In this document: piece after piece, positions 1 to 64,000 of the stretch | Numbering within the stretch: the first letter of the stretch is position 1 | Layout of the letters: every line of letters begins with the position of its first letter | Assembly (NCBI RefSeq): GCF_030028105.1 | Contig: NC_092378.1 | Coordinates: 107,559,731 to 107,623,730, forward strand | DNA from: Mobula birostris | Taxonomy: Eukaryota | Length of the DNA stretch: 64,000 nucleotides | Direction of reading: 5' to 3' | Notes under the pieces: generated by a model | Told to the model about the DNA's origin: nothing | Database searches by the model: none | Seen by the model: the letters and a program-made list of their open reading frames with translations, nothing else | Made by a program: the position numbers and the translations under genes

Positions 1-409
1 CACCATGACCCCACCAACCTTCCTACAAGTTTGAAATGACAGCTGATAATGATGAGAGGCCATGACAACTTCTCCTATAAGATGAATCATCATGAACTTA
101 ATCTAAACCTCTGATGCCCAACCAGTGGTAGTGCAACCTGTGAGTGTACTTCAATGACACAGACAGCACAGACATTGACTAGACACTTCCATCACAATAA
201 TGAGGTAGGTCTCAAGAGATTACAGATGCTAGAATCTGCAGGCAAAGAACTGAGCTGGAGGTGGAACTCAGTGTGTCAAGCAGTGTTTGAAGAAGGAAAC
301 GGACAGTATGCATTTCTATCAAGACCATTATAAAGAAGTTTTTAGCCTAGCGTCTTGGTCTCAGAAATGTTTTGTTTATGAGATGCAGGATATCAGCTCC
401 ATCAGTGGG

Positions 410-2400
410 TTAAGATAAAGTCAGATGTGTAAGTGTTACAGTGGAGTAAAGGGAATTACAGAGACATGAGAGAGAAGCTGACCAAAGTAGATTACAAGGG
501 GACACTAACAGGGATGATGGCTGGAGATTCTGTGGGCAATTTAGAAGGCACAGGACAGATATATCCCAAATATGCAGAGTATTCTAAAAGGAGGATGAGG
601 CAGCCACGTTCAACAAGAGAAGTCAAAGTCCAAATGAAAGGAATAGAGAGAGCACGTAATATAACAAGTTGTATTAAGTTGGAGAATTGGGAAACTTAAA
701 AACTAACAGAAGGGAAGTGCAAAAAAAATATAAATAGTGAAAAACAGAAATATGAAGGTAAGTAGTTACTAATATAACAGAGGATACCACAGATTTTTAA
801 GATATATAATAAGTAAAAGAGAGTGGATATTGGACTGCTGGAGAAGAATGCTGGAGAGTTTGTAATTGGGGCTAAGAAATGGCTGAAGAACTTAATAAGA
901 TTTTTATGTCAGTCTTAAGCGTGGATTGAAACTAGTGAAAAAGAATCTCGGGGTTGTATGTAGTGACATGTATGTACTCTGATAATAAATTTTACTTTGA
1001 ACTTTGAACTTTTTCATTGTATGCCAGAAATATGAGTGCTGAGGGGAGAAGTGAGTGTAGTTCCTATTACTAAGGAGAAGGTGCTTGGGAATTTGAAAGA
1101 TCTGAAGGTAGATATGCCACCTGGACCAGATGAGCTTCCCCCAGTTCTGTAAGAGATAGATGAAGAGGTTATGGAGGCATTAGTAATTATCTTTCAAAAT
1201 TCTATCAGTCCCTCGAGTTGAACTCTGCTTTTTGTGTGTTTCCTCCTAGCTGTCAGCCTATGGTTTTGTATTGCCATGTGCTCCTGTCTCTGCTCCTGCT
1301 CTACTCCGGTCCCTGTATTACTGAGTACTTTGTGTCTCATCTGTTTCTCATTATTACCTGTATTGCTGCCACCTGTGTCCCATTGTGCTTCACCTATCAT
1401 CTGCCTTTGTTTATTGCTCAGTGTATTTCAGTCCTGTGTTTTCATCTGTTTGTTGTGAGATTGTGCCAGTGAATTTTCCTGATCCTTTCCAGCATTCGCA
1501 TCTGTCTGTCTGAATATTGAGTCTGCCTGTTTCCTGATTCCGGTTTTTGGATTTCTCTGGATGTTTTGATCTCTTCCTGAACTTTGATGCTGACTTTGTT
1601 TGAACCTTGGGATTTGTTACTCAATTAATACCACTGTGTGCACAGTACTGGATTGTGGTTAGATCCCTACTCCAGTGTCCTGGGAGATTTACTATATTCT
1701 GGAATTGTTCTAGAGAATTTGAAATACAAATTTCACTCCACACTTTAAGAAGGGAAGCAGAAGAAAGGAGATTATAGTCCAGTTATTCTGACCTCAGTAA
1801 TTGGAAAGCTGTTGGAGTACATTAATAAGGTTAAGGTCCCAGGGTACTTGAAGGTGAATGATAAAATTCACCAGAGTCATCATAGTTTTCTTAAGGTGAA
1901 ATCTTGCCAGACAAATCCGTTGGAATACTTTATGGAAATAATTGGCAACATGGATAAAGGACAGTCAGTAGATGTTGTTTATTTAGTTTTTCAGAAGGCC
2001 TTTGACAAAGTGCCACACATGAGGCTGCTTAACAAGATAACAGCCCATATAATTACAAGAAAGATATTAGCATTGATAGAAGATTGGCTTGCTGACTGAC
2101 AGGATGCTAAAGTGGGGGGGGGCGGTATAAAGGGGACCTCTTTTGATTAGCTGCCGGTTACTCGTGGTGTTCCATAGGGGGCATGTTGGGATCACTTCAG
2201 TGACTTGGATGTTGGGTAGAGGGCTTGTAGTGCTAAAGAAGCAGGGAGTCTGCAAAAGGAATTAGACAGTTTGGGAGATGGGTAAAGAAGTGGCAGATAG
2301 AACACAGTGCAGGGAAGTGAATGGCTGTGCACTTTGGTAGACAGTATACAGGCAAAGACTATTTTCTAAATGGTTAGAAACTTCAGATATCAGAGGTGCA
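410..2400 (+). mobile_element. Decayed CR1 LINE ORF2 fragments (paralog ~32915-34905)
   Basis: RT fragments such as DVVYLVFQKAFDKVPH and NYRPVSLTS in ORFs 1812..2099 and 34195..34578; many stops. Confidence 0.8.
1203..1688 (+). mobile_element. Putative solo LTR-like insertion inside CR1 (paralog ~33697-34176)
   Basis: A ~480-bp pyrimidine-rich block interrupts the CR1 frame. It ends in ...CCCTGACA in copy B and has repeated CACCTG, resembling fish Gypsy solo LTRs. No clear TSD. Confidence 0.35.
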
Positions 2401-2559
2401 TGCAAATGTAATAGTGCAAGGGAAGGTAATAAAAGAATGCACAATAGTGTTTCAGTTACAAAAAAAAATGTTCACTGCCGATGGACAATAAGGTGCAACT
2501 CTATAATGATGTAGGTTGTTAGATTGACAATTGATTGTGTATTGTAAGTAGGCTATTTC

Positions 2560-3090
2560 AGAGTTGCAAGTTTTAAGTTTGAAGTTAAAAATAAATTTAT
2601 TAACAGAGTACGTAAAGGTCACTATAGAAAACCTTGATTCATTTTCTTTTGGGCATACTTGGTAAATCCAAAAACCATAATAGAATCAATGAAAGATGCA
2701 ACCAATGTGCAAAAGATAACAAACTGTGCATATACAAAAATGAAAAAAAAACAAATAAGCAATAAGTATTGTAAGCATGAGATGAAGAATCCATAGGTTG
2801 TGGGTACTTTTCAGTGATGGGGCGAGTGAAGTTGAATGAAGTTAACTCCACTGGTTGAAGAGCATGTAGGTTGAGAGGTAGCAGTGTTCCTGAACATGGT
2901 GGTGGGGGTCCTGAGGCTTCTGTGCCTCCTTCCAGATGGTAGCAGTGGGATGAGAACATGACCTGGGTGATAGGGGTCCCTGATGATGGTTAATGCTTTT
3001 GTATGACTATGCACTGTGCTGATGTGTGGAATGGAGGAGACAGCTTTACCAGTAATGATCTGAGCCATATCCACTACTTTCATATCCTTT
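2560..3090 (-). mobile_element. Rex1/Babar-like LINE 3' fragment (paralog ~35060-35590)
   Basis: IIRDPYHPGH..LPSGRR motif followed by a 3' UTR with AATAAA and a short-repeat tail. Confidence 0.7.
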
Positions 3091-4418
3091 TATGGTCTTG
3101 TAGCAAATGCAATTAAAGCTATCCTTGAGCCTAATGGTACCTGCTTTTAGGCTTTTTGTGTCTCCTGCCTGATGGGATGGGGAGATAAGAGGGAATGTTT
3201 TGGCAAAGGCAATTGAAGTCTTTTTTTTACATTTAGTGTAAACCCTCACTTCTTATTCAATGTCTAAACACCTAATTCTAGCAATTCTTGTTACAGTTGG
3301 TATATTTATTTAGAAAGTGTGAGTGTTCAACTCCAGGTCCCACAAAATACATCCCATCCATCCCTTATATTCAGCTCTAAGATCCGGGCATAGAAGGGAT
3401 GTAATTGTGGTTCTTTCTCCATGGGTCACCATTTTCTGATTTACTCACAATTCTGAGACAGTGCAGGATCTTTTGCTGGCTACTGTCTGATTTACATCAT
3501 GCTCACAGGCAGTGTATCCAGATGAATATTGGTCAGTACTTTCCCTCTGTTCCTACAACTGCAGTCATTCCTGGCACCAGAGAATAACCAAGTGCTTCCA
3601 TTTCACGGTATCTCCTGTCTCAGAAAACAATTTTAAAAAGCTTAGCTTTATTTGTCACTAGGCCTCTGTTTACTTTCAACATAAGTCCTGTTTTCAGCAG
3701 TGAACTGTGACAGTGCCTCACAGTGATCTGTCCACGTTGGTCTGAGTGTGAAAGACCACAAGCAAAGCTATTGTGGACATTTTTCTTGTTTTAAAGTAGA
3801 CCGTTGTTGGATTTTCATTCCCTCCACCTTTAGTTTTACACTGAAAAATTGTATTACTTTATCGATTCTGTATGCTACAATACATTTTTTTTAGCAAAAG
3901 TGCGGGTGTTAGCTCAGTCATTAAATTTCTTTTATAAAATGTCCCGCTGAATGATAATTAGCTCATTACTCGGTGTAGGCAATCTTTATACATGAATCAA
4001 AACTACATGCTATTGTTGTATAATATTGGTCTAATATGGGATGGCGGTGGGAGAATCGGCGAGGCGTTAATGGATTGTGTGGAAGGATGGATACAGAAAA
4101 TATGAGAGCTTTCGAATTTCTTTGAAGACTTGCAGTTTGTCAATAGATTGAATGGCATCATATCTTGTTCTGAAATGTGAGAAATATGTGAGAAATTGAC
4201 TGTACCTTTCCCCATAGTACAGCATTAGTTTATTTCTAAAGTACTTCAGCAGATGAAAAATGATTTGACCTGTCCTGGGACAGTGAAAGGTCCTACAGCA
4301 CAATGTCTGCTTTTTAACAACAAACCATTGTTCATCTCAACATTGACCAAGTCAAAGATCTTTTAATTTTCATTCTCTAGAGATGAAGAGTTTACCTCTG
4401 TGACAGAAATATTGTTTC

Positions 4419-4424
4419 TTTATT
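4419..4424 (-). terminator. beta-1 polyadenylation signal AATAAA
   Basis: First AATAAA, about 200 nt downstream of the stop; conserved in beta-2. Confidence 0.65.
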
Positions 4425-4624
4425 GAGGAAAAGGGAATGTTTGCAGACATTTTCCAAACATTGAGGAAAATGACCATACAAGGAGGAGTATTGTGCCACC
4501 TTTACATTAGCATGACTTGAACCTGATGCTACACAGGTCCTTTAAGCAAAACACACATTGTAAATGCTGATAATACATGTTTTCATTGCATTTCTGAAGG
4601 TGGTGGAGGATGCAGGTTATAGAT

Positions 4625-5859
4625 TTAATGGTAGTTGCTGGAGAGAGCTTCTGTCACCAGTTTAAAAAACTTGTAGGCAGCTTCATGTTCCTCTGGTCCG
4701 AATCCTTTTTTATCACGAAGAGCGAGTTCAACAATGAAGGCCTGGCTGAGAAGCTGTGAAGAAAAACAATAATTATACAACACTGAAACTAAACTGGAAA
4801 GCAAAGCTCAAACCTCCAATGACTTCTTACCGAATAGCCCAGAAGTCCATGTTGTCCTCTGGGTCGATGTCAGTACTCAGTGGTGCAAACATATAAGTCT
4901 TTTCCCATATCCTTGCCTCATGTGCCCATCAAAGCCCTTTTGATTCTTTTTGACAAACAGTAGCTAATTAACCTGAAGGACAGCAAACTGGAGCAAACTC
5001 TCTACAGACAATACACAATGTGAGGATAATTTCAGCGTCCTTGGGGCAGTGAAGTCAAAAACAATTCTGCATCTGTTAGATGTTGAATAAAGGGAAATCA
5101 AAATCAACTCTCTGGAAAATTTCAAAAGGTCTGCCTTTTGCACAGTGAGCAGATGTGCTCTTTTTGCCTGCAGTTTAGTCCATGATGCTTGGTTGTCATG
5201 TTTGTTATAACTCTGTAATTGAGAAATATCTATAGCACTCCATTTATGAAAATTTGCACATCCTAGAAAGATTGGTGTTTACCTTGAAATTTTGAGTGTC
5301 CACTCCGATTGTTTGATGTTTACTGCTGAGATCATAGAAATTGGTTTCAATACTCTTCAAATCCTCAATTGCAGTGTTCAGAGCCTTCAGCACTTTGTCT
5401 GCATGAGCCTGAACACCAGGGTCACCGGCTGCAAAATGGCCATTGAAATTTTTAAATAGTCTGGTCGTCCAGGGATAGACCGCGAATACCCTAGGAAGAA
5501 AAAAACAAATTGTCCGGTTTCTGTTGTGATAACTTGGAGTTAATTAATTTCTCAAAGCTCATGATTTAGGACTTTTTGATCAAATAAAGAGTTGATTTTC
5601 TGTGGGTTTAACTAGAACCTCAGTGCAGTGTTGAATACTAATTCCCTCACCCAATGACAACATCTAGGCAAGCATAGCAAATTAAAGAGCCTTCACTGGA
5701 ACCATAGTTGAAAATACAGTGCATGATTTAAACATAAAACAGAAAATACATTTTCAACATACAGTACCTTGCCAAGGCTTGGGCAGTTATTGCTTTCTTA
5801 TCCAAATGGTCCCATTTGTTCATGATGTATTGTTCCTGAGCCTTTGTTAATTTCACCAT
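4625..5859 (-). CDS. hbb: Haemoglobin beta chain (copy 1), complement(join(4625..4753,5283..5490,5768..5859)), 142 aa
   Basis: Manual splice and translation gives [146 protein letters not shown] introns sit at canonical globin positions (phase 2, phase 0). It has the VYPWT motif, distal His60, proximal His89 and C-terminal YH. The short CD region (no D helix) is typical of chondrichthyan beta chains. Confidence 0.97.
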
Positions 5860-5929
5860 TTTGGCTGTTGAGCTCTCACTGTCACTGCTCACGCAAGAAA
5901 GCTGTGTTGATCTGGAGTTTTGCCTTCAC

Positions 5930-6005
5930 TTTTATAGGCTCTGAAATGGCTCATCTCAGGCTAAATCGTTACTGTAACAGGCTGATTACTTGATGGGTTG
6001 GGCAC
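5930..6005 (-). promoter_or_regulatory. beta-1 core promoter (TATAAAA 5930-5936; CCCAACCC box ~5995-6002)
   Basis: TATAAAA on the minus strand about 70 nt upstream of the ATG, at the same position as in beta-2. Confidence 0.75.
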
Positions 6006-9000
6006 ACTTTCCAAACGTGGGCTGCAACCCTTCTGTGTTTGTGTGTTAACACTTGCTGAACAATTGCTTGTCTGAGCCTCACTTCTGCCCATCCAACACG
6101 AAGAATAATTCTCCAATTTTGTCAAATATTAATTCAATACATTCATTTTCAAACTGTAGAACTCTCTCCTTGTTAATTGAAGTTCAGCTTTTACACTTTT
6201 TCATTAAATAATACTATTTTTCAAAAATTAATACATTTCTGATGTTGAAATTAAATCCATGACTATTATAATATAGCTTCACTAATGTTCTCATCTGTAA
6301 AGATATGGGATTGTAGCAATGGAAAACTTATGACAAACTTACATCAGTAAATTGAGACAAGATTATTTTGAAATACTGAGCTACAGCAATAATGTGCACT
6401 TCATGGTCCCTGGGGTCTTTCTGACTGATGACTCTGCTATCAAAGTTCACTGGGTAACTAATAGCAATTTGCATCGTCTGTGGGTAGTTTTATGAATTTG
6501 GTAAATGGACACATATGGACAAAGCTCTATTTCTGTTTTGCGTGTCCATTGAATAGAGAACCAGCCATGAGCATTCACGAATTACTGTAGGTGAAGTGTA
6601 AACATGAAAAGACCAATGAGGGAAAATGTGGGTTCACTACGAACAAAGATCGGAGACTTTATAATAGGAAATAATAAAATGGCAGAGGAACTAAACCAAT
6701 GTCTCCTGTCTGCTTAAGTATTGGATTTTCAATAGGCTTTCAATAAGGTTGTGTTCAGAAGATAAACAAGGACAGCTCACATAGAACTTGGGGGTCACTG
6801 TGTCCATTGAGAGTTGTTTAACAAATGGAAAACAGAGTAGAGAAACAGACCCCTCATGGATAGTCAGGCTGCAGCTAATGGGGTCCATCAGGGATCAGTG
6901 CTTTGACCCCAACATTTACAATGTCTGTTAACAGTTTATCTGAGAAGACCTGCTGTAACATTTCCAGATTTGCTGATGATAGAGAACTAATTGGGAATTT
7001 TCTGTTCAGACAGAACTAGAGTATGATATTCAATTCTGGTCACTCATCATTGGAAGGATGTGGAGGCCATGGGGAGGGTTCAGAAGAGGTTTACCAGTGT
7101 GCTGGCTGGATTGGAGGGAATGTGGTATAAGGACAGTGGACAGATGAGAGATGTTTTCACTGGAGTGGAAGAGGGGTAACCTGACAGAACTTTATAAAGT
7201 TATGAGAGGTTTCGATAGACTAGACAGCCAGTGTCTTATTGCCCAGGGTTCAAATGTCTACCACTGGAGGGCTGCATTTATCGTAAGACGGGGAAGTTCA
7301 ATAGGTTTTTTTTAACGGAGCGGTGAGTGTCGTTGCTGTGTTACCATGAGTGGTAGAAGAGGTAGATACGATAGAAGTGTTGAAGAGGCTCCCTGAAAGA
7401 CACATAAAGTGTACAGGGAATGAGGGATATGGATCACATGCAGGTAGAATGGATTAGATGTTGCTAGCTTAATTAGTTTGACTGAAGGGCCTTTTCCTGT
7501 CCTGTGTTGTTCTAGGTTCCAAAACCTTGGTGAAATAACAGAAATGCTATTGTACAAAATTTGATCTTTGCTTTCTAAAAAAGACATACTAGCTCTTAAG
7601 GTGAGCGCAAAGTTTCAAAGGACGGGTCAGAATATCAGATGTGGATGAAAAGCGCAGGTATAGATATAGCCACAAGTACAGCCTGAGCTGTTGAGTAATT
7701 CCAGCATTCTGTTTATGAGGTTTCCAGCATTTGCAAGTGGTTTTGATTGTCAGATGTGAGGGTGCTCACCACTGATAGCACAATGTTCAAATACATTTTC
7801 TACTCAGTAAATGAAGTAGCCCATGCCTTGATACAACAATCCTCATAAAACATTCTACTGTAAGTAGCCGGTATTATTCACATCAGGAAAGTACCAGGTA
7901 ACAACGATCTCCAACAAGATGTCATGCAGACATTGGTCCTTGTGTTCAAGAGCATTCTTATCATTGAGTCCCACCATCAACATCCTGGGCATCTCCACTG
8001 ACCAGGTTCCAAATTTGATCAGATACAGAACTACTCTGGGTGCGTGAACGGGGCAGACACTGGCTATGCAATAGCAAGAGACTCACTAATACCATGGTAA
8101 AAACTTTCCGACTTTCACCAAAGGTACAATTCTGCGTATGATAGAATACACCCCACTTGTCTGAATGAGGACGGCCCCATCAGCACAGAAGAAGCTGCTC
8201 ACCACCATCCACACTTACACACCAGCTTGCTTGAATGTTCCTCCATCAGCCATCCATGCACCCTGTCCTCTCCAGCCACTGCAGCAGTTGTTGCACAAAT
8301 CTGTCCACAACCCCAGCTTCAGCTGCTCTGCTTCTGTATTGTCCCTTTAAGAGACAAAACACAAGGGATCTATTGCTAAATTGATAAATCAGTTTGCTAT
8401 TGTCACATGTACTAAGATAGTCTGAAGCAATAACAGAATGCAGAATAAAGTGTTACTTTTACCAAGAAGATGCAGCGCAAGTTGACAATAAGTTTCAAGG
8501 CCACAATGAGGTAGATTGTGCAGTCGAGAGATCATCTCACTATGGTAATATTCAATACCCTTAGAACTGTGGGGTAGAAGCTGTCCTTGAGCCTACTTGC
8601 ATGTGCTTACAAGCATTTGTATTGTCTACCCTATGGGAGGATGAAGAAGAGAGCATGTCTGGGGTGAGTGGGGTCCTTAATTATGTTGGCTTCTTTAGCA
8701 AGGTGGCAAAAAATGTCGGTAGACTCCATGGAGAGGACGTTGGTTTTTGTTCTGTGCTAAATTTTGGTCACAACTCTGTATTTTCTGCTGATTATTGAGA
8801 GAACAGTTGCCACACCAACCTGTGATGCATTCTATGTTCTATCAATAAAAACTAGTGACGGTCGGATGGGACATGCCAGATTTCTGTAGCCTCCAGAAGA
8901 AACTGAGATTTCTTGGCCATGATGGAACTAGGAGCCTGTTGGTGATATTCACTCCTGGGAACTTGAAGCTCTCAACCTACTTGATCTCAACACCGATGAT

Positions 9001-9662
9001 ATAATCAGGTGTGTGTGCACCACCCACCCTCGTGAAGTCAATCACCAGCTCTTTTGTTTCACTGACATTGAGGGAAAGATTGTTGTCATGACAGAATGTT
9101 ATTAGACTCGTACTTTACTCAGCTTATTGTTACTTGAGATTCGGCTCACTGTGGTGGTATCATTTGTAATGATGGAGTTCGAGCAGAGCCTGACCACACA
9201 GTTGTGAGCGTACAGAGAGTAGAGTAGGGTATTGCTGATGAAGCCTTGTGGGGCACCAGTGTTGAGAATAAGGATGATGGAGGTAATGCTACCTACCCTT
9301 ACTGAGTGTGCTCTGTTGGTTAGGAAGTCAGGTTGTGAGCTGAAGACAGAGTAGTACTGTGAGATTGATGGACCTCTGTTCATGTGCTCATTCTGAAGCT
9401 GAAACAGCATGTTACAACTCTAGAGAGTCACCAGCATGATTTACAGTGGGACACATTACATACTGAGTCTATGTTTACTTGATTTAAATAACACTAGAGA
9501 GACATAGTTTACTAGTTTTGCACATGAAAATGCAGGAAAGGAATTTCTCAGAGTTGTTTCATTGTAAGTCAGAGGCTTTGCTTGGAGAAACTTCAGTGAG
9601 GAAGTTGACCAAGGGTCAGGTAAGATGAAGTGAGATCTTTTCCATCCGTCCATAGTCTTAGT

Positions 9663-9880
9663 AGCCGGCTGGTGGCGTAGTGGCATGAGCGCCGGACTTC
9701 GGAGCGAAGGCTCCCGAGTTCGAACTCAGCCGGCTCCCCAGGCACGCTTTCCATCTGTGCTGGGTTGAGCGTCAAGCTAGCAACTTGTAAAAAAAAATTG
9801 CCTGCTACAGAAACATCAACAGCAAAAAGTTGCTGGCCTATGCTCTCTCGTGAGTTTAGAAGGCAATTTCCTTTTCCTTC
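9663..9880 (+). mobile_element. tRNA-derived SINE with 10-bp TSD TAGTCTTAGT (9653-9662 / 9881-9890)
   Basis: Pol III A box TGGCGTAGTGG and B box GTTCGAACTC. The empty site TAGTCTCAGT is at 47281-47290 in copy B. Confidence 0.88.
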
Positions 9881-9964
9881 TAGTCTTAGTTGTTTAGGGA
9901 TGGCCGTCAGGACAGTTGTGCGTACACCCTGCAGAACGTGGAAGGTCAGGGAAACTTCCATGGT

Positions 9965-10826
9965 AACACACATCAAAGTTGCTGGTGAACGCAGCAGGCC
10001 AGGCAGCATCTCTAGGAAGAGGTACAGTCGACGTTATGGGCCGAGACCCTTCGTCAGGACTAACTGAAGGAAGAGCTAGTAAGAGATTTGAAAGTGGGAG
10101 GGGGAGGGGGAGATCCAAAATGATAGGAGAAGACAGGAGAGGGAGGGATGGAGCCAAGAGCTGGACAGGTGATTGGCAAAAGGGATATGAGAGGATCATG
10201 GGACAGGAGGCCCAGGGAGAAGGAAAATGGGGAGGGGTGTAAAACCCAGAGGATGGGCAAGGGGTATAGTCAGAGGGACAAAGGGAGAAAAAGGACAGTG
10301 AGAGAAAGAATGTGTGTATATAAATAAATAACGGATGGGGTACGAGGGGGAGGTGGGGCATTAGCGGAAGTTAGAGAAGTCAGTGTTCATGCCGTCAGGT
10401 TGGAGGCTACCCAGATGGAATATAAAGTGTTGTTCCTCCAACCTGAGTGTGGCTTCATCTTTACAGTAGAGGAGGCCGTGGATAGACATATCAGAATGGG
10501 AATGGGATGTGGAATTAAAATGTGTGGCCACTGGGAGATACTGCTTTCTCTGGCAGCCAGAGCATAGGTGTTCAGCAAAACAATCTCCCAGTCAGCATCG
10601 GGTCTCGCCAATATATAGAAGACTACATCGAGAAGACCGGACACAGTATATCACCCCAGCTGACTCACAGGTAAAGTGTCGCCTCACCTGGAAGGACTGT
10701 CTGGGGCGCTGAATGGTGGTAAGGGAGGAAGTGTAAGGGCATGTGTAGCACTTGTTCTGCTTACAAGGATAAGTGCCAGGAGGGAGATCAGTGGGGAGAG
10801 ATGGAGGGGACGAATGGACAAGGGAG
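9965..10826 (-). mobile_element. Penelope-like element 3' part (GIY-YIG endonuclease + 3' end) with 9-bp TSD TTCCATGGT
   Basis: Minus-strand translation FTCESAGVIYCVRSSRCSLLYIGETRC*LGDCFAEHL is GIY-YIG-like. TSD at 9956-9964 and 10827-10835; empty site at ~47357-47365. Confidence 0.88.
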
Positions 10827-12147
10827 TTCCATGGTTCCTGGTGATTATATCTGTGGGAGATGTGTTCAGTTGTGGTTCCTGACTGACTGCATAGAGTGAC
10901 TGGGGCTGTAGATGAAACAAAAGGATGAGATACTGCAGAGGGAATTGAGAGAGATGGGTAGAAAGTTAAAAAGTAGGAGCAGTAGGGTTATAATCCCTGG
11001 GTAACTCCATGTGCTGTGTTGTAGTGAAAAAGGGAATAGCAGGATAGGGCTGACGAATGTGGAGCTGATGAACTGGTGCAGGGCGACACACACCTCGAGA
11101 TGGTGGGATATCTTCCAGGACCGAGATCACTTTTACAAGAGGGACACATTGCAATAGGCTTCCTGATGGAGAAAATTGCTAGAATTACGTGAATGGATTT
11201 GAACAAGTTGAGCAGGATATGGATCCCAAAGTAGTTACGCAATCAATGAAAAAGCTGGAGTAAGTATAGAGGTTAAAGTGAAAAACTCCAGCCAGCAGGA
11301 GCAGGACAAAGAGCGAGGAAGGTCTGACAACCTAAACTGCAAGTAGCCTGATAGGCTGATGATTTCAGAGCACCTTTGGCATGTGGGATTGTGATATTAT
11401 ATCTCTTACAGAAACATGATACATTGAGTGGATATCATTTGTTTGGATTTTCAAAAAGCCTTTAACAAGGTCTGGCACACAATGCTGCTACTCTGGATAA
11501 GAGATAAAGTACAAGTATAGATAGAAATGTGGTTGATTGCCAGAAGTCAAAGATTGGGGATAAGATGGTGCTTTTCACAATGGCTGCTCGTAACTTTTGG
11601 AATTCCACAAGGGTCAGTGTTAGATTTCTGGCATTTCACCTTATACAATAATGATCTGGATGAAGAAAATTATGATGTTGTGGCTACATTTGATAAGTTG
11701 AAGAACAGGCAATATCCCAGAGACAGGAAGCCTGCAAAATGACCTGGAGAGGTTGGGAGGTTGGGCAAAGAATAAGCAGATGGAATGTAGAATAGGAAGT
11801 GTGGGGTTATACACATTGGTAGGAAGAACAAAAGACTATTTTGTAAATGAGGAGAAAATTCAGAAAGCAGAGGTGTAAAGTTACTTGCGATTCCTAATCC
11901 TGAATTCCCTCAAGGTTAATTTACAGGTTGAGTTAATAGCAAACAAGACAAGTGCAATATTAACATTCATTTTGGGAGGATTAGAATATAAAAACAGATA
12001 CGTAATGCTGAGGCTTTATAGTCATGCAGAATGATGCAAGAACCTCAGGCACATATATGTATAGCTAGGGTGTCAAAGGCTTTTGCAAAGGACTGTATTT
12101 CTCAATAAGGAGCAGAGAGCAAGTTTGTGGATCTCGAGGAACTAATA

Positions 12148-12968
12148 TCAGAATTAGAATCAGGTTTATTGTCACCAGCATGAGAAGTGAAATTTGTTAA
12201 CTCAGCGGCAGCAGTTCAATGCAATACATAATCTAGTGGGGGAAAAAGAATAATAATAAATAAAATTTTAAAAAATAAACAAATAAATCAATTACGTATA
12301 TTAAATTCATTTTTTAAAAACATGCAAGAACAGAAATACTGTGCATTTTTTTAAAAAGTGAGGTAGTGTTCAAAGATTCAATGTCCATTTAGGAATCGGA
12401 TGGCAGAGGGGAAAAAGCTGTTCCTGAATTGCTGAGTGTGTGCCTTCAGGCTTCTGTACCTCCTACCTGATGGTAACAGTGAGAAAAGGGCATGCCCTGG
12501 GTGCTGGAGGTCCTTAATGATGGACACTACTTTTCTGAGACACCGCTCCCTCAAGATGTCCTGGGTACTTTGTAAGCTAGTACCCAAGATGGAGCTGACT
12601 AGGTTTACAACCTTCTGCAGCTTCTTTTGGTCCTGTGCAGTAGCCCCTCCATACCAGACAGTGATGCAGCCCGTCAGAATGCTCTCCACGGTACAACTGT
12701 AGAAGCTTTTGAGTGTATTTGTTGAATTGCCAAATCTCTTCAAACTCCTAATAAAGTATAGCCACTGTCTTGCCTTCTTCATAACTACATCAATATGTTG
12801 GGACCAGGTTAGATCCTCAGAGATCTTGACACCCAGAAACTTGAAGCAGCTCACTCTCTCCACTTCTGATCCCTCTATGAGGATTGGTATGTGTTCCTTC
12901 GTCTTACCCTTCCTGAAGTCCACAATCAAGTCTTTCGTTTAACTGACGTTGAATGACAGGTTGTTGCT
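12148..12968 (-). mobile_element. Rex1/Babar-like LINE 3' fragment, copy A only
   Basis: ORF 12378..12929 (IVDFRK..FKFLGV..LYFIRSL..HPGH..LPSGRR) with a TCTGAT-type tail; absent at ~48480 in copy B. Confidence 0.8.
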
Positions 12969-14375
12969 GCAATTTTGGGTCCTTTCTCCAAGGAAGGGTG
13001 TAGTAGATTGGAAGGGATCCAGAAATGCATAAGAAAGGTCTTAGGAATAAATGGCTTGACATTTGAGAAGAGTTTGATGTCTCTGAGCCTGTACTCAGTG
13101 GTGTTCAGGAGGATGAGGGGCTATCTCAATGAAAACTATCAGAGACTGAAAGGCCTGGACAGAGTGGATGTGGAGAGAATGTTTCCATTAGGAGGAGATA
13201 CTTGGATCCAAGGGCATGCCCTCAGAATTTAGACTTGTCCCTTTAAAAGAGCTAAGGAGGAATTTCTTCAACCAAAGTGTAAAAAGAGGACATGGGATAT
13301 CCTTGACAGATAAGGTGGAGATGATTCTTCACAGGTTCTGTGCATATTAATGGAAAAAGGGGAAAAGGCAGTGAGTATTTCCCCTTTAGGATCAGTGCAG
13401 CAAAGTATGTCGGGGTTACAAATGAAGGATAAAGTTTTAGATGTGTATTCTCATCTGTACTTACTGTGGCAAAGGATATGAAACCGGGTAAGTTTAGGGA
13501 AATTTTCAATGATATTCTGAAGCATTTTGAAGTATAAAAGAGGAGGCAATTGCAGATGAAACTCAAAATAGTCTATATATCCCCAAGATACTGATATCAA
13601 GCTGCTCTGGTCACAGAAAGATAATTTGCATCTTTGAGTGGACTTCCAGCAATTGCATTGCAGGAAATTTTGGAATTACTTAAACCAACTGAACGGTCCA
13701 TCAGTGTTCCAGATTGGAAAAATGAATTCCTCTATTCATAATGATCTTGAAAAAGACAATAATGATGATTTTATCGCATTTAAAATTGGATGTTGAATTC
13801 TTATAACGTGATTGAATATATTAATATAAAAACATAACAAAATACTTTTTCAGGATTAAGTTTTAAGGAGAGCCTGAATTACCTTTCACATTTTCCCTGG
13901 ACTGTAGGAGACTGAGGGGTGAGCTGACAGAGTTGTATATGATCATGAGGGCATAAATGGATGATCATAGTCTTTATCCGAGTGTAGGGGAGTCTAAAAC
14001 TGAACAATGTGGTTATCTGGTGAAAGGGAAAAGATTTAAAAGACATCTGGCAGGAAAACTTCTTCTCACAGAGAGGTGAGTGTAATAAATTTGGTGGGAG
14101 AACAGGCTGTAGAAACAGGAACAAAGTGAGGAAATGGGACTAGGTCAGACAGACATTGGTAGGCATGGATGAGCTTGGCTGAATGGCCTGTTTCCATATT
14201 GAACAACTCTGCAACTCTATTTATCTATATTTTACATGTAAAGCTTGCTTTATGCAGTGAGTCATGATATGTTGCTGAATGTATAAACGTGTTACAGCGA
14301 GATTTTGATCTCCTATTTCAGTTATTTGCTTTTCAGAAATCTCTGCTGTGAACTTGATTCATTTAGAATGGGGAA

Positions 14376-17300
14376 AGGTACAGATAGGAGGTTCTGTGGT
14401 TGTGACAGAGAATCCAGGATGGTTTGTTCCCTCCCAGGTGCCAGGGTCAAGGATGTCTCTGATCGATTGCATGACATTCTGAAGTGGGAGGGTGACCAGC
14501 CAGATGTCATGGTGCACATTGGTACCAATGACGTAGCAAGGAAGAGTGAGGAGGTCCTGGACAGTGAGTATAGAGAGCTTGGTAGGAAGTTGAAAAGCAG
14601 GACCTCAAGGGTGGTAATGTCAGGATTGCTACCTGTGCTCGGTGCCAGTGAGGGTAGGAATAGGATGCTCTGGAGGAGGAACAAGTGGCTGAGGAACTGG
14701 TGTAGGGGGCAGGGTTTCAGATTTCAGGATCATTGGGACCTATTCTGGGGCAGGTGGGACCTGTACAAGAGAGACGGGTTACACTTGAACTACAGGGGGA
14801 CCAATATCCTTTCAGGGAGGTTTGTTAGTGCTATTGGGAAGGCTTTAAACTAGATTTGCAGGGGGATGGGAACCAGAGTGCCAGAGCTGACAGTGTGGCT
14901 GGGGTGAAAATAAATGATGTTGAAAGTTTAAGCAAATCCGCTGATAGAAAGGTTGTGAGTGGTGGTAAAAATCTTCTGAGGTGTATATATTTCGATGCTA
15001 GGAGTATTGCGGGGAAGGCGGATGAGTTGAGGGCGTGGATTGACACGTGGAATTATGATGTTGTAGCATTAGTGAAATTTGGCTACAGGAGGGGCAGGAC
15101 TGGCAGCTTAATATTCCAGGGTTCCGATGTTTCAGATGTGATCGAGGCAGAGGAATGAAAGGTGGGGGAGTAGCGTTGCTTGTTAGGGAAAATATTACAG
15201 CAGTGCTCAGGCAGAACAGATTAGAGGGCTTGTCTACTGAGTCCTTATGGGTGGAGCTGAGAAACAGGAAAGGTATGGCCACATTAGTGGGATTGTATTA
15301 CAGACCACCCAATAGTCAACGAGACTTGAAAGAGCAAATCTGCAGAGAGATAGCAGGCAATTGCAGGAAACATAAAGTTGTGGTGGTAGGGGATTTTAAT
15401 TTTCCATACATTGATTGGGACTCCCATACTGTTAGGAGTCTAGATGGTTTAGAGTTTGTAAAATGTGTTCAGGAAAGTTTTCTAAATCAATATATAGAGG
15501 GACCAACTAGAGAGGATGCAATATTGGATCTCCTGTTAGGAAATGAATTAGGGCAAGTGACAGAAGTCTGTGTAGGGGAGCACTTTGGTTCCAGTGATCA
15601 TAACGCCATTAGTTTCAATTTGATCATGGACAAGGATAGATCTGGTCCTAGGGTTGAGGTTCTGAACTGGAAGAAGGCCAAATTTGAAGAAATGAGAAAG
15701 GATCTAAAAAGCGTGGATTGGGACAGGTTGTTCTCTGGCAAAGATGTGATTGGTAGGTGGGAAGCCTTCAAAGGGGAAATTTTGAGAGTGCAGAGTTTGT
15801 ATGTTCCTGTCAGGATTAAAGGCAAATTGAATAGCAATAAGGAACCTTGGTTCTCAAGGGATATTGCAACTCTGATAAAGAAGAAGAGGGAGTTGTATGA
15901 AATGTATAGGAAACAGGGGGTAAATCAGGTGCTTGAGGAGTATAAGAAGTGCAAGAAAATACTTAAGAAAGAAATCAGGAGGGCTAAAAGAAGACATGAG
16001 GTTGCCTTGGTAGTCAAAGTGAAGGATAATCCAAAGAGCTTTTACAAGGGTATTAAGAGCAAAAGGATTGTAAGGGATAAAATTGGCCCTCTTGAAGATC
16101 AGAGTGGTCGGCTTTGTGTGGAACCAAAGGAAATGGGGGAGATTTTAAATAGGTTTTTTGCGTCTGTATTTACTAAGGAAGCTGGCATGAAATCTATGGA
16201 ATTGAGGGAATCAAGTAGTGAGACCATGGAAACTGTACAGATTGAAAAGGAGGAGGTGCTTGCTGTCTTGAGGAAGATTAAAGTGGATAAATCCCCAGGA
16301 CCTGACAGAGTGTTCCCTCGGATCTTGAAGGAGACTAGTGTTGAAATTGCGGGGGTCCCGGCAGAAATATTTAAAATGTCGCTGTCTACGGGTGAAGTGC
16401 CGGAGGATTGGAGAGTGGTTCATGTTGTTCCATTGTTTAAAAAAGGATCGAAAAGTAATCCGGGAAATTATAGGCCGGTGAGTTTAACGTCAGTAGTAGG
16501 TAATTTATTGGAGGGAGTACTAAGAGACAGAATCTACAAGCATTTGGATAGACAGGGGCTTATTAGGGAGAGTCAACATGGCTTTGTGCGTGGTAGGTCA
16601 TGTTTGACCAATCTGTTGGAGTTTTTCGAGGAGGTTACCAGGAAAGTGGATGAAGGGAAGGCAGTGGATATTGTCTACATGGACTTCAGTAAGGCCTTTG
16701 ATAAGGTCCCGCATGGGAGGTTAGTTAGGAAAATTCAGTCGCTAGGTATACATGGAGAGGTGGTAAATTGGATTAGACATTGGCTCAATGGAAGAAGCCA
16801 GAGAGTGGTGGTAGAGAATTGCTTCTCTGAGTGGAGGCCTGTGACTAGCGGTGTGCCACAGGGATCAGTGCTGGGTCCATTGTTACTTGTCATCTATATC
16901 AATGATCTGGATGATAATGTGGTAAATTGGATCAGCAAATTTGCTGATGATACAAAGATTGGAGGTGTAGTAGACAGTGAGGAAGGTTTTCAGAGCCTGC
17001 AGAGGGACTTGGACCAGCTGGAAAAATGGGCTGAAAAATGGCAGATGGAGTTTAATACAGACAAGTGTGAGGTATTGCATGTTGGAAGGACAAACCAACG
17101 TAGAACATACAGGGTTAATGGTAAGGCACTGAGGAGTGCAGTGGAACAGAGGGATCTGGGAATACAGATACAAAATTCCCTAAAAGTGTTGTCACAAGTA
17201 GATAGGGTCATAAAGAGAGCTTTTGGTACATTGGCCTTTATTAAGGTATTGAGTATAAGAGCTGGAATGTTATGATGAGGTTGTATAAGGCATTGGTGAG

Positions 17301-17857
17301 GCCGAATCTGGAGTATTGTGTTCAGTTTTGGTCACCAAATTACAGGAAGGATATAAATAAGGTTGAAAGAGTGCAGAGAAGGTTTACAAGGATGTTGCCG
17401 GGACTTGAAAAACTCAGTTACAGAGTAAGGTTGAATAGGTTAGGACTTCATTCCCTGGAGCGTAGAAGAATGAGGGGAGATTGGATAGAGGTATATAAAA
17501 TTATGATGGGTATAGATAGGGTGAATGCAAGCAGGCTTTTTCCATTGAGGCAAGGGGAGAAGAAAACCAGAGGACATGGGTTAAGGGTGAGGGGGGAAAA
17601 GTTTAAAGGGAACATTGGGGGGGCTTCTTCACACAGAGAGTGGTGGGAGTATGGAATGAGCTGCCAGATGAGGTGGTAAATGCAGGTTCTTTTTTAACAT
17701 TTAAGAATAAATTGGACAGATACATGGATGGGAGGTGTATGGAGGGATATGGTCCGTATGCAGGTCAGTGGGAATAGGCAGAAAATGGTTCGGCACAGCC
17801 AAGAAGGGCCAAAGGGTCTGTTTCTGTGCTGTAGTTTCTATGGTTCTATGGTTCTAT
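14376..17857 (+). mobile_element. Young 5'-truncated CR1 LINE: partial ORF1 (SGNH esterase) + ORF2 (APE endonuclease-RT) with ~3 frameshifts; (TTCTATGG)n tail
   Basis: ORF1 has GTND and DGLHLN motifs. ORF2 has GDFN, SDH, FSKAFDKVPH, GVPQGSVLGP and FADD, with a 706-aa open stretch at 15155..17275. Empty site at ~52615-52630 in copy B. Confidence 0.95.
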
Positions 17858-18072
17858 AAGTAATTGCCATACAAACAGACAATTGTTGGCTCAATGTTTT
17901 TATGTCCAAGTTCTTTCTCCACTTTATTGTTATCAAGTGATAGTGGTAAACACACCCTGCAGTATTGTTTGTTTTCTTGCTAATAGACAAATTGACAGGT
18001 ATTTTTTCTGAAATTAAGTACATTTAATACATTCATGCACAGCAAGCGATAAAGCATTGATTGAAGTGAAAG

Positions 18073-18078
18073 TTTATT
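18073..18078 (-). terminator. alpha-1 polyadenylation signal AATAAA
   Basis: About 100 nt downstream of the stop; conserved in alpha-2. Confidence 0.7.
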
Positions 18079-18174
18079 TAACTCAGTTTTTCAATTATGA
18101 CAATTAATCAAAGACAAACTGTGGAATTAAATGATGATCTTGTGGTCGTTCATCAAAATTTGTTGGTTGTGTCT

Positions 18175-19127
18175 TTAGCGGTACTTGGAGCTCAATTCAT
18201 GTGCGAGCAACTCAAGGAACTTGTCGACAGCACAGTGGGTTGCTGGGGAGAATGCAGGCAAGTGAATGGCCAGAGTGACCGTGATACAATCAGCCAACAG
18301 CTGTAAAAGTGAAAAATAAATAACATAAGGCAGTGTTGATATTGTCAATGGATGATTTTACCCATTAAACAAGTGTTGCTTCTTTGTACTTTGACTGCCT
18401 TCCTATGTATCGTGTAGCAGGAAAAAGTATTCCCAGCTAAACTGAACAAGACTACACTTCAAGACCACTGAAATTTCAACTAAATAAAGTTGAAAGTTCA
18501 GGATTGCTGAACTAATTACAATAACATAGTTTGTGTAATGACAATGAGGAAGAATCTGTAAAGCTGTTACATACCTGAAAGTTGTGAGGATCCACAAGAA
18601 GTTCTTCACCATGTCTCTTGGCAAGCTTTTCCAGGTGTTTACTCAGGTTGTCCACGTTATGGGCTGCATCCGCCACAGCTTCCATGACAATGCGACCATG
18701 TCTTCTGACAGGCTGGTCAGAGGCTTTGTAGCCATTGAAATTTGGGAAGTATGTCTTAGCTTGAGGATGGATCTCAAACAACCTTCACAAACATGGAAAA
18801 TGAAGGCAGGAATTATTTGCAGACACAATATACACTACATCTCACAGGATTAAATTCTGTTATTCTTCAGACCAGCAATCATGTTATTTTGGAAAAGCTT
18901 CAATTCTATGCAGAGAATGTCTTTGTAGATTTATTAGTGGTCTCACTGTTCAAGAGAAATGCAAAGAAATGTTAACGATTACAAATAATAGCTGAAAATG
19001 CATTAATTATACTATGAACCTAAAAAGGTTACCTGGCTAAAGCATCTGCACCCCAAGCTTCAGCATTTGCCTTGATGTGGTTGCCCAGCTCCTCTATAAC
19101 CTGTTTGTTGGGGCCAGAGAGTACCAT
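18175..19127 (-). CDS. hba: Haemoglobin alpha chain (copy 1), complement(join(18175..18300,18575..18782,19033..19127)), 142 aa; extra in-frame ATG at 19128-19130
   Basis: Translation: MVLSGPNKQVIEELGNHIKANAEAWGADALAR/LFEIHPQAKTYFPNFNGYKASDQPVRRHGRIVMEAVADAAHNVDNLSKHLEKLAKRHGEELLVDPHNFQ/LLADCITVTLAIHLPAFSPATHCAVDKFLELLAHELSSKYR*. Alpha-type KTYF, VDPxNF and C-terminal KYR; GT-AG introns. Confidence 0.97.
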
Positions 19128-19193
19128 CATTACAGAGTTCTCACTTTTTCAGATCTCTCATTGACCAGGAGATGCCTCTGGCTTGATGTGTCC

Positions 19194-19316
19194 ATATTTA
19201 TTGTAATTCACACTGAGCCACACCCTCTCCACCCCACTTTTCCCATTGGTTGTGGGTCCTGATTCATGGTCTACGTAATCTAATGATAAAAGACAACATT
19301 GAATAGAGAGCCAATC
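19194..19316 (-). promoter_or_regulatory. alpha-1 erythroid promoter: AATAAATAT TATA-like 19194-19202, KLF1-type CCACACCCT 19218-19226, CCAAT 19245-19249, TGATAA 19284-19289, second CCAAT 19311-19315
   Basis: Classic globin promoter motif set (TATA/CACCC/CCAAT/GATA), conserved in alpha-2. Confidence 0.8.
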
Positions 19317-20039
19317 GTCTGTTTCACATACAACTGTTAGCAAAGATATCCTGTTCCAGAGAAGCTAAACACTACCTACAGACATTTCATTTGACGCACA
19401 ATTGTAAAGGTTTAGTTTATTGCCATATAAGTTATCAGTAAATGAACATTAATATTCATTAATCAATATGCTTTACCAAACTAACTCTGATATAATAAGT
19501 TTAATTCATTTTGTTGTTACTTTGGGCTGAATCACCTATTGAAATTCATCCTCCTCACCCTCGGTCTTTTTATTTCACAACTGTTTAACCTCAGTGTACG
19601 GGGAGACATGGTTTTCCAAAATTCACAAAACACTGCACAGAACTGACTGGACAGAATGAATGATAATGTAGCCATATTGGACCAGGAAGTGTGTAGGTCT
19701 AAAATCACGTAAATGAAGAGTATTAGCACGCCGCTGAAGGATTTGTTTATGCACAGGTGATGGAAGGTGTAACGTGTCAGGACGACCACGGCAACTTTGG
19801 AAAATTGGTCTGGAATTTCATAGACATGGGTGATCTGAGCTGATGTTACAGGGACATCTAGAGAAGAAAAGTCAGCCACAAGCTCAGCTCAGTAGAAGGT
19901 TACAGGCCTGACCAAACAGAGACTGATGAATTCAGTGGTCTGATATTAGAGTTGAGCAGGCATAGTCAATGTTTTTGTTCTTCACAAATCTTAGATAGCG
20001 CAAAATTCCACTCCATCATTGCCAGACATCAAGTAACCA

Positions 20040-21180
20040 GCGTGACTGAGCAGAAGCATTAGAAGAGTCAGTGGAGTTGCAAAGAATCAGCATTAAGGAG
20101 TTGGAGCTCGAACTGCATGAACTCCAGATCACTTGGGATGCTGAAGGAGTGATAGATAGGACATAAAGAGAAATAGTTACACCCAAGGTTCAGGACACAG
20201 GAACCTGGGGGACAGTCAGGAAGGGGAACGAGGTTACGGAGTCAGTGTTGAGTACTTTGTGGCCAACCCCCTCAACGATCGCTTTGGATACTCTTGGGGG
20301 TAGGTGTTGACCTAACAGAGGAATGTCGTGGTCGGGTCTCTGGCACTGAGTCCAGAGGCACTGAGGAATAGATAGGAAGTTCTGTGGGTAAGAACAAGAT
20401 TCTTGGATGGTATGTTGCCTCCCAGGTGCCAGGGCCCGGGATATCTCAGACTGAGTCCTCTGCATACTTAAATGAGAGGGTGAACTTAACTGGTTGTGGT
20501 CCATGTAGTTACCAATGACATGGATAGAATGTGCAATGAGGTTCTGCATAGCGAGCACAGGGTGTTAGGTGTTAAGTTAAAGGGCAGGACCTCTAGGGTC
20601 ATGATCTCAGGATTGCTACCTATGCCACATGCTAGTGAGGCCGGAACTAGGAAGATTATACAGTTTAAAACATGTCTACGGAGTTGGTGTAGGAGGGAGG
20701 GCATAAGATTTTTGGAACACTGTACTCTCTTTCAGGGAAGGTGGGACCTGTACAGAAGAGGTAGTTTGTGCCTCAACTGGAGGGAGACTAATGTTCCAGC
20801 AGGAAAGTTTGTTAATGTGGGGTTTAAACTGGAGTTGCAGGGGGTTGGGAACCAGAGCGTCAGAACAGTTAGCAGAGAGATCGTGGAGGCAGATGTCGGT
20901 AAGATCTCAGACAAAGTTTGGAATCAAAAGTATGTCAGCATGGTACGACAAGTGTCTTGAACTGTGTATTGTTTAATGCAAGAAGTATCATAGGAAAGTC
21001 AGATGATTATGCAGGAGATGAGGTAGATGGTTTACAAAGAGAGGCACTGTGTAGTGAGGAGAGACAAAATTGCAGTGAACAGCATGAGTTGCAACATATA
21101 AGGTGGACAAAATTGAAAAGGTTGAATACAGGACTGAAGGTGTTATAATTGAATATGCTCTGTATACAGAATAAGGTAGA
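20040..21180 (+). mobile_element. Older CR1 fragment (ORF1 esterase region and ORF2 start)
   Basis: VHVVTND..SGLLP..WDLY motifs in ORF 20496..20960; similar to 14376-15000. Confidence 0.8.
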
Positions 21181-21181
21181 T

Positions 21182-22110
21182 CAGTGTTTCCCACCCTTTT
21201 TTAGCCAAACGTCCCCCCTAAAGCACCTTCATAACTGTCAACACCCCCCTTAAGCAAAATATACTTTCTGATGCCCCCATAGTGTAAGAACATGTCTACC
21301 ATGTGCTAACATGAGGAAAATGATTCCACTTTAAATTTTTATTTATCTTTATAGCCTGCTTACTCATTACCTGTGCACTGTACAGTAGCTTCAATATTAA
21401 TGTGATCCTTGAGTTTGATGGTTTTTAGTAAGAGTTGAAGCAACTGGTTCAAGTTGTGACAGCAAAAACCTTAAGTCCCCATGTGTAACAATGTCCAAAT
21501 GGTTTCTGTTTTTTGTGAATACATGGTTTGCTGCGCTAAAGCCTCTTTCAACAAGGTAAGAGGATGGAAATCCAAGGAAGAGCAGTTTGGCTCTTCTCCA
21601 AAGACCAGGAAATTTCGTATGACTGTGTACCACATACCACAAAAGCTGACATTTTTGAAAAGCATTTTTGTCTCTTCATCATTCTGAATTTCTATAATTT
21701 CTTCTTGCAAGCTCTCTTCCTGTTCTTCTGTCTTGCAAAGGAATGGGTTAGTTACTCAATCAGGAAATTGCAGATTGTTCAAATCCTTGAATCCACTCTG
21801 AAAATCCTTCTTCAGTGACTGAAGTTGTAAGCAATACTCTTGTAAATTACCATCTGGGAAAGAAAGTGCCACACTTCCCCTGCAGGGAAACTGTGAGAAC
21901 ATTCTTCTCCCAATGTTTTGCTTATGTATTTCCAAGCTTTCGATACTTTTTGCCTGGATTAAGTTGAAATTTTCACCCTACAGTTTCATATTCAGAATGT
22001 TAATTTCATCATACAGATTGGCTAGGTATGCCACATCTCCATGTAGAAGATCGATCTCGTGTTACCACCTCCCCAAGAATCTTGAATGTCTCCCGGTGAT
22101 TTCTATTTCC
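21182..22110 (-). mobile_element. hAT (Charlie/Buster-like) DNA transposon 3' fragment
   Basis: C-terminal dimerisation-domain-like FPSSYLVERGFS..NRNHL..DLRFLLS..HQTQGSH; CAGTGTTTCCCA TIR-like end at 21182. Confidence 0.8.
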
Positions 22111-25100
22111 CCTAACACCCGCTTAGAACACATAACTGCTTATGCTGAGTTAATTAAGATAATCATGCCTCATTAAACTAATCCCTTCTGCCTTCACATT
22201 GTCGATATTTCTCCTATTCTGCAGTTTATCCCAAAATAACTCTATCAAGGGAAAGTAAAATATCGTACATGCTGAAAGACTGAAATAGAAAAAAAGAGCA
22301 TTAGAGGTTCTCAACAGGCCAGGCAGCACTTGAGGAGAGAAAAACATACCAGTGACTTTCATTAAAACAGGAAAAATGTGAAAACAAGCTTTCAGTCTGA
22401 GGAGAGAACGAAGGGAGTATCTTAGCTAGGGTAGAGATGATTCCTCCCCAGTATTCACAAATAATGAACTTCTAGGATGAATATAGGTAGGAAGAGGAAT
22501 GAAGAAAATAGAGAGACAAATAAAGTGGTGGAACACTGAGATGTAGGGAACTCCAGTTGTTGGAAAACTGAAATTAAAGAGAATTTTTGGAAATACTTGG
22601 AAGATCAGGGAGATCCACGGAGAGAGAAAACCTGAGTGAATGTCATCAAGCATCAAACTGACCAGTTCTAACAGAAACAAGGAAGGCTAGTTATCAGAAT
22701 CTCTTGTATCTTGGAACTACAAGTTGTCCACAGGGAAGATGAAGGGTTGTTCCTTGAGCTTCTTTTGGGTTTGGTGAAACAGTATTCGTGGCCGCAGAAT
22801 GAGAAATCATAGTGGGAGTGAGATGAAGAAATAAAATGAAAGGCAACTTAAAGGTCAGGGTCACCCATTAGGATTGAATAGTGATAGTCTGCAAAATCAT
22901 CATCGATCTGCTATTGGTTTCTCCAGTGTAGAAGAGACCGTGTTGTAAACACTGAATGCAGCACACTGGATTGGAAGATTGGAAAAAGAAATTAAAGCTC
23001 AAGTTCACACAGGGTAAAAGAGCCTTGAAAGTTACTCTTGTGTAGCATGACAGCAGTACATAGGAGGACAAAGACAAACTGCAGTTAATATAAACTTAAA
23101 TTTACTTAAATTATACTTAATTTCATATGCGAAAAATAAACAATATTAGTGCAAGATTGAGAGAAAAAGAACAGTTCATTGTACCGATGTTACTTCTTTC
23201 CTAAACTCAAATATATAATTATAACAGTCCTTTTTGACTTTCTTTTGCAATATATATTGTATAAATGTGCAATAAGTGAATGGGACTGAATTGTCAACTG
23301 CTCTGAATTTCTCACAAATATATCTGTTCATTTCACTGTAACTCATTTTTTATTCTGCTACAGCAATACACAATTACACAACCCACTTTCTTTGTACAAT
23401 TTGTTTAATATTGAAGCAACATCTATTATTTAATTTAGTGAAGGATATAATTTTATAATATTTAACTTCAAGTGTTTTGTAAAACTACTTAATTAATGTA
23501 TTGAGAAAGCTAGTTTTGTGATGAAAACCTAATGTGATGTGAAAGCTGATTTAGATACCTGATGTTATGAAAGCTTACAGTTACTTGGGTTCAGCTTGTT
23601 AAAACTTTTGAAAAAGCTGTTTTGTATCATCAGAGTATGGAGATGGGGAGTATAGTCTATCTCAGGACCCCAGCTTTTTGGTGTGCCTGTACATCTGCAG
23701 GTTTGAAAAGTGTGGGACAAAGGATAATTACACTTTTTTTTTGCAAAGCAGCCCTTTTCTAGATAAAGAACTTGGCTTAAGATCACAGGCAACAACATTT
23801 TCTCCATATCGGGCTACCTTCTAATATTTGGTGCAACGATACAGCGAGTTGCCGCCGAACATTTGTTGATGAGTCATTGGAACTTTATCAGCTTTGAAGT
23901 GATGAATATACACAATAGAGCATTTCCAGAACACCCAAGTGCACGAGTCTTGCAAATGCATGATTGGGTACAACTCAGTTATCACCCAGGTTCACATTGG
24001 TCCAGCCTTGAGCCTGTTGAGCGCCATGTTTCTATAGTTGCAAACCTATTTTAACAGCAGACCTTAATGATAAAACTGGGAAATTTTATTGTGCATATTT
24101 ACTACCAATATATATTTAGCTTAAATTGAGGCCCTCTATGGAGAATAAAGCAAATGCAATTGAATTTGATGCTTGATTATTTCTTGATATTGTAGGTTAT
24201 TTAGTCTCCCATGTTTCCTCATCTGGACAGTTCAGAGATCTAAAGCACAGAGAAGAATAATGCTATGGTTATGGTTGGCAGTGGGCAGGACGATGTTAAT
24301 GATGGGGAACAGCATAATTAAGCAGAAATGGTTTGGATGTTCTCATATTTACAGAGCATGAACGACGGAGAGCTAGAAGACATGCATCAGATCTCCAGGT
24401 AAACAAGATGCAGAAGATGGACTTGGCAGCTGACAGACTGTGGCTGAGATTGGGTTGGTTGGGTGGTCACAGGATGGATGAGAACGTGATCTCAAGACTA
24501 AATCTGACACTAAGGGTGAAAAGTTTGAGACAGTTGCCAGTGGAAGAAATAGAATGAAACACTGAAAAAGGCCAAAGAAATATCTTCAGTCTCAATGATT
24601 CAACTTGTCAGGATGTGTTATTTTTATTTTACTAAATGTCCAAAAATGTGGATTTCACCCAGAATCACACAGTGAGCAAAAAAAAGTTCCATCTTTAGTA
24701 ACTGGATCAATTAACAAATTATTCTTCTGATAATTTAGTAGCCTTAAATTCACTGATAATTCAGGGGCTACAGGATTGCCCTGCCTTGAATATATAATCC
24801 CATTAATTAATCTGCAGCCCCAGCAGAGCTAATTTTATGTACTGCTGGTATAAAGATCAATACATTGCCGAAGGGAGAATGACTAAGTCATCTGTCAGAA
24901 ATATGAAAAACAATAAAAATCAAATTGTACCAAACCTACCAATTGAAGGAAATTTCTACTCATTTGATAGTAGAAATTAGACAGGACATCTTATAACTGA
25001 AAGGCAATGGAGGATTCCTGAGAAATGGCAGTGAAGTGTGGGGTCAGTGCTGCTGTGGAAACTGACAGTGTGCTTTAAAAAAAGCTGAATGTTGGGTTAT

Positions 25101-25419
25101 CCAGTAAGTGCGTTTGGCAGGAGTTCCCTCTACAAGCTGATAGGAGGCAATAGAGTATATAAAGTTAGACTTTCTTTGTATATGATCCTTGACCTAACTC
25201 TCTGTCACCTGTTGTAGGATAGGTAGTACTAATTTGAGGATGATATTTCCATGAATTGACATTCCTTCTCACCTTCCCCATTCTGATGAGGTGGAGTGTT
25301 CTGTTCTTGGCAAGGACTTAACCTTTTTCCCCTCCAGCCGCACCTCAGTCATTCCATAGCAGCCACAATGCCGAGATCTTCTTCTGTTGTCTCTGTCTCC
25401 AAGACCACTTCTTTGGCAA

Positions 25420-25900
25420 GAATTCCACGGGCTGCTGCAAGGGATCGAAATAAGCTCCAGAGAGTTGTAAACTTAGTCAGCTCCATTATGGGCACTGCCC
25501 TCCCCTTCCCTCCCCCACCCCCGTGGTATCCAGGACATCTTCAAGGAGGATGCCTCACCAAGGCGACATCATCATTTAGAACCCCCATCACCCAGGTCAT
25601 GCTTGTTCTCATTGCGACCATCAGTAGGGAGGTACAGAAGCCTGAAGGTACACACTCAGTGATTCAGGAACAGCTTCTTCCCCTCTGCCATCCGATTTCT
25701 GAATGGACATTGAACCCAGGAACACTACCTCACTACTTTTTTATTTCTATTTTTGCACTACTTATTTAATTTAACCATTTAATATATATACTAACTGTAA
25801 TTCACATTTTTTCTATTATTTTGCATTGAATTATACTGCTGCCACAAAAACAACAAATCTCACGACATATGTGGGTGATATTAAAATTGATTCAGATTCT
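25420..25900 (+). mobile_element. Rex1/Babar-like 3' fragment
   Basis: KLQRVVNLVSSI motif and 3' UTR homologous to 12148-12700. Confidence 0.7.
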
Positions 25901-26089
25901 GTTCCCGCAACAATGACCCCTTCTCCCGTATCCAGCCCTCCTCCTTATCTTGGACACCCCGCTCTTGTTTTCTACCTGCTCTGGATCTTTTCACTCCTCA
26001 ATGTTCCTTGAACCGTGCCCCCTATGAACACACTGCCCTCTATTCTCTCCTCACTAATCCTAACCTTACCATTAAACCTGCAGTAAAAT

Positions 26090-26605
26090 TCTGATATGTC
26101 TAACCATGGCCTCCTCTACTGTAAAGATGAAGCCACACTCAGGTTGGAGGAACAACACTTTATATTCCATCTGGGTAGCCTCCAACCTGATGGCATGAAC
26201 ATTGACTTCTCTAACTTCCGCTAATGCCCCACCTCCCCCTCGTACCCCATCCGTTATTTATTTATATACACACATTCTTTCTCTCTCTCTCTCCTTTTTC
26301 TCCCTCCGTCCCTCTGACTATACCCCTTGCCCATCCTCTGCATTCCCCCCCCACCTTTTCCTTCTCCCTGGGCCTCCTGTCCCATGATCCTCTCATATCC
26401 CTTTTGCCAATCACCTGTCCAGCTCCTGGCTCCATCCCTCCTCCTCCTGTCTTCTCCGATCATTTTGGATCTCCCCTTCCCCCTCCCACTTCCAAATCTC
26501 TCAGTTAGTCCTGACGAAGGGTCTTGGCCCGAAACGTCATCTGTACCTCTTCCTAGAGATGCTGCCTGGCCTGCTGCGTTCACCAGCAACTTTGATGTGT
26601 GTTGC
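26090..26605 (+). mobile_element. Penelope-like element 3' end (same family as 9965-10826)
   Basis: High similarity to the reverse complement of 9965-10490; contains a hammerhead-like motif. Confidence 0.85.
26507..26542 (+). ncRNA. Minimal type-I hammerhead ribozyme-like motif (best-preserved core in the window)
   Basis: AGTC-CTGACGA-A-GGGT(CTTG)GCCC-GAAA-C-GTC-ATCT. The core boxes are intact but the stem I 3' arm is mutated in this copy. Confidence 0.5.
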
Positions 26606-26685
26606 TTTAGTAAAATGGGGTGCTATTATAGTGTGGCAGATTGACCCCCGCCTTGCTGAGGCTAGGCGGCAACTCTCAGATATTT

Positions 26686-26778
26686 CAGACATCCCACCCT
26701 GCAAAAACTCATTTCAGGGAGGTAGCACCATCAATTTGCGGGAGACTCCCAGAACTTCCGGGAGGGGTGGGATGTCTG
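26686..26778. mobile_element. 93-bp MITE-like element with perfect 14-bp inverted ends, next to a possible zinc-finger transposase remnant (26877-27010)
   Basis: CAGACATCCCACCC (26686-26699) / GGGTGGGATGTCTG (26765-26778). Confidence 0.55.
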
Positions 26779-27069
26779 CAATAGAGCAGCTGCTTAGCAG
26801 CTAGCCAGCTAGTTTAAATAACGTTAGCTATGTTAATGAACGAATGACACCTGTTAAACTCACCTCAACATGTCTTTTACGATCTTAACCCACCACAGGC
26901 AATAGAAAAGCCACTGTTGCAAACAGCGCAGCGAGCAACATTGTCATTATTTTTGACCCCTGTTAGGCAGGGGTACACTTTAGTGTAGTCTGGGGTGACG
27001 TGTGTTTTAAATTTTCGTTTTATTTTCATAATTATATTTATATTTATATTTTTATATGCATCTGACTTC

Positions 27070-28560
27070 CCCTTAGCAGGGTTCAAACACCCATTAATCT
27101 CTGTGTAAAAACACCTCCCTCTTACATGCCCCTAGATTTTCCTCCCAACACCTTAAAATTATGTCTCCTTGTAAAAGAGACCTTTTGTGCCCAAGAAAAA
27201 ACTGTCCATGCACTCAATCTATGCCTCTTATCATCTTGTATGTCTTTATCTAGTCACCTCTCATTCTCTTTCTTTACAAAGAGGAAGGCCATAGCTCACT
27301 CAACCTATCCTTATAATACTTACACTGCAAACGTGAGGGATCTACGGATGTGAACCAAAAGATCCCTCTGTTCCACTTCACTATTAAGAATCCTGCACCA
27401 ACCTTGTATTCTGCCTTCAAGTTCAACATTCTAAAGTAATTTACTTCACACTTTCCCAGATTGAACTCCATTAACCATTTCTCAGGTCAGCTCTGCATCC
27501 CATCAATGTCCTACTGTAACCTATGACAACCTTCTTCACTATCCACAACACTGCCAAACTTCTTGTTGTGTGGAAACTTACTAACCACCCTTCCACTGAC
27601 TCATCCATCATCTATAAAATTCATAAAGAGAAGGGATCCTAGAAGAAATCCCTATGGGATACCACTGGCCACTAACCTCCAGGCAGGATATGTTCCATCT
27701 ACTACCAACCTCTGCTTTCTGTGGACAAGTTAATTCTGAATCCACCCAGTTAAATTTTCCTGGATCCTTGCCTCCTTTCTAAATGTGCCTACCATGTTGA
27801 ACATTGTCAAATACCTTACCAAAATCCATATACACCAAATCCACTTCTCTGGTCTCATAGATTTGTTTTGTAAAATCCTCAAAGAATTCAATCAGAACCG
27901 TGAGGCAAGACCTATCCCTTACAAAGTCATATTGTTTATCCCTTATCAGACTATGCTTCTCTACATGGTTGTCGATTGTGTCTCTAAGAATGCTTTCCAA
28001 TATTTCACCCACCACTGATGTAAAACTCACTTGCCTATAACTCCCAGCATTATCCCTATTACATTTGCCTCCCTCCAATCCTCTGGTACTATTCCTGTGG
28101 CGAGTGAGGATGCAAACATCATTGTCAGATGTGTAACAATCTCTTCCCTCACTTCCCATAATAACTTGGAGTATATCCTGTCCAAGCCTGGGGACTTACC
28201 TAACCTAAAGTTTTCCGGAAGTTCTAGTGGATCCTCTTTCTTAATATCAACATGTTTTAGTTTATCAGCTTATCCTAAGCTGACCTCTCTTTTATCAAGT
28301 TTCTTCTTGCTTGTGATTACTGAAGCAAAAGATTCATTAAGGAGCTCGGGGCATGTTTCCTCTTTTGTCCCTGATCAGTCCAGTCTTCATGTTTGTGCCT
28401 AATAGCATCATAATTCCCCCTCCACAATTTTACAATTTCATCTAAAGTCCACTCCGATCCATGTCAAAGGTTATGGTAAAGGTCAGGGAGTTGTGGTCAC
28501 TGTCTTCATGATGTTCACCTGCCAAGAGATCTGTCTCCTCTTCTGGTTTAACGTCTTGTA
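27070..28560 (-). mobile_element. Decayed CR1 ORF2 fragment
   Basis: YRQVSFTSVVG, SCLTVLIEFFE and DLVYMDFGKVFD in ORF 27779..28159. Confidence 0.8.
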
Positions 28561-28769
28561 CCAGATCCAATTTTCAGATCAAGGAGCATCATACGGGGAT
28601 CAACCAAGTTCACACCAAGGTGTAGCAATCCAATCATAATCAAGAGAAAATCTGCAGATGCTGGAAATCCTGCTGAAGGGTCTCAGCCCAAAACATTGAT
28701 TGTAAATTTTTCCATAGAGGCTGCCTTGCCTGCTGAGTTCCTCCAGCATTTTGTGTGTGTTCCAAGAGC

Positions 28770-29170
28770 TGTGTTCTGTCCACACTCTAGTATGGATCAG
28801 AGTGACCTTGTCAAGCTGTTGTCATTCCACACCAGGAGCCTCAGGAAGACTCTCTGTATTTTTTGGCAAAGAAAGATCTCCAACCAAGCCCAACTCCTGC
28901 AGTGTCATCATGAAGAAACACTGATGATGGACTGGGCATGTGATGAGAAGAAAGGCCATCTCCATCATCAAGATGGCATGTTATTGGACCCCTGAAGAGT
29001 AGAGGAAACACGGGAGACCAAAGATAAATTGGTGCTGTGATGTAGAGGCTGAAATGAGGCCCTGAATCACACCTGGAGCACAACAGAGAAGATGGCCAAA
29101 GATAGACAGAGATGGAGGATCTTCATTACTGCCCCCTAAATGCCAGAAGCGTAATGAGCAGTAAGTAAGA
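28770..29170 (+). mobile_element. RTE-clade LINE 3' fragment
   Basis: Remnant of WTGHVMR..WTP..RGRPK..W..A.DRQRWR with a short AGTA-repeat tail. Confidence 0.55.
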
Positions 29171-32100
29171 ACCTGATCCAGTAAGGGCTTTCCTCTAGTT
29201 GGCTTTACTCCATACTGAGTCAGGAATCCTTCCTGAACATACCTAACAAATTCTGCCTCATCTAAACGTTTTGCTCTACGGAGGTGTCAATCAATATAAG
29301 GGACGCTGAAGCCACTGATGACAACAAAGATGCTGTACTTACATTTTTTCAAAATCTGCCACCTGATCTGATCCACAGTGTCTCTGTTGTAATTAGGGGA
29401 GTCCATAGAATACCACCAATAGTGTAGTTGTTTCCTTACTGTTTTCACTTCCAACCACAGACTCAGAAGTTGATTTCTTCAGGAGATCTGCATTGTTATA
29501 CTATCCCTGATTAGCAATGCCATTCCTCCCTCCCTGTCTCTTTTGAAACATCTAAACCCCAGAACATCCTCCAACCATTCCTGCTCTTGTGACAGCCAAT
29601 TGTCATGCTATAAGTGAAGCACAACCATATCCAGTGAGGATCCATGTAATGGAACTGTATCCAGTTAGGATCAGTGATGTAACCACTGTAAGTTCATCAC
29701 CCTTGTTCCTGTTAATATCATTACAACAGATACCTTTCAACCCATCCAACAATCCTGCAAATATGCCCATTCCACCACCTATCCTGCCTCGCAGTCTCTC
29801 ATTTACCTTTACAACAATGGCCCCATTCTCTGACCTATCACTCTGGTTCCCATCTGAATCAGAATCAGGTTTAATATCGCTGACACATGTCGTGAAATTT
29901 GTTGTTTTGTGGCAGTAATAATAACAAAAAATATAATTATAAGAGGCATACATAAAACATAAAATAATTTATTAGTGAAAAATGAAGGAAAAATTGTGAG
30001 GTAGTGTTCATGTTTGTGAGTCGTTGTCCATTCAGAAATCAGAAGGGGCGGTGGGGAAGAAACTGTTCCTGAAATCTTGAGTGTGTGTCTTCAGGCTCCT
30101 GTACCTTCTCCTTGATGGCAGCAAAGAGAAGGGGGCATGTCCTGGGTAATGGAGGTATATATTATGAGACAGTATAAATATGATGAACTAAAATGGCTTC
30201 CTCTTTCCTCCTGGAAGTATTTAAAATTAAAAAAGTAAATATGAGGAACATGTTTTTGAGCTTGCCTGCAAGAAATACAGAGAAAGTCAATGGTTGGTAT
30301 TAGTTTTTACGGAATCCTGATATACGACCAGCCCTGGTTGTACGTGATCCACTTGGATCCAAATATTGTAAAAGCCACTCACTTTAGCCCAGTCCTTATC
30401 ATCAGCCAGAATGTCCACCAAACCCCACTTCCCAGATTATTGCCCCACCATCTTTGCCATCTCTGTGAAGAGTTACCAAATGGTTTACAGGTTTGTGAGG
30501 TAATATTTTGCAATACTTATTCAATCTTTATATATATTTTATAGTAATTTGTAGTGCATTTAATGCATGGCACAATACTGCTGCTACATAACAACAAATT
30601 TCATGACATATGCTGCAACAATAAACCTAATTCTGATTCTGATTCTGAAATTCTAAAGCCCTAATGCACTACAAATGGGAGAAGTGGCTGATATTTGCTG
30701 CAGCTGCACTGAATGAGTTGGAGGCAAATAAATTAAGGGCCGCTATAAAAGCGAAAATCAAAGTGATGAACTTAAACCTGTGAGGCTGCAGCCCTACTTG
30801 CTGTGAATCTCAGACAGAAACTCATAGGAAAACATTACTCTTTGAGTGTATTGTACCTGTTCTGACTGTGATCCAAGTCACCGGAGAGGCACTCAAGCTG
30901 ATGATATCGAAGTCTTTACTCAGCCCATTAAACAAACATTCTTCTGGAGAAACACACACAAAATTCTGGAGGAGCTCAGCAGATCAGGCAGCATCTCTGG
31001 AAAAGACTGATGACAGAGAACTGATGAAGGGTCTTGGCCCAAAATGTCAACTGTTTACCCTTTTCCATAGATGCTGCCTGGCCTGCTGAGTATTGTGTGT
31101 TGCTTTGGAATTCCAACAACTGGAGATTTTCTTGTGTTTGTGATTCTTCTGGAGACACTCTTGCAAGAATCTCACAGGCAGCGTCTCTGGAAAATAATGA
31201 ACAGTCAACATTTTGGGTCCAGAATATTCAGCACAAACATGAAGCAAGTAAATGGCTATTATTAATCACCAATCTGCAGCAGCAGCTGATGATGATGCTG
31301 CCCATCATGATTCACTTTCTTCTCCTCTGCAAATGAGAGGAAGATGTGCTTGTGAACATACTGGCTGGGTGATTTGTTAACATCTTGGTGGGTATATACA
31401 AAAAGCTGTGAAATGTGGGTTTAGAACTAGGGTCAGAGTAAAAATAAAGTAAGGGTGTAGTGATGCAAAAGTTAAATAGGAACCATTATAGGTAGAGATT
31501 ACTGGCCAAGTGTAATTGTAGAAGCATAACATAGAGCAGTGTGCAAGAGATGAAACAGCTGGAAAATGACTTAAAAGGCGGGAGGGGGAGATGACGGTGC
31601 ACCTGCATGTGCGCAGCCCTCTGGCGAAAAATGATATCGTATCTGTTAAGTAGGGGCCGTGGACAATTCTGATTTGATGGAGAATGGATGTGAAAGCACA
31701 GAGGAACATCTGGAGAGATTTCTGAAACACCCGTTCACTGCAGTCGTTACTGTGTGGTCGGGAATCTTTTGGAGGGTAGGCCTCAAAATCCCCGGCCTTG
31801 CCTGCTTTTGGCAACCGAGAAGGAGGTCGAATCATTCGGACAGAGATGGCGCTCAGTACTCGGTGTCTTAGAGCTGATCAGAGCTCAAAGCTTTCTGATG
31901 ACTCAGAGTTGGATTGTGGTCGGCATGGCAGGGAGAGTTTTCCTTCCTTCTCCCGTCTGCGTGAGATGTGGGACATTTGAGAAACTTTGAACTTTACTGT
32001 GCTCATGGACTGCTTCATCAAGTTATGGTATTGTTACACTGTTTGTAACTATATGTTATAATTATGTGGTTTTGTCAGTTTTTTCAGTCTTGATTTGTCC

Positions 32101-32213
32101 TGTGTTTTGTGATATCACATCGGAGGAAATAATGTATCATTTCTTAATGATATTGTCTAAATGACAATAAAAGAGGACTACGTGTCTTCATAATCTAAAA
32201 CACTTTCTTAGTT

Positions 32214-32366
32214 CAGGTCGACCTTCACTAATCCGACCACCTATAATCCGGTTCCTTTGATAATCTGGCACTGATTATGCTTAATTGATCCTTCTGTAAT
32301 TCAGTATTTTCATTAATCCAGCACTCCTCAGGTCCCAATGGTGCTGGATTAGTGAAGGTCGACCTG
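32214..32366. mobile_element. Tc1/mariner (Tigger/pogo-like) MITE, 153 bp
   Basis: Perfect 21-bp TIR CAGGTCGACCTTCACTAATCC / GGATTAGTGAAGGTCGACCTG, TA at the right flank, internal TAATCC-type subterminal repeats. Confidence 0.8.
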
Positions 32367-35300
32367 TATTGCCCTTGTGTCTTTGGTATTGATTTTGATT
32401 TAAAATTTATCCTACCAGTGCTTCACAATGAACTCTACAATTTTCAAATACCTCTTCTCCTCTCCACACCATCCATTATTATCTCCAGAACTGCCCGTTG
32501 TGATACACCATGACCCCAGCAACCTTCCTACAAGTTTGAAATGACAGCTGATAATGATGAGAGGCCATGACCACTTCCCCTATAAGATGAATCATCATGG
32601 ACTTAATCTAAACCTCCGATGCCCAATCAGTGGTAGGGCAACCTGTCAATGTACTTCAATGCAACAGACAGCACAGACATTGACTAGACACTTCCATCAT
32701 AATAATGAGGAAGGTCACAAGAGATTACAGATGCTAGAATCTGCAGGCAAAGAACTGAGCTGGAGGTGGAACTCAGTGTGTCAAGCAGTGTTTGAAGAAG
32801 GAAACGGACAGTATGCATTTCTATCAAGACCATTATAAAGAAGTTCTTAGCCTAGCATCTTGGTCTCAGAAATGTTTTGTTTATGAGATGCAGGATATCA
32901 GCTCCATCGGTGGGTTAAGATAAAGTCAGATGTGTAAGTGTTACAGTGGAGTAAAGGGAATTACAGAGACATGAGAGAGGAGCTGACCAAAGTAGATTGC
33001 AAGGGGATACTAGCAGGGATGATGGCTGGAGATTCTGGGGGAATTTAGAAGGCACAGGACAGATACATCCCAAAGATGCAGAGTATTCTAAAGGGAGAAT
33101 GAGGTTCAACAAGAGAAGTCAAAGTCCAAATGAAAGGAATAAAGAGAGCACACAATATAGCAAGTTGTATTAAGTTGGAGAATTGGGAAACTTAAAAACC
33201 AACAGAAGGCAAGTGAAAAAAATGTAAATAGTGAAAAAATGAAATATGAAGGTAAGTAGTCACTAATATAACAGAGGATACCACAGATTTTTCAGATATA
33301 TAAGAAGTAAAAGAGAGTGGATATTGGACTGCTGGAAAAGGATGCTGGGGAGTTCGTAATTGGGGCTAAGAAATGGCAGAAGAACTTAATAAGAATTTAA
33401 TGTCAGTCTTAACCGTGGATTGAAACTAGTGAAAAAGAATCTCAGGGTTGTATGTGGTGGCATGTATGTACCCTGATAATAAATTTTACTTTGAACTTTG
33501 AACTTTTTCATCGTATGCCAGAAGTATGAGTGCTGAGGGAAAAAGTGAGTGAAGTTGCTATCACTAAAGAGAAGGTGCTTGGGAATCTGAAATATCTGAA
33601 GGTAGTTTCGCCACCTGGACCAGATGAACTTCCCCCAGTTTTGTAAGAGGTAGATGAAGAGATTGTGGAGGTATTAGTAATTATCTTTCAAAATTCTATC
33701 AGTACCTCCAGTTGAATTCTGTCTTTTTGTATGTTTCCCCTTAGCTGTCAGCCTATGGTTTTGTATCGCCATGTGCTCCTGCTCTACTCTGGCCCCTGTA
33801 TTATTGAGTACTTTGTGTCTCATCTGCTTCTCATTATTACCTGTATTGCTGCCACCTGTGTCTCATTGTGCTCTACTTATCATCTGCCTCTGTTTATTGC
33901 TCAGTGTATTTCAGTCCTGTGTTGTCACCTGTTTGTTGCCAGATTGTACCAGTGAATTTTCCTGAGCCTTTCCAGCATTGCAATCTGTACTCTGTCCATC
34001 TGAATATTGACTCTGCCTGTTTCCCTATTCTGGTTTTTGGATTTCTCTGGATGTTTTGATCTCTGCCTGAACTTTGATGTCGACTTTGTTTGCACTTTAG
34101 GATTTGTTACTCAATTAACATCACTGTTTGCACAGTATTTGGTCTGTGATTAGATCCCTGTTCCAGTGCCCTGACAGATTTACTATATTCTGGAATGGTT
34201 CTGGAGGACTGGAAATGCAAATTTCACTCCACTCTTTCGGAAGGGAAGCAGAAGAAAGGAAATTATAGGCCAGTTAGTCTGACCTCAGTAATTGGGGTGA
34301 TGTTGGAGTCCATTATTAAGGTTAAGGTCCTGGGGTACTTGAAGGCAAATGATAAAATTCACCAAAGACATCATGGTTTCTTTAAGGGGAAATCTTCCCT
34401 GACAAATCTGTCGGAATACTTTGTGGAAATAATTGGCAAGATGGTTAAAGGACAGTCAGTAGATATTGTTTATTTGGTTTTTCAGAAGGTCTTTGACAAA
34501 GTGCCACACATGAGGCTACATGACAACATAACAGCCCATGGTATTACAGGGAAGATACTAGCATCGATAGAAGATTAGCTGACTGACAGGATGCTAAGGG
34601 GGGGTGGGAATAAAGGGGGCCTCTTGATTGGCTGCCGTTTTCTTGTTGTTTTCCACTGGGGGCATGTTGGGACCACACTTCTTTTCATGTTATGTATCAG
34701 TGACTTGGATGTTGGGTGGTGGGCATGTAGTGCTGAACAAACAGGGAGTCTGTAAAAGGAATTAGACAGTTTGGGAGATGGGTAAAGAAGTGGCAGATAG
34801 AACACAGTGCAGGGAAGTGAATGGCTGTGCACTTTGGTAGACAGTATACAGGCAAAGACTATTTTCTAAATGGTTAGAAACTTCAGATATCAGAGGTGCA
34901 TGCAAATGTAATAATGCAAGGGAAGGTAATAAAAGAATGCACAATGGTGTTGCAGTTACAAAAAAGAAGTTCACTGCTGATGGACAATAAGGTGCAACTC
35001 TATAATGATGTAGGTTGTTAGATTGACAATCCATCTTGTCATACAAGTGGGCTATTTCAGAGTTCCAAGTTTTAAGTTTGAAGTTAAAAGTGAATTTATT
35101 AACAAAGTACGTAAATGTCACTATATACAACCCTGAGATTCATTTTCTTTTGGGCATAATTGGTAAATCCAAAAACCATAATAGAATCAATGAAAGATGC
35201 AACCAATGTGCAAAAGATAACAAACTGTGCATATACAAAAATGAAAAAAAAAACAAACAAGTAAGCAATATGTATTGTGAGCCTGAGATGAAGAATCCAT

Positions 35301-37722
35301 AGGTTGTGGGTACTTTTCAGTGATGGGGCGAGTGAAGTTGAATGAAGTTAACTCCACTGGTTGAAGAGCATGTAGGTTGAGAGGTAGCAGTGTTCCTGAA
35401 CATGGTGGTGGGGGTCCTGAGGATTCTGTCCCTCCTTCCAGATGGTAGCAGTGAGAAGAGAACATGACCTGGGTGATAGGGGTTCCTGATGGTGGTTAAT
35501 GCTTTTGTATGACTATGTACTGTGCTGATGTGTGGAATGGAGGGAACAACTTTACCAGTAATGATCTGAGCCATATCCACTATTTTTATGGTTTTATAGA
35601 AAATGCAATTAAAGCTATCCTTGAGCCTAATGGTACCTGCTTTTAAGGTTTTTGTGTCTCCTGCCTGATGGGGGGAAGGGGAGAGAAAAGGGAATGTTCA
35701 GGCAAAGGCAATTGAAGTCTGTTATTTTTTACATTTAGTGTAAACCCTCACTTCTTATTCAATGTCTAAACACCTAATTCTAGTATTTCTTGTTACGGCT
35801 GGTACATTTATTTAGAAAGTCTGAGTGTTCAACTCCAGGTCCCACAAAATACATCATACCCATCCCATGTATTCAGCTGTAAGATCTGGGCATAGAAGGG
35901 ATGTAATTGTCGTTCTTTCTCCATGGGTCATCCTTTCCTGATTTACTCACAAACTTGAGACAGTGCGGGATCTTTTGCTAGCTACTGTCTGATTTACATC
36001 TTACTCACAGGCAGCGTATCCAGACGAATATTGGTCAGTACTTGCCCTCTGTTCCTACACCAGCAGTCATTTCTGCCACCAGAGAACAACCAAGTGTATC
36101 CATTCCATGGCATTGCTTGCCTGTGAAATCAATTTTAAAAAGCTTAGCTTTATTTGTCACATGCAGATTGAAACATTCAGTGAAATGCCTCATTCATGTC
36201 GTCAAATCAAATCAGCAAGGGTTATGCTGGGCATTCCACAAGGGTCAGCAAGCTTCTAGTACCAACATCGCATGCCCACTTTTGACTAGCCCTAAAGCAT
36301 AGGTTTGGAATGAGGGAGGAAGCCAGAACCCCAGGAGGAAATGTACACAGTCTCGAGGAGAATGCACGAGCATCTTGCAAACAGCGAGGGGGAATTGAAT
36401 CCAAATTTTACAAGCGGAGATGTAAGCAATTGAATTAAACACCAAGCTACTGTGCCACTACATTTTTTGTAGTATTTTAAATATTGTCTCAAAACCAAAG
36501 CACATCTATGAACATATGAACCACAGGATTAATCACATGGAACGCTGAAATCAGGAGTTTGTGAGCTGTGACAATGTGCAGTGATATCCATTAATGTAGA
36601 TGTTGGTGGTTTCCGTGCCAGAGAGCACCTTTACTTTGCTACAGCTGGTGATCTGGAAATAAACACTCATTTTCTTTTCACTTTATATCCAATGGGGCCA
36701 CACTGAATGGCGGTGTTCACAAGATAGGGTTCATCTCTCTGCAGATTAGAAGATTGGATTATAGAAGGTGCCCCAATTGAAACACAATTGCAACCCCTGC
36801 ACTCCCAGAACTTAGAGCTGTATGTATGGGATAGATGAGTTATGTGGAAGCTCGAGTTGAACTCCCACACGTTGGAAATAAATGTACCAGCTGTGCTCCA
36901 CCTCCACTTTACACCTGTTGCAGCAACTGAGATGAGCTTTGCTAAACTTGAGAATTATTTCTGAAAATAGGACTAGGCCTCTGTTTACTTTCAACGTAAG
37001 TCATGTTTTCAGCAGTGAACTGTGACAGTGCGTCACAGTGATCTGTCCATGTTGGTCTGAGTGTGAAAGACCACAACCAAAGCTATTGTGGACATTTTCC
37101 TTGTTTTAAAGTAGACTGTTGGTGGATTTTCATTCTCTCCACCTTTAGTTTTACACTGAAAAATTGTATTACTTTATCGATTCTGTATGCTACAATATAT
37201 TTTTTTAGCAAAAGTGCGGGTGTTAGCTCAGTCATCAAATTTCTTTTATAAAATGGCCCACTGAATAATAATTAGCTCATTACTCAGTGTAGGCAATCTT
37301 TATACATGAATCAAAACTATGTGCTATTGTTGTACAACATTGGTCTAATATGGGATGGCGGTGGGAGAATCGGCGAGGCATTAATGGATTGTGTGGAAGG
37401 ATGGATACAGAAAATCTCAGAGCTTTCGAATTTCTTTGAAGACTAGCAGTTTGTCAATAGATTGAATGGCATCATATCTTGTTCTGAAATGTGAGAAATT
37501 GACTGCTACCTTTCCCCATAGTACAGCATTAGTTTATTTCTAAAGTACTTCAGCAGATGAAAAATGCTTTGACCTGTCCTGGGACAGTGAAAGGTCCTAC
37601 AGCACAATGTCTGCTTTTTAACAACAAACCATTGTTCATCTCAACATTGACCAAGTCAAAGATCTTTTAATTTTCATTCTCTAGAGATGAAGAGTTTACC
37701 TCTGTGACAGAAATATTGTTTC

Positions 37723-37728
37723 TTTATT
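37723..37728 (-). terminator. beta-2 polyadenylation signal AATAAA
   Basis: Homologous to the beta-1 signal. Confidence 0.65.
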
Positions 37729-37928
37729 GAGGAAAAGGGAATGTTTGCAGACATTTTCCAAACATTGAGGAAAATGACCATACAAGGAGGAGTATTGTGC
37801 CACCTTTACATTAGCATGACTTGAACCTGATGCTACACAGGTCCTTTAAGCAAAAAACACATTGTAAATGCTGATAATACATTTTTTCATTGCATTTCTG
37901 AAGGTGGTGGAGGATGCAGGTTATAGAT

Positions 37929-39230
37929 TTAATGGTAGTTGCTGGAGAGAGCTTCTGTCACCAGTTTAAAAAACTTGTAGGCAGCTTCATGTTCCTCTGG
38001 TCCGAATCCTTTTTTATCACAAAGAGCGAGTTCAACAATGAAGGCCTGGCTGAGAAGCTGTGAAGAAAAACAATAATTATACAACACTGAAACAAAATTG
38101 GAAAGCAAAGCTCAAACCTCCAATGACTTCATACAGAGTAGCCCAGAAGTCCATGTTGTCCTCTGGGTCGATGTCAGCACTCAGTGGTGCAAACATATAA
38201 GTCTTTTCCCATATCCTTGCCTCATGTGCCCATCAAAGCCTTTTTGATTCTTTTTGCCAAACAGAAGCTAAGTAACCTAAAGCACAGCAAACTGCAGCAA
38301 CACAGTGATCTTCTTGGAGCAGCAATGTCGAAAAAATTTTTGCATTTGTCAGATGGTGAGTGAAGGGACGTTGAAATCAATTTGTGTTCCTGTGCAACCT
38401 GTCCTAATCTAGCACATGAATTGTTGAGTGAGCATCCTATGTGAATAGCTCTCAATAAAGTGATTAAACTTTCTAACCTGTGACCCCCCCACCCAGATCT
38501 AATTATTCGGAAAACTAGAGGACTGCCTTTTGCACAGCAATCAGGTCTCCTCCTTTTCCTTGGGGTTCAATCCACTATGCTTGGTTGCCATGTTTGTTAT
38601 GACACTGTAATTGAGAAGTATTTATAGCACCCCTTTAGTGAAAACGCACACAACTTCGGTCTCTACCTTGAAGTTTTGAGTGTCCACTCCGATTTTTTGA
38701 TGTTTACCGCTGAGTTCATGGAAATTCTTTTCAATACTCCTCAAATCTTTAATTGCAGTGTTTAGAGCCTTTAGCACTTTGTCTGCATGAGCCTGAACAC
38801 CAGGGTCACAGGCTGCAAAGTGGCCATTGAAATTCTTAAACAGCCTGGTCGTCCAGGGATAGACTGCGAATACCCTAGAATGATTAAAAAAAAACAAATT
38901 GCCCACTTTCTGTTAAGATAACTTAAAATTAATTTATTTCTCAAAGCACATCGAGGAAATTTTTATCTAGTAAAGAGTTGAGTTTGATTAGAATCTCAAG
39001 GCAGTGTTGACTACTAATTCCCTCACCCTATTAGAATATCTAGGCAAGTATAGAAAATCAAAGAACCTTCACTGGAACCATTGTTGATAATAGAGTGCAT
39101 GATTTAAACACAAAACAGAAAATACATTTTCATCATACCTTGCCAAGGCTTGGGCAGTTATTGTTTCCTTATCCAAATGGTCCCATTTGTTCATTATGTA
39201 TTGTTCCTGTGCATCTGTTAATTTCACCAT
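37929..39230 (-). CDS. hbb: Haemoglobin beta chain (copy 2), complement(join(37929..38057,38667..38874,39139..39230)), 142 aa
   Basis: Translation: [142 protein letters not shown]. Exon sizes 92/208/129 match copy 1. Exon 2 is visible in ORF 38622..38906. Confidence 0.97.
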
Positions 39231-39300
39231 TTTGGCTGTTAACCTGTTACTGTCACTACTCGCACAAGAAAGCTGTGTTGATCTGGAGTTTGGACCTCAC

Positions 39301-39471
39301 TTTTATAGGCTGCAATAAGGCTAATCTCAGACTAACACTCAAATGTAATAGGTTGACCACCTGATGGGTTGGACACACTTCCCAAAAGTGGGCAGCAAAG
39401 CTTCTGTATTTGTGTGTTAAGATAAACACCTGCTGATCAATTGCTAGTCTGAGCCCCAATTCTGCCTATCT
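39301..39471 (-). promoter_or_regulatory. beta-2 promoter (TATAAAA 39301-39307; GATA sites 39420-39425 and 39466-39471)
   Basis: TATA box about 70 nt upstream of the ATG plus two WGATAR matches. Confidence 0.75.
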
Positions 39472-40596
39472 AAATGCAAAGAATCATTCTCTAATTTTGT
39501 TGAATAATAATTCAATACATTGATTTTTAAACTGTAGAACTCTCTCCTTGTTAATTGAAGTTCAACCCTTAACTTCATTTTGCTGATTACAATTTTTCAT
39601 TAAATAAAATACTTATTTTTCAGAAATTAATATGTTTCTGATGTTGAAATCAAATCAATGTCTATTATAATATAACTTGAATAATGGGATTGTACCAATG
39701 GAACAATTGAGGACAAAATACACCATTAAATTAGACAAAATTATTTAAGTATCACTGGGCTACAACAGTAATGTGCACTTCATGGTCCCTGGGGTCTTTC
39801 TGACTGATGACTCTGCTATCAGCATTCACTAGGTAACTAATAGCAATTTACATCGTCAGTAGGTAGACTTATGAATTTGTTAAGTGGACACATATGGATA
39901 AAGCTCTGTTTCTATTTTGTGTGTCTATTCAAGGTTGAACCAGCCATGAGCATTCACAAACCTACTATAGGTGGAATGTAAACATGAAAAGACCAATGAG
40001 GGAAAATGTAAATCCTCTTTTAACATAAATGTGAGACTTTATAATAGGGAATAATAAAATGTCAGAGGAATTAAACAAATGCAACCTGTCTGTTAGTGTA
40101 TTGAATTTTCATTAAGCTTGTGTTCGGGAGAAGACAAACAAGGACAACTCACATAGAACTTGGGGTCACTGTGTCCTTTGAGAGTTGTTTAACAAATGGA
40201 AAACAGAGTAGAGGAACAGATCCTTCATAGATAGTCAGGCTGCAGCTGATAAGGTCCAACAAGGATCAGTGCTAGGATCCCAAATACTTACATTGTCTAT
40301 TAACAGTATGTCTGAGAAGACCTGATGTAACATTTTCAGATTTCTTAAGAGAACCAGAGAACTAATTGGGAATTTCTGTTCAGCCTGCATCTAGAGTATT
40401 GTATTCAGTTCTGGTCACTCATCATTGGAAGGATGTGGAGGTCATGGAGAGGGTTTAGAAGAGGTTTACCAGTGTGCTGGCTGGATTGAAGAGAATGTGC
40501 TATAAGGAGAGTGAACAGATGAGAATTGTTTTCAGTGGAATAGGAGCGGGGTGTCCTGACAGAAATTTATAAAATTATGAAAGGTTTAGATAGGGT

Positions 40597-43500
40597 TTAA
40601 ATGCGTCTCAAACAGCCTCTGACAACCAAGTCCAACTCCTGGCCTTCATATGTGGCATAGTTCTTATGCCCAGCGGAGCTGTTCTCACTGACAGGAGAAG
40701 GGGCAAATGTGGGCCACTGGCGCCTTAAAACCGGTAGCTCTGGGCAGATGGAGCCCGTTAACCACGGATGGTTGCTCATCTAGGAGAGGGAGAACTCCGA
40801 TTTCAAACCTCCGCTGCCTTGCGGCTATATCCTCTCATGGGAAAGGCTTCGGGAGTAAACCCAGAGGAAGAATCCGGAGTTAGAGTCGGAGTCCGGAAGG
40901 CGGCTGACTGCTGTACCCAGCACCGGCATGGCAACTCCTGCCATGCTGCTGGCACCGAACCGCACCGACTTTCCTCGCTCCTTTGGACCTGTCATCAGCA
41001 TGGGGGGGGGTCCCACTGCATGGGAACAGACGGATCTCTATATCAGCTCTGCCCTGGCTTGTGCCCTGGAGAGGCCACTCCAGCTTTGCTTTATAGCACT
41101 GGACAAACATGGGAAGCAGCAGCTACCGGTTATAATTCATAATGCTTGATTGGCGTAGAGCATGGCGCCAGGGGTTGCTTCCGACAGTGGGAGAGACCAT
41201 TGCGTTTCACTGGACAGCTACCACCCGCCTCTAGCTGGGCAGACCCCAGCCAATAAGGTGCTGTCACGCCACAATCAGTCTTCCTCATTGGGTGCATGGG
41301 GATAATGGATTATTCCATGAAGCGATGACTTTAACTACTGCACCAGACAAGAAAGAAAACAAGTCAAATAAGACAATACCCTTCAAGTTGGGATGTTAGA
41401 ATGTCCATACAATGATGACTGGACTTGACCAAAACTTCAAGGATGTCAAAGATGTACGAAAAACAGCGGTCATTAACAATGAGCTACTAAGGCTCAAGGT
41501 AGATATAACTGCCCTACAAGAAATCTTCCGTCCTTGGATTCACTTTACACCCCACGCTGTCGGAGTAGTGCTGCCAGGATAATCAAGGACACGACCCACC
41601 CAGCCAACACACTTTTCGTCCCTCTTCTCTCTGGGAGAAGGCTCAGGAACTTGAAGACTTGTACAGCCAGATTTGGGAACAGCTTCTTTCCAACTGTGAT
41701 AAGACTGCTGAACGGATCCTGACCCGGATCTGGGCTGTACCCTCCAAATATCCGGACCTGCATCTCGGTTTTTTTTGCACTACCTTACTTTCCCTTTTCT
41801 ATTTTCTATTTATGATTTATAATTTAAATTTTTAATATTTACTATCGATTTGTACTCCAGGGAGCGCGAAGCACAGAATCAAATATCGTTGTGATGATTG
41901 TACACTCTAGTATCAATTGTTTGGCGACAATAAAGTATAAAGTAACATGTTTGGCGGATTCAGGTACACTGAAGGAAAGGGGCTACACATTTTTCGGGCA
42001 GGGAAAGAACCAAGACGAGCCCTGCGAGCATGGAATGGGCTTTTCCATTAGCAACTCCTTGTTGCAAATGGTGGAACCACCAGAAAATGGATCAGAACGA
42101 TTTATGACTCTCCGCCTACACACCAGTCACGGCCCACTATCTCTCGTCAGTGTGTATGCCCCTACCTTGAACTCCACCTCTGAGACAAAAGACATGTTCT
42201 ACAATTTAGAAGCTGTTGTCAGGAATATTCCCAGTGACGAGCACCTCGTTCTCCTTGGTGACTTCAACACCAGAGTGGAAGCCGATAATGATTCCTGGCC
42301 GTCTTGTCTTGGCCACTTTGAAATTGGCAAAATAAATGACAATGGACAATATCTTCTGGAGTTCTGCTCCTATCATGGCCTGTGTGTAACTTCTTCCTAC
42401 TTTCAGACAAAGTCGCAGTACAAGGTCTAATGGCGACATCCATGGTCTAAACACTGGCACCAACTAGACATGATCATCACCTGGCGCTCTTTCATCAACT
42501 CTGTACTGATCACCCGCTCATACCACAGTGCAGACTACGATACGGATCATGCTTTAGTATGCTGCAAGATCAAACTATGTCTGAAGAAAATTCACCACTC
42601 CAAACAAACTGGAAAACCTCGCATCAACACAACAGAGATGAAACAGTCAGAAAAGGTTGACCGGTTTTCCAAGTCAGTACAAGGTGCTATGACTACCTCC
42701 TCACAAGGAGAAACTGCAACAGAACAATGGTCATACCTTCGCGACACCATCCGCAAATCAGCACTCTCAGTCTTTGGAAGAAAGACCACAAAGAACAGTG
42801 ACTGGTTCGAGGCAAAGTCCAACATCTTGACTCCTGTCATCAAAGCCAAGCGTGCAGCTCTCACAGAGTACAAGCGTTCACCATCTGACCAAACACTCCA
42901 GGCACTTTGAGCTGCTAGAAGCAAAATGCAACAGACTGCAAGTCAGTGCGCAAATGAGTACTGGCTCCGGCTCAGTGAGGACATTCAGACAGCAGCTGTG
43001 ACAGGCAACATCTGATCAATGTATGATGGTATCACCAATAAAAGCAAGCAGATGGAATGCTTGGTAGAACACTACTCTGAGCTCTACTCGAGGAAAAATG
43101 TTGTTGTTAGCTCAGCCATTGATGCCATCGATTGTCTCCCAGTCATGGATGAACTCGACTCTAACCAATCATTGAGGCCCTCAGCAAGGCAATGGACAGT
43201 CCTGTCCCAGGGAAAGCTCCTGGCAAAGATGGGATTCCTCCAGACCTGATCAAACACTGCAAGAGCTCACTCCTCCAACCTTTACACGAGGTCCTCCGTC
43301 AGTGCTGGAAGGAAGGAGCCTTACCACAGGATATGCGCGACTCCAAAATCGTCACTTTGTACAAGAACAAACGTGACAGGGAGACTGCAGCAACTACAGG
43401 GATATCTCCCCCCTGAGTGTTGTCGGCAAAGTCTTTGCTCGTGTGGCTCTGGCATGTCTACAAATTCTGGCAGAACGGGTCTACCCTGAGTCCTGATGTG

Positions 43501-45067
43501 GTTTTCATGCAAGGAGGTCAACTGTCGACATGATTTTCTCACTCCATCAACTCCAAAAGTGCAGGGAACAACAGAAACCCCTCTATGTCACTTTCATCGA
43601 CTTGACCAAGGCATTCGGCCTTGTCAGCAGGGATGGGCTCTTTCAGATTCTCCTCAAGATCGGCTGTCCCCCGAAACTCCAAAGTATCATCAAGTCATTC
43701 CGTGACGGCATAAGGGCTACTGTTCAGTACGATGGCAGCTCATCAGAACCCTTCGCTATTCGTAGTGGAGTCAAACAAGGATGCGTGTTGGCCCCAACAT
43801 TATTCAGCATCTTCTTCTCTCTGCTATTGAAGCACGCGTTTGGGACGACGACAGAATGTATCTACGTGCACAGCAGGTCTGATGGGTAGCTGTTCAACCC
43901 TGCGTGCCTGAGAGCATGAACAAAGGTGCGAAAGATCTTAATACATGACATGCTCTTTGCCGAAGACGCTGCTATAACCTCGCACACCAAACTCTCATGG
44001 ACCGCTTCTCTAAGGCAAGCAACAACTTCGGGCTTACCATCTGCCTAAAGAAAACAAATGTCCTTGCCCAGAATGCAGTGGAGACACCAGTCATTACCAT
44101 CGACAATTACGATCTAGAAGTGGTCCACGAGTTCACATACTTGGGGTTGACCATTGGTGACACTCTCTCCCTCGATGCTGAAATCAATAGGCGTATCAGC
44201 AAAACAACACCAATCCTTGCTCGACTCTCCTTGCGGGTCTGGGTGAATCCGAAACTCACTACAAAGACCAAGACTGCCTTGTACAATGCCTGTATTATCA
44301 GCATCCTCCTGTATGGTAGCGAGACTTAGGTAGGCTGGTCTTGGACTTATTTCCTGGCATAATTTACATATTACTATTTAACTATTTATGGTTTTATTAC
44401 TATTTATTACTTATAGTGCAACTGTAACGAAAATCAATTTCCGCCGGCATCAATAAAGTATGACTACTCGGAACAGGAGAAGAAACTCAATAGTTTTCAC
44501 CTGCACAGCTTTCGCCGCATTCTCTGCATCACCTGGAGAGACAAAGTCCCAAACTCTGAGGTCCTCTCCTGCGCTGGATTTCCCACAACGTTCACGCTTT
44601 TAAAGGAACGTAGACAGTGCTGGCTGGACCACGTCTGTCGTTTGAAGGATGGTAGACTGCCAAAGGACATCCTCTACAGTGAACTGGCAACAGGCAAGAG
44701 GAACGTTGGTAGACCCGAGCTTCGCTTCAAGGACCTCTGCAAGCACGCCATGAAAGCCTTAAAAATCAACAGCGAGTGCTGGGAGGATACGGCAGATGAC
44801 AGCAACAAATGGTGAGGTGCTCTTCAGCAGCACCTAGAGCAAGGCGAAAGAGTGATCCTGAGTCAGTCTGAGGAGCGGAGAGCTAAATGGAGAGCACAGC
44901 AGACAGCAGACAACAATTCCACGATGCCCTACTCATGCAGCAACTGTGGCAGAGCCTACCATTCCAGCATCGGCTTCAACAGCCACAGTCAACGCTGCTC
45001 GACAAGCCAGTAACTACCAGAGGCGCAGTACCCATGGTCAACCATGACCAACGGAGGCCACATGCAG
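40597..45067 (+). mobile_element. Near full-length decayed RTE-clade LINE with 9-bp TSD AGATAGGGT (40588-40596 / 45068-45076), copy B only
   Basis: Long 5' UTR; APE domain (LQE, VYAPT, LGDFN, DTDH); RT (FIDLTKAF, GVKQGCVLAPTLF, LFAED); C-terminal Cys/His motif CSNC..H...C. Empty site at ~7210-7225 in copy A. Confidence 0.92.
41523..41944 (+). mobile_element. Rex/Babar-like 3' fragment nested in the RTE
   Basis: Splits the RTE codons LQE|TCLADSG; has IIKDTTHPAN..LSGRRLR and an AATAAA + (AAGTAT) tail. Confidence 0.75.
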
Positions 45068-48000
45068 AGATAGGGTAGGCAGGCAGTCTTCTTGCCCAGG
45101 AATGAAATGCTTGGGAGGCAATGCATTTAAGAGAAGAGAGGGAAAATCAAAAGAAATGTATAGCACTGTTGTTACATGTACAGGAAAGTGTTGGGTTCCT
45201 GTAATGTGTTACCATGGGTGATACGATAGAGGTGTTGAAGACGCTCTCAGAAAGATGCATGAATGCGCAGAGAACGAGGGATATGGACAACATGCAGGTA
45301 GAATGGATTAGATATCACTAGCTTAGTTAGTCTGGCTGAAGGGATTTTTTTCTATCTTGCACTGTTTTAGGTTCTAAAGCCTTGGTAAAATAACAGCTAT
45401 ACTATTGTACATAATTTTGGCCCTGCTGTCTAAAAACGACATGTTCGCTTGTAAGAAGTGCTGTAAAGTTTCAAAGGACTGGTCAGAATATCACATGTGG
45501 GATAAAATCACACAATAATAATAAACCAACAAGCTAATTTTCCAATTTAATTCAGAGAAGGTTGGAAATACTCGGGGGGTCAGGTCACATCTGTGAGATT
45601 TCTTCTTTCTCAGTCTGACCTATTGAGTAATCCCAGCATTCTGTTTGTGAGCTTTCCAGCATTTGCAAGTGGTTGTGATTGTCAGATGTGAGGCTGCTCA
45701 CCACTGATAGTACAATGTTCAAATATATTTTCTACTCAGCAAATGAAGTAGCCCATGCTTGATACAACAATCCGCACGCTACATTCTGCCATAAGTAGCT
45801 GGTAACATTCACATCACCCAAGTGCCAAGTAACAAGGATCTCAAGGATGTCCAGCAAGATGCCATGCAGACATTTGTCCTTGTGTTCAAGAACATTATTA
45901 TCATTGAGCCCCACCATCAACATCCTGGGAGTCACTACTGTCCGAGTACCAAACTGGATCAGCTACAGAACTGCTTTGGACCGACGTCTGGTTATGCAAT
46001 GGTCAGTGTCTGGTTATGCAATGGCAAGTGATTCACTTATACCTCAATAAGAACTTTCCAACTTCTAAAGGTACAATTCTGCAGTGTGATGGAATACTCG
46101 CTAATTGCCTGAATGAATGCTTCTCCCTCATCACTCAAGAAGCTCGACACCATTCAGCTTGGACACCAGTTTGCTTGAATATTCCCCGATCAGTCGTCCA
46201 TGCAGCCTGTCCTCTCCAGCCACTGCCCACACTGCTAGGTGCATAACAACAGAATCCAGAATAGAGTGTTACTGTTACTGAGAAAATGCAATGCAAGCTG
46301 ACAGTAAGATTCAAGGCCGCAGTGAGGTAGATTGTGAGGTCAAGACATTATCCTACTAGGGTACTATTTAATGCCCTTATAACAAGCTGAACAGAAGTTG
46401 TCCTTGAACTGAGTAGGATATACTTTCAAACATTTATATCTTCTGGCCTATGGGAGGTCTTTGATTATTCTGACTTCTTCGTCAGAGCAGCAAAAACTGT
46501 TGACAATATCCATGGAAACACTGGTGCTTTCCATGGACAAAAATGCTGGTTTTTATTCTATGTTAAACTTTGTTCACAAACCTTTGCATTTTCTGGCGAT
46601 TATAGGGAGAGCAGTTGCCATATCAACCTGTGATGCATCTGGATAGGATGCATTCTATGGTGTATCAATAAAATCTAGTGACAGTCAGATGGGACATGAC
46701 AGATTTCTTTCGCCTTCAGAAGAAACTGAGATTTCTTAGCCATGATGTCTACATGGTTGAACTAGGAGCCTGTGGGTGATATTTACTCCTGGGAACTTGA
46801 AGCTCTCAACCTACTTGATCTCAACACCGTTGATGTAATTAGGTGTGTGTGCACTACCTACCCTCGTGAAGTCAATGACCAGCTCTTTTGTTTCACTGAC
46901 ATTGAGAGAAAGATTGTTGTCATGACAGCATGTTACTAGGCTCTTACTTTACTCAGATTGTTTTTATTTCAGATTCAGCTCACTGTGCTGGTATCATTTG
47001 TAAACTTGTAGCTGCCCTCTGTTCATGTGTTCATTCTGAAGCTGAAGCAGCATGCTACAACTCTAGAGAGTCACCAGCACGATTTACAGTGAGGCGCATT
47101 AGATACCAAGCCTACATCTACTTGATTTAAATAGCACGAGAGAGACATACATTGCTAGTTTTGCACACAAAAATGCAGGAAAGGAATTACTAGAATTTTT
47201 TTTCATTGTAAGTTTGAGGCTTTTGTGAAGATGCTGAGCATTGGTTAGGTAAGGCGAGGTAAGATCTTTCCATCCATCCATAGTCTCAGTGGTTTAGAGG
47301 TGGCAGTCAGGGCAGCTGTGTGCTCATCCTGCAGAACATGGGAAGGTCAGGGAAGCTTCCATGGTTCCTGGTGATAATACTTGTGGGAGGTGTGCTCAGT
47401 TGCAGCTCCTGACCAACTGCATAGAGTGACTGGGGCTGTAGATGAATCAAAAGGATGAGATACAGCAGAGGGAATTGAGAGAGATGGGTAGAAGTTTAAA
47501 AAGTAGGGACAGTTGGGATGTAATCTCTGGTGTCCTAGTGAAGATGGGAATAGCAGGATAGGGTTGATGAATATGTGGTTGATGAACTGGTGCAGGATCA
47601 ACAGACACCTCGGAATGGTGGGATAGCTTCCAGGACAGAGGTTACTTGTACAAGAGAGATACGTTTCAATAGGCTTCTTGGCTGAGGCAATGGCTAGCGT
47701 TACTTGGATGTGTTTGAACAAGTTCAGCAGGATATGAATCGTAAAGTGGTTATGCAATCAATGAGAAAACTGGAGTAAATATGAAGTTTCAAGTGAAGAA
47801 ATCCAGTCAGCAAGGTCAGGACAAAGAGTGAGGAAGGTCTGATCACCTAAGCTGCAAGTAGCCTGACAGGCTGATGATCTCGGAGTATCTTTAGCATGTG
47901 GGATTGTGATATTATATCTCTTACAGAAACATGATACATTGAGTGGATAGCATTTGCTTGGATCGTCAAGAAGCTTTTAAAAAGGTCCGGCCCTCAATGC

Positions 48001-49989
48001 TGCTATTCTGGATAAGAGATAAAGTACAAGTATAGATAGAAACGTGGTTGATTGCCAGAAGTTAGAGAGTGGAGATAAAGGGATACTTTTCAGTATGACC
48101 ACTGGTGACTTTTGGAATTCCAAAGAGGTCAATTTTAGAATTGAAGCTTTTCACTTTATACATTAATGATCTGGATGAAGAAACAGATGATAATGTGGCT
48201 ACGGTTGAGGAGAAAATTCAGAAATCAGAGGTGTAAAGTTACTTGAGAGTCCATGTTCAGCGTTCCCTCAGGGTTAGCTTGCAGCTTGAGTGAATAGTAA
48301 AGAAGGCAAATGCAGTGCCAGCATTCCAGTTTTGGAGGATTAGAATATAAAACTAAACAGAAAATGTTTTGTAAGTCATGCTGTACTGTACAAAAGTCTC
48401 AGGCATACATATATAATTAGGGTGCCAAAGACTTTTACGGAGTATCATATTTATCAACATGGAGTGGAGAATAGCAACATTGTGAGCAATTTTGGGCCCT
48501 GTTTCTCAGGAAGGGTGTACTAGCTTGGAGGGGGACCAGACACTCACAAGAATGAAAGGCTTATTACATGAGGAGTGTTTGATATCTACATAAGGAGTGT
48601 TTGATATCTCTGGGCCTGTACTCAAAGGAGCTCAGAAGTGTAATGAGATATCTTAATGAAACCTATTCAATAATGAAAGGCCTGGATAGAGTGGATGTGG
48701 TGAGGATGTTTCCATTGTTACGAGACACTGGGATGCAAAGGCATGCCCTCAGAATAAAGGCTTGAATTTTTAAAAGAGATTAGGAGGAATTTCTTCAGCC
48801 AGAGAGTGGTGCTGATGTGGAATCTGTTGCTAATGGAGGCTGCAGAGGCCAATTTGTTGGGTGTATTTGGGGCTGATAGATTCTAATTCCATCATGGACA
48901 GTCAAAAGCTCGGCTAAGAAAGGAGGAGGGTTGGGATGGGGCTAGCAACCCCATACAGTAAATAATCCAGAGCTACAGAAATGGCAACAGGGGTTTTAAG
49001 TACCTCATCCCTATAAAGGAAAGAAACATCAAGAAGGTGGACTACACCTGAGAATAACTTGAAAGACAGGCCCAGGACACAAGACTCTGGTGAGCTACTA
49101 ACGATGACCTGTGCCTCAGTAAGGGTGATGGGCTTAAGCTGATAGGTACTTGATTAGTAAAGAGGTTTCTTGTTATGGAGAGAAGCAGAAAACTGAGATG
49201 GAGAACAATCAGCCATGATTGAATGGTGGAGAAAACTTAAAGGGTTGAGTAGCTTAACTCTGCTCCTATATCCAAGAATGAAAGGGTTATCATATGAGGA
49301 ATGTTTGATAGCTCTGGGTCTGTACTCTCTGGAATTTAAAAGGTTGAAGGGGAATCTCATTGAAACCTTTTGAATGTTGAAAAGCCGAGACAGAGTAAAT
49401 GTGTCTCATCGATGGTTCCTATGGTGGGGGAGTCTAGGACAAGAGGGCACAGGATAGAGAGGTATTCATTTAAAACAGAGATGTGGAGACATTTCTTTAG
49501 ACAGAGGATGGTGAATTTGTAGAACTTGTTACCACAGGCAGCTGTGGCGGTCAGGTCGTTGGGTGTATTTAAGGCTGAGCTTGATAGGTTCTTGGTTGGA
49601 CAAGGCATCAAAAGTTACAGGGAGAAGAACGGGGAGTGAGGCTGAGTTAGGGAGGAAAGGATCAGCCATGTTTGAATAGTGGAGCAGTCTTGATGGTCCA
49701 AATGGCCTAATTCTGATCCTGTGTCTTCAGGTCTTATGGTCTTATATTAATCTTATGGTTGAGGGATGGTCAGGACTGGTAGTTCAATTTTGCAAAGTAT
49801 CATTCTTCCAGTGTGAGAAAGGTGGAATTAAGAGAGAAAGGTGGGATATGATATTGATTAGGAGGAACATCACATAAGTATTTACAGTGGATATTCCAGG
49901 GAAAAGATGCTGTAACTTCATGTAGGTAAAACTAAAAAATCAGAAAAGTGTAACAAGTCTGATGGGATGTTCTACAGTGCCCCCAACAT

Positions 49990-50990
49990 TCCATAAAACC
50001 ATAAGATGTAGGAGCAGAAGTAGGCTATTCAGCCCATCGAGTCTGCTCCACCATTCAATCATGAGCTGATCCAATTCTTCCAGTCATCCCCACTCCCCTG
50101 CCTTCTCTCCATATCCTTTGATGCCCCAGCTAATCAAGAACCTTTCTATCTCTGCCTTAAATACACCCAATGACTTAGCCTCCACAGGCGCACATAGCAA
50201 CAACTTCCACAGATTTAGCACCCTCCAACTAAAGTAATTTCTCCACATCTCTGTGTTAAGTGGACAACCTTCAATGTTGAAGTAGTGCTTTCTTGTCCTA
50301 GACTCCCCTACCATGGGAAATAACTTTGCCATATCTAATCTGTTCAGGTCTTTTAACATTTCGAATGTTTCTGTGAGATCCCCCCCCCTTATTCTCCTGA
50401 ACTCCAGGGAATACAGCCCAAGAGCTATCAAACGCTCCTCATACGGTAACCCTTTCGTTCCTGGAATCATTCTTGTGACTCTCCTCTGGACCCTCTCCAA
50501 TGTCAGTAAATCTTTTCTAAAATAAGGAGCCCAAAACTGCACACAATACTCCAAGTGTGGTCGCATGAGTGCCTTGTAGAGCCTCAACATCACATCCCTG
50601 CTCTTATATTCTATATCTCTATAAATGAATGTCAACATTGCATTCACCTTCTTCACCACGAACTCCACCTGGAGGTTAACCTTTAGGGTATCCTGCACAA
50701 AGACTCCCAAGTCCCTTTGCATCTCTGCATTTTGAATTCCCTCCCCAACTAAATAATAGTCTGCCAGTTTATTTCTTCCACCGAAGTGCATAACCATGCA
50801 TGTTCTACATTGTATTTCATTTGCCACTTCTCTACCCATTCCCCTAAACTATCTAAGTCTCTCTGCAGGCTCTCTGTTTCCTCAACACTACCCACTCCTC
50901 CATCTATCTTTGTATCATCGACAAATTTAGCCACAAATCCATTAATCCCATAGTCCAAATCATTGACATACATCATAAAAAGCAGCAAGG
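49990..50990 (-). mobile_element. CR1 LINE 3' fragment
   Basis: ORFs 50084..50839 and 50749..51006 (AKFVDDTK, RPHLEYCVQFW). Confidence 0.85.
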
Positions 50991-52837
50991 GGCAAATATG
51001 TAGCAAAACCCAAGTTAGTGATAGAAATGATAGGGCTATAATAGTAGGTCATTGTAACTTCCCTAATGTTGACTGGTGTTGCACAGTGCAAAGGGATTAG
51101 GTGCAGTAGAAGTTTATAAAAGTTGTAAAAGTGAGTTTTCTGAAGCAATATGTAGTTGGCTCTATTAGGGAAGGAGTTACACTTGACATCAGTAGACAAT
51201 GAATCTAGGCAAGTAGCTGAAGTGTTAATGGTGGGACACTTCAAGACATTTGTGGAAAGGGTTAGTACTAGTTCAAAGGTTAACGTTCTCTTTGGGGCAA
51301 AACTAATTTTGATGGAATTGGGAGACGCTGCAGCAAGTAAAGGGTCATCTGGCAATTGGGAGGCTTTTAAAAGTGAGGCACAGAGTTCAGAACCAACACA
51401 TTCCATTTAAAGTGAAGGGAATGGTTTGCAGTATTAGGGAACCTGAGGAATATTAAGGGTCTCGGTAAAGGCAAAGAATGTCAGATTTAGGCAACTGGGA
51501 TCGAATATGAGTCCATAGAAGAGTATAGGGGATGTAGGAGTGCACTTCGGATGGAAATCAGGAGGGTGAAAGGAGGATATGGGATGTCCTTGACAGAAAA
51601 GATGAAGGTGAATTCCCACAGTTACTACGTATATTAAAGAAAAAGGGGAAAAAGCAGAGATATGAAACCTGGTAAAACCTGGAAAATTTCAATGATATCC
51701 TGAAGCATATTGATATACAAAAGAGGAGACTTTTGCATTTGAAGCTCCTGATAGTGTATATAACCCCAAGACACTGATATCAAGTTGCTCTGATCACAGA
51801 AGGAAAACTTGCATCGCAGTGTAGACTTCCAGAAGATATATTGTAGGAGATTTCGACGGTACTTAAACCAATTGAATGGTCCAATTTCAGCATTCTAGAT
51901 GGGAAAAGTGAATTTCTCTATCTATAATGAATTTGATAGAGATAATAATGATGATTTGGCTCATGTCTATCAGTGGATGTTGAATTTTTATAACTATATG
52001 ATCAGGTATTTAAAATTGCATTGGTAACTCTGATTTGGAAAGCAAAATTCTTTTTCAGGGATTAAGTTTTGAGGAAAGCCTAAATTGGCTTTCATTTTAC
52101 CCCTGGAATGTAGGAGTCTGACTTGACATAGGTGCATAAAATAGTGAGGGGCATAAATTGACAGTCATAGCCTTTATCTGAGTGTTGGGAGTCTAAAACT
52201 AAACAGCGTAGATTTATGGTGAGAGGGAAACAATTTACAAGTAGATGAGGGGAAACTTTTTCCACACAGAGTGGAGGGTATATGAAATGAGCTGGGAGAG
52301 CAACTGTGGGGACAGGTATAATTACACTGTGGAAGAGGCATTTAAACATTTCCACAGTTAGAGATGGTTTAGATGGATATGGACCAAACATGTGAAAACA
52401 TGAGTGACTAGGTCAGGTAGACATTGGTAGGCATGCATAAGTTGGACTGAATGGCCTGTTCCATGTTGTACAACTCTACAACTCTATTTATCTATATTTA
52501 TGTGTAAAGCTTGCTTTGAGTTGAATGTATAAAAACCATTGGGAGAGATATCGATCTCCCATTTCAGATGTTTTGCTTTTCAGAAATCTCTGTTGTGAGC
52601 TTGATTCATTTACAATGGGGCAAAAAGTAACTGCCAGCCAAAGAGATATTTGTTGGTTCAATGCTTTTATATCCAAGGTCTTTCTCCTTTTTATTGTTAT
52701 CCGGTGATAGAGGTAAACAGATCGTGCAGCATTTTTGGTGTTTTTGCTAATGACATATCTGACAGGTATTTTTCTGAAATTAAGTCTATTTAATAAATCA
52801 GCCACAGCAAATGATAAAGCATTGATTGAAGTGAAAG

Positions 52838-52843
52838 TTTATT
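52838..52843 (-). terminator. alpha-2 polyadenylation signal AATAAA
   Basis: Homologous to the alpha-1 signal. Confidence 0.7.
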
Positions 52844-52933
52844 TAGCTCAGTTTATCAAATATGACAATTAATCAATGACAAAATGTGGAATTAAATGAT
52901 GATCTTGTTCACCGTAGTTTGTCGATTGCGTCT

Positions 52934-53872
52934 CTAACGGTACTTGGAGCTCAATTCATGTGCGAGCAACTCAAGGAACTTGTCGACAGCACAGTGGGTT
53001 GCAGGGGTGAACGCAGGCAAGTGAATGGCCAGGGTAACTGTGATACAATCAGCCAACAGCTGTAAAAGTGAAAAATAAATAACACAAGGCGGTGTTAGTA
53101 TTGTCAAAGGATGATTTTACCCATTAAACAAGTGTTGCTTGTTTGTACTTTGACTGCTTTCCTATGTATAGTGTTGCAGGAAAAAGTATTCTCCGCTAAC
53201 CTGAATAAGATTACACTTCTAGACTGCTAAAATTTCAACTAAATAAAGTTGCTGATCTAATCACTATATCATAGTTTGTATAATGACAATGACAAAGAAT
53301 CTGTAAAATTGTTATATACCTGAAAGTTATGAGGATCCACAAGAAGTTCTTCACCATGTTTCTTGGCAAGCTTTTCCAGGTGTTTACTCAGATTGTCCAC
53401 GTTATGGGCTGCATCCGCCACAGCTTCCATTACCAAGTGACCATGTCTTCTGACAGGCAGATCAGAGGCTTTGTAGCCATTGAATTTCGGGAAGTACGTC
53501 TTAGCTTGAGGATGGATCTCAAACAACCTTCAGAAACATGGAAAATGAAGGCAGAAATTATTTGCAGACACAATGTACACCACATCTCACCGAGAATTGA
53601 ATTCTTTTATTCTTCAGACCAGCAATCACATTATTTTGGAAAATCTTCAATTCTATGCGGAGATTGTTATAGTGCATCTTTAATGGTCTCACAGTGCAAG
53701 GGAAATGCATGGAATGTTATCAATTACAAATAATAGCTGAAAATGCAATATTAATTGTGTGAATCTAAGAAAATTACCTGGCTAAAGCATCGGCTCCCCA
53801 AGCTTCAGCATTTGCCTTGATGTGGTGGCCCAGTTCTTCTATAACCTGTTTGTTGGGGCCAGAGAGTACCAT
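52934..53872 (-). CDS. hba: Haemoglobin alpha chain (copy 2), complement(join(52934..53059,53320..53527,53778..53872)), 142 aa
   Basis: Translation: MVLSGPNKQVIEELGHHIKANAEAWGADALAR/LFEIHPQAKTYFPKFNGYKASDLPVRRHGHLVMEAVADAAHNVDNLSKHLEKLAKKHGEELLVDPHNFQ/LLADCITVTLAIHLPAFTPATHCAVDKFLELLAHELSSKYR* (TAG stop). Exon sizes 95/208/126 match copy 1. Confidence 0.97.
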
Positions 53873-53938
53873 TGTTGCTGAGTTTTCACTTTTTCAGATC
53901 TCTCAATAACCAGGAGATGCCTCCGGCTTGATGTGTCC

Positions 53939-54061
53939 ATATTTATTGCAATTCACACTGAGCTACACCCTCTCCACCCCACTTTTCCCATTGGTTGTGG
54001 GTCCTGATTCATGGTCTACGTAATCTAATGATAAGAGACAATAGTCAATAGAGAGCCAATC
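53939..54061 (-). promoter_or_regulatory. alpha-2 erythroid promoter (TATA-like ~53939-53947, CTACACCC 53963-53970, CCAAT 53990-53994, TGATAA 54029-54034)
   Basis: Homologous to the alpha-1 promoter with the same motif order and spacing. Confidence 0.8.
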
Positions 54062-54739
54062 ATCTGTTTCACATACAACTGTTAGCAAAGATGTCTGTTC
54101 CAGAAAAGCTAAACACCGCCTTCGGACCTTTTCATTTGAAGCACTCTTGCAAAGGGTTACTTTATTTTCATATAAGTTATTAGTAAATGTAGATTAATAT
54201 TCATTAATCTATATGTGTTTCCAAACTAATCCTGATATAATAAGTTTAATTCATTTTATTGTTGTTTTGGGCTGGATCTTACATTGAATTCACCCATTCA
54301 AACTCATTCTCTTCACCTCCAGTCTTTTTATTTCACAACTATTTAACTTCAGTTTGCGGGAAGACCTGGTTTTCCAATATTCACAAAACACCTCTGTATA
54401 CACTGCACAGAAGCTGACTGGGCAAAACAAATTATTATGTAATCATATTGGACCAAAAAGTGTGTCTGTCTAGAATCACATAAATAAGACGGAAGGATTT
54501 GATTACGCACAAGTCTATGGAAGCTGTAAGATTTGAGAATGGCCACAGCAACTTTGAAATATTGCTCCTGTTTCCTCCCACAGTCCAAAGACGTACTGTT
54601 TGGTAGGTTAATTGGTCATTGTAAGTTATCCCGTGATTAGGCTCAGATTAAATCGGGAGATTACTGGTCAGTGCAGCTCAAAGGACCAGAGGGGTCTGCT
54701 CTGCACTGTCTCTCAATAAAATATAAATAAACCCACATC

Positions 54740-57350
54740 CACCACATACGCTGACAGCTCATTCCACTCTCTCAACACCTTCCGAGTGCAGAAGCTCCCC
54801 ATCATATTACCATTGAACCAGTCACCTTTTACCCTTCACCCATGATCTCCAGTTCTGATCTCACCCAACCTCTGTGGAAAAACCCACTTGCATTTACCAT
54901 ATCTATACACCTCACAATTTTGTATACCTCTATCAAATCTCCTCTTATTCTCCTATGCTCTAGGGAATGCAGTCCACCCTATTCAAACTTCTGCTCTAAC
55001 TCAGGTCCCCAGGTCTTGGAAACATCTTATTAATATCTTTTCTGTAGGTAGGTGACCAGAACTGGACCAATGTCTTACACAATTTCAACATAACATCCCA
55101 ACTCCTGTACTAAATACTTTGATTTATGAGGCCAATGTACTAAAAGACCCTAAGTACCTATGTGATGCACCATCAATAACTCCAAAAGACTGGAAGTAGA
55201 GTAAATACTGAAAGGCTTTTATTAGCAGTAAAATGTGACTCCACCATGCTGAGTATCTGCCCCTGGACTGAGAGGAGGTTGGCACCACTAGTCAGAGAGG
55301 CAACTCTCTACTACCACACTCTGGCTTCTTCCACAAAGCCAATCTCTAATCCAGTTTGCTACCTCATCCCGAATGCCAAGTGACTGAACCTCACTGACCA
55401 ACCTCCCATTTAGGACCTTGTCAGAGGCCTCGCTAAAGTCTATGTGGACAACATCCACTATATTGCCTTCATCAACTTTCCTGATAACTTCCTCCAAGAA
55501 ATCTGTAAGATTGGTTAGTCATGACCTACCATGCACAAAGCCATGTTGACTATCCCTACTCACTCCCTGTCTATTCAAATACTTATGTACCGATCCCTCA
55601 GCATAATTTTCAATAATTTACACACTACTGATGTCAGGCTCACCTGCTTACAATTTCCTAGCTTGTTCTTAGAGCCTTTCTTAAACAATGGAACAGCATT
55701 AGTTATCCTCCAATTGTCCAGCACCTCATCTGTAGCCAATGATGCTTTAATTATCTCTGCTATGGCCCCTGAAATTTCTGCACTAATCTCCCACAGGGTC
55801 AGAGGGAACACCATGTCAGGTCCTGGAGATGTATCCACCTAATTGTTTCAAGACAGCAAACATCTGTTCCTCCATAATCTGTATAGGGTCCATGAACTCA
55901 CTGCTGCTCTGCCTCACTTCTGGAGTCTCTGTGTCCATCTCCTGAATCCATGTAAGATCTCCACCATCACTTTCGGCTCCATGTATAGATGACCGGTCTG
56001 ATATTTCTGAAGACAAATTTTGTCCCTTGCTATACCTTTGCTCTTAATACATCTGTAGAAGCCTTTAGGATTCTCCCTCATCTTGTCTGCTAGAGCAAAC
56101 TCATGCCTTCTTTTAGCCTTCTTGATTTCCTTCTTAAGTTGTGGAGCTTAGGAGACGATGGCGCCTAATGGCAACTCCTTTGCTTGCATCTTCGGAAACT
56201 GCTCTATTTCTATCTTTAATATCTCTATTTTTCACTTTCAGGGTTCTTTTGAAGACGCTGACCTGGAGTTACACACTGACATCGGTTCTTTGTGGGAATG
56301 GAACCCGCTCTCGGGGTCTCACAACTGGCCGTTATTCGATATAACAAGGACATGGCCTAGAAGATTAGCTCGCCTTTGGAGTTTCGGAATTTTGTGGTTC
56401 TGGTGGCGGGCAGACTTGAGGTCAGTGACTCTGCAGAAAATCAGTGTGTTGTGGGACACGGAAGAGCGCTGGCTGTGTGCCCAGAGGCCCGAGTTCTTTG
56501 GGCACAGAGCTCGGAAAAAGCAATGCAATGGACTTTTAACATTATACAGTAAATCAGTGAGTTGTTTGTTATGTCTCCCCTCTCTCTGTGAAATGGAGAT
56601 GCTTCTTTTTCCCTTATTAGGGAGAGAGAGAACCTGTGGTTATGTCGAATTATCGGGTGAACAAGTAGTCTTTGAGGTACTGTAAGTCCCTGTCTTTATT
56701 GATGCTTTGCTGCACACTTGAGTGCTCTGTGGTGGGTGCCAATGCTGTTTTTTTGCTGGTGGTTTGGGGGGGGATCGTTGTTTCCTGCCGCTTACGTGTG
56801 GGAGGGGGGTGCTAGGGGTGCTTTGGGGTTCTAACATTTAACTGTCATTCTTTCTTTGGGGCACTCCTCGGTTTTCGTGGATGGTTGTGAAGAAGAAGCA
56901 TTTCAGGATGTGTAGTGCATACATTTCTCTGACATTAAACGTACCTTTGAAACCTTTGAAACCTTTGAAGTGTTCACATGCATCTCCTGTACTCTTCAAG
57001 AATTTCGTCTGTTGCTCCCTGCCTATACCTGCAATGCATCACCTTCTTTTTCATAACCAGGGCCTCAAAATTTCTCAGAAACGAAGGTTCTCTAAACCTG
57101 TTACCCTTGTCTTTTATTCTGACAGGAATATACAAACTCCGTACTCTCAAAATTTAACTTTTAAAGGCCCCCCTCTTACCAAGTATACCTTTGCCAGAAA
57201 CAACCTGGCCAAATCCACACTTGCCAGATCTGTTCTGATTCCATCAAAATTGGCTTTTCTCCAGTTTGGAATCTCAACACGTGGACCAGACCGATCCTGC
57301 TCCATAATTATCTTAAAACTAACGGCATCATGACCACGAGATGCAAATTG
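54740..57350 (-). mobile_element. CR1 ORF2 fragments with a nested non-autonomous element (~56141-56965, CCTTTGAAA tail)
   Basis: SPGPD..PLFKKG and DFSEASDKV motifs; the CR1 sequence resumes after the tail. Confidence 0.75.
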
Positions 57351-58239
57351 TTGCCCTACACATTATTTGGAGCCCTGAATGATAGTGAGGGAAGAGGTGT
57401 AGTGGCAGGTGTAGCATTTGTTCTGCTTGCAAGAAAAGTGCCAGAAAGGATTTCAGTGGGGAGGGATGAATGGGCAAGGGAGCAATCCCTGTGGAAAGTG
57501 GAAAGTAGAGGGAGGGAAAGATGCTCTTGGTGGTGGAATCCCATTGGAGATGGTGGAAGTTACGGAGAATTATGTGCTGGACGTGGAGGCTGGTGGGGTG
57601 GTAGGTAAGGACAATAGGAGGATGAGGTAAGTACAGATATGCGTGAAATGGAACATTGTTTTAAGAATAATGTCTGAAAATAAAAGTTACTAAACTGATG
57701 AAATGTCTAAAGAAGCCAAGATGTTTTGGGTGCTAATCAATTTGAATAAACATCTCTCACTGTTCTTGCCAGGAAGTAGCAATGATGTCCTTTATTATTC
57801 TCATTACTGATCTGGAAGAATGTGTCAGGAAAGCCTTCTCTTTGGAAGGATAGTGTTGTGATAATTGTTTATCTAACAAATGTATTGTAGCAACTGTGTT
57901 TAACTTAACTCTTTCCTGTGCTACCTCAGTCTTCATTATGGTAATCCACTCACTATAATATTGGAATTTCATATAGATTGGACTATCAAGAGACCAAACC
58001 TCTGCTCTAACATTATTTAGTGAATCAATTATAATTATTTCACTGAAAGCAAATTCATGGAGTTATTTTCCTTAAATTAGCACTACAACAAGTGACAGAG
58101 AGTTAGGTCAAGGTTAAAATATAAAAATGAAGAAACTCCAACACGGACTGAACTAAATCTAATCCTTTTTATATTCTACTGCCTCCTATCTGCCAGCAGA
58201 GGGAGCTCCTGCAAAACTCAATCACTGGACAAGCCAAAT

Positions 58240-60015
58240 TTCTTTCTTTTCAAATCTATTTATTTTTATATACAGGAAAAATAACATGAGTACATCGAAG
58301 TAACAACACTTACAATGCCTTGAAAAAAAAATTGTGATAACAAAAAAACCTAGTAAGCAGAAAATTGAGAAAAAAAAAGAACCCATTAGGTGTACAACAC
58401 CAGAGTCATGCGTCATACAAAAAGCTTCTAAAAATAAACATCAAACCGCCAGCAAGAAAAGAAAATATACTAAAAAAATTTACAATTAGATCGTGGAAAA
58501 ATTATATCAATTAACTCAAATGATAATAACGAGCAAATGAGCCCAATCTTTTCTCAAAATCAAATAAAGGTTCAAAGGTTCGACTTCTAATTTCCTCCAA
58601 ACTAAGACATAGCATCACTTGAGAGAACCATTGTAACAAAGTGGGAGCTGATGTATCCTTGCACTTCAACAAAATGGTCCTCCTAGCTATCAGTGTAACA
58701 AATGCAATAACATGTTGGTCAGACACAGAAATACCATGAATATTTTGAGGAACTATTCCAAAGAGCACAGTTAATTTATTAGTTTGTGAATTAATTTTAA
58801 GTGCTTTAGAAATTGTTGAGAAAACTGACTTCCAGAACTGTTCCAATTTAGAACAAGACCAAAACATATGTATCAGTGTAGCTATCTCGGTTTTACATCT
58901 ATCACAATGACTATCAACATTAGGAAAGATTTTAGAAAGTCTCTCCTTTGTCAAATGATAATGCTGTACAATTTTAAATTGAATCAATGAATGGCTAGCA
59001 CAAGTTGAAGAAGAGTTAACCAACTTCAATATCCACATCCAATCCTCTTTCATAAGAGTCAAATTAAGTTCCTTTTCCCAATCCTGTTTAGTCTTAGATA
59101 AAGGACGCTTATCCCATTGTAATAATAAATTATACATTTTTCCAATAGAACCCTTAATCAAAAGATTCATACTCATAATAGTATCTAACAGATCAGCCTC
59201 CAATATGTAAGGAAAATTACTTAAATATTTTTGTAAAAAATATCTAACTTGAAGGTATTGCAGAAAGTGTGAGTATGAAAGAGAATATTTATCAATTAAT
59301 TGTTCAAAAGACATCAATCTATCTTCTTTAAATAAATCCAAAAAAGAATTAGTACCTTTATTTTTCCAAAGTAAAAAAAATTGGATCACTCAAAGAAGGC
59401 TTAAAAAAGTAATTTCGGTAAATTAAACTACAAAGTTTAAATTTTTTAAGATTAAAAAAATTGCGGAAGTAGAGCCAAATTTGTAAAGAATACTTAATCA
59501 CAGGATATAGGTTTAAATTAACAACTTTACAAAATTGCATAGGTAAAGGAGCTCCCAATAACGAGGTTAAATAAAACTGTTTTACAACTTTCAGTTCCAG
59601 GTCTGCCCAAATTGGCCGATCACTCTTATCAACCCAGTATAACCAAAAAGACATATATCGCACATTAACAGCCCAATAATACATTCTAAAATTAGGCAAA
59701 GCAAGACCTCCATCCTTTTTCAATTTTTGTAAATGACATTTACTAATTCTTGGTCCTTTATTATTCCAAATAAAAGATAAAATAATAGAATCAATCTGAT
59801 CAAAAAACTTCCTAGTCAAAAAAAACAGGAATATTCTGAAATAAATATAAAAATTTCAGTAAAATCATCATTTTAACTATATGAAAACGACCAACAAGTG
59901 AAAATGTAAGTGGACTCCATCTACTAAATAAATACTTCATAGAGTCTACTAAGGGAACAAAATTAGCTTTATAAAGATCCTTATATTTTTTAGTAATTAT
60001 AATACCTAAATATTG
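58240..60015 (-). mobile_element. L1-clade LINE 3' part (ORF2 C-terminus with CCHC-type knuckle), frameshifted
   Basis: YLGIII..RWSPL..SLVGR, GGLALPNF..YYWA and CDRC..H..WSC in ORFs 58511..60054. Confidence 0.85.
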
Positions 60016-60159
60016 AAGGACAAGCCAAATTTCAATCACGTTCCCCAGCAACACTGAACTCCCAACTCACCGCCATTCCTCAGGAATCCCCTATTGCCAC
60101 TCAGTTGTTCGAAGCTTTCTCCAAATTCTACTACCAAATGAGTAGAAGTTTCCCTGAAG

Positions 60160-63090
60160 CATTTAGACCATGAGACATAGGAACAGAATTAGGCCATTTG
60201 GTCAACTGAGTCATTTCCCTCTTAACCCCTTTCTCCTGCCTTCTCCCCAAAACCTTTCACACCCTGAATAATCAAGAGACTATCGATCTCTGCCTTAAAT
60301 GCACCCAGTAACCTTGCTTCCACAAGCACCTCTGGCAATGATTTCCACAGATTTACCACTCTGGCTAAAGAAATTCCTCCTCATCTTTGTCCCTCTATTT
60401 TGAGGCTGTGCCCTCTGGTCCTAGACTCCTCAGCAAAGGAAACATCCATTTCACTTCTCATTGAAATCTATCTAATCCTTTCAACACTCAACGGGTTTCA
60501 GTGAGATCCCCCGCAGCCATTCTTCTAAATTCCAGTGACTACAGGCCCAGAGCCTTCAACCCCTGCTCATATGATAACCCTTTCATTCCCGGAATCATTC
60601 TTGTGAACCTCCTCTGAACCCCCTCCAATGTCAGAACATCCTTTCTTAAATAAGAGGCCCAAAACTGTTCACAGTACTCCAAGTGAGGCCTCACTAATGC
60701 CTTATGCAGCCTCAACATTACATCCTTGCTTTTATATTCTAGTCCTCTTGAAATGAATGCTGACATTTTACTTGCCATCCTCACCAACGATTCAACTTGT
60801 AAATTAACCTTCAGGGTATCCTGCACAAGGACTCCTAAATCTCTTTACATTTTTTTGCATTCTTTTCCCAAGTTAGAAAATAGTCTATGCTTTTATTCCA
60901 TCGTATTCCATTTGCCACCTCCCAATCTACCTAAGTCCTACTGCAAACTCTCTGCTTCCTCAAAACAACCTGCCCCTCCATCTAACTTTGTATTGTCCAC
61001 AAAAGTGGCCACAAAACCATCAATTTCATCATCCAAATCACTGACAAACAACGTAAAAAGCAGTCCAAACTCAGACCCCTGTGGTACACCACCAGTCACC
61101 AGCAGCCAATTAGAAAAGTATTCTCTTATTTCCACTCTTTGCCTCCTGCCAGTCAGCCAATGCTCATCCATAATAGTAAACTTGCTGTAATACCATAGAT
61201 TATTTTCTTGCTAAGCAGCCTCTTGTGAGGTATCTTGTCAAAGACCTTCCGAAAACTGAAATACACAATGTCAACTAATTCTCCTTTGTCTATCCTGCTT
61301 GTTATTTCTTCAAAGAATTCCAACAGATTTGTCAAAGAAGATTTTCCCTTAAGGAAACCATGCTGACTGGCCTATTTTGTCATGTGCCTCCAAGTGACCC
61401 AAAACCATGTCTTTAACAATTGACTCCAACATCTTTCCAACCACTGAGGTCAGGCTAACTGGCCTGTAATTTCCTTTCTTCTGCCTCCCTCCCTTCTTAA
61501 AGAGTGGACTGACATTTGCAAGTACCATCTCCCTAGTAATAGCAACTGCACTCACAACTGCACTGGGGAGCCTCCAACCTGATGGCATGAACATTGACTT
61601 CTCTAACTTCCACTAATGCCCCACCTCCCCCTCGTACCCCATCCATTATTTATTTATATACACACATTCTTTCTCTCTCTCTCCTTTTTCTCTCTCTGTC
61701 CCTCTGACTATACCCTTTGCCCATCCTCCAGGTTTTTCTCCCCCTCCCCCTTTCCCTTCTCCCTGGGCCTCCTGTCCCATGATCCTCTCATATCCCTTTT
61801 GCCAATCACCTATCCAGCTCTTGGCTCCATCCCTCCCCCTCCTGTCTTCTCCTATCATTTTGGATCTCCCCCTCCCCCTCCCACTTTCAAATCTCTTACT
61901 AGCTCTTCCTTCAGTTAGTCCTGACGAAGGCTCTCGGCCTGGAATGTCAACTGTACCTCTTCCTAGAGATGCTGCCTGGCCTGCTGCGTTCACCAGTAAC
62001 TTGATGTGTGTTGCACACACTTCTGCCTCTTGACCCTCTTGAACTTCTGGCATATTACTAGTATCTTCCTCAGTGAAGGCTGATGCAAAATACTTATTCA
62101 ATTGGTCTGCCTTGTCCTCTATCACTATCTCTCCAGTATCATTTTCCAATGGTCCGATACCAACTCTAGCCTCTCTTTTACTCTTTATATATCTGAAAAA
62201 TATTTCGGTATCATTTTTTGATATTATTGGCTAGCTTACCTTCATATTTCATCTTACCCCCTTGTGATTTTTTAGTTGCCTTCTGTTGGTTTTTAAAAAT
62301 TTCCCAATCCTCTAATTTCCTGCTAATTTTTGCACTATTATATGGCCTCTCTTTTGCTTTTATATTAGCTTTGACTTCCATTGTCAGCCACAGGTGTATC
62401 ACCCTCCCTTTAGAATACTTCTGTGGGGTGCATCTATCCTGTGTCTTCTGAATTGCTCCCAGAAATTCCAGCTGTTGCTGCTTTGCCGTCATCCCTGCTG
62501 GTGTCCTCTTCCATTCAACTTTGGCCAGCTCCTTTCTTATGCCTCTGTAATTCCCTTTATTCCACTGTAATACTAATACATCTGACTTTAGCTTCTTCCT
62601 CTCAAATTGTAGTGTAAATTCTATTATGCTATCATTGTTACCTTAATATTATTTTATATTAGACTCCCTAATCATATCTGGTTCATTACACACACCCAGA
62701 ATTGCTGATCCCCTCGTGGACTCAACCATAAGCTGCTCCAAAAAGCCATCTAGGAGGCATTTTACCAATTCTCTCTCGTGGAAACTAGCATCAACTTAAT
62801 ATTCCCAGTCTACTTGCATATTGATATTCCTGATAAGTAACATAACATTGCCTTTTTGACATGTATTTTCTATCTCCACTGTAATTTGTAGACCACGTCT
62901 TGGCTACTGTTCGAAGGCTGTAACTGACTCCCGTTAGCATCTTCTTACCCTTGCAGTCTCTTATCTCTACCTACAAGGATTCTACTTCTTTGGAACCCAT
63001 CTTGATTCTTCCTAAAGATTTGAGTTCATTTTTTTACCAGCAGGAGCTGTTCCTTCTCCTCTGGTAACCTGCCTGTTCTTTCGATAGATT
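60160..63090 (-). mobile_element. CR1 ORF2 fragments interrupted by a Penelope-like 3' end
   Basis: NYRPVSLTSVVGK, GVPQGS and RPHLEYC motifs. Confidence 0.85.
61565..62012 (+). mobile_element. Penelope-like element 3' end
   Basis: Nearly the same sequence as 26170-26605 and the reverse complement of 9965-10410. Confidence 0.85.
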
Positions 63091-63129
63091 TATTGGTAGT
63101 TTTGATACAATTTGATTTTTTAATGTTTT

Positions 63130-64000
63130 TAATAAAGTTCAAAGTCAAAATTCAAAGTAAATTTTGTTATCAGGGTACATATATGTCAGCACATACAACC
63201 CTGAGATTCTTTTTCCTGTGGGCATACTCAGCAAATCTACAGAAAATAACTGTAAATAGGATCAATGAAAGAGCAAGAGCATTGAAGACAACATATTGTG
63301 CAAATGCAATTATAAGTAGATAGGAATAAATAAGGAGAGCAAGAAATAATAAGATAAAGAGTCCTTAAAGTGAGATCATTTTGTTGTGGGAACATCTTAA
63401 CAGATGAATGTAGTTACCTTCTTTTGTTCAAGAGCCTGATGGTTGAGGGGTGGTAATCGTTCTTGAACCTGATAGTGCGAGTCCTGAGGCTCTTGTACCT
63501 TCTACCTGATGGAAAGAGAGAGAAAAGAGCATGGCCTGGGTGGTGAGGATCTTTGATGATGGATTCTATTTCCCTACGATGGGGTTTCAAGTAGATGTGC
63601 TCAATGGTTGGGAGTGCTTTACCCATGATGCACTGGACTGAATCCACTGCCTTTTGTAGGATTTTCAGTTCAAAGGCATTGGTGTTCCCATACCAGGCCA
63701 TAATACAGCCAGTCAATAAATTTTCCACCAGACATCTACAGAAGTTTGTCATGCCAAATCTCCACAGACTCCTAAGGAAGTAGAAGCACTGTTGTGCTTT
63801 CTTTGCAATTGCATTTATATGATGTGTCCAGAACAAACCCTCTGAGATAGTAGCACCCAGGAATTTAAACCCTCTCCATCTCTGATCCTCTGGTTTTCCT
63901 CTCCTGAAGTCTGTAGTCAGTTCTTTGGTTTTGCTGACATTGAGTGAGAGGTTGTTGTTATGACACCACTCAACCAAACTTATACTCTCCCTCCTGTATG
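63130..64000 (-). mobile_element. Rex1/Babar-like LINE 3' fragment
   Basis: ORF 63414..63977: WC..NNLSLNVSKTKE..FKFLG..HPGH..PSGRR. Confidence 0.8.

Follow-up and report, generated by a model that had tools for sequence, protein, structure and literature searches.

A β-globin gene of the giant manta ray Mobula birostris as a probable anti-Lepore hybrid with its junction in intron 2

Introduction

Chimeric globin genes are a textbook product of unequal crossover and gene conversion. The closest described systems are mammalian. The chimeric β-type genes reported in 2014 (PMC4041002) are intact, take their 5′ part from the downstream paralogue and their 3′ part from the upstream one, are fixed in a lineage and carry crossover and conversion in layers; a parent was often lost or inactivated. 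The same paper treats the interparalog conversion from HBB to HBD, by which tandem β genes are homogenised in patches, and human Hb Lepore, a hybrid produced by unequal crossover.

In rays, Walt et al. 2026 (PMC13023373) listed the genes studied here, considered the co-linear α-β pair as the basic unit and described duplications that the giant manta has in common with the lesser devil ray. As far as the text and supplement consulted go, whole-protein trees were used in that work, and gene conversion was raised in general terms and for sharks only; in its main text the mosaic described below is unmentioned, the words ‘Lepore’, ‘mosaic’ and ‘unequal’ occur 0 times, and ‘chimeric’ is found in two reference titles only. 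In the literature searched, subscription papers being outside its scope, we found no report of a chimeric globin gene in a cartilaginous fish. The mechanism considered here is known, the lineage is new, and the genes themselves are already annotated.

Results

Two tandem α-β units

The window, by which we mean the whole 64-kb stretch of Mobula birostris DNA analysed, contains a direct duplication revealed by self-alignment (1-19810 against 32506-54567), interrupted by indels. It holds two tandem units, each with one α and one β globin gene, all on the minus strand; all four genes have three exons and intact frames, and are located as follows:

4625-5859, minus strand: β-1 globin gene, the proposed hybrid (exons 5859-5768, 5490-5283 and 4753-4625; intact 142-aa ORF)
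37929-39230, minus strand: β-2 globin gene, the proposed donor of the 3′ part (exons 39230-39139, 38874-38667 and 38057-37929)
18175-19127, minus strand: α-1 globin gene, internal control without a 3′ step
52934-53872, minus strand: α-2 globin gene

Compared by eye with the supplementary alignment of PMC13023373, the β-1 protein shows no difference from giant manta HbB 140203428, nor the β-2 protein from HbB 140203430; α-1 matches HbA 140203429 (the annotation has one additional N-terminal Met) and α-2 matches HbA 140203431. The gene IDs, of which we use the last three digits, increase along the window positions from 428 to 431, a monotonic order verified for these four only. Exon 2 of β-1 found as its best PDB match the stingray chain 1cg5_B (Hemitrygon akajei, E 5e-26), and in the protein search it also matched Mobula β-like chains. 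With three exons, GT-AG introns, an intact ORF and β-chain similarity, the gene has the features of a batoid haemoglobin β chain. An additional in-frame ATG lies immediately before the start of α-1 (19128-19130) and is absent from α-2. Two cysteines are present in β-2 (codons 53 and 113) and none in β-1; C113 (window 38021) stems from a CpG transition and is absent in the lesser devil ray orthologue.

The homology of the units ends just upstream of the α promoters (19810 and 54567), and the stretch 19811-32505 has no colinear match within 54567-64000, where four repeat matches only were observed. A LINE with a 738-aa endonuclease/reverse transcriptase frame (Pfam RVT_1, Exo_endo_phos), which we take to be CR1-like, lies 3′ of α-1 only (~14287-17696), and a different, decayed LINE is present in unit 2 only (~41828-44815). 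A young dispersed repeat occurs in three copies that are 89-94% identical (9965-10497, 26088-26603 and 61563-62012).

Three levels of divergence and a break in intron 2

The two β genes and their surroundings differ at three levels: ~16% on the 5′ side of a break in intron 2, 7.5% throughout the 3′ flank as far as the window reaches, and only 0.7% within 4203-4789. A preliminary description of this DNA, based on hand counts, had already reported 6/92, 18/208 and 1/129 differences in exons 1, 2 and 3, and these counts are exact; for the ~420 non-coding nucleotides after the stop, where about 4 differing sites had been claimed, our recount gave 3/420. The sharp drop of identity placed between ~4950 and ~5000 was recovered as well: the best single break is at 4953, with a support interval of 4930-4968, and on non-coding columns this break improved the log-likelihood by 87 over no break. 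The upstream flanks, estimated as 80-85% identical, differ at 219/1312 positions in 5860-7200 (16.7%) and at 776/4146 (18.7%) in nine farther colinear blocks. For the 3′ flank, an identity of 92-95% holds overall (1-4202, 306/4146, 7.4% divergence) but not evenly, since single blocks range from 3.8% to 12.9% and an 813-nt indel is present. A uniform identity over the gene in a proper alignment, named beforehand as the outcome contrary to a mosaic, was not seen. The optimal partition of 1-7200 separated 1-4105 at 7.5%, 4106-4936 at 1.3% and 4937-7200 at 16.1%; these three segments were obtained under the two stricter of three penalties, the laxest subdividing the first segment further. A sharp recombination junction inside β-1, as found at 4953 (4930-4968), is expected of an anti-Lepore hybrid. 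The regions concerned are:

4930-4968, unstranded: main breakpoint interval in intron 2 of β-1 (~38235-38272 in β-2)
4953-19810, unstranded: old-layer part of unit 1, with the 5′ half of β-1, the spacer, and α-1 with its promoter (~15-19% non-coding divergence from 38260-54567)

At synonymous sites β-1 and β-2 differ by 11.5/60 in exons 1-2 and by 0/27 in exon 3, and the difference between exon 3 and exons 1+2 is significant (Fisher p=0.0025). The α pair, which was duplicated in the same event as the β pair, served as control and shows no step: pS is 0.19, 0.14 and 0.20 in exons 1, 2 and 3, and the non-coding divergence is 14.5% and 10.8% in the introns, 10.1% in the 3′UTR and 19.7% in the 3′ flank. 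The 3′UTRs of the β and α pairs differ in this respect with Fisher p=0.0002.

Trivial sources of the levels were considered and discarded. The steps persist when CpG sites are removed (0.5%, 6.7% and 15.9%), so that CpG hypermutability does not produce them; the counts on the 3′ side are unchanged under three other gap settings, against an alignment artefact; and a false duplication of haplotypes is contradicted by the 16-19% divergence and the unit-specific LINE insertions, far above allelic levels.

The promoter and 5′UTR of the β genes (5860-5999 against 39231-39371) differ at 28/140 positions (20%), at or above the neutral level, and the α promoters (19128-19327 against ~53873-54072) at 15/200 (7.5%; Fisher p=0.0008 against the β promoters). 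β-1 and β-2 may be regulated differently.

The near-identical core around exon 3

The lowest level of divergence is confined to a short tract:

4203-4789, unstranded: near-identical core (4/587 differences), spanning the last part of intron 2, all of exon 3 and the 3′UTR, and ~200 nt past the first AATAAA (4424)
37507-38093, unstranded: counterpart of the core in the β-2 unit

Its longest identical run is 288 nt (4264-4551), and the partition search broadens it to 4106-4936 (11/820). In none of 20000 column permutations within 1-4950 did a 587-column window show 4 differences or fewer, the minimum being 13. The core is bounded on both sides by higher divergence, with 4/587 lying between 23/534 and 7/161, as expected of interlocus conversion. 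Just past the 420 post-stop bases the copies differ by two indels, one of 1 nt (4202) and one of 11 nt (4175-4185), and the whole of 4132-4202 has zero substitutions and these two indels only. Two AATAAA signals (4424 and 4234, minus strand) are found downstream of both β genes; the 11 nt at 4175-4185, just past the second one, are a tandem duplication in β-1 only.

The near-identity of exon 3 had been taken as a sign of recent conversion, and on this point the preliminary description has to be corrected: a count of 1/129 would be surprising under the old divergence (P=0.0004), but under the 4-7% seen in the exon's own flanks it is not (P=0.09-0.33), so that the evidence for recent conversion is the non-coding core and not exon 3. 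With regard to GC-biased fixation, the GC content is 0.38 in the core and 0.39 in the flank. Searches for a hidden RNA gene gave no Rfam match and no tRNA at the core, no ORF of at least 120 aa indicative of an overlapping protein gene was found over 4030-5282, and within the window the core has no repeats apart from its paralogue.

Selection had been judged a poor explanation of the non-coding similarity, and indeed selection alone fails to explain the pattern. A narrower version, in which one crossover was followed by strong purifying selection that preserved exon 3 together with the 3′UTR and a 3′ regulatory element, would dispute only the later conversions of the history proposed below, and we regard it as improbable. 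A constraint as strong as in the α promoters, acting over all 422 non-coding bases with a local background of 4.3%, would give P(≤3 differences)=0.038, and exon 3 alone is unremarkable; a constraint like that of the α 3′UTR, instead, gives P≤0.005, one WGATAR site only is present in 4106-4624, the core extends ~200 nt past the first AATAAA, and long identical runs occur also in the repeat-derived flank.

The position of the second AATAAA (4234-4229), which the strict core includes by ~26 nt at its left end, together with the return of the intron to the local background past 4790 (7/161), would fit a core copied from a reverse-transcribed β-globin mRNA with exon 3 and a long 3′UTR. This origin is nevertheless very improbable, as 4132-4202 lacks substitutions, the partition edges at 4106 and 4936 lie outside any transcript end or exon boundary, the patches in the flank would go unexplained and expression in the germline would be required. 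We give just as little credit to a collapse or polishing artefact of the assembly, which had been named as a possible refutation: it is conceivable if confined to the 288-nt identical run, but the core contains 4 substitutions and the 7.5% layer hundreds, and a second species has the same exon-3 pairing in the published protein alignment.

The 3′ flank

Beyond the core, the intermediate level of divergence extends over the following regions:

1-4105, unstranded: repeat-rich 3′ flank of β-1, 7.5% from the β-2 flank, with no left boundary within the window
32506-37419, unstranded: matching 3′ flank of β-2, including an 813-nt segment (~36160-36972) absent from β-1

The 813-nt segment contains an inverted match of ~120 nt (74%) to 3293-3413 and its counterpart. 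Much of the β 3′ flank is repeat-derived, with copies of roughly 70% elsewhere in the window. These repeat-derived pieces, presumably neutral, are only 2.3-12.8% apart, and selection is therefore no explanation of the 7.5% layer. Divergence varies along this flank (chi2 p=8e-7), the upstream flank being uniform (p=0.91), and the 3′ flank contains identical runs of 160 nt (2254-2413), 139 nt (2778-2916) and 128 nt (213-340), the longest with P=0.00065; the same run test gave weaker excesses in the old region (P=0.024) and in the α pair (P=0.015), where exons and promoters are included. When differences in the flank were polarised with third repeat copies, the derived states in β-1 and β-2 were 19:7, 30:20, 6:8 and 2:2, and no direction was indicated.

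The similarity to the upstream parent runs through the 3′ flank to the window edge (7.5%, 1-4105), as in an anti-Lepore duplication. An anti-Lepore crossover would account for a similarity with an abrupt onset in intron 2 that is still present after 4.9 kb. Over the 4.9 kb visible the old divergence does not reappear: the most divergent block of 1-4202 stands at 12.9%, short of 16%. For comparison, the mean tract of human non-allelic conversion is 250 bp in the part of the source consulted (10.1101/135152), and the similarity at the β 3′ end is far longer. One crossover alone is insufficient, however, since divergence along the flank is uneven, with 11.6% in 1042-2253.

The same observations bear on conversion without change of copy number, in which one tract of at least 5 kb, or many overlapping short tracts, would have carried the 3′ end and flank of β-2 into β-1. 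The patchy divergence of the flank (0-13%) and the several long identical runs in repeat-derived DNA speak for it, and in the passages of PMC4041002 consulted Gaudry et al. noted that the same chimeric pattern can arise by conversion or crossover. On the other hand, no left boundary appears in 4.9 kb and no block is back at 16%, and every tract would have to end at the same point of intron 2. We consider conversion alone a less probable course of events.

The mosaic among paralogues and in a second species

The paralogue set was taken from the supplement of PMC13023373, in which the protein alignments were read by eye; unless stated otherwise, the comparisons below are of this kind. The β series of Mobula hypostoma, the lesser devil ray, pairs with that of the manta as 422/319, 425/321, 428/323, 430/325, 432/328 and 435/332. 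In exons 1-2 the distances from 428 to 422, 425, 430, 432, 434 and 435 are 9, 4, 11, 6, 11 and 6 aa, so that among these six close manta paralogues 425 is the nearest to β-1 and 430 is joint farthest; in exon 3 the same distances are 5, 4, 1, 4, 3 and 4 aa, with 430 now nearest. The hypostoma gene 323 behaves in the same way: its distance to 321 is 3 aa in exons 1-2 and 4 aa in exon 3, and its distance to 325 is 14 and 0 aa, respectively. G117 is present in 4/13 close Mobula genes, exactly 428, 430, 323 and 325. Distances computed on stored proteins agree: M. hypostoma P0005 (=325) differs from β-2 by 2 aa in exons 1-2 and 1 aa in exon 3, and from β-1 by 13/100 and 0/42.

The original suggestion of an ectopic recombination that broke within intron 2 is supported. 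That the nearest paralogue changes along the gene, and does so in both species, was read by eye from the published protein alignments; as the mosaic is present in the two species at the protein level, it is not due to an artefact, and the junction would predate their split. The α partners point in the same direction in hypostoma, where 324 is nearest to 322 (2 aa; next 4), and less cleanly in manta, where 429 lies at 3 aa from both 426 and 140202433 and at 7 aa from 431; α S119 also occurs in 140202432. Conversion alone would need a separate duplication for the closeness of 428/429 to 425/426.

Separate trees for exons 1-2 and for exon 3, proposed in the preliminary description, were run as protein trees of 11 stored sequences, which lack 425 and 323; these trees are underpowered and count neither for nor against the hybrid. 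On exons 1-2, forcing β-1, β-2 and P0005 together was not rejected (p-AU 0.29) and no ingroup branch was starred; on exon 3, a clade of β-2, P0005 and Hypanus P0006 was rejected with an identical row left free (p-AU 0.032). By computed distance, P0006 is 5 aa from β-2 and 11 from β-1, and shares the β-2-type exon 2.

The exon-3 tree is one of the points in favour of the same junction read in the reverse direction, with β-2 (430) as the chimera and exon 3 and the 3′ flank coming from the β-1 lineage. The stingray orthologues of β-2 (132398830 and 140735106) have R119+V126, as Mobula 425 and 435; Mobula β-2 has G119+A126, as most stingray β-1-type genes, and R113/G119/A126 of 428 and 430 are present in 7/10 close stingray genes. 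The stingray pattern may favour β-2 as recipient, or an earlier swap or older hybrid. However, among the five manta genes with β-1-like exons 1-2 (G53) H113+V126 is found in four, and only 428 matches its neighbour 430; stingrays polarise poorly, their exon 3 being apparently homogenised separately (N139 in 10/10, S139 in 13/13 Mobula); and the informative residues are only 2-3. We hold this direction to be unlikely.

When 425/428 are compared with 321/323, residues 13 and 23 group by species and not by locus, and so does residue 28 in α 322/324, a pattern to be expected if young duplicates kept exchanging sequence. On a larger scale, Q18, G62 and N139 are present in 10/10 close stingray β genes, and H or L18, D62 and S139 in 13/13 close Mobula genes. 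This split crosses paralogue types that seem older than the stingray/Mobula split, and suggests a lineage-wide patchy homogenisation in all three exons.

A rough calibration was obtained from one gene, GbY, by counting synonymous differences by eye in its first 399 nt, over ~85 sites. The two Mobula species show 4 synonymous differences (~4.7%, interval 1.8-11.5%), and manta and Atlantic stingray ~10 (~12%, interval 6.5-20.3%). On this clock the data suggest that the 7.5% layer falls between the Mobula and the stingray splits and that the core is younger; the 16-19% layer would predate the stingray split, consistent with the β-2-type exon 2 in Hypanus P0006. The literature searched, including the part of PMC5101608 consulted, yielded no date for the birostris/hypostoma split, and the inferred ages are relative only.

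Discussion

Where a gene is similar to its downstream neighbour in the 5′ part and to its upstream neighbour in the 3′ part, and both neighbours are present, the arrangement is anti-Lepore in the sense of PMC4041002, and from its sequence β-1 is probably a member of such a duplication. The history that we favour, with some confidence, is an unequal crossover in intron 2 by which ~33 kb were duplicated and a hybrid of anti-Lepore type came to lie between the two parent genes, followed by short conversions that made the core. On a background of an old tandem duplication of α+β, preceding both steps, two misaligned β genes would have crossed over in intron 2 before the split of giant manta and lesser devil ray. 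The crossover would have duplicated ~33 kb and given three genes, in transcription order 430 (intact), 428 (hybrid) and 425 (intact, outside the window), the position and orientation of the last being deduced from the order of the gene IDs. The hybrid 428 would have received its α partner, promoter and exons 1-2 from the 425 lineage, and exon 3, 3′UTR and 3′ flank from the 430 lineage. Later, the young duplicate arms would have kept exchanging short conversion tracts, producing the 0.7% core and the identical patches of 128-160 nt. Crossover rather than long conversion, and its direction, are what we infer from these patterns. The unit implied is:

4953-38260, unstranded: putative ~33-kb unit between the two intron-2 junctions; its repeat, at young divergence, is predicted to the left of the window, only the first ~5 kb being comparable inside it

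The original proposal of one recent event that homogenised the 3′ end stands in part: recency seems to apply only to the core (0.7-1.3%) and to a few patches of the flank. A single recent event does not fit, as the intron-2 step is part of the 7.5% layer and the lesser devil ray orthologues have the mosaic too in the published alignment. A Lepore-like hybrid, arising by deletion, is contradicted by the persistence of both parental types, β-2 being intact in the window and 425 annotated in the same species.

A broader picture can be sketched tentatively. Intron 2 of β-globin may be a recurrent exchange point in stingrays and devil rays, with exons 1-2 (together with promoter and α partner) and exon 3 (with the 3′UTR) possibly reshuffled as semi-independent modules along the tandem array, with a polarity opposite to that of mammalian conversion; 428 would be a fixed anti-Lepore hybrid that in two species coexists with both of its intact parents, and 430 and 425 older hybrids of the same kind relative to stingrays.

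If our reading holds, whole-protein trees of batoid β-globins mix two histories and may misassign orthology. It would also help to choose between gene turnover and concerted evolution, left undecided in the text of PMC13023373 consulted. The anti-Lepore reading makes a prediction testable by one alignment of public assemblies.

Set beside the known systems, as far as PMC4041002 was consulted, β-1 would resemble the mammalian chimeric β-type genes in being an intact chimera, with its 5′ part from the downstream and its 3′ part from the upstream paralogue, apparently fixed in its lineage and layered by crossover and conversion. It differs from them in that the ray unit also carries an α gene, the junction lies in intron 2, and the annotations of two species list each putative parent as an intact gene. 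The patchy homogenisation recalls the HBB-to-HBD conversion, but with reversed polarity, the 3′ rather than the 5′ end being homogenised. With human Hb Lepore it would share a hybrid origin by unequal crossover; the Lepore chromosome, however, loses both parents, whereas in manta both parental types persist.

Follow-up and report, generated by a model that had tools for sequence, protein, structure and literature searches.

The window analysed here, a 64,000-nt stretch of the giant manta (Mobula birostris) genome, contains four intact globin genes, all on the minus strand; their transcription order is alpha2, beta2, alpha1, beta1. Each gene consists of three exons separated by GT-AG introns, with intron phases of 2 then 0, and carries a 429-nt CDS specifying 142 aa with zero internal stops. 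Alpha2 extends over 52934..53872 (exons 53872-53778, 53527-53320 and 53059-52934), beta2 over 37929..39230 (exons 39230-39139, 38874-38667 and 38057-37929), alpha1 over 18175..19127 (exons 19127-19033, 18782-18575 and 18300-18175), and beta1, a candidate hybrid, over 4625..5859 (exons 5859-5768, 5490-5283 and 4753-4625). The first-pass annotation had described four uninterrupted ORFs on one strand; intactness, strand and order proved correct, but the genes are split into three exons. Its counts of 7 alpha and 12 beta residue differences were reproduced; in calculated mass the two alphas lie ~11 Da apart and the two betas ~50 Da, the latter also differing by 0.8 units in predicted pI. All four proteins show 0 differences from annotated giant manta globins, namely M. 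birostris P0050 (alpha2), P0035 (beta2), P0045 (alpha1, after its first Met) and P0028 (beta1). Alpha1 has an extra in-frame ATG one codon upstream, and its database model is 143 aa. Both alpha1 introns are exactly skipped in contigs of run X9, and intron 2 also in those of X20, these being runs of other organisms. A tblastn search of the window for additional globin exons, degenerate ones included, found none, the best match outside the genes having an E value of 0.038.

The Pfam Globin domain was recognized in all four proteins, including alpha2, at 75-99 bits vs. a cut-off of 22. In a gapless alignment to the stingray haemoglobin structure 1cg5, His60, His89 and Phe43 are present in beta, and His60, His89 and Phe44 in alpha2; we take these to be the distal His, the proximal His and the CD1 Phe (helix labels). 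With dN/dS at 0.13 for the alpha pair and 0.28 for the beta pair, the two cassettes are, as judged from their sequences, true paralogs on which purifying selection acts. Intact reading frames, globin residues and purifying selection together show the predicted products of all four genes to be ordinary cartilaginous-fish haemoglobin chains.

In the cassette unit, a single alpha gene and a single beta gene occupy the same strand, the beta lying 13-14 kb downstream of the alpha. Within the window both units are direct repeats on the minus strand, i.e., parallel rather than anti-parallel. A putative alpha promoter was found by motif scan at 19128..19320 on the minus strand (53873-54065 for alpha2), with an identical layout at both alphas: relative to the ATG, GATA lies at -162, CCAAT at -122, CACCC at -108 and an ATAAA box at -75. 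We take these matches to be candidate alpha promoter elements. Scanning for cassette-local enhancer motifs gave 0 NF-E2/MARE and 0 CTCF-like matches, and no GATA clusters common to both cassettes within their old homology block (see below); 17 loose GATA/E-box matches came from a scan run without a control. Beyond the proximal promoters, the scan yielded no regulatory candidate.

The giant manta possesses 20 alpha and 9 beta genes, the four window genes among them (Walt et al., 2026, PMC13023373), and by eye the latter match gene IDs 140203428-140203431 of that data set. Proteins XP_072125584-595 alternate between beta and alpha, the order in the window equals the accession order for its four genes, and a like alternation occurs in the accession series of M. 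hypostoma and Hypanus sabinus. We conclude that the array probably holds five or more alpha-beta pairs, gene order beyond the window edges being read from accession numbers. The locus had been annotated as an (alpha-beta)x2 cluster; this is at odds with the 20 alpha and 9 beta genes of the species and with an accession order implying at least five pairs in the array. The proposal that alpha and beta were duplicated jointly as a head-to-tail unit is borne out by collinear homology over both genes and the spacer between them. The first-pass annotation was also right to place the sequence in a ray.

By eye, the window betas belong together in a single young clade, and the beta matching the crystallised stingray haemoglobin lies outside it. 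Beta2 has two cysteines, at positions 53 and 113. At beta codon 113, contigs of X9 and X20 (other organisms, with RNA status a guess and variants dropped by the contigs) contain only His-type letters among the pieces listed, unlike beta1 and beta2. Beta2 may be a cross-family orthologue of stingray 6003/654: exon 2 residues are common to them by eye, but trees group the stingray genes together.

A sharp ancestry switch inside the beta gene

Of the first 19,810 bases of the window, 13,479 are collinear sequence common to both cassettes. Offsets between cassettes range from 32,505 to 38,268 (33.3 kb at beta, 34.8 kb at alpha), so that the annotated period of ~32.5 kb fits only the leftmost block. 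That block, a young duplicated 3' flank at 1..3658 with its partner at 32506..36160 (92% ungapped identity; K2P 0.082), is cut by the left window edge, where position 1 pairs with 32506; the window therefore holds only part of the array. Adjoining it is a near-identical tract at 3657..4996, with its partner at 36972..38300, which covers the end of beta intron 2, exon 3, the 3' UTR and flank (K2P 0.031). Identity is layered, at ~99% over 4100-4753, 95.5% over 3657-4099 and 92% beyond, and varies patchily from 83 to 98% per 200 bases. An old homology block follows at 5127..19810, with its partner at 38519..54567, and spans the 5' part of beta, the alpha-beta spacer, the alpha gene and ~0.7 kb upstream (K2P 0.152, 0.214 and 0.126). 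Past 0.7 kb upstream of alpha, the two copies have merely 7 repeat matches in common. The beta2-alpha1 spacer (19811..32505) has no collinear partner inside the window, and its comparison with 54568-64000 gave only repeat matches.

The boundary between young and old homology falls in beta1 intron 2, where a recombination breakpoint zone was placed at 4940..5127 (beta2 counterpart ~38250-38520) with the best change point at 4952. Across this point, mismatches amount to 189/1362 aligned columns (13.9%) vs. 34/1284 (2.6%), a contrast (chi2 108) reached in 0 of 300 permutations. To the left of the breakpoint the cassette copies are young (K2P 0.03-0.08), and to the right they are old (0.13-0.21). 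Old divergence is not regained within the first 5 kb of the young block, up to the window edge; the 99% core falls to 92-95% rather than to the old level, leaving one tract edge inside the window. Sequence comparison thus shows that a sharp ancestry switch lies inside the beta gene, and the annotated single duplication of a whole alpha+beta cassette does not accommodate two divergence levels that meet abruptly within beta intron 2.

The residues follow the same partition. Exons 1-2 of beta1 are 4 residues from manta beta 586 and 11 from beta2, and its exon 3 is 1 residue from beta2 and 4 from beta 586. Informative sites divided 10:3 vs. 0:3 (p 0.036) in manta and 12:1 vs. 0:4 (p 0.002) in M. 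hypostoma. Other third partners (584, 593, 595 and 597) gave similar tables (p 0.05-0.47), because beta2 exons 1-2 are distant from every paralog. The closest 5' partner of beta1 is 586 (4 residues; the next is at 6), whose position in the array is taken from accession order, and the exon 1-2 protein tree gives no firm placement of the two. Alpha1 differs at 3 residues from alpha 587, likewise at 3 from manta alpha P0038, and at 7 from alpha2; Ser119 is exclusive, among 12 Mobula alphas compared, to 587/590 and their M. hypostoma counterparts. A divergence ratio of ~0.4 recurs for DNA (0.082/0.214), for the alphas (3/7) and for exons 1-2 of beta (4/11). Beta1 is our candidate for the hybrid, though the hybrid may instead be beta2.

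Proposed history of the array and alternative readings

On balance, we think it rather probable that the window represents the middle of a tandem array shaped by an old alpha-beta duplication, an unequal crossover in intron 2 and later conversion, whose products are near-equivalent isohaemoglobins that add dosage. The array would have grown via repeated unequal crossing-over. Two events are visible in the sequence: an old duplication split the 5' parts of alpha2-beta2 and alpha1-beta1, which now diverge by 13-21%, and a younger exchange left its edge in beta intron 2. In the likeliest course of events, beta2 paired out of register with its counterpart in the next cassette, and a crossover inside intron 2 would have duplicated a 33-kb segment composed of beta exon 3, flank, alpha and beta exons 1-2. 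Beta1 would then be a hybrid of the anti-Lepore type: its exons 1-2 would derive from the downstream beta lineage, whereas beta2 would have supplied exon 3 and the 3' flank. Conversion may afterwards have raised a stretch of ~650 bp, exon 3 and its surroundings, to 99% identity. The exchange would be older than the M. hypostoma split, or recurrent there. Chains from the array probably mix as near-equivalent isohaemoglobins and add gene dose, which the published stingray pattern suggests is higher in embryos than in adults.

Under the crossover model, a second copy of the 19811..32505 spacer is expected to the left of the window. Contigs from 4 of the 24 listed runs were compared with 18100-38099 (at least 32 pieces and at least 40 differences). 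Those of run X2, which is perhaps the window's own source and not independent, matched in exact pieces of 1452, 476 and 1036 bases (0 differences). X2 also contained spacer pieces at ~93-98% identity that are unmatched elsewhere in the window; most fall in bins of high-copy repeats, and the depth of contigs is no measure of copy number.

Rather unlikely, though a real contender, is that the tandem array is equally old and the beta likeness stems from one or more long conversion tracts of at least 5 kb between beta1 and beta2, with either as recipient and no duplication at that time. The layered identity (99%, 95.5%, 92%) with its patchiness per 200 bases would suit such tracts, as would a far end of the block beyond the window. 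Walt et al. (2026, PMC13023373) name gene conversion as a possible cause of species-specific clades, and the alphas of stingrays group in a clade of their own (100/99), as expected under concerted evolution or family-specific turnover. However, conversion alone leaves unexplained that the next-accession cassette is the nearest relative of alpha1 as well as of beta1 exons 1-2, at a ratio matching the flank, and no drop back to old divergence occurs within 5 kb.

We consider it very improbable that a single clean alpha+beta duplication produced a two-cassette cluster with one embryo and one adult haemoglobin. Collinear homology across both genes and the spacer agrees with one duplication, the predicted pI of the two betas differs (8.75 vs. 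7.94), and in the red stingray the number of paralogs expressed is higher in embryos than later in development (PMC13023373). Nevertheless, gene counts and stepwise divergence refute a two-cassette cluster of single origin. The embryonic vs. adult roles suggested in the first-pass annotation found no support, as both betas belong to the same young clade, to which the 1cg5-type beta does not belong, and the 2026 survey reports no connection of timing with position in the cluster and cites studies in which isoforms proved functionally very similar (PMC13023373).

Scarcely credible is a misjoining of alleles or haplotigs, or a chimeric assembly behind the 97% tract: exon 3 and the 3' UTR are ~99% identical and none of the contig pieces listed covers all of 18100-38099, but non-coding divergence reaches 13-21%, each beta has an M. 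hypostoma counterpart (591/470, support 99/98; 589/468, 4 residue differences), and 468 and 470 of M. hypostoma have identical exon 3 protein, so that exon-3 sharing recurs in a second species and rules out both assembly artefact and haplotigs.

A crossover history followed by conversion is the reading we carry forward. What is new here is the recombination breakpoint within the beta gene; the rest is already catalogued, since the 2026 survey reported the alpha-beta pair as the growth unit and the manta repertoire as the largest. The window adds a base-level mechanism, with parallel units and mosaic beta paralogs, and a testable history for one step in a globin expansion that exceeds all others in the survey's 22 cartilaginous fishes. 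Because the beta paralogs are mosaic, whole-protein trees and pseudo-alignment read counts blur orthology and expression.

A further, highly doubtful idea is that selection in devil rays homogenises beta exon 3 and the 3' UTR across neighbouring cassettes, so that betas differing in their haem-pocket and surface halves, one with two cysteines, could pair with any alpha and provide a tunable set of fetal haemoglobins to embryos that lack a placenta, under local regulation per cassette. Exon 3 encodes the G and H helices, which pack against alpha. On this idea each cassette would depend on local regulatory elements because Nprl3 is unlinked.

Comparison with known globin clusters

Literature searches for manta or devil-ray globin recombination and for ray fetal haemoglobin, with thin coverage of subscription papers, returned only PMC13023373. 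There, the co-linear alpha-beta pair is the basic duplicated unit in cartilaginous fishes, duplications are common to giant manta and lesser devil ray, and the Hb cluster is flanked by GbY, Aanat2, Rhbdf1 and Luc7l, with Nprl3 unlinked. The same co-linear pair is the basic unit in our window. In contrast, neighbouring units are parallel here, whereas that paper describes the unit duplication as anti-parallel. Its manta RNA set covers six adult tissues, neither blood nor embryo being among them. The text layer of its cluster figure S11B does not name the manta; in its main text, "crossing" and "breakpoint" are absent and "chimeric" is confined to reference titles.

The best structural relative is red stingray haemoglobin (PDB 1cg5/1cg8), with which both alpha and beta align gaplessly over their full length. 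A D-helix deletion in beta appears as a 4-residue gap relative to bird and human beta-type chains, and no gap relative to 1cg5_B. By eye, 1cg5 beta belongs to a different paralog clade, fitting red stingray 140735592, and its apparent manta counterpart is 140203419 rather than the window genes. The MN and LA clusters of teleosts resemble the manta array in interspersed alpha/beta genes and growth by tandem duplication (Opazo et al., 2013, PMC3525417). A mechanistic likeness exists to the anti-Lepore HBB/HBD fusion genes of laurasiatherian mammals, hybrid beta-type genes produced by unequal crossing-over or conversion of tandem beta paralogs (Gaudry et al., 2014, PMC4041002). In those mammals the parental genes are typically inactivated or deleted, whereas the presumed manta parents are both intact, and in the manta an alpha gene would form part of the duplicated segment.

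Gene models and protein identity

The globin genes in the window are real, intact and largely known already. In the order alpha2 (53872-52934), beta2 (39230-37929), alpha1 (19127-18175) and beta1 (5859-4625), all on the minus strand, each encodes a 142-residue product. The first-pass annotation counted four genes, 7 alpha and 12 beta residue differences correctly, but its "uninterrupted ORFs" are each split into three exons by GT-AG introns. No further globin exons were found in the 64-kb window by tblastn, and dN/dS was 0.13 for the alpha pair and 0.28 for the beta pair. The products are Pfam globins that align gap-free to the red stingray structure 1cg5, with D-helix residues absent from both betas. 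Exon-2 queries retrieved Mobula and stingray haemoglobins, and for each of the four products an identical M. birostris protein occurred among cluster members of the database matches. In contigs from runs of other organisms, alpha introns 1 and 2 (run X9) or intron 2 alone (run X20) were skipped, in X9 at the predicted sites. Given their source, these contigs confirm the alpha gene model rather than expression of the manta copy.

In alpha1, two in-frame ATG codons follow one another (19128-19130), and the 143-aa database model begins at the first; alpha2 has a single ATG. R62H and I63L, two of the seven differences of alpha2 versus alpha1, lie just past the distal histidine His60; alpha2 has 12 histidines and alpha1 has 10. 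Cys113 of beta2 (codon at 38019-38021), which arises by a C-to-T change at a CpG, is Arg in beta1 and both M. hypostoma counterparts, and Cys53 of beta2 is common to many stingray betas. Because beta2 has two cysteines (beta1 has none) and a lower predicted pI, the two beta products are predicted to be separable.

The wider array and its likely role

The available text of Walt et al. (2026; PMC13023373) gives the giant manta 20 alpha and 9 beta genes and treats the co-linear alpha-beta pair as the basic building block; the window genes match its IDs 140203428-431 by eye. Manta accessions XP_072125584 to 595 alternate beta and alpha (588 and 596 are absent from the listing), similar series occur in M. 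hypostoma and H. sabinus, and accession order equals physical order for the four window genes. This alternation and agreement in order suggest five or more alpha-beta pairs in the array, two of them in the window.

A stage-specific split, initially raised as a possibility, finds no support here: both betas fall in the young expanded clade. By eye, the beta of crystallised stingray haemoglobin, presumably from adult blood, corresponds to another manta gene, outside the window pair. According to the portions of PMC13023373 consulted, most red stingray paralogs are expressed in embryos and fewer later, few dominate in adult manta (six adult tissues), timing is not predicted by cluster position, and isoforms examined to date are very similar in function. 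The likeliest role would be to add gene dose and supply isohaemoglobins that are nearly equivalent, perhaps chiefly in embryos.

Two ages of duplication

Self-alignment revealed a collinear direct repeat (1-19810 versus 32506-54567) covering 13,479 of 19,810 bases. Its offsets range from 32,505 to 38,268, which replaces the single 32.5-kb period first described. Much of the shift from 33.4 to 37.9 kb is due to a fragmented plus-strand LINE (40600-45200; RVT_1 at 43497-43886), which we take to be RTE-like by resemblance, found only in the alpha2-beta2 spacer. The alpha1-beta1 spacer alone carries a long plus-strand LINE insertion (14287-17679), presumably CR1-like by resemblance, in which an ORF1-like frame precedes a 738-codon open stretch (15059-17275) with endonuclease and reverse-transcriptase domains. 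A young short interspersed repeat has three copies (9965-10497, 26088-26605 and 61563-62014; 89-94%), and depth over it was very high in each of the four runs whose contigs were aligned.

Across the promoter and introns, beta1 and beta2 share 78-85% identity as far as late intron 2; from there identity steps up to 94.7% in the remainder of that intron, 99.2% in exon 3 and 99.0% in the 3' UTR, then 98.7% and 95.5% in the flank. The best change point is 4952, in beta1 intron 2, with 189/1362 versus 34/1284 mismatched columns on either side (chi2 108; none of 300 permutations came up to this, their highest value being 18.8). K2P is 0.031 in the near-identical tract and 0.082 in the flank up to the window edge, versus 0.152 (beta 5' part), 0.214 (spacer) and 0.126 (alpha) in the old part. 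No such step occurs in the alpha genes (84-95% identity throughout). About 810 bases of the beta2 flank (36160-36972), within the young block, are missing from the beta1 flank.

Proposed origin of a candidate hybrid beta gene

In exons 1-2, the manta beta nearest to beta1 is 586 (4 residues), followed by 593 and 597 (6) and beta2 (11); in exon 3 it is beta2 (1 residue; others 3-5). Informative sites split 10:3 versus 0:3 in the manta trio with 586 as third partner (p 0.036) and 12:1 versus 0:4 in the M. hypostoma trio (p 0.002); four alternative third partners gave p 0.05-0.47. Exon 3 proteins of the M. hypostoma betas 468 and 470 are identical, so the exon-3 exchange is no assembly artefact, and it either took place before the two species diverged or arose repeatedly. 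Alpha1 differs from alpha 587 at 3 residues, as it does from P0038, another manta alpha, and from alpha2 at 7. Trees resolved species pairs, not duplication order. In stingray betas P0036, P0037 and P0007, exon 3 residues are nearer manta 586/597 than their exon 1-2 relatives, a hint that such exchange may occur among stingray beta paralogs too.

We propose that beta2 and the beta next downstream of it may have crossed over unequally in intron 2, duplicating about 33 kb made up of beta exon 3, the flank, an alpha gene and exons 1-2 of a beta. Such an event would predict an intron-2 breakpoint, a young block that extends past the window edge, closeness of alpha1 to 587 and closeness of beta1 exons 1-2 to 586, with divergences that all amount to about 0.4 of the old one. 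Each of these four was observed, the two cases of closeness weakly. Later conversion would have produced the 99% core; the main rival to unequal crossover is long gene conversion alone.

What is new here is a matter of detail within a known kind, namely the parallel orientation and the breakpoint in intron 2; no report of either was found in the literature searched, including the accessible text of PMC13023373. Hybrid beta genes of comparable kind are known in mammals, as far as the part of PMC4041002 seen describes them. In the sections available, Walt et al. (PMC13023373) explain expansions by anti-parallel duplication of the alpha-beta unit, whereas the units in the window are parallel.
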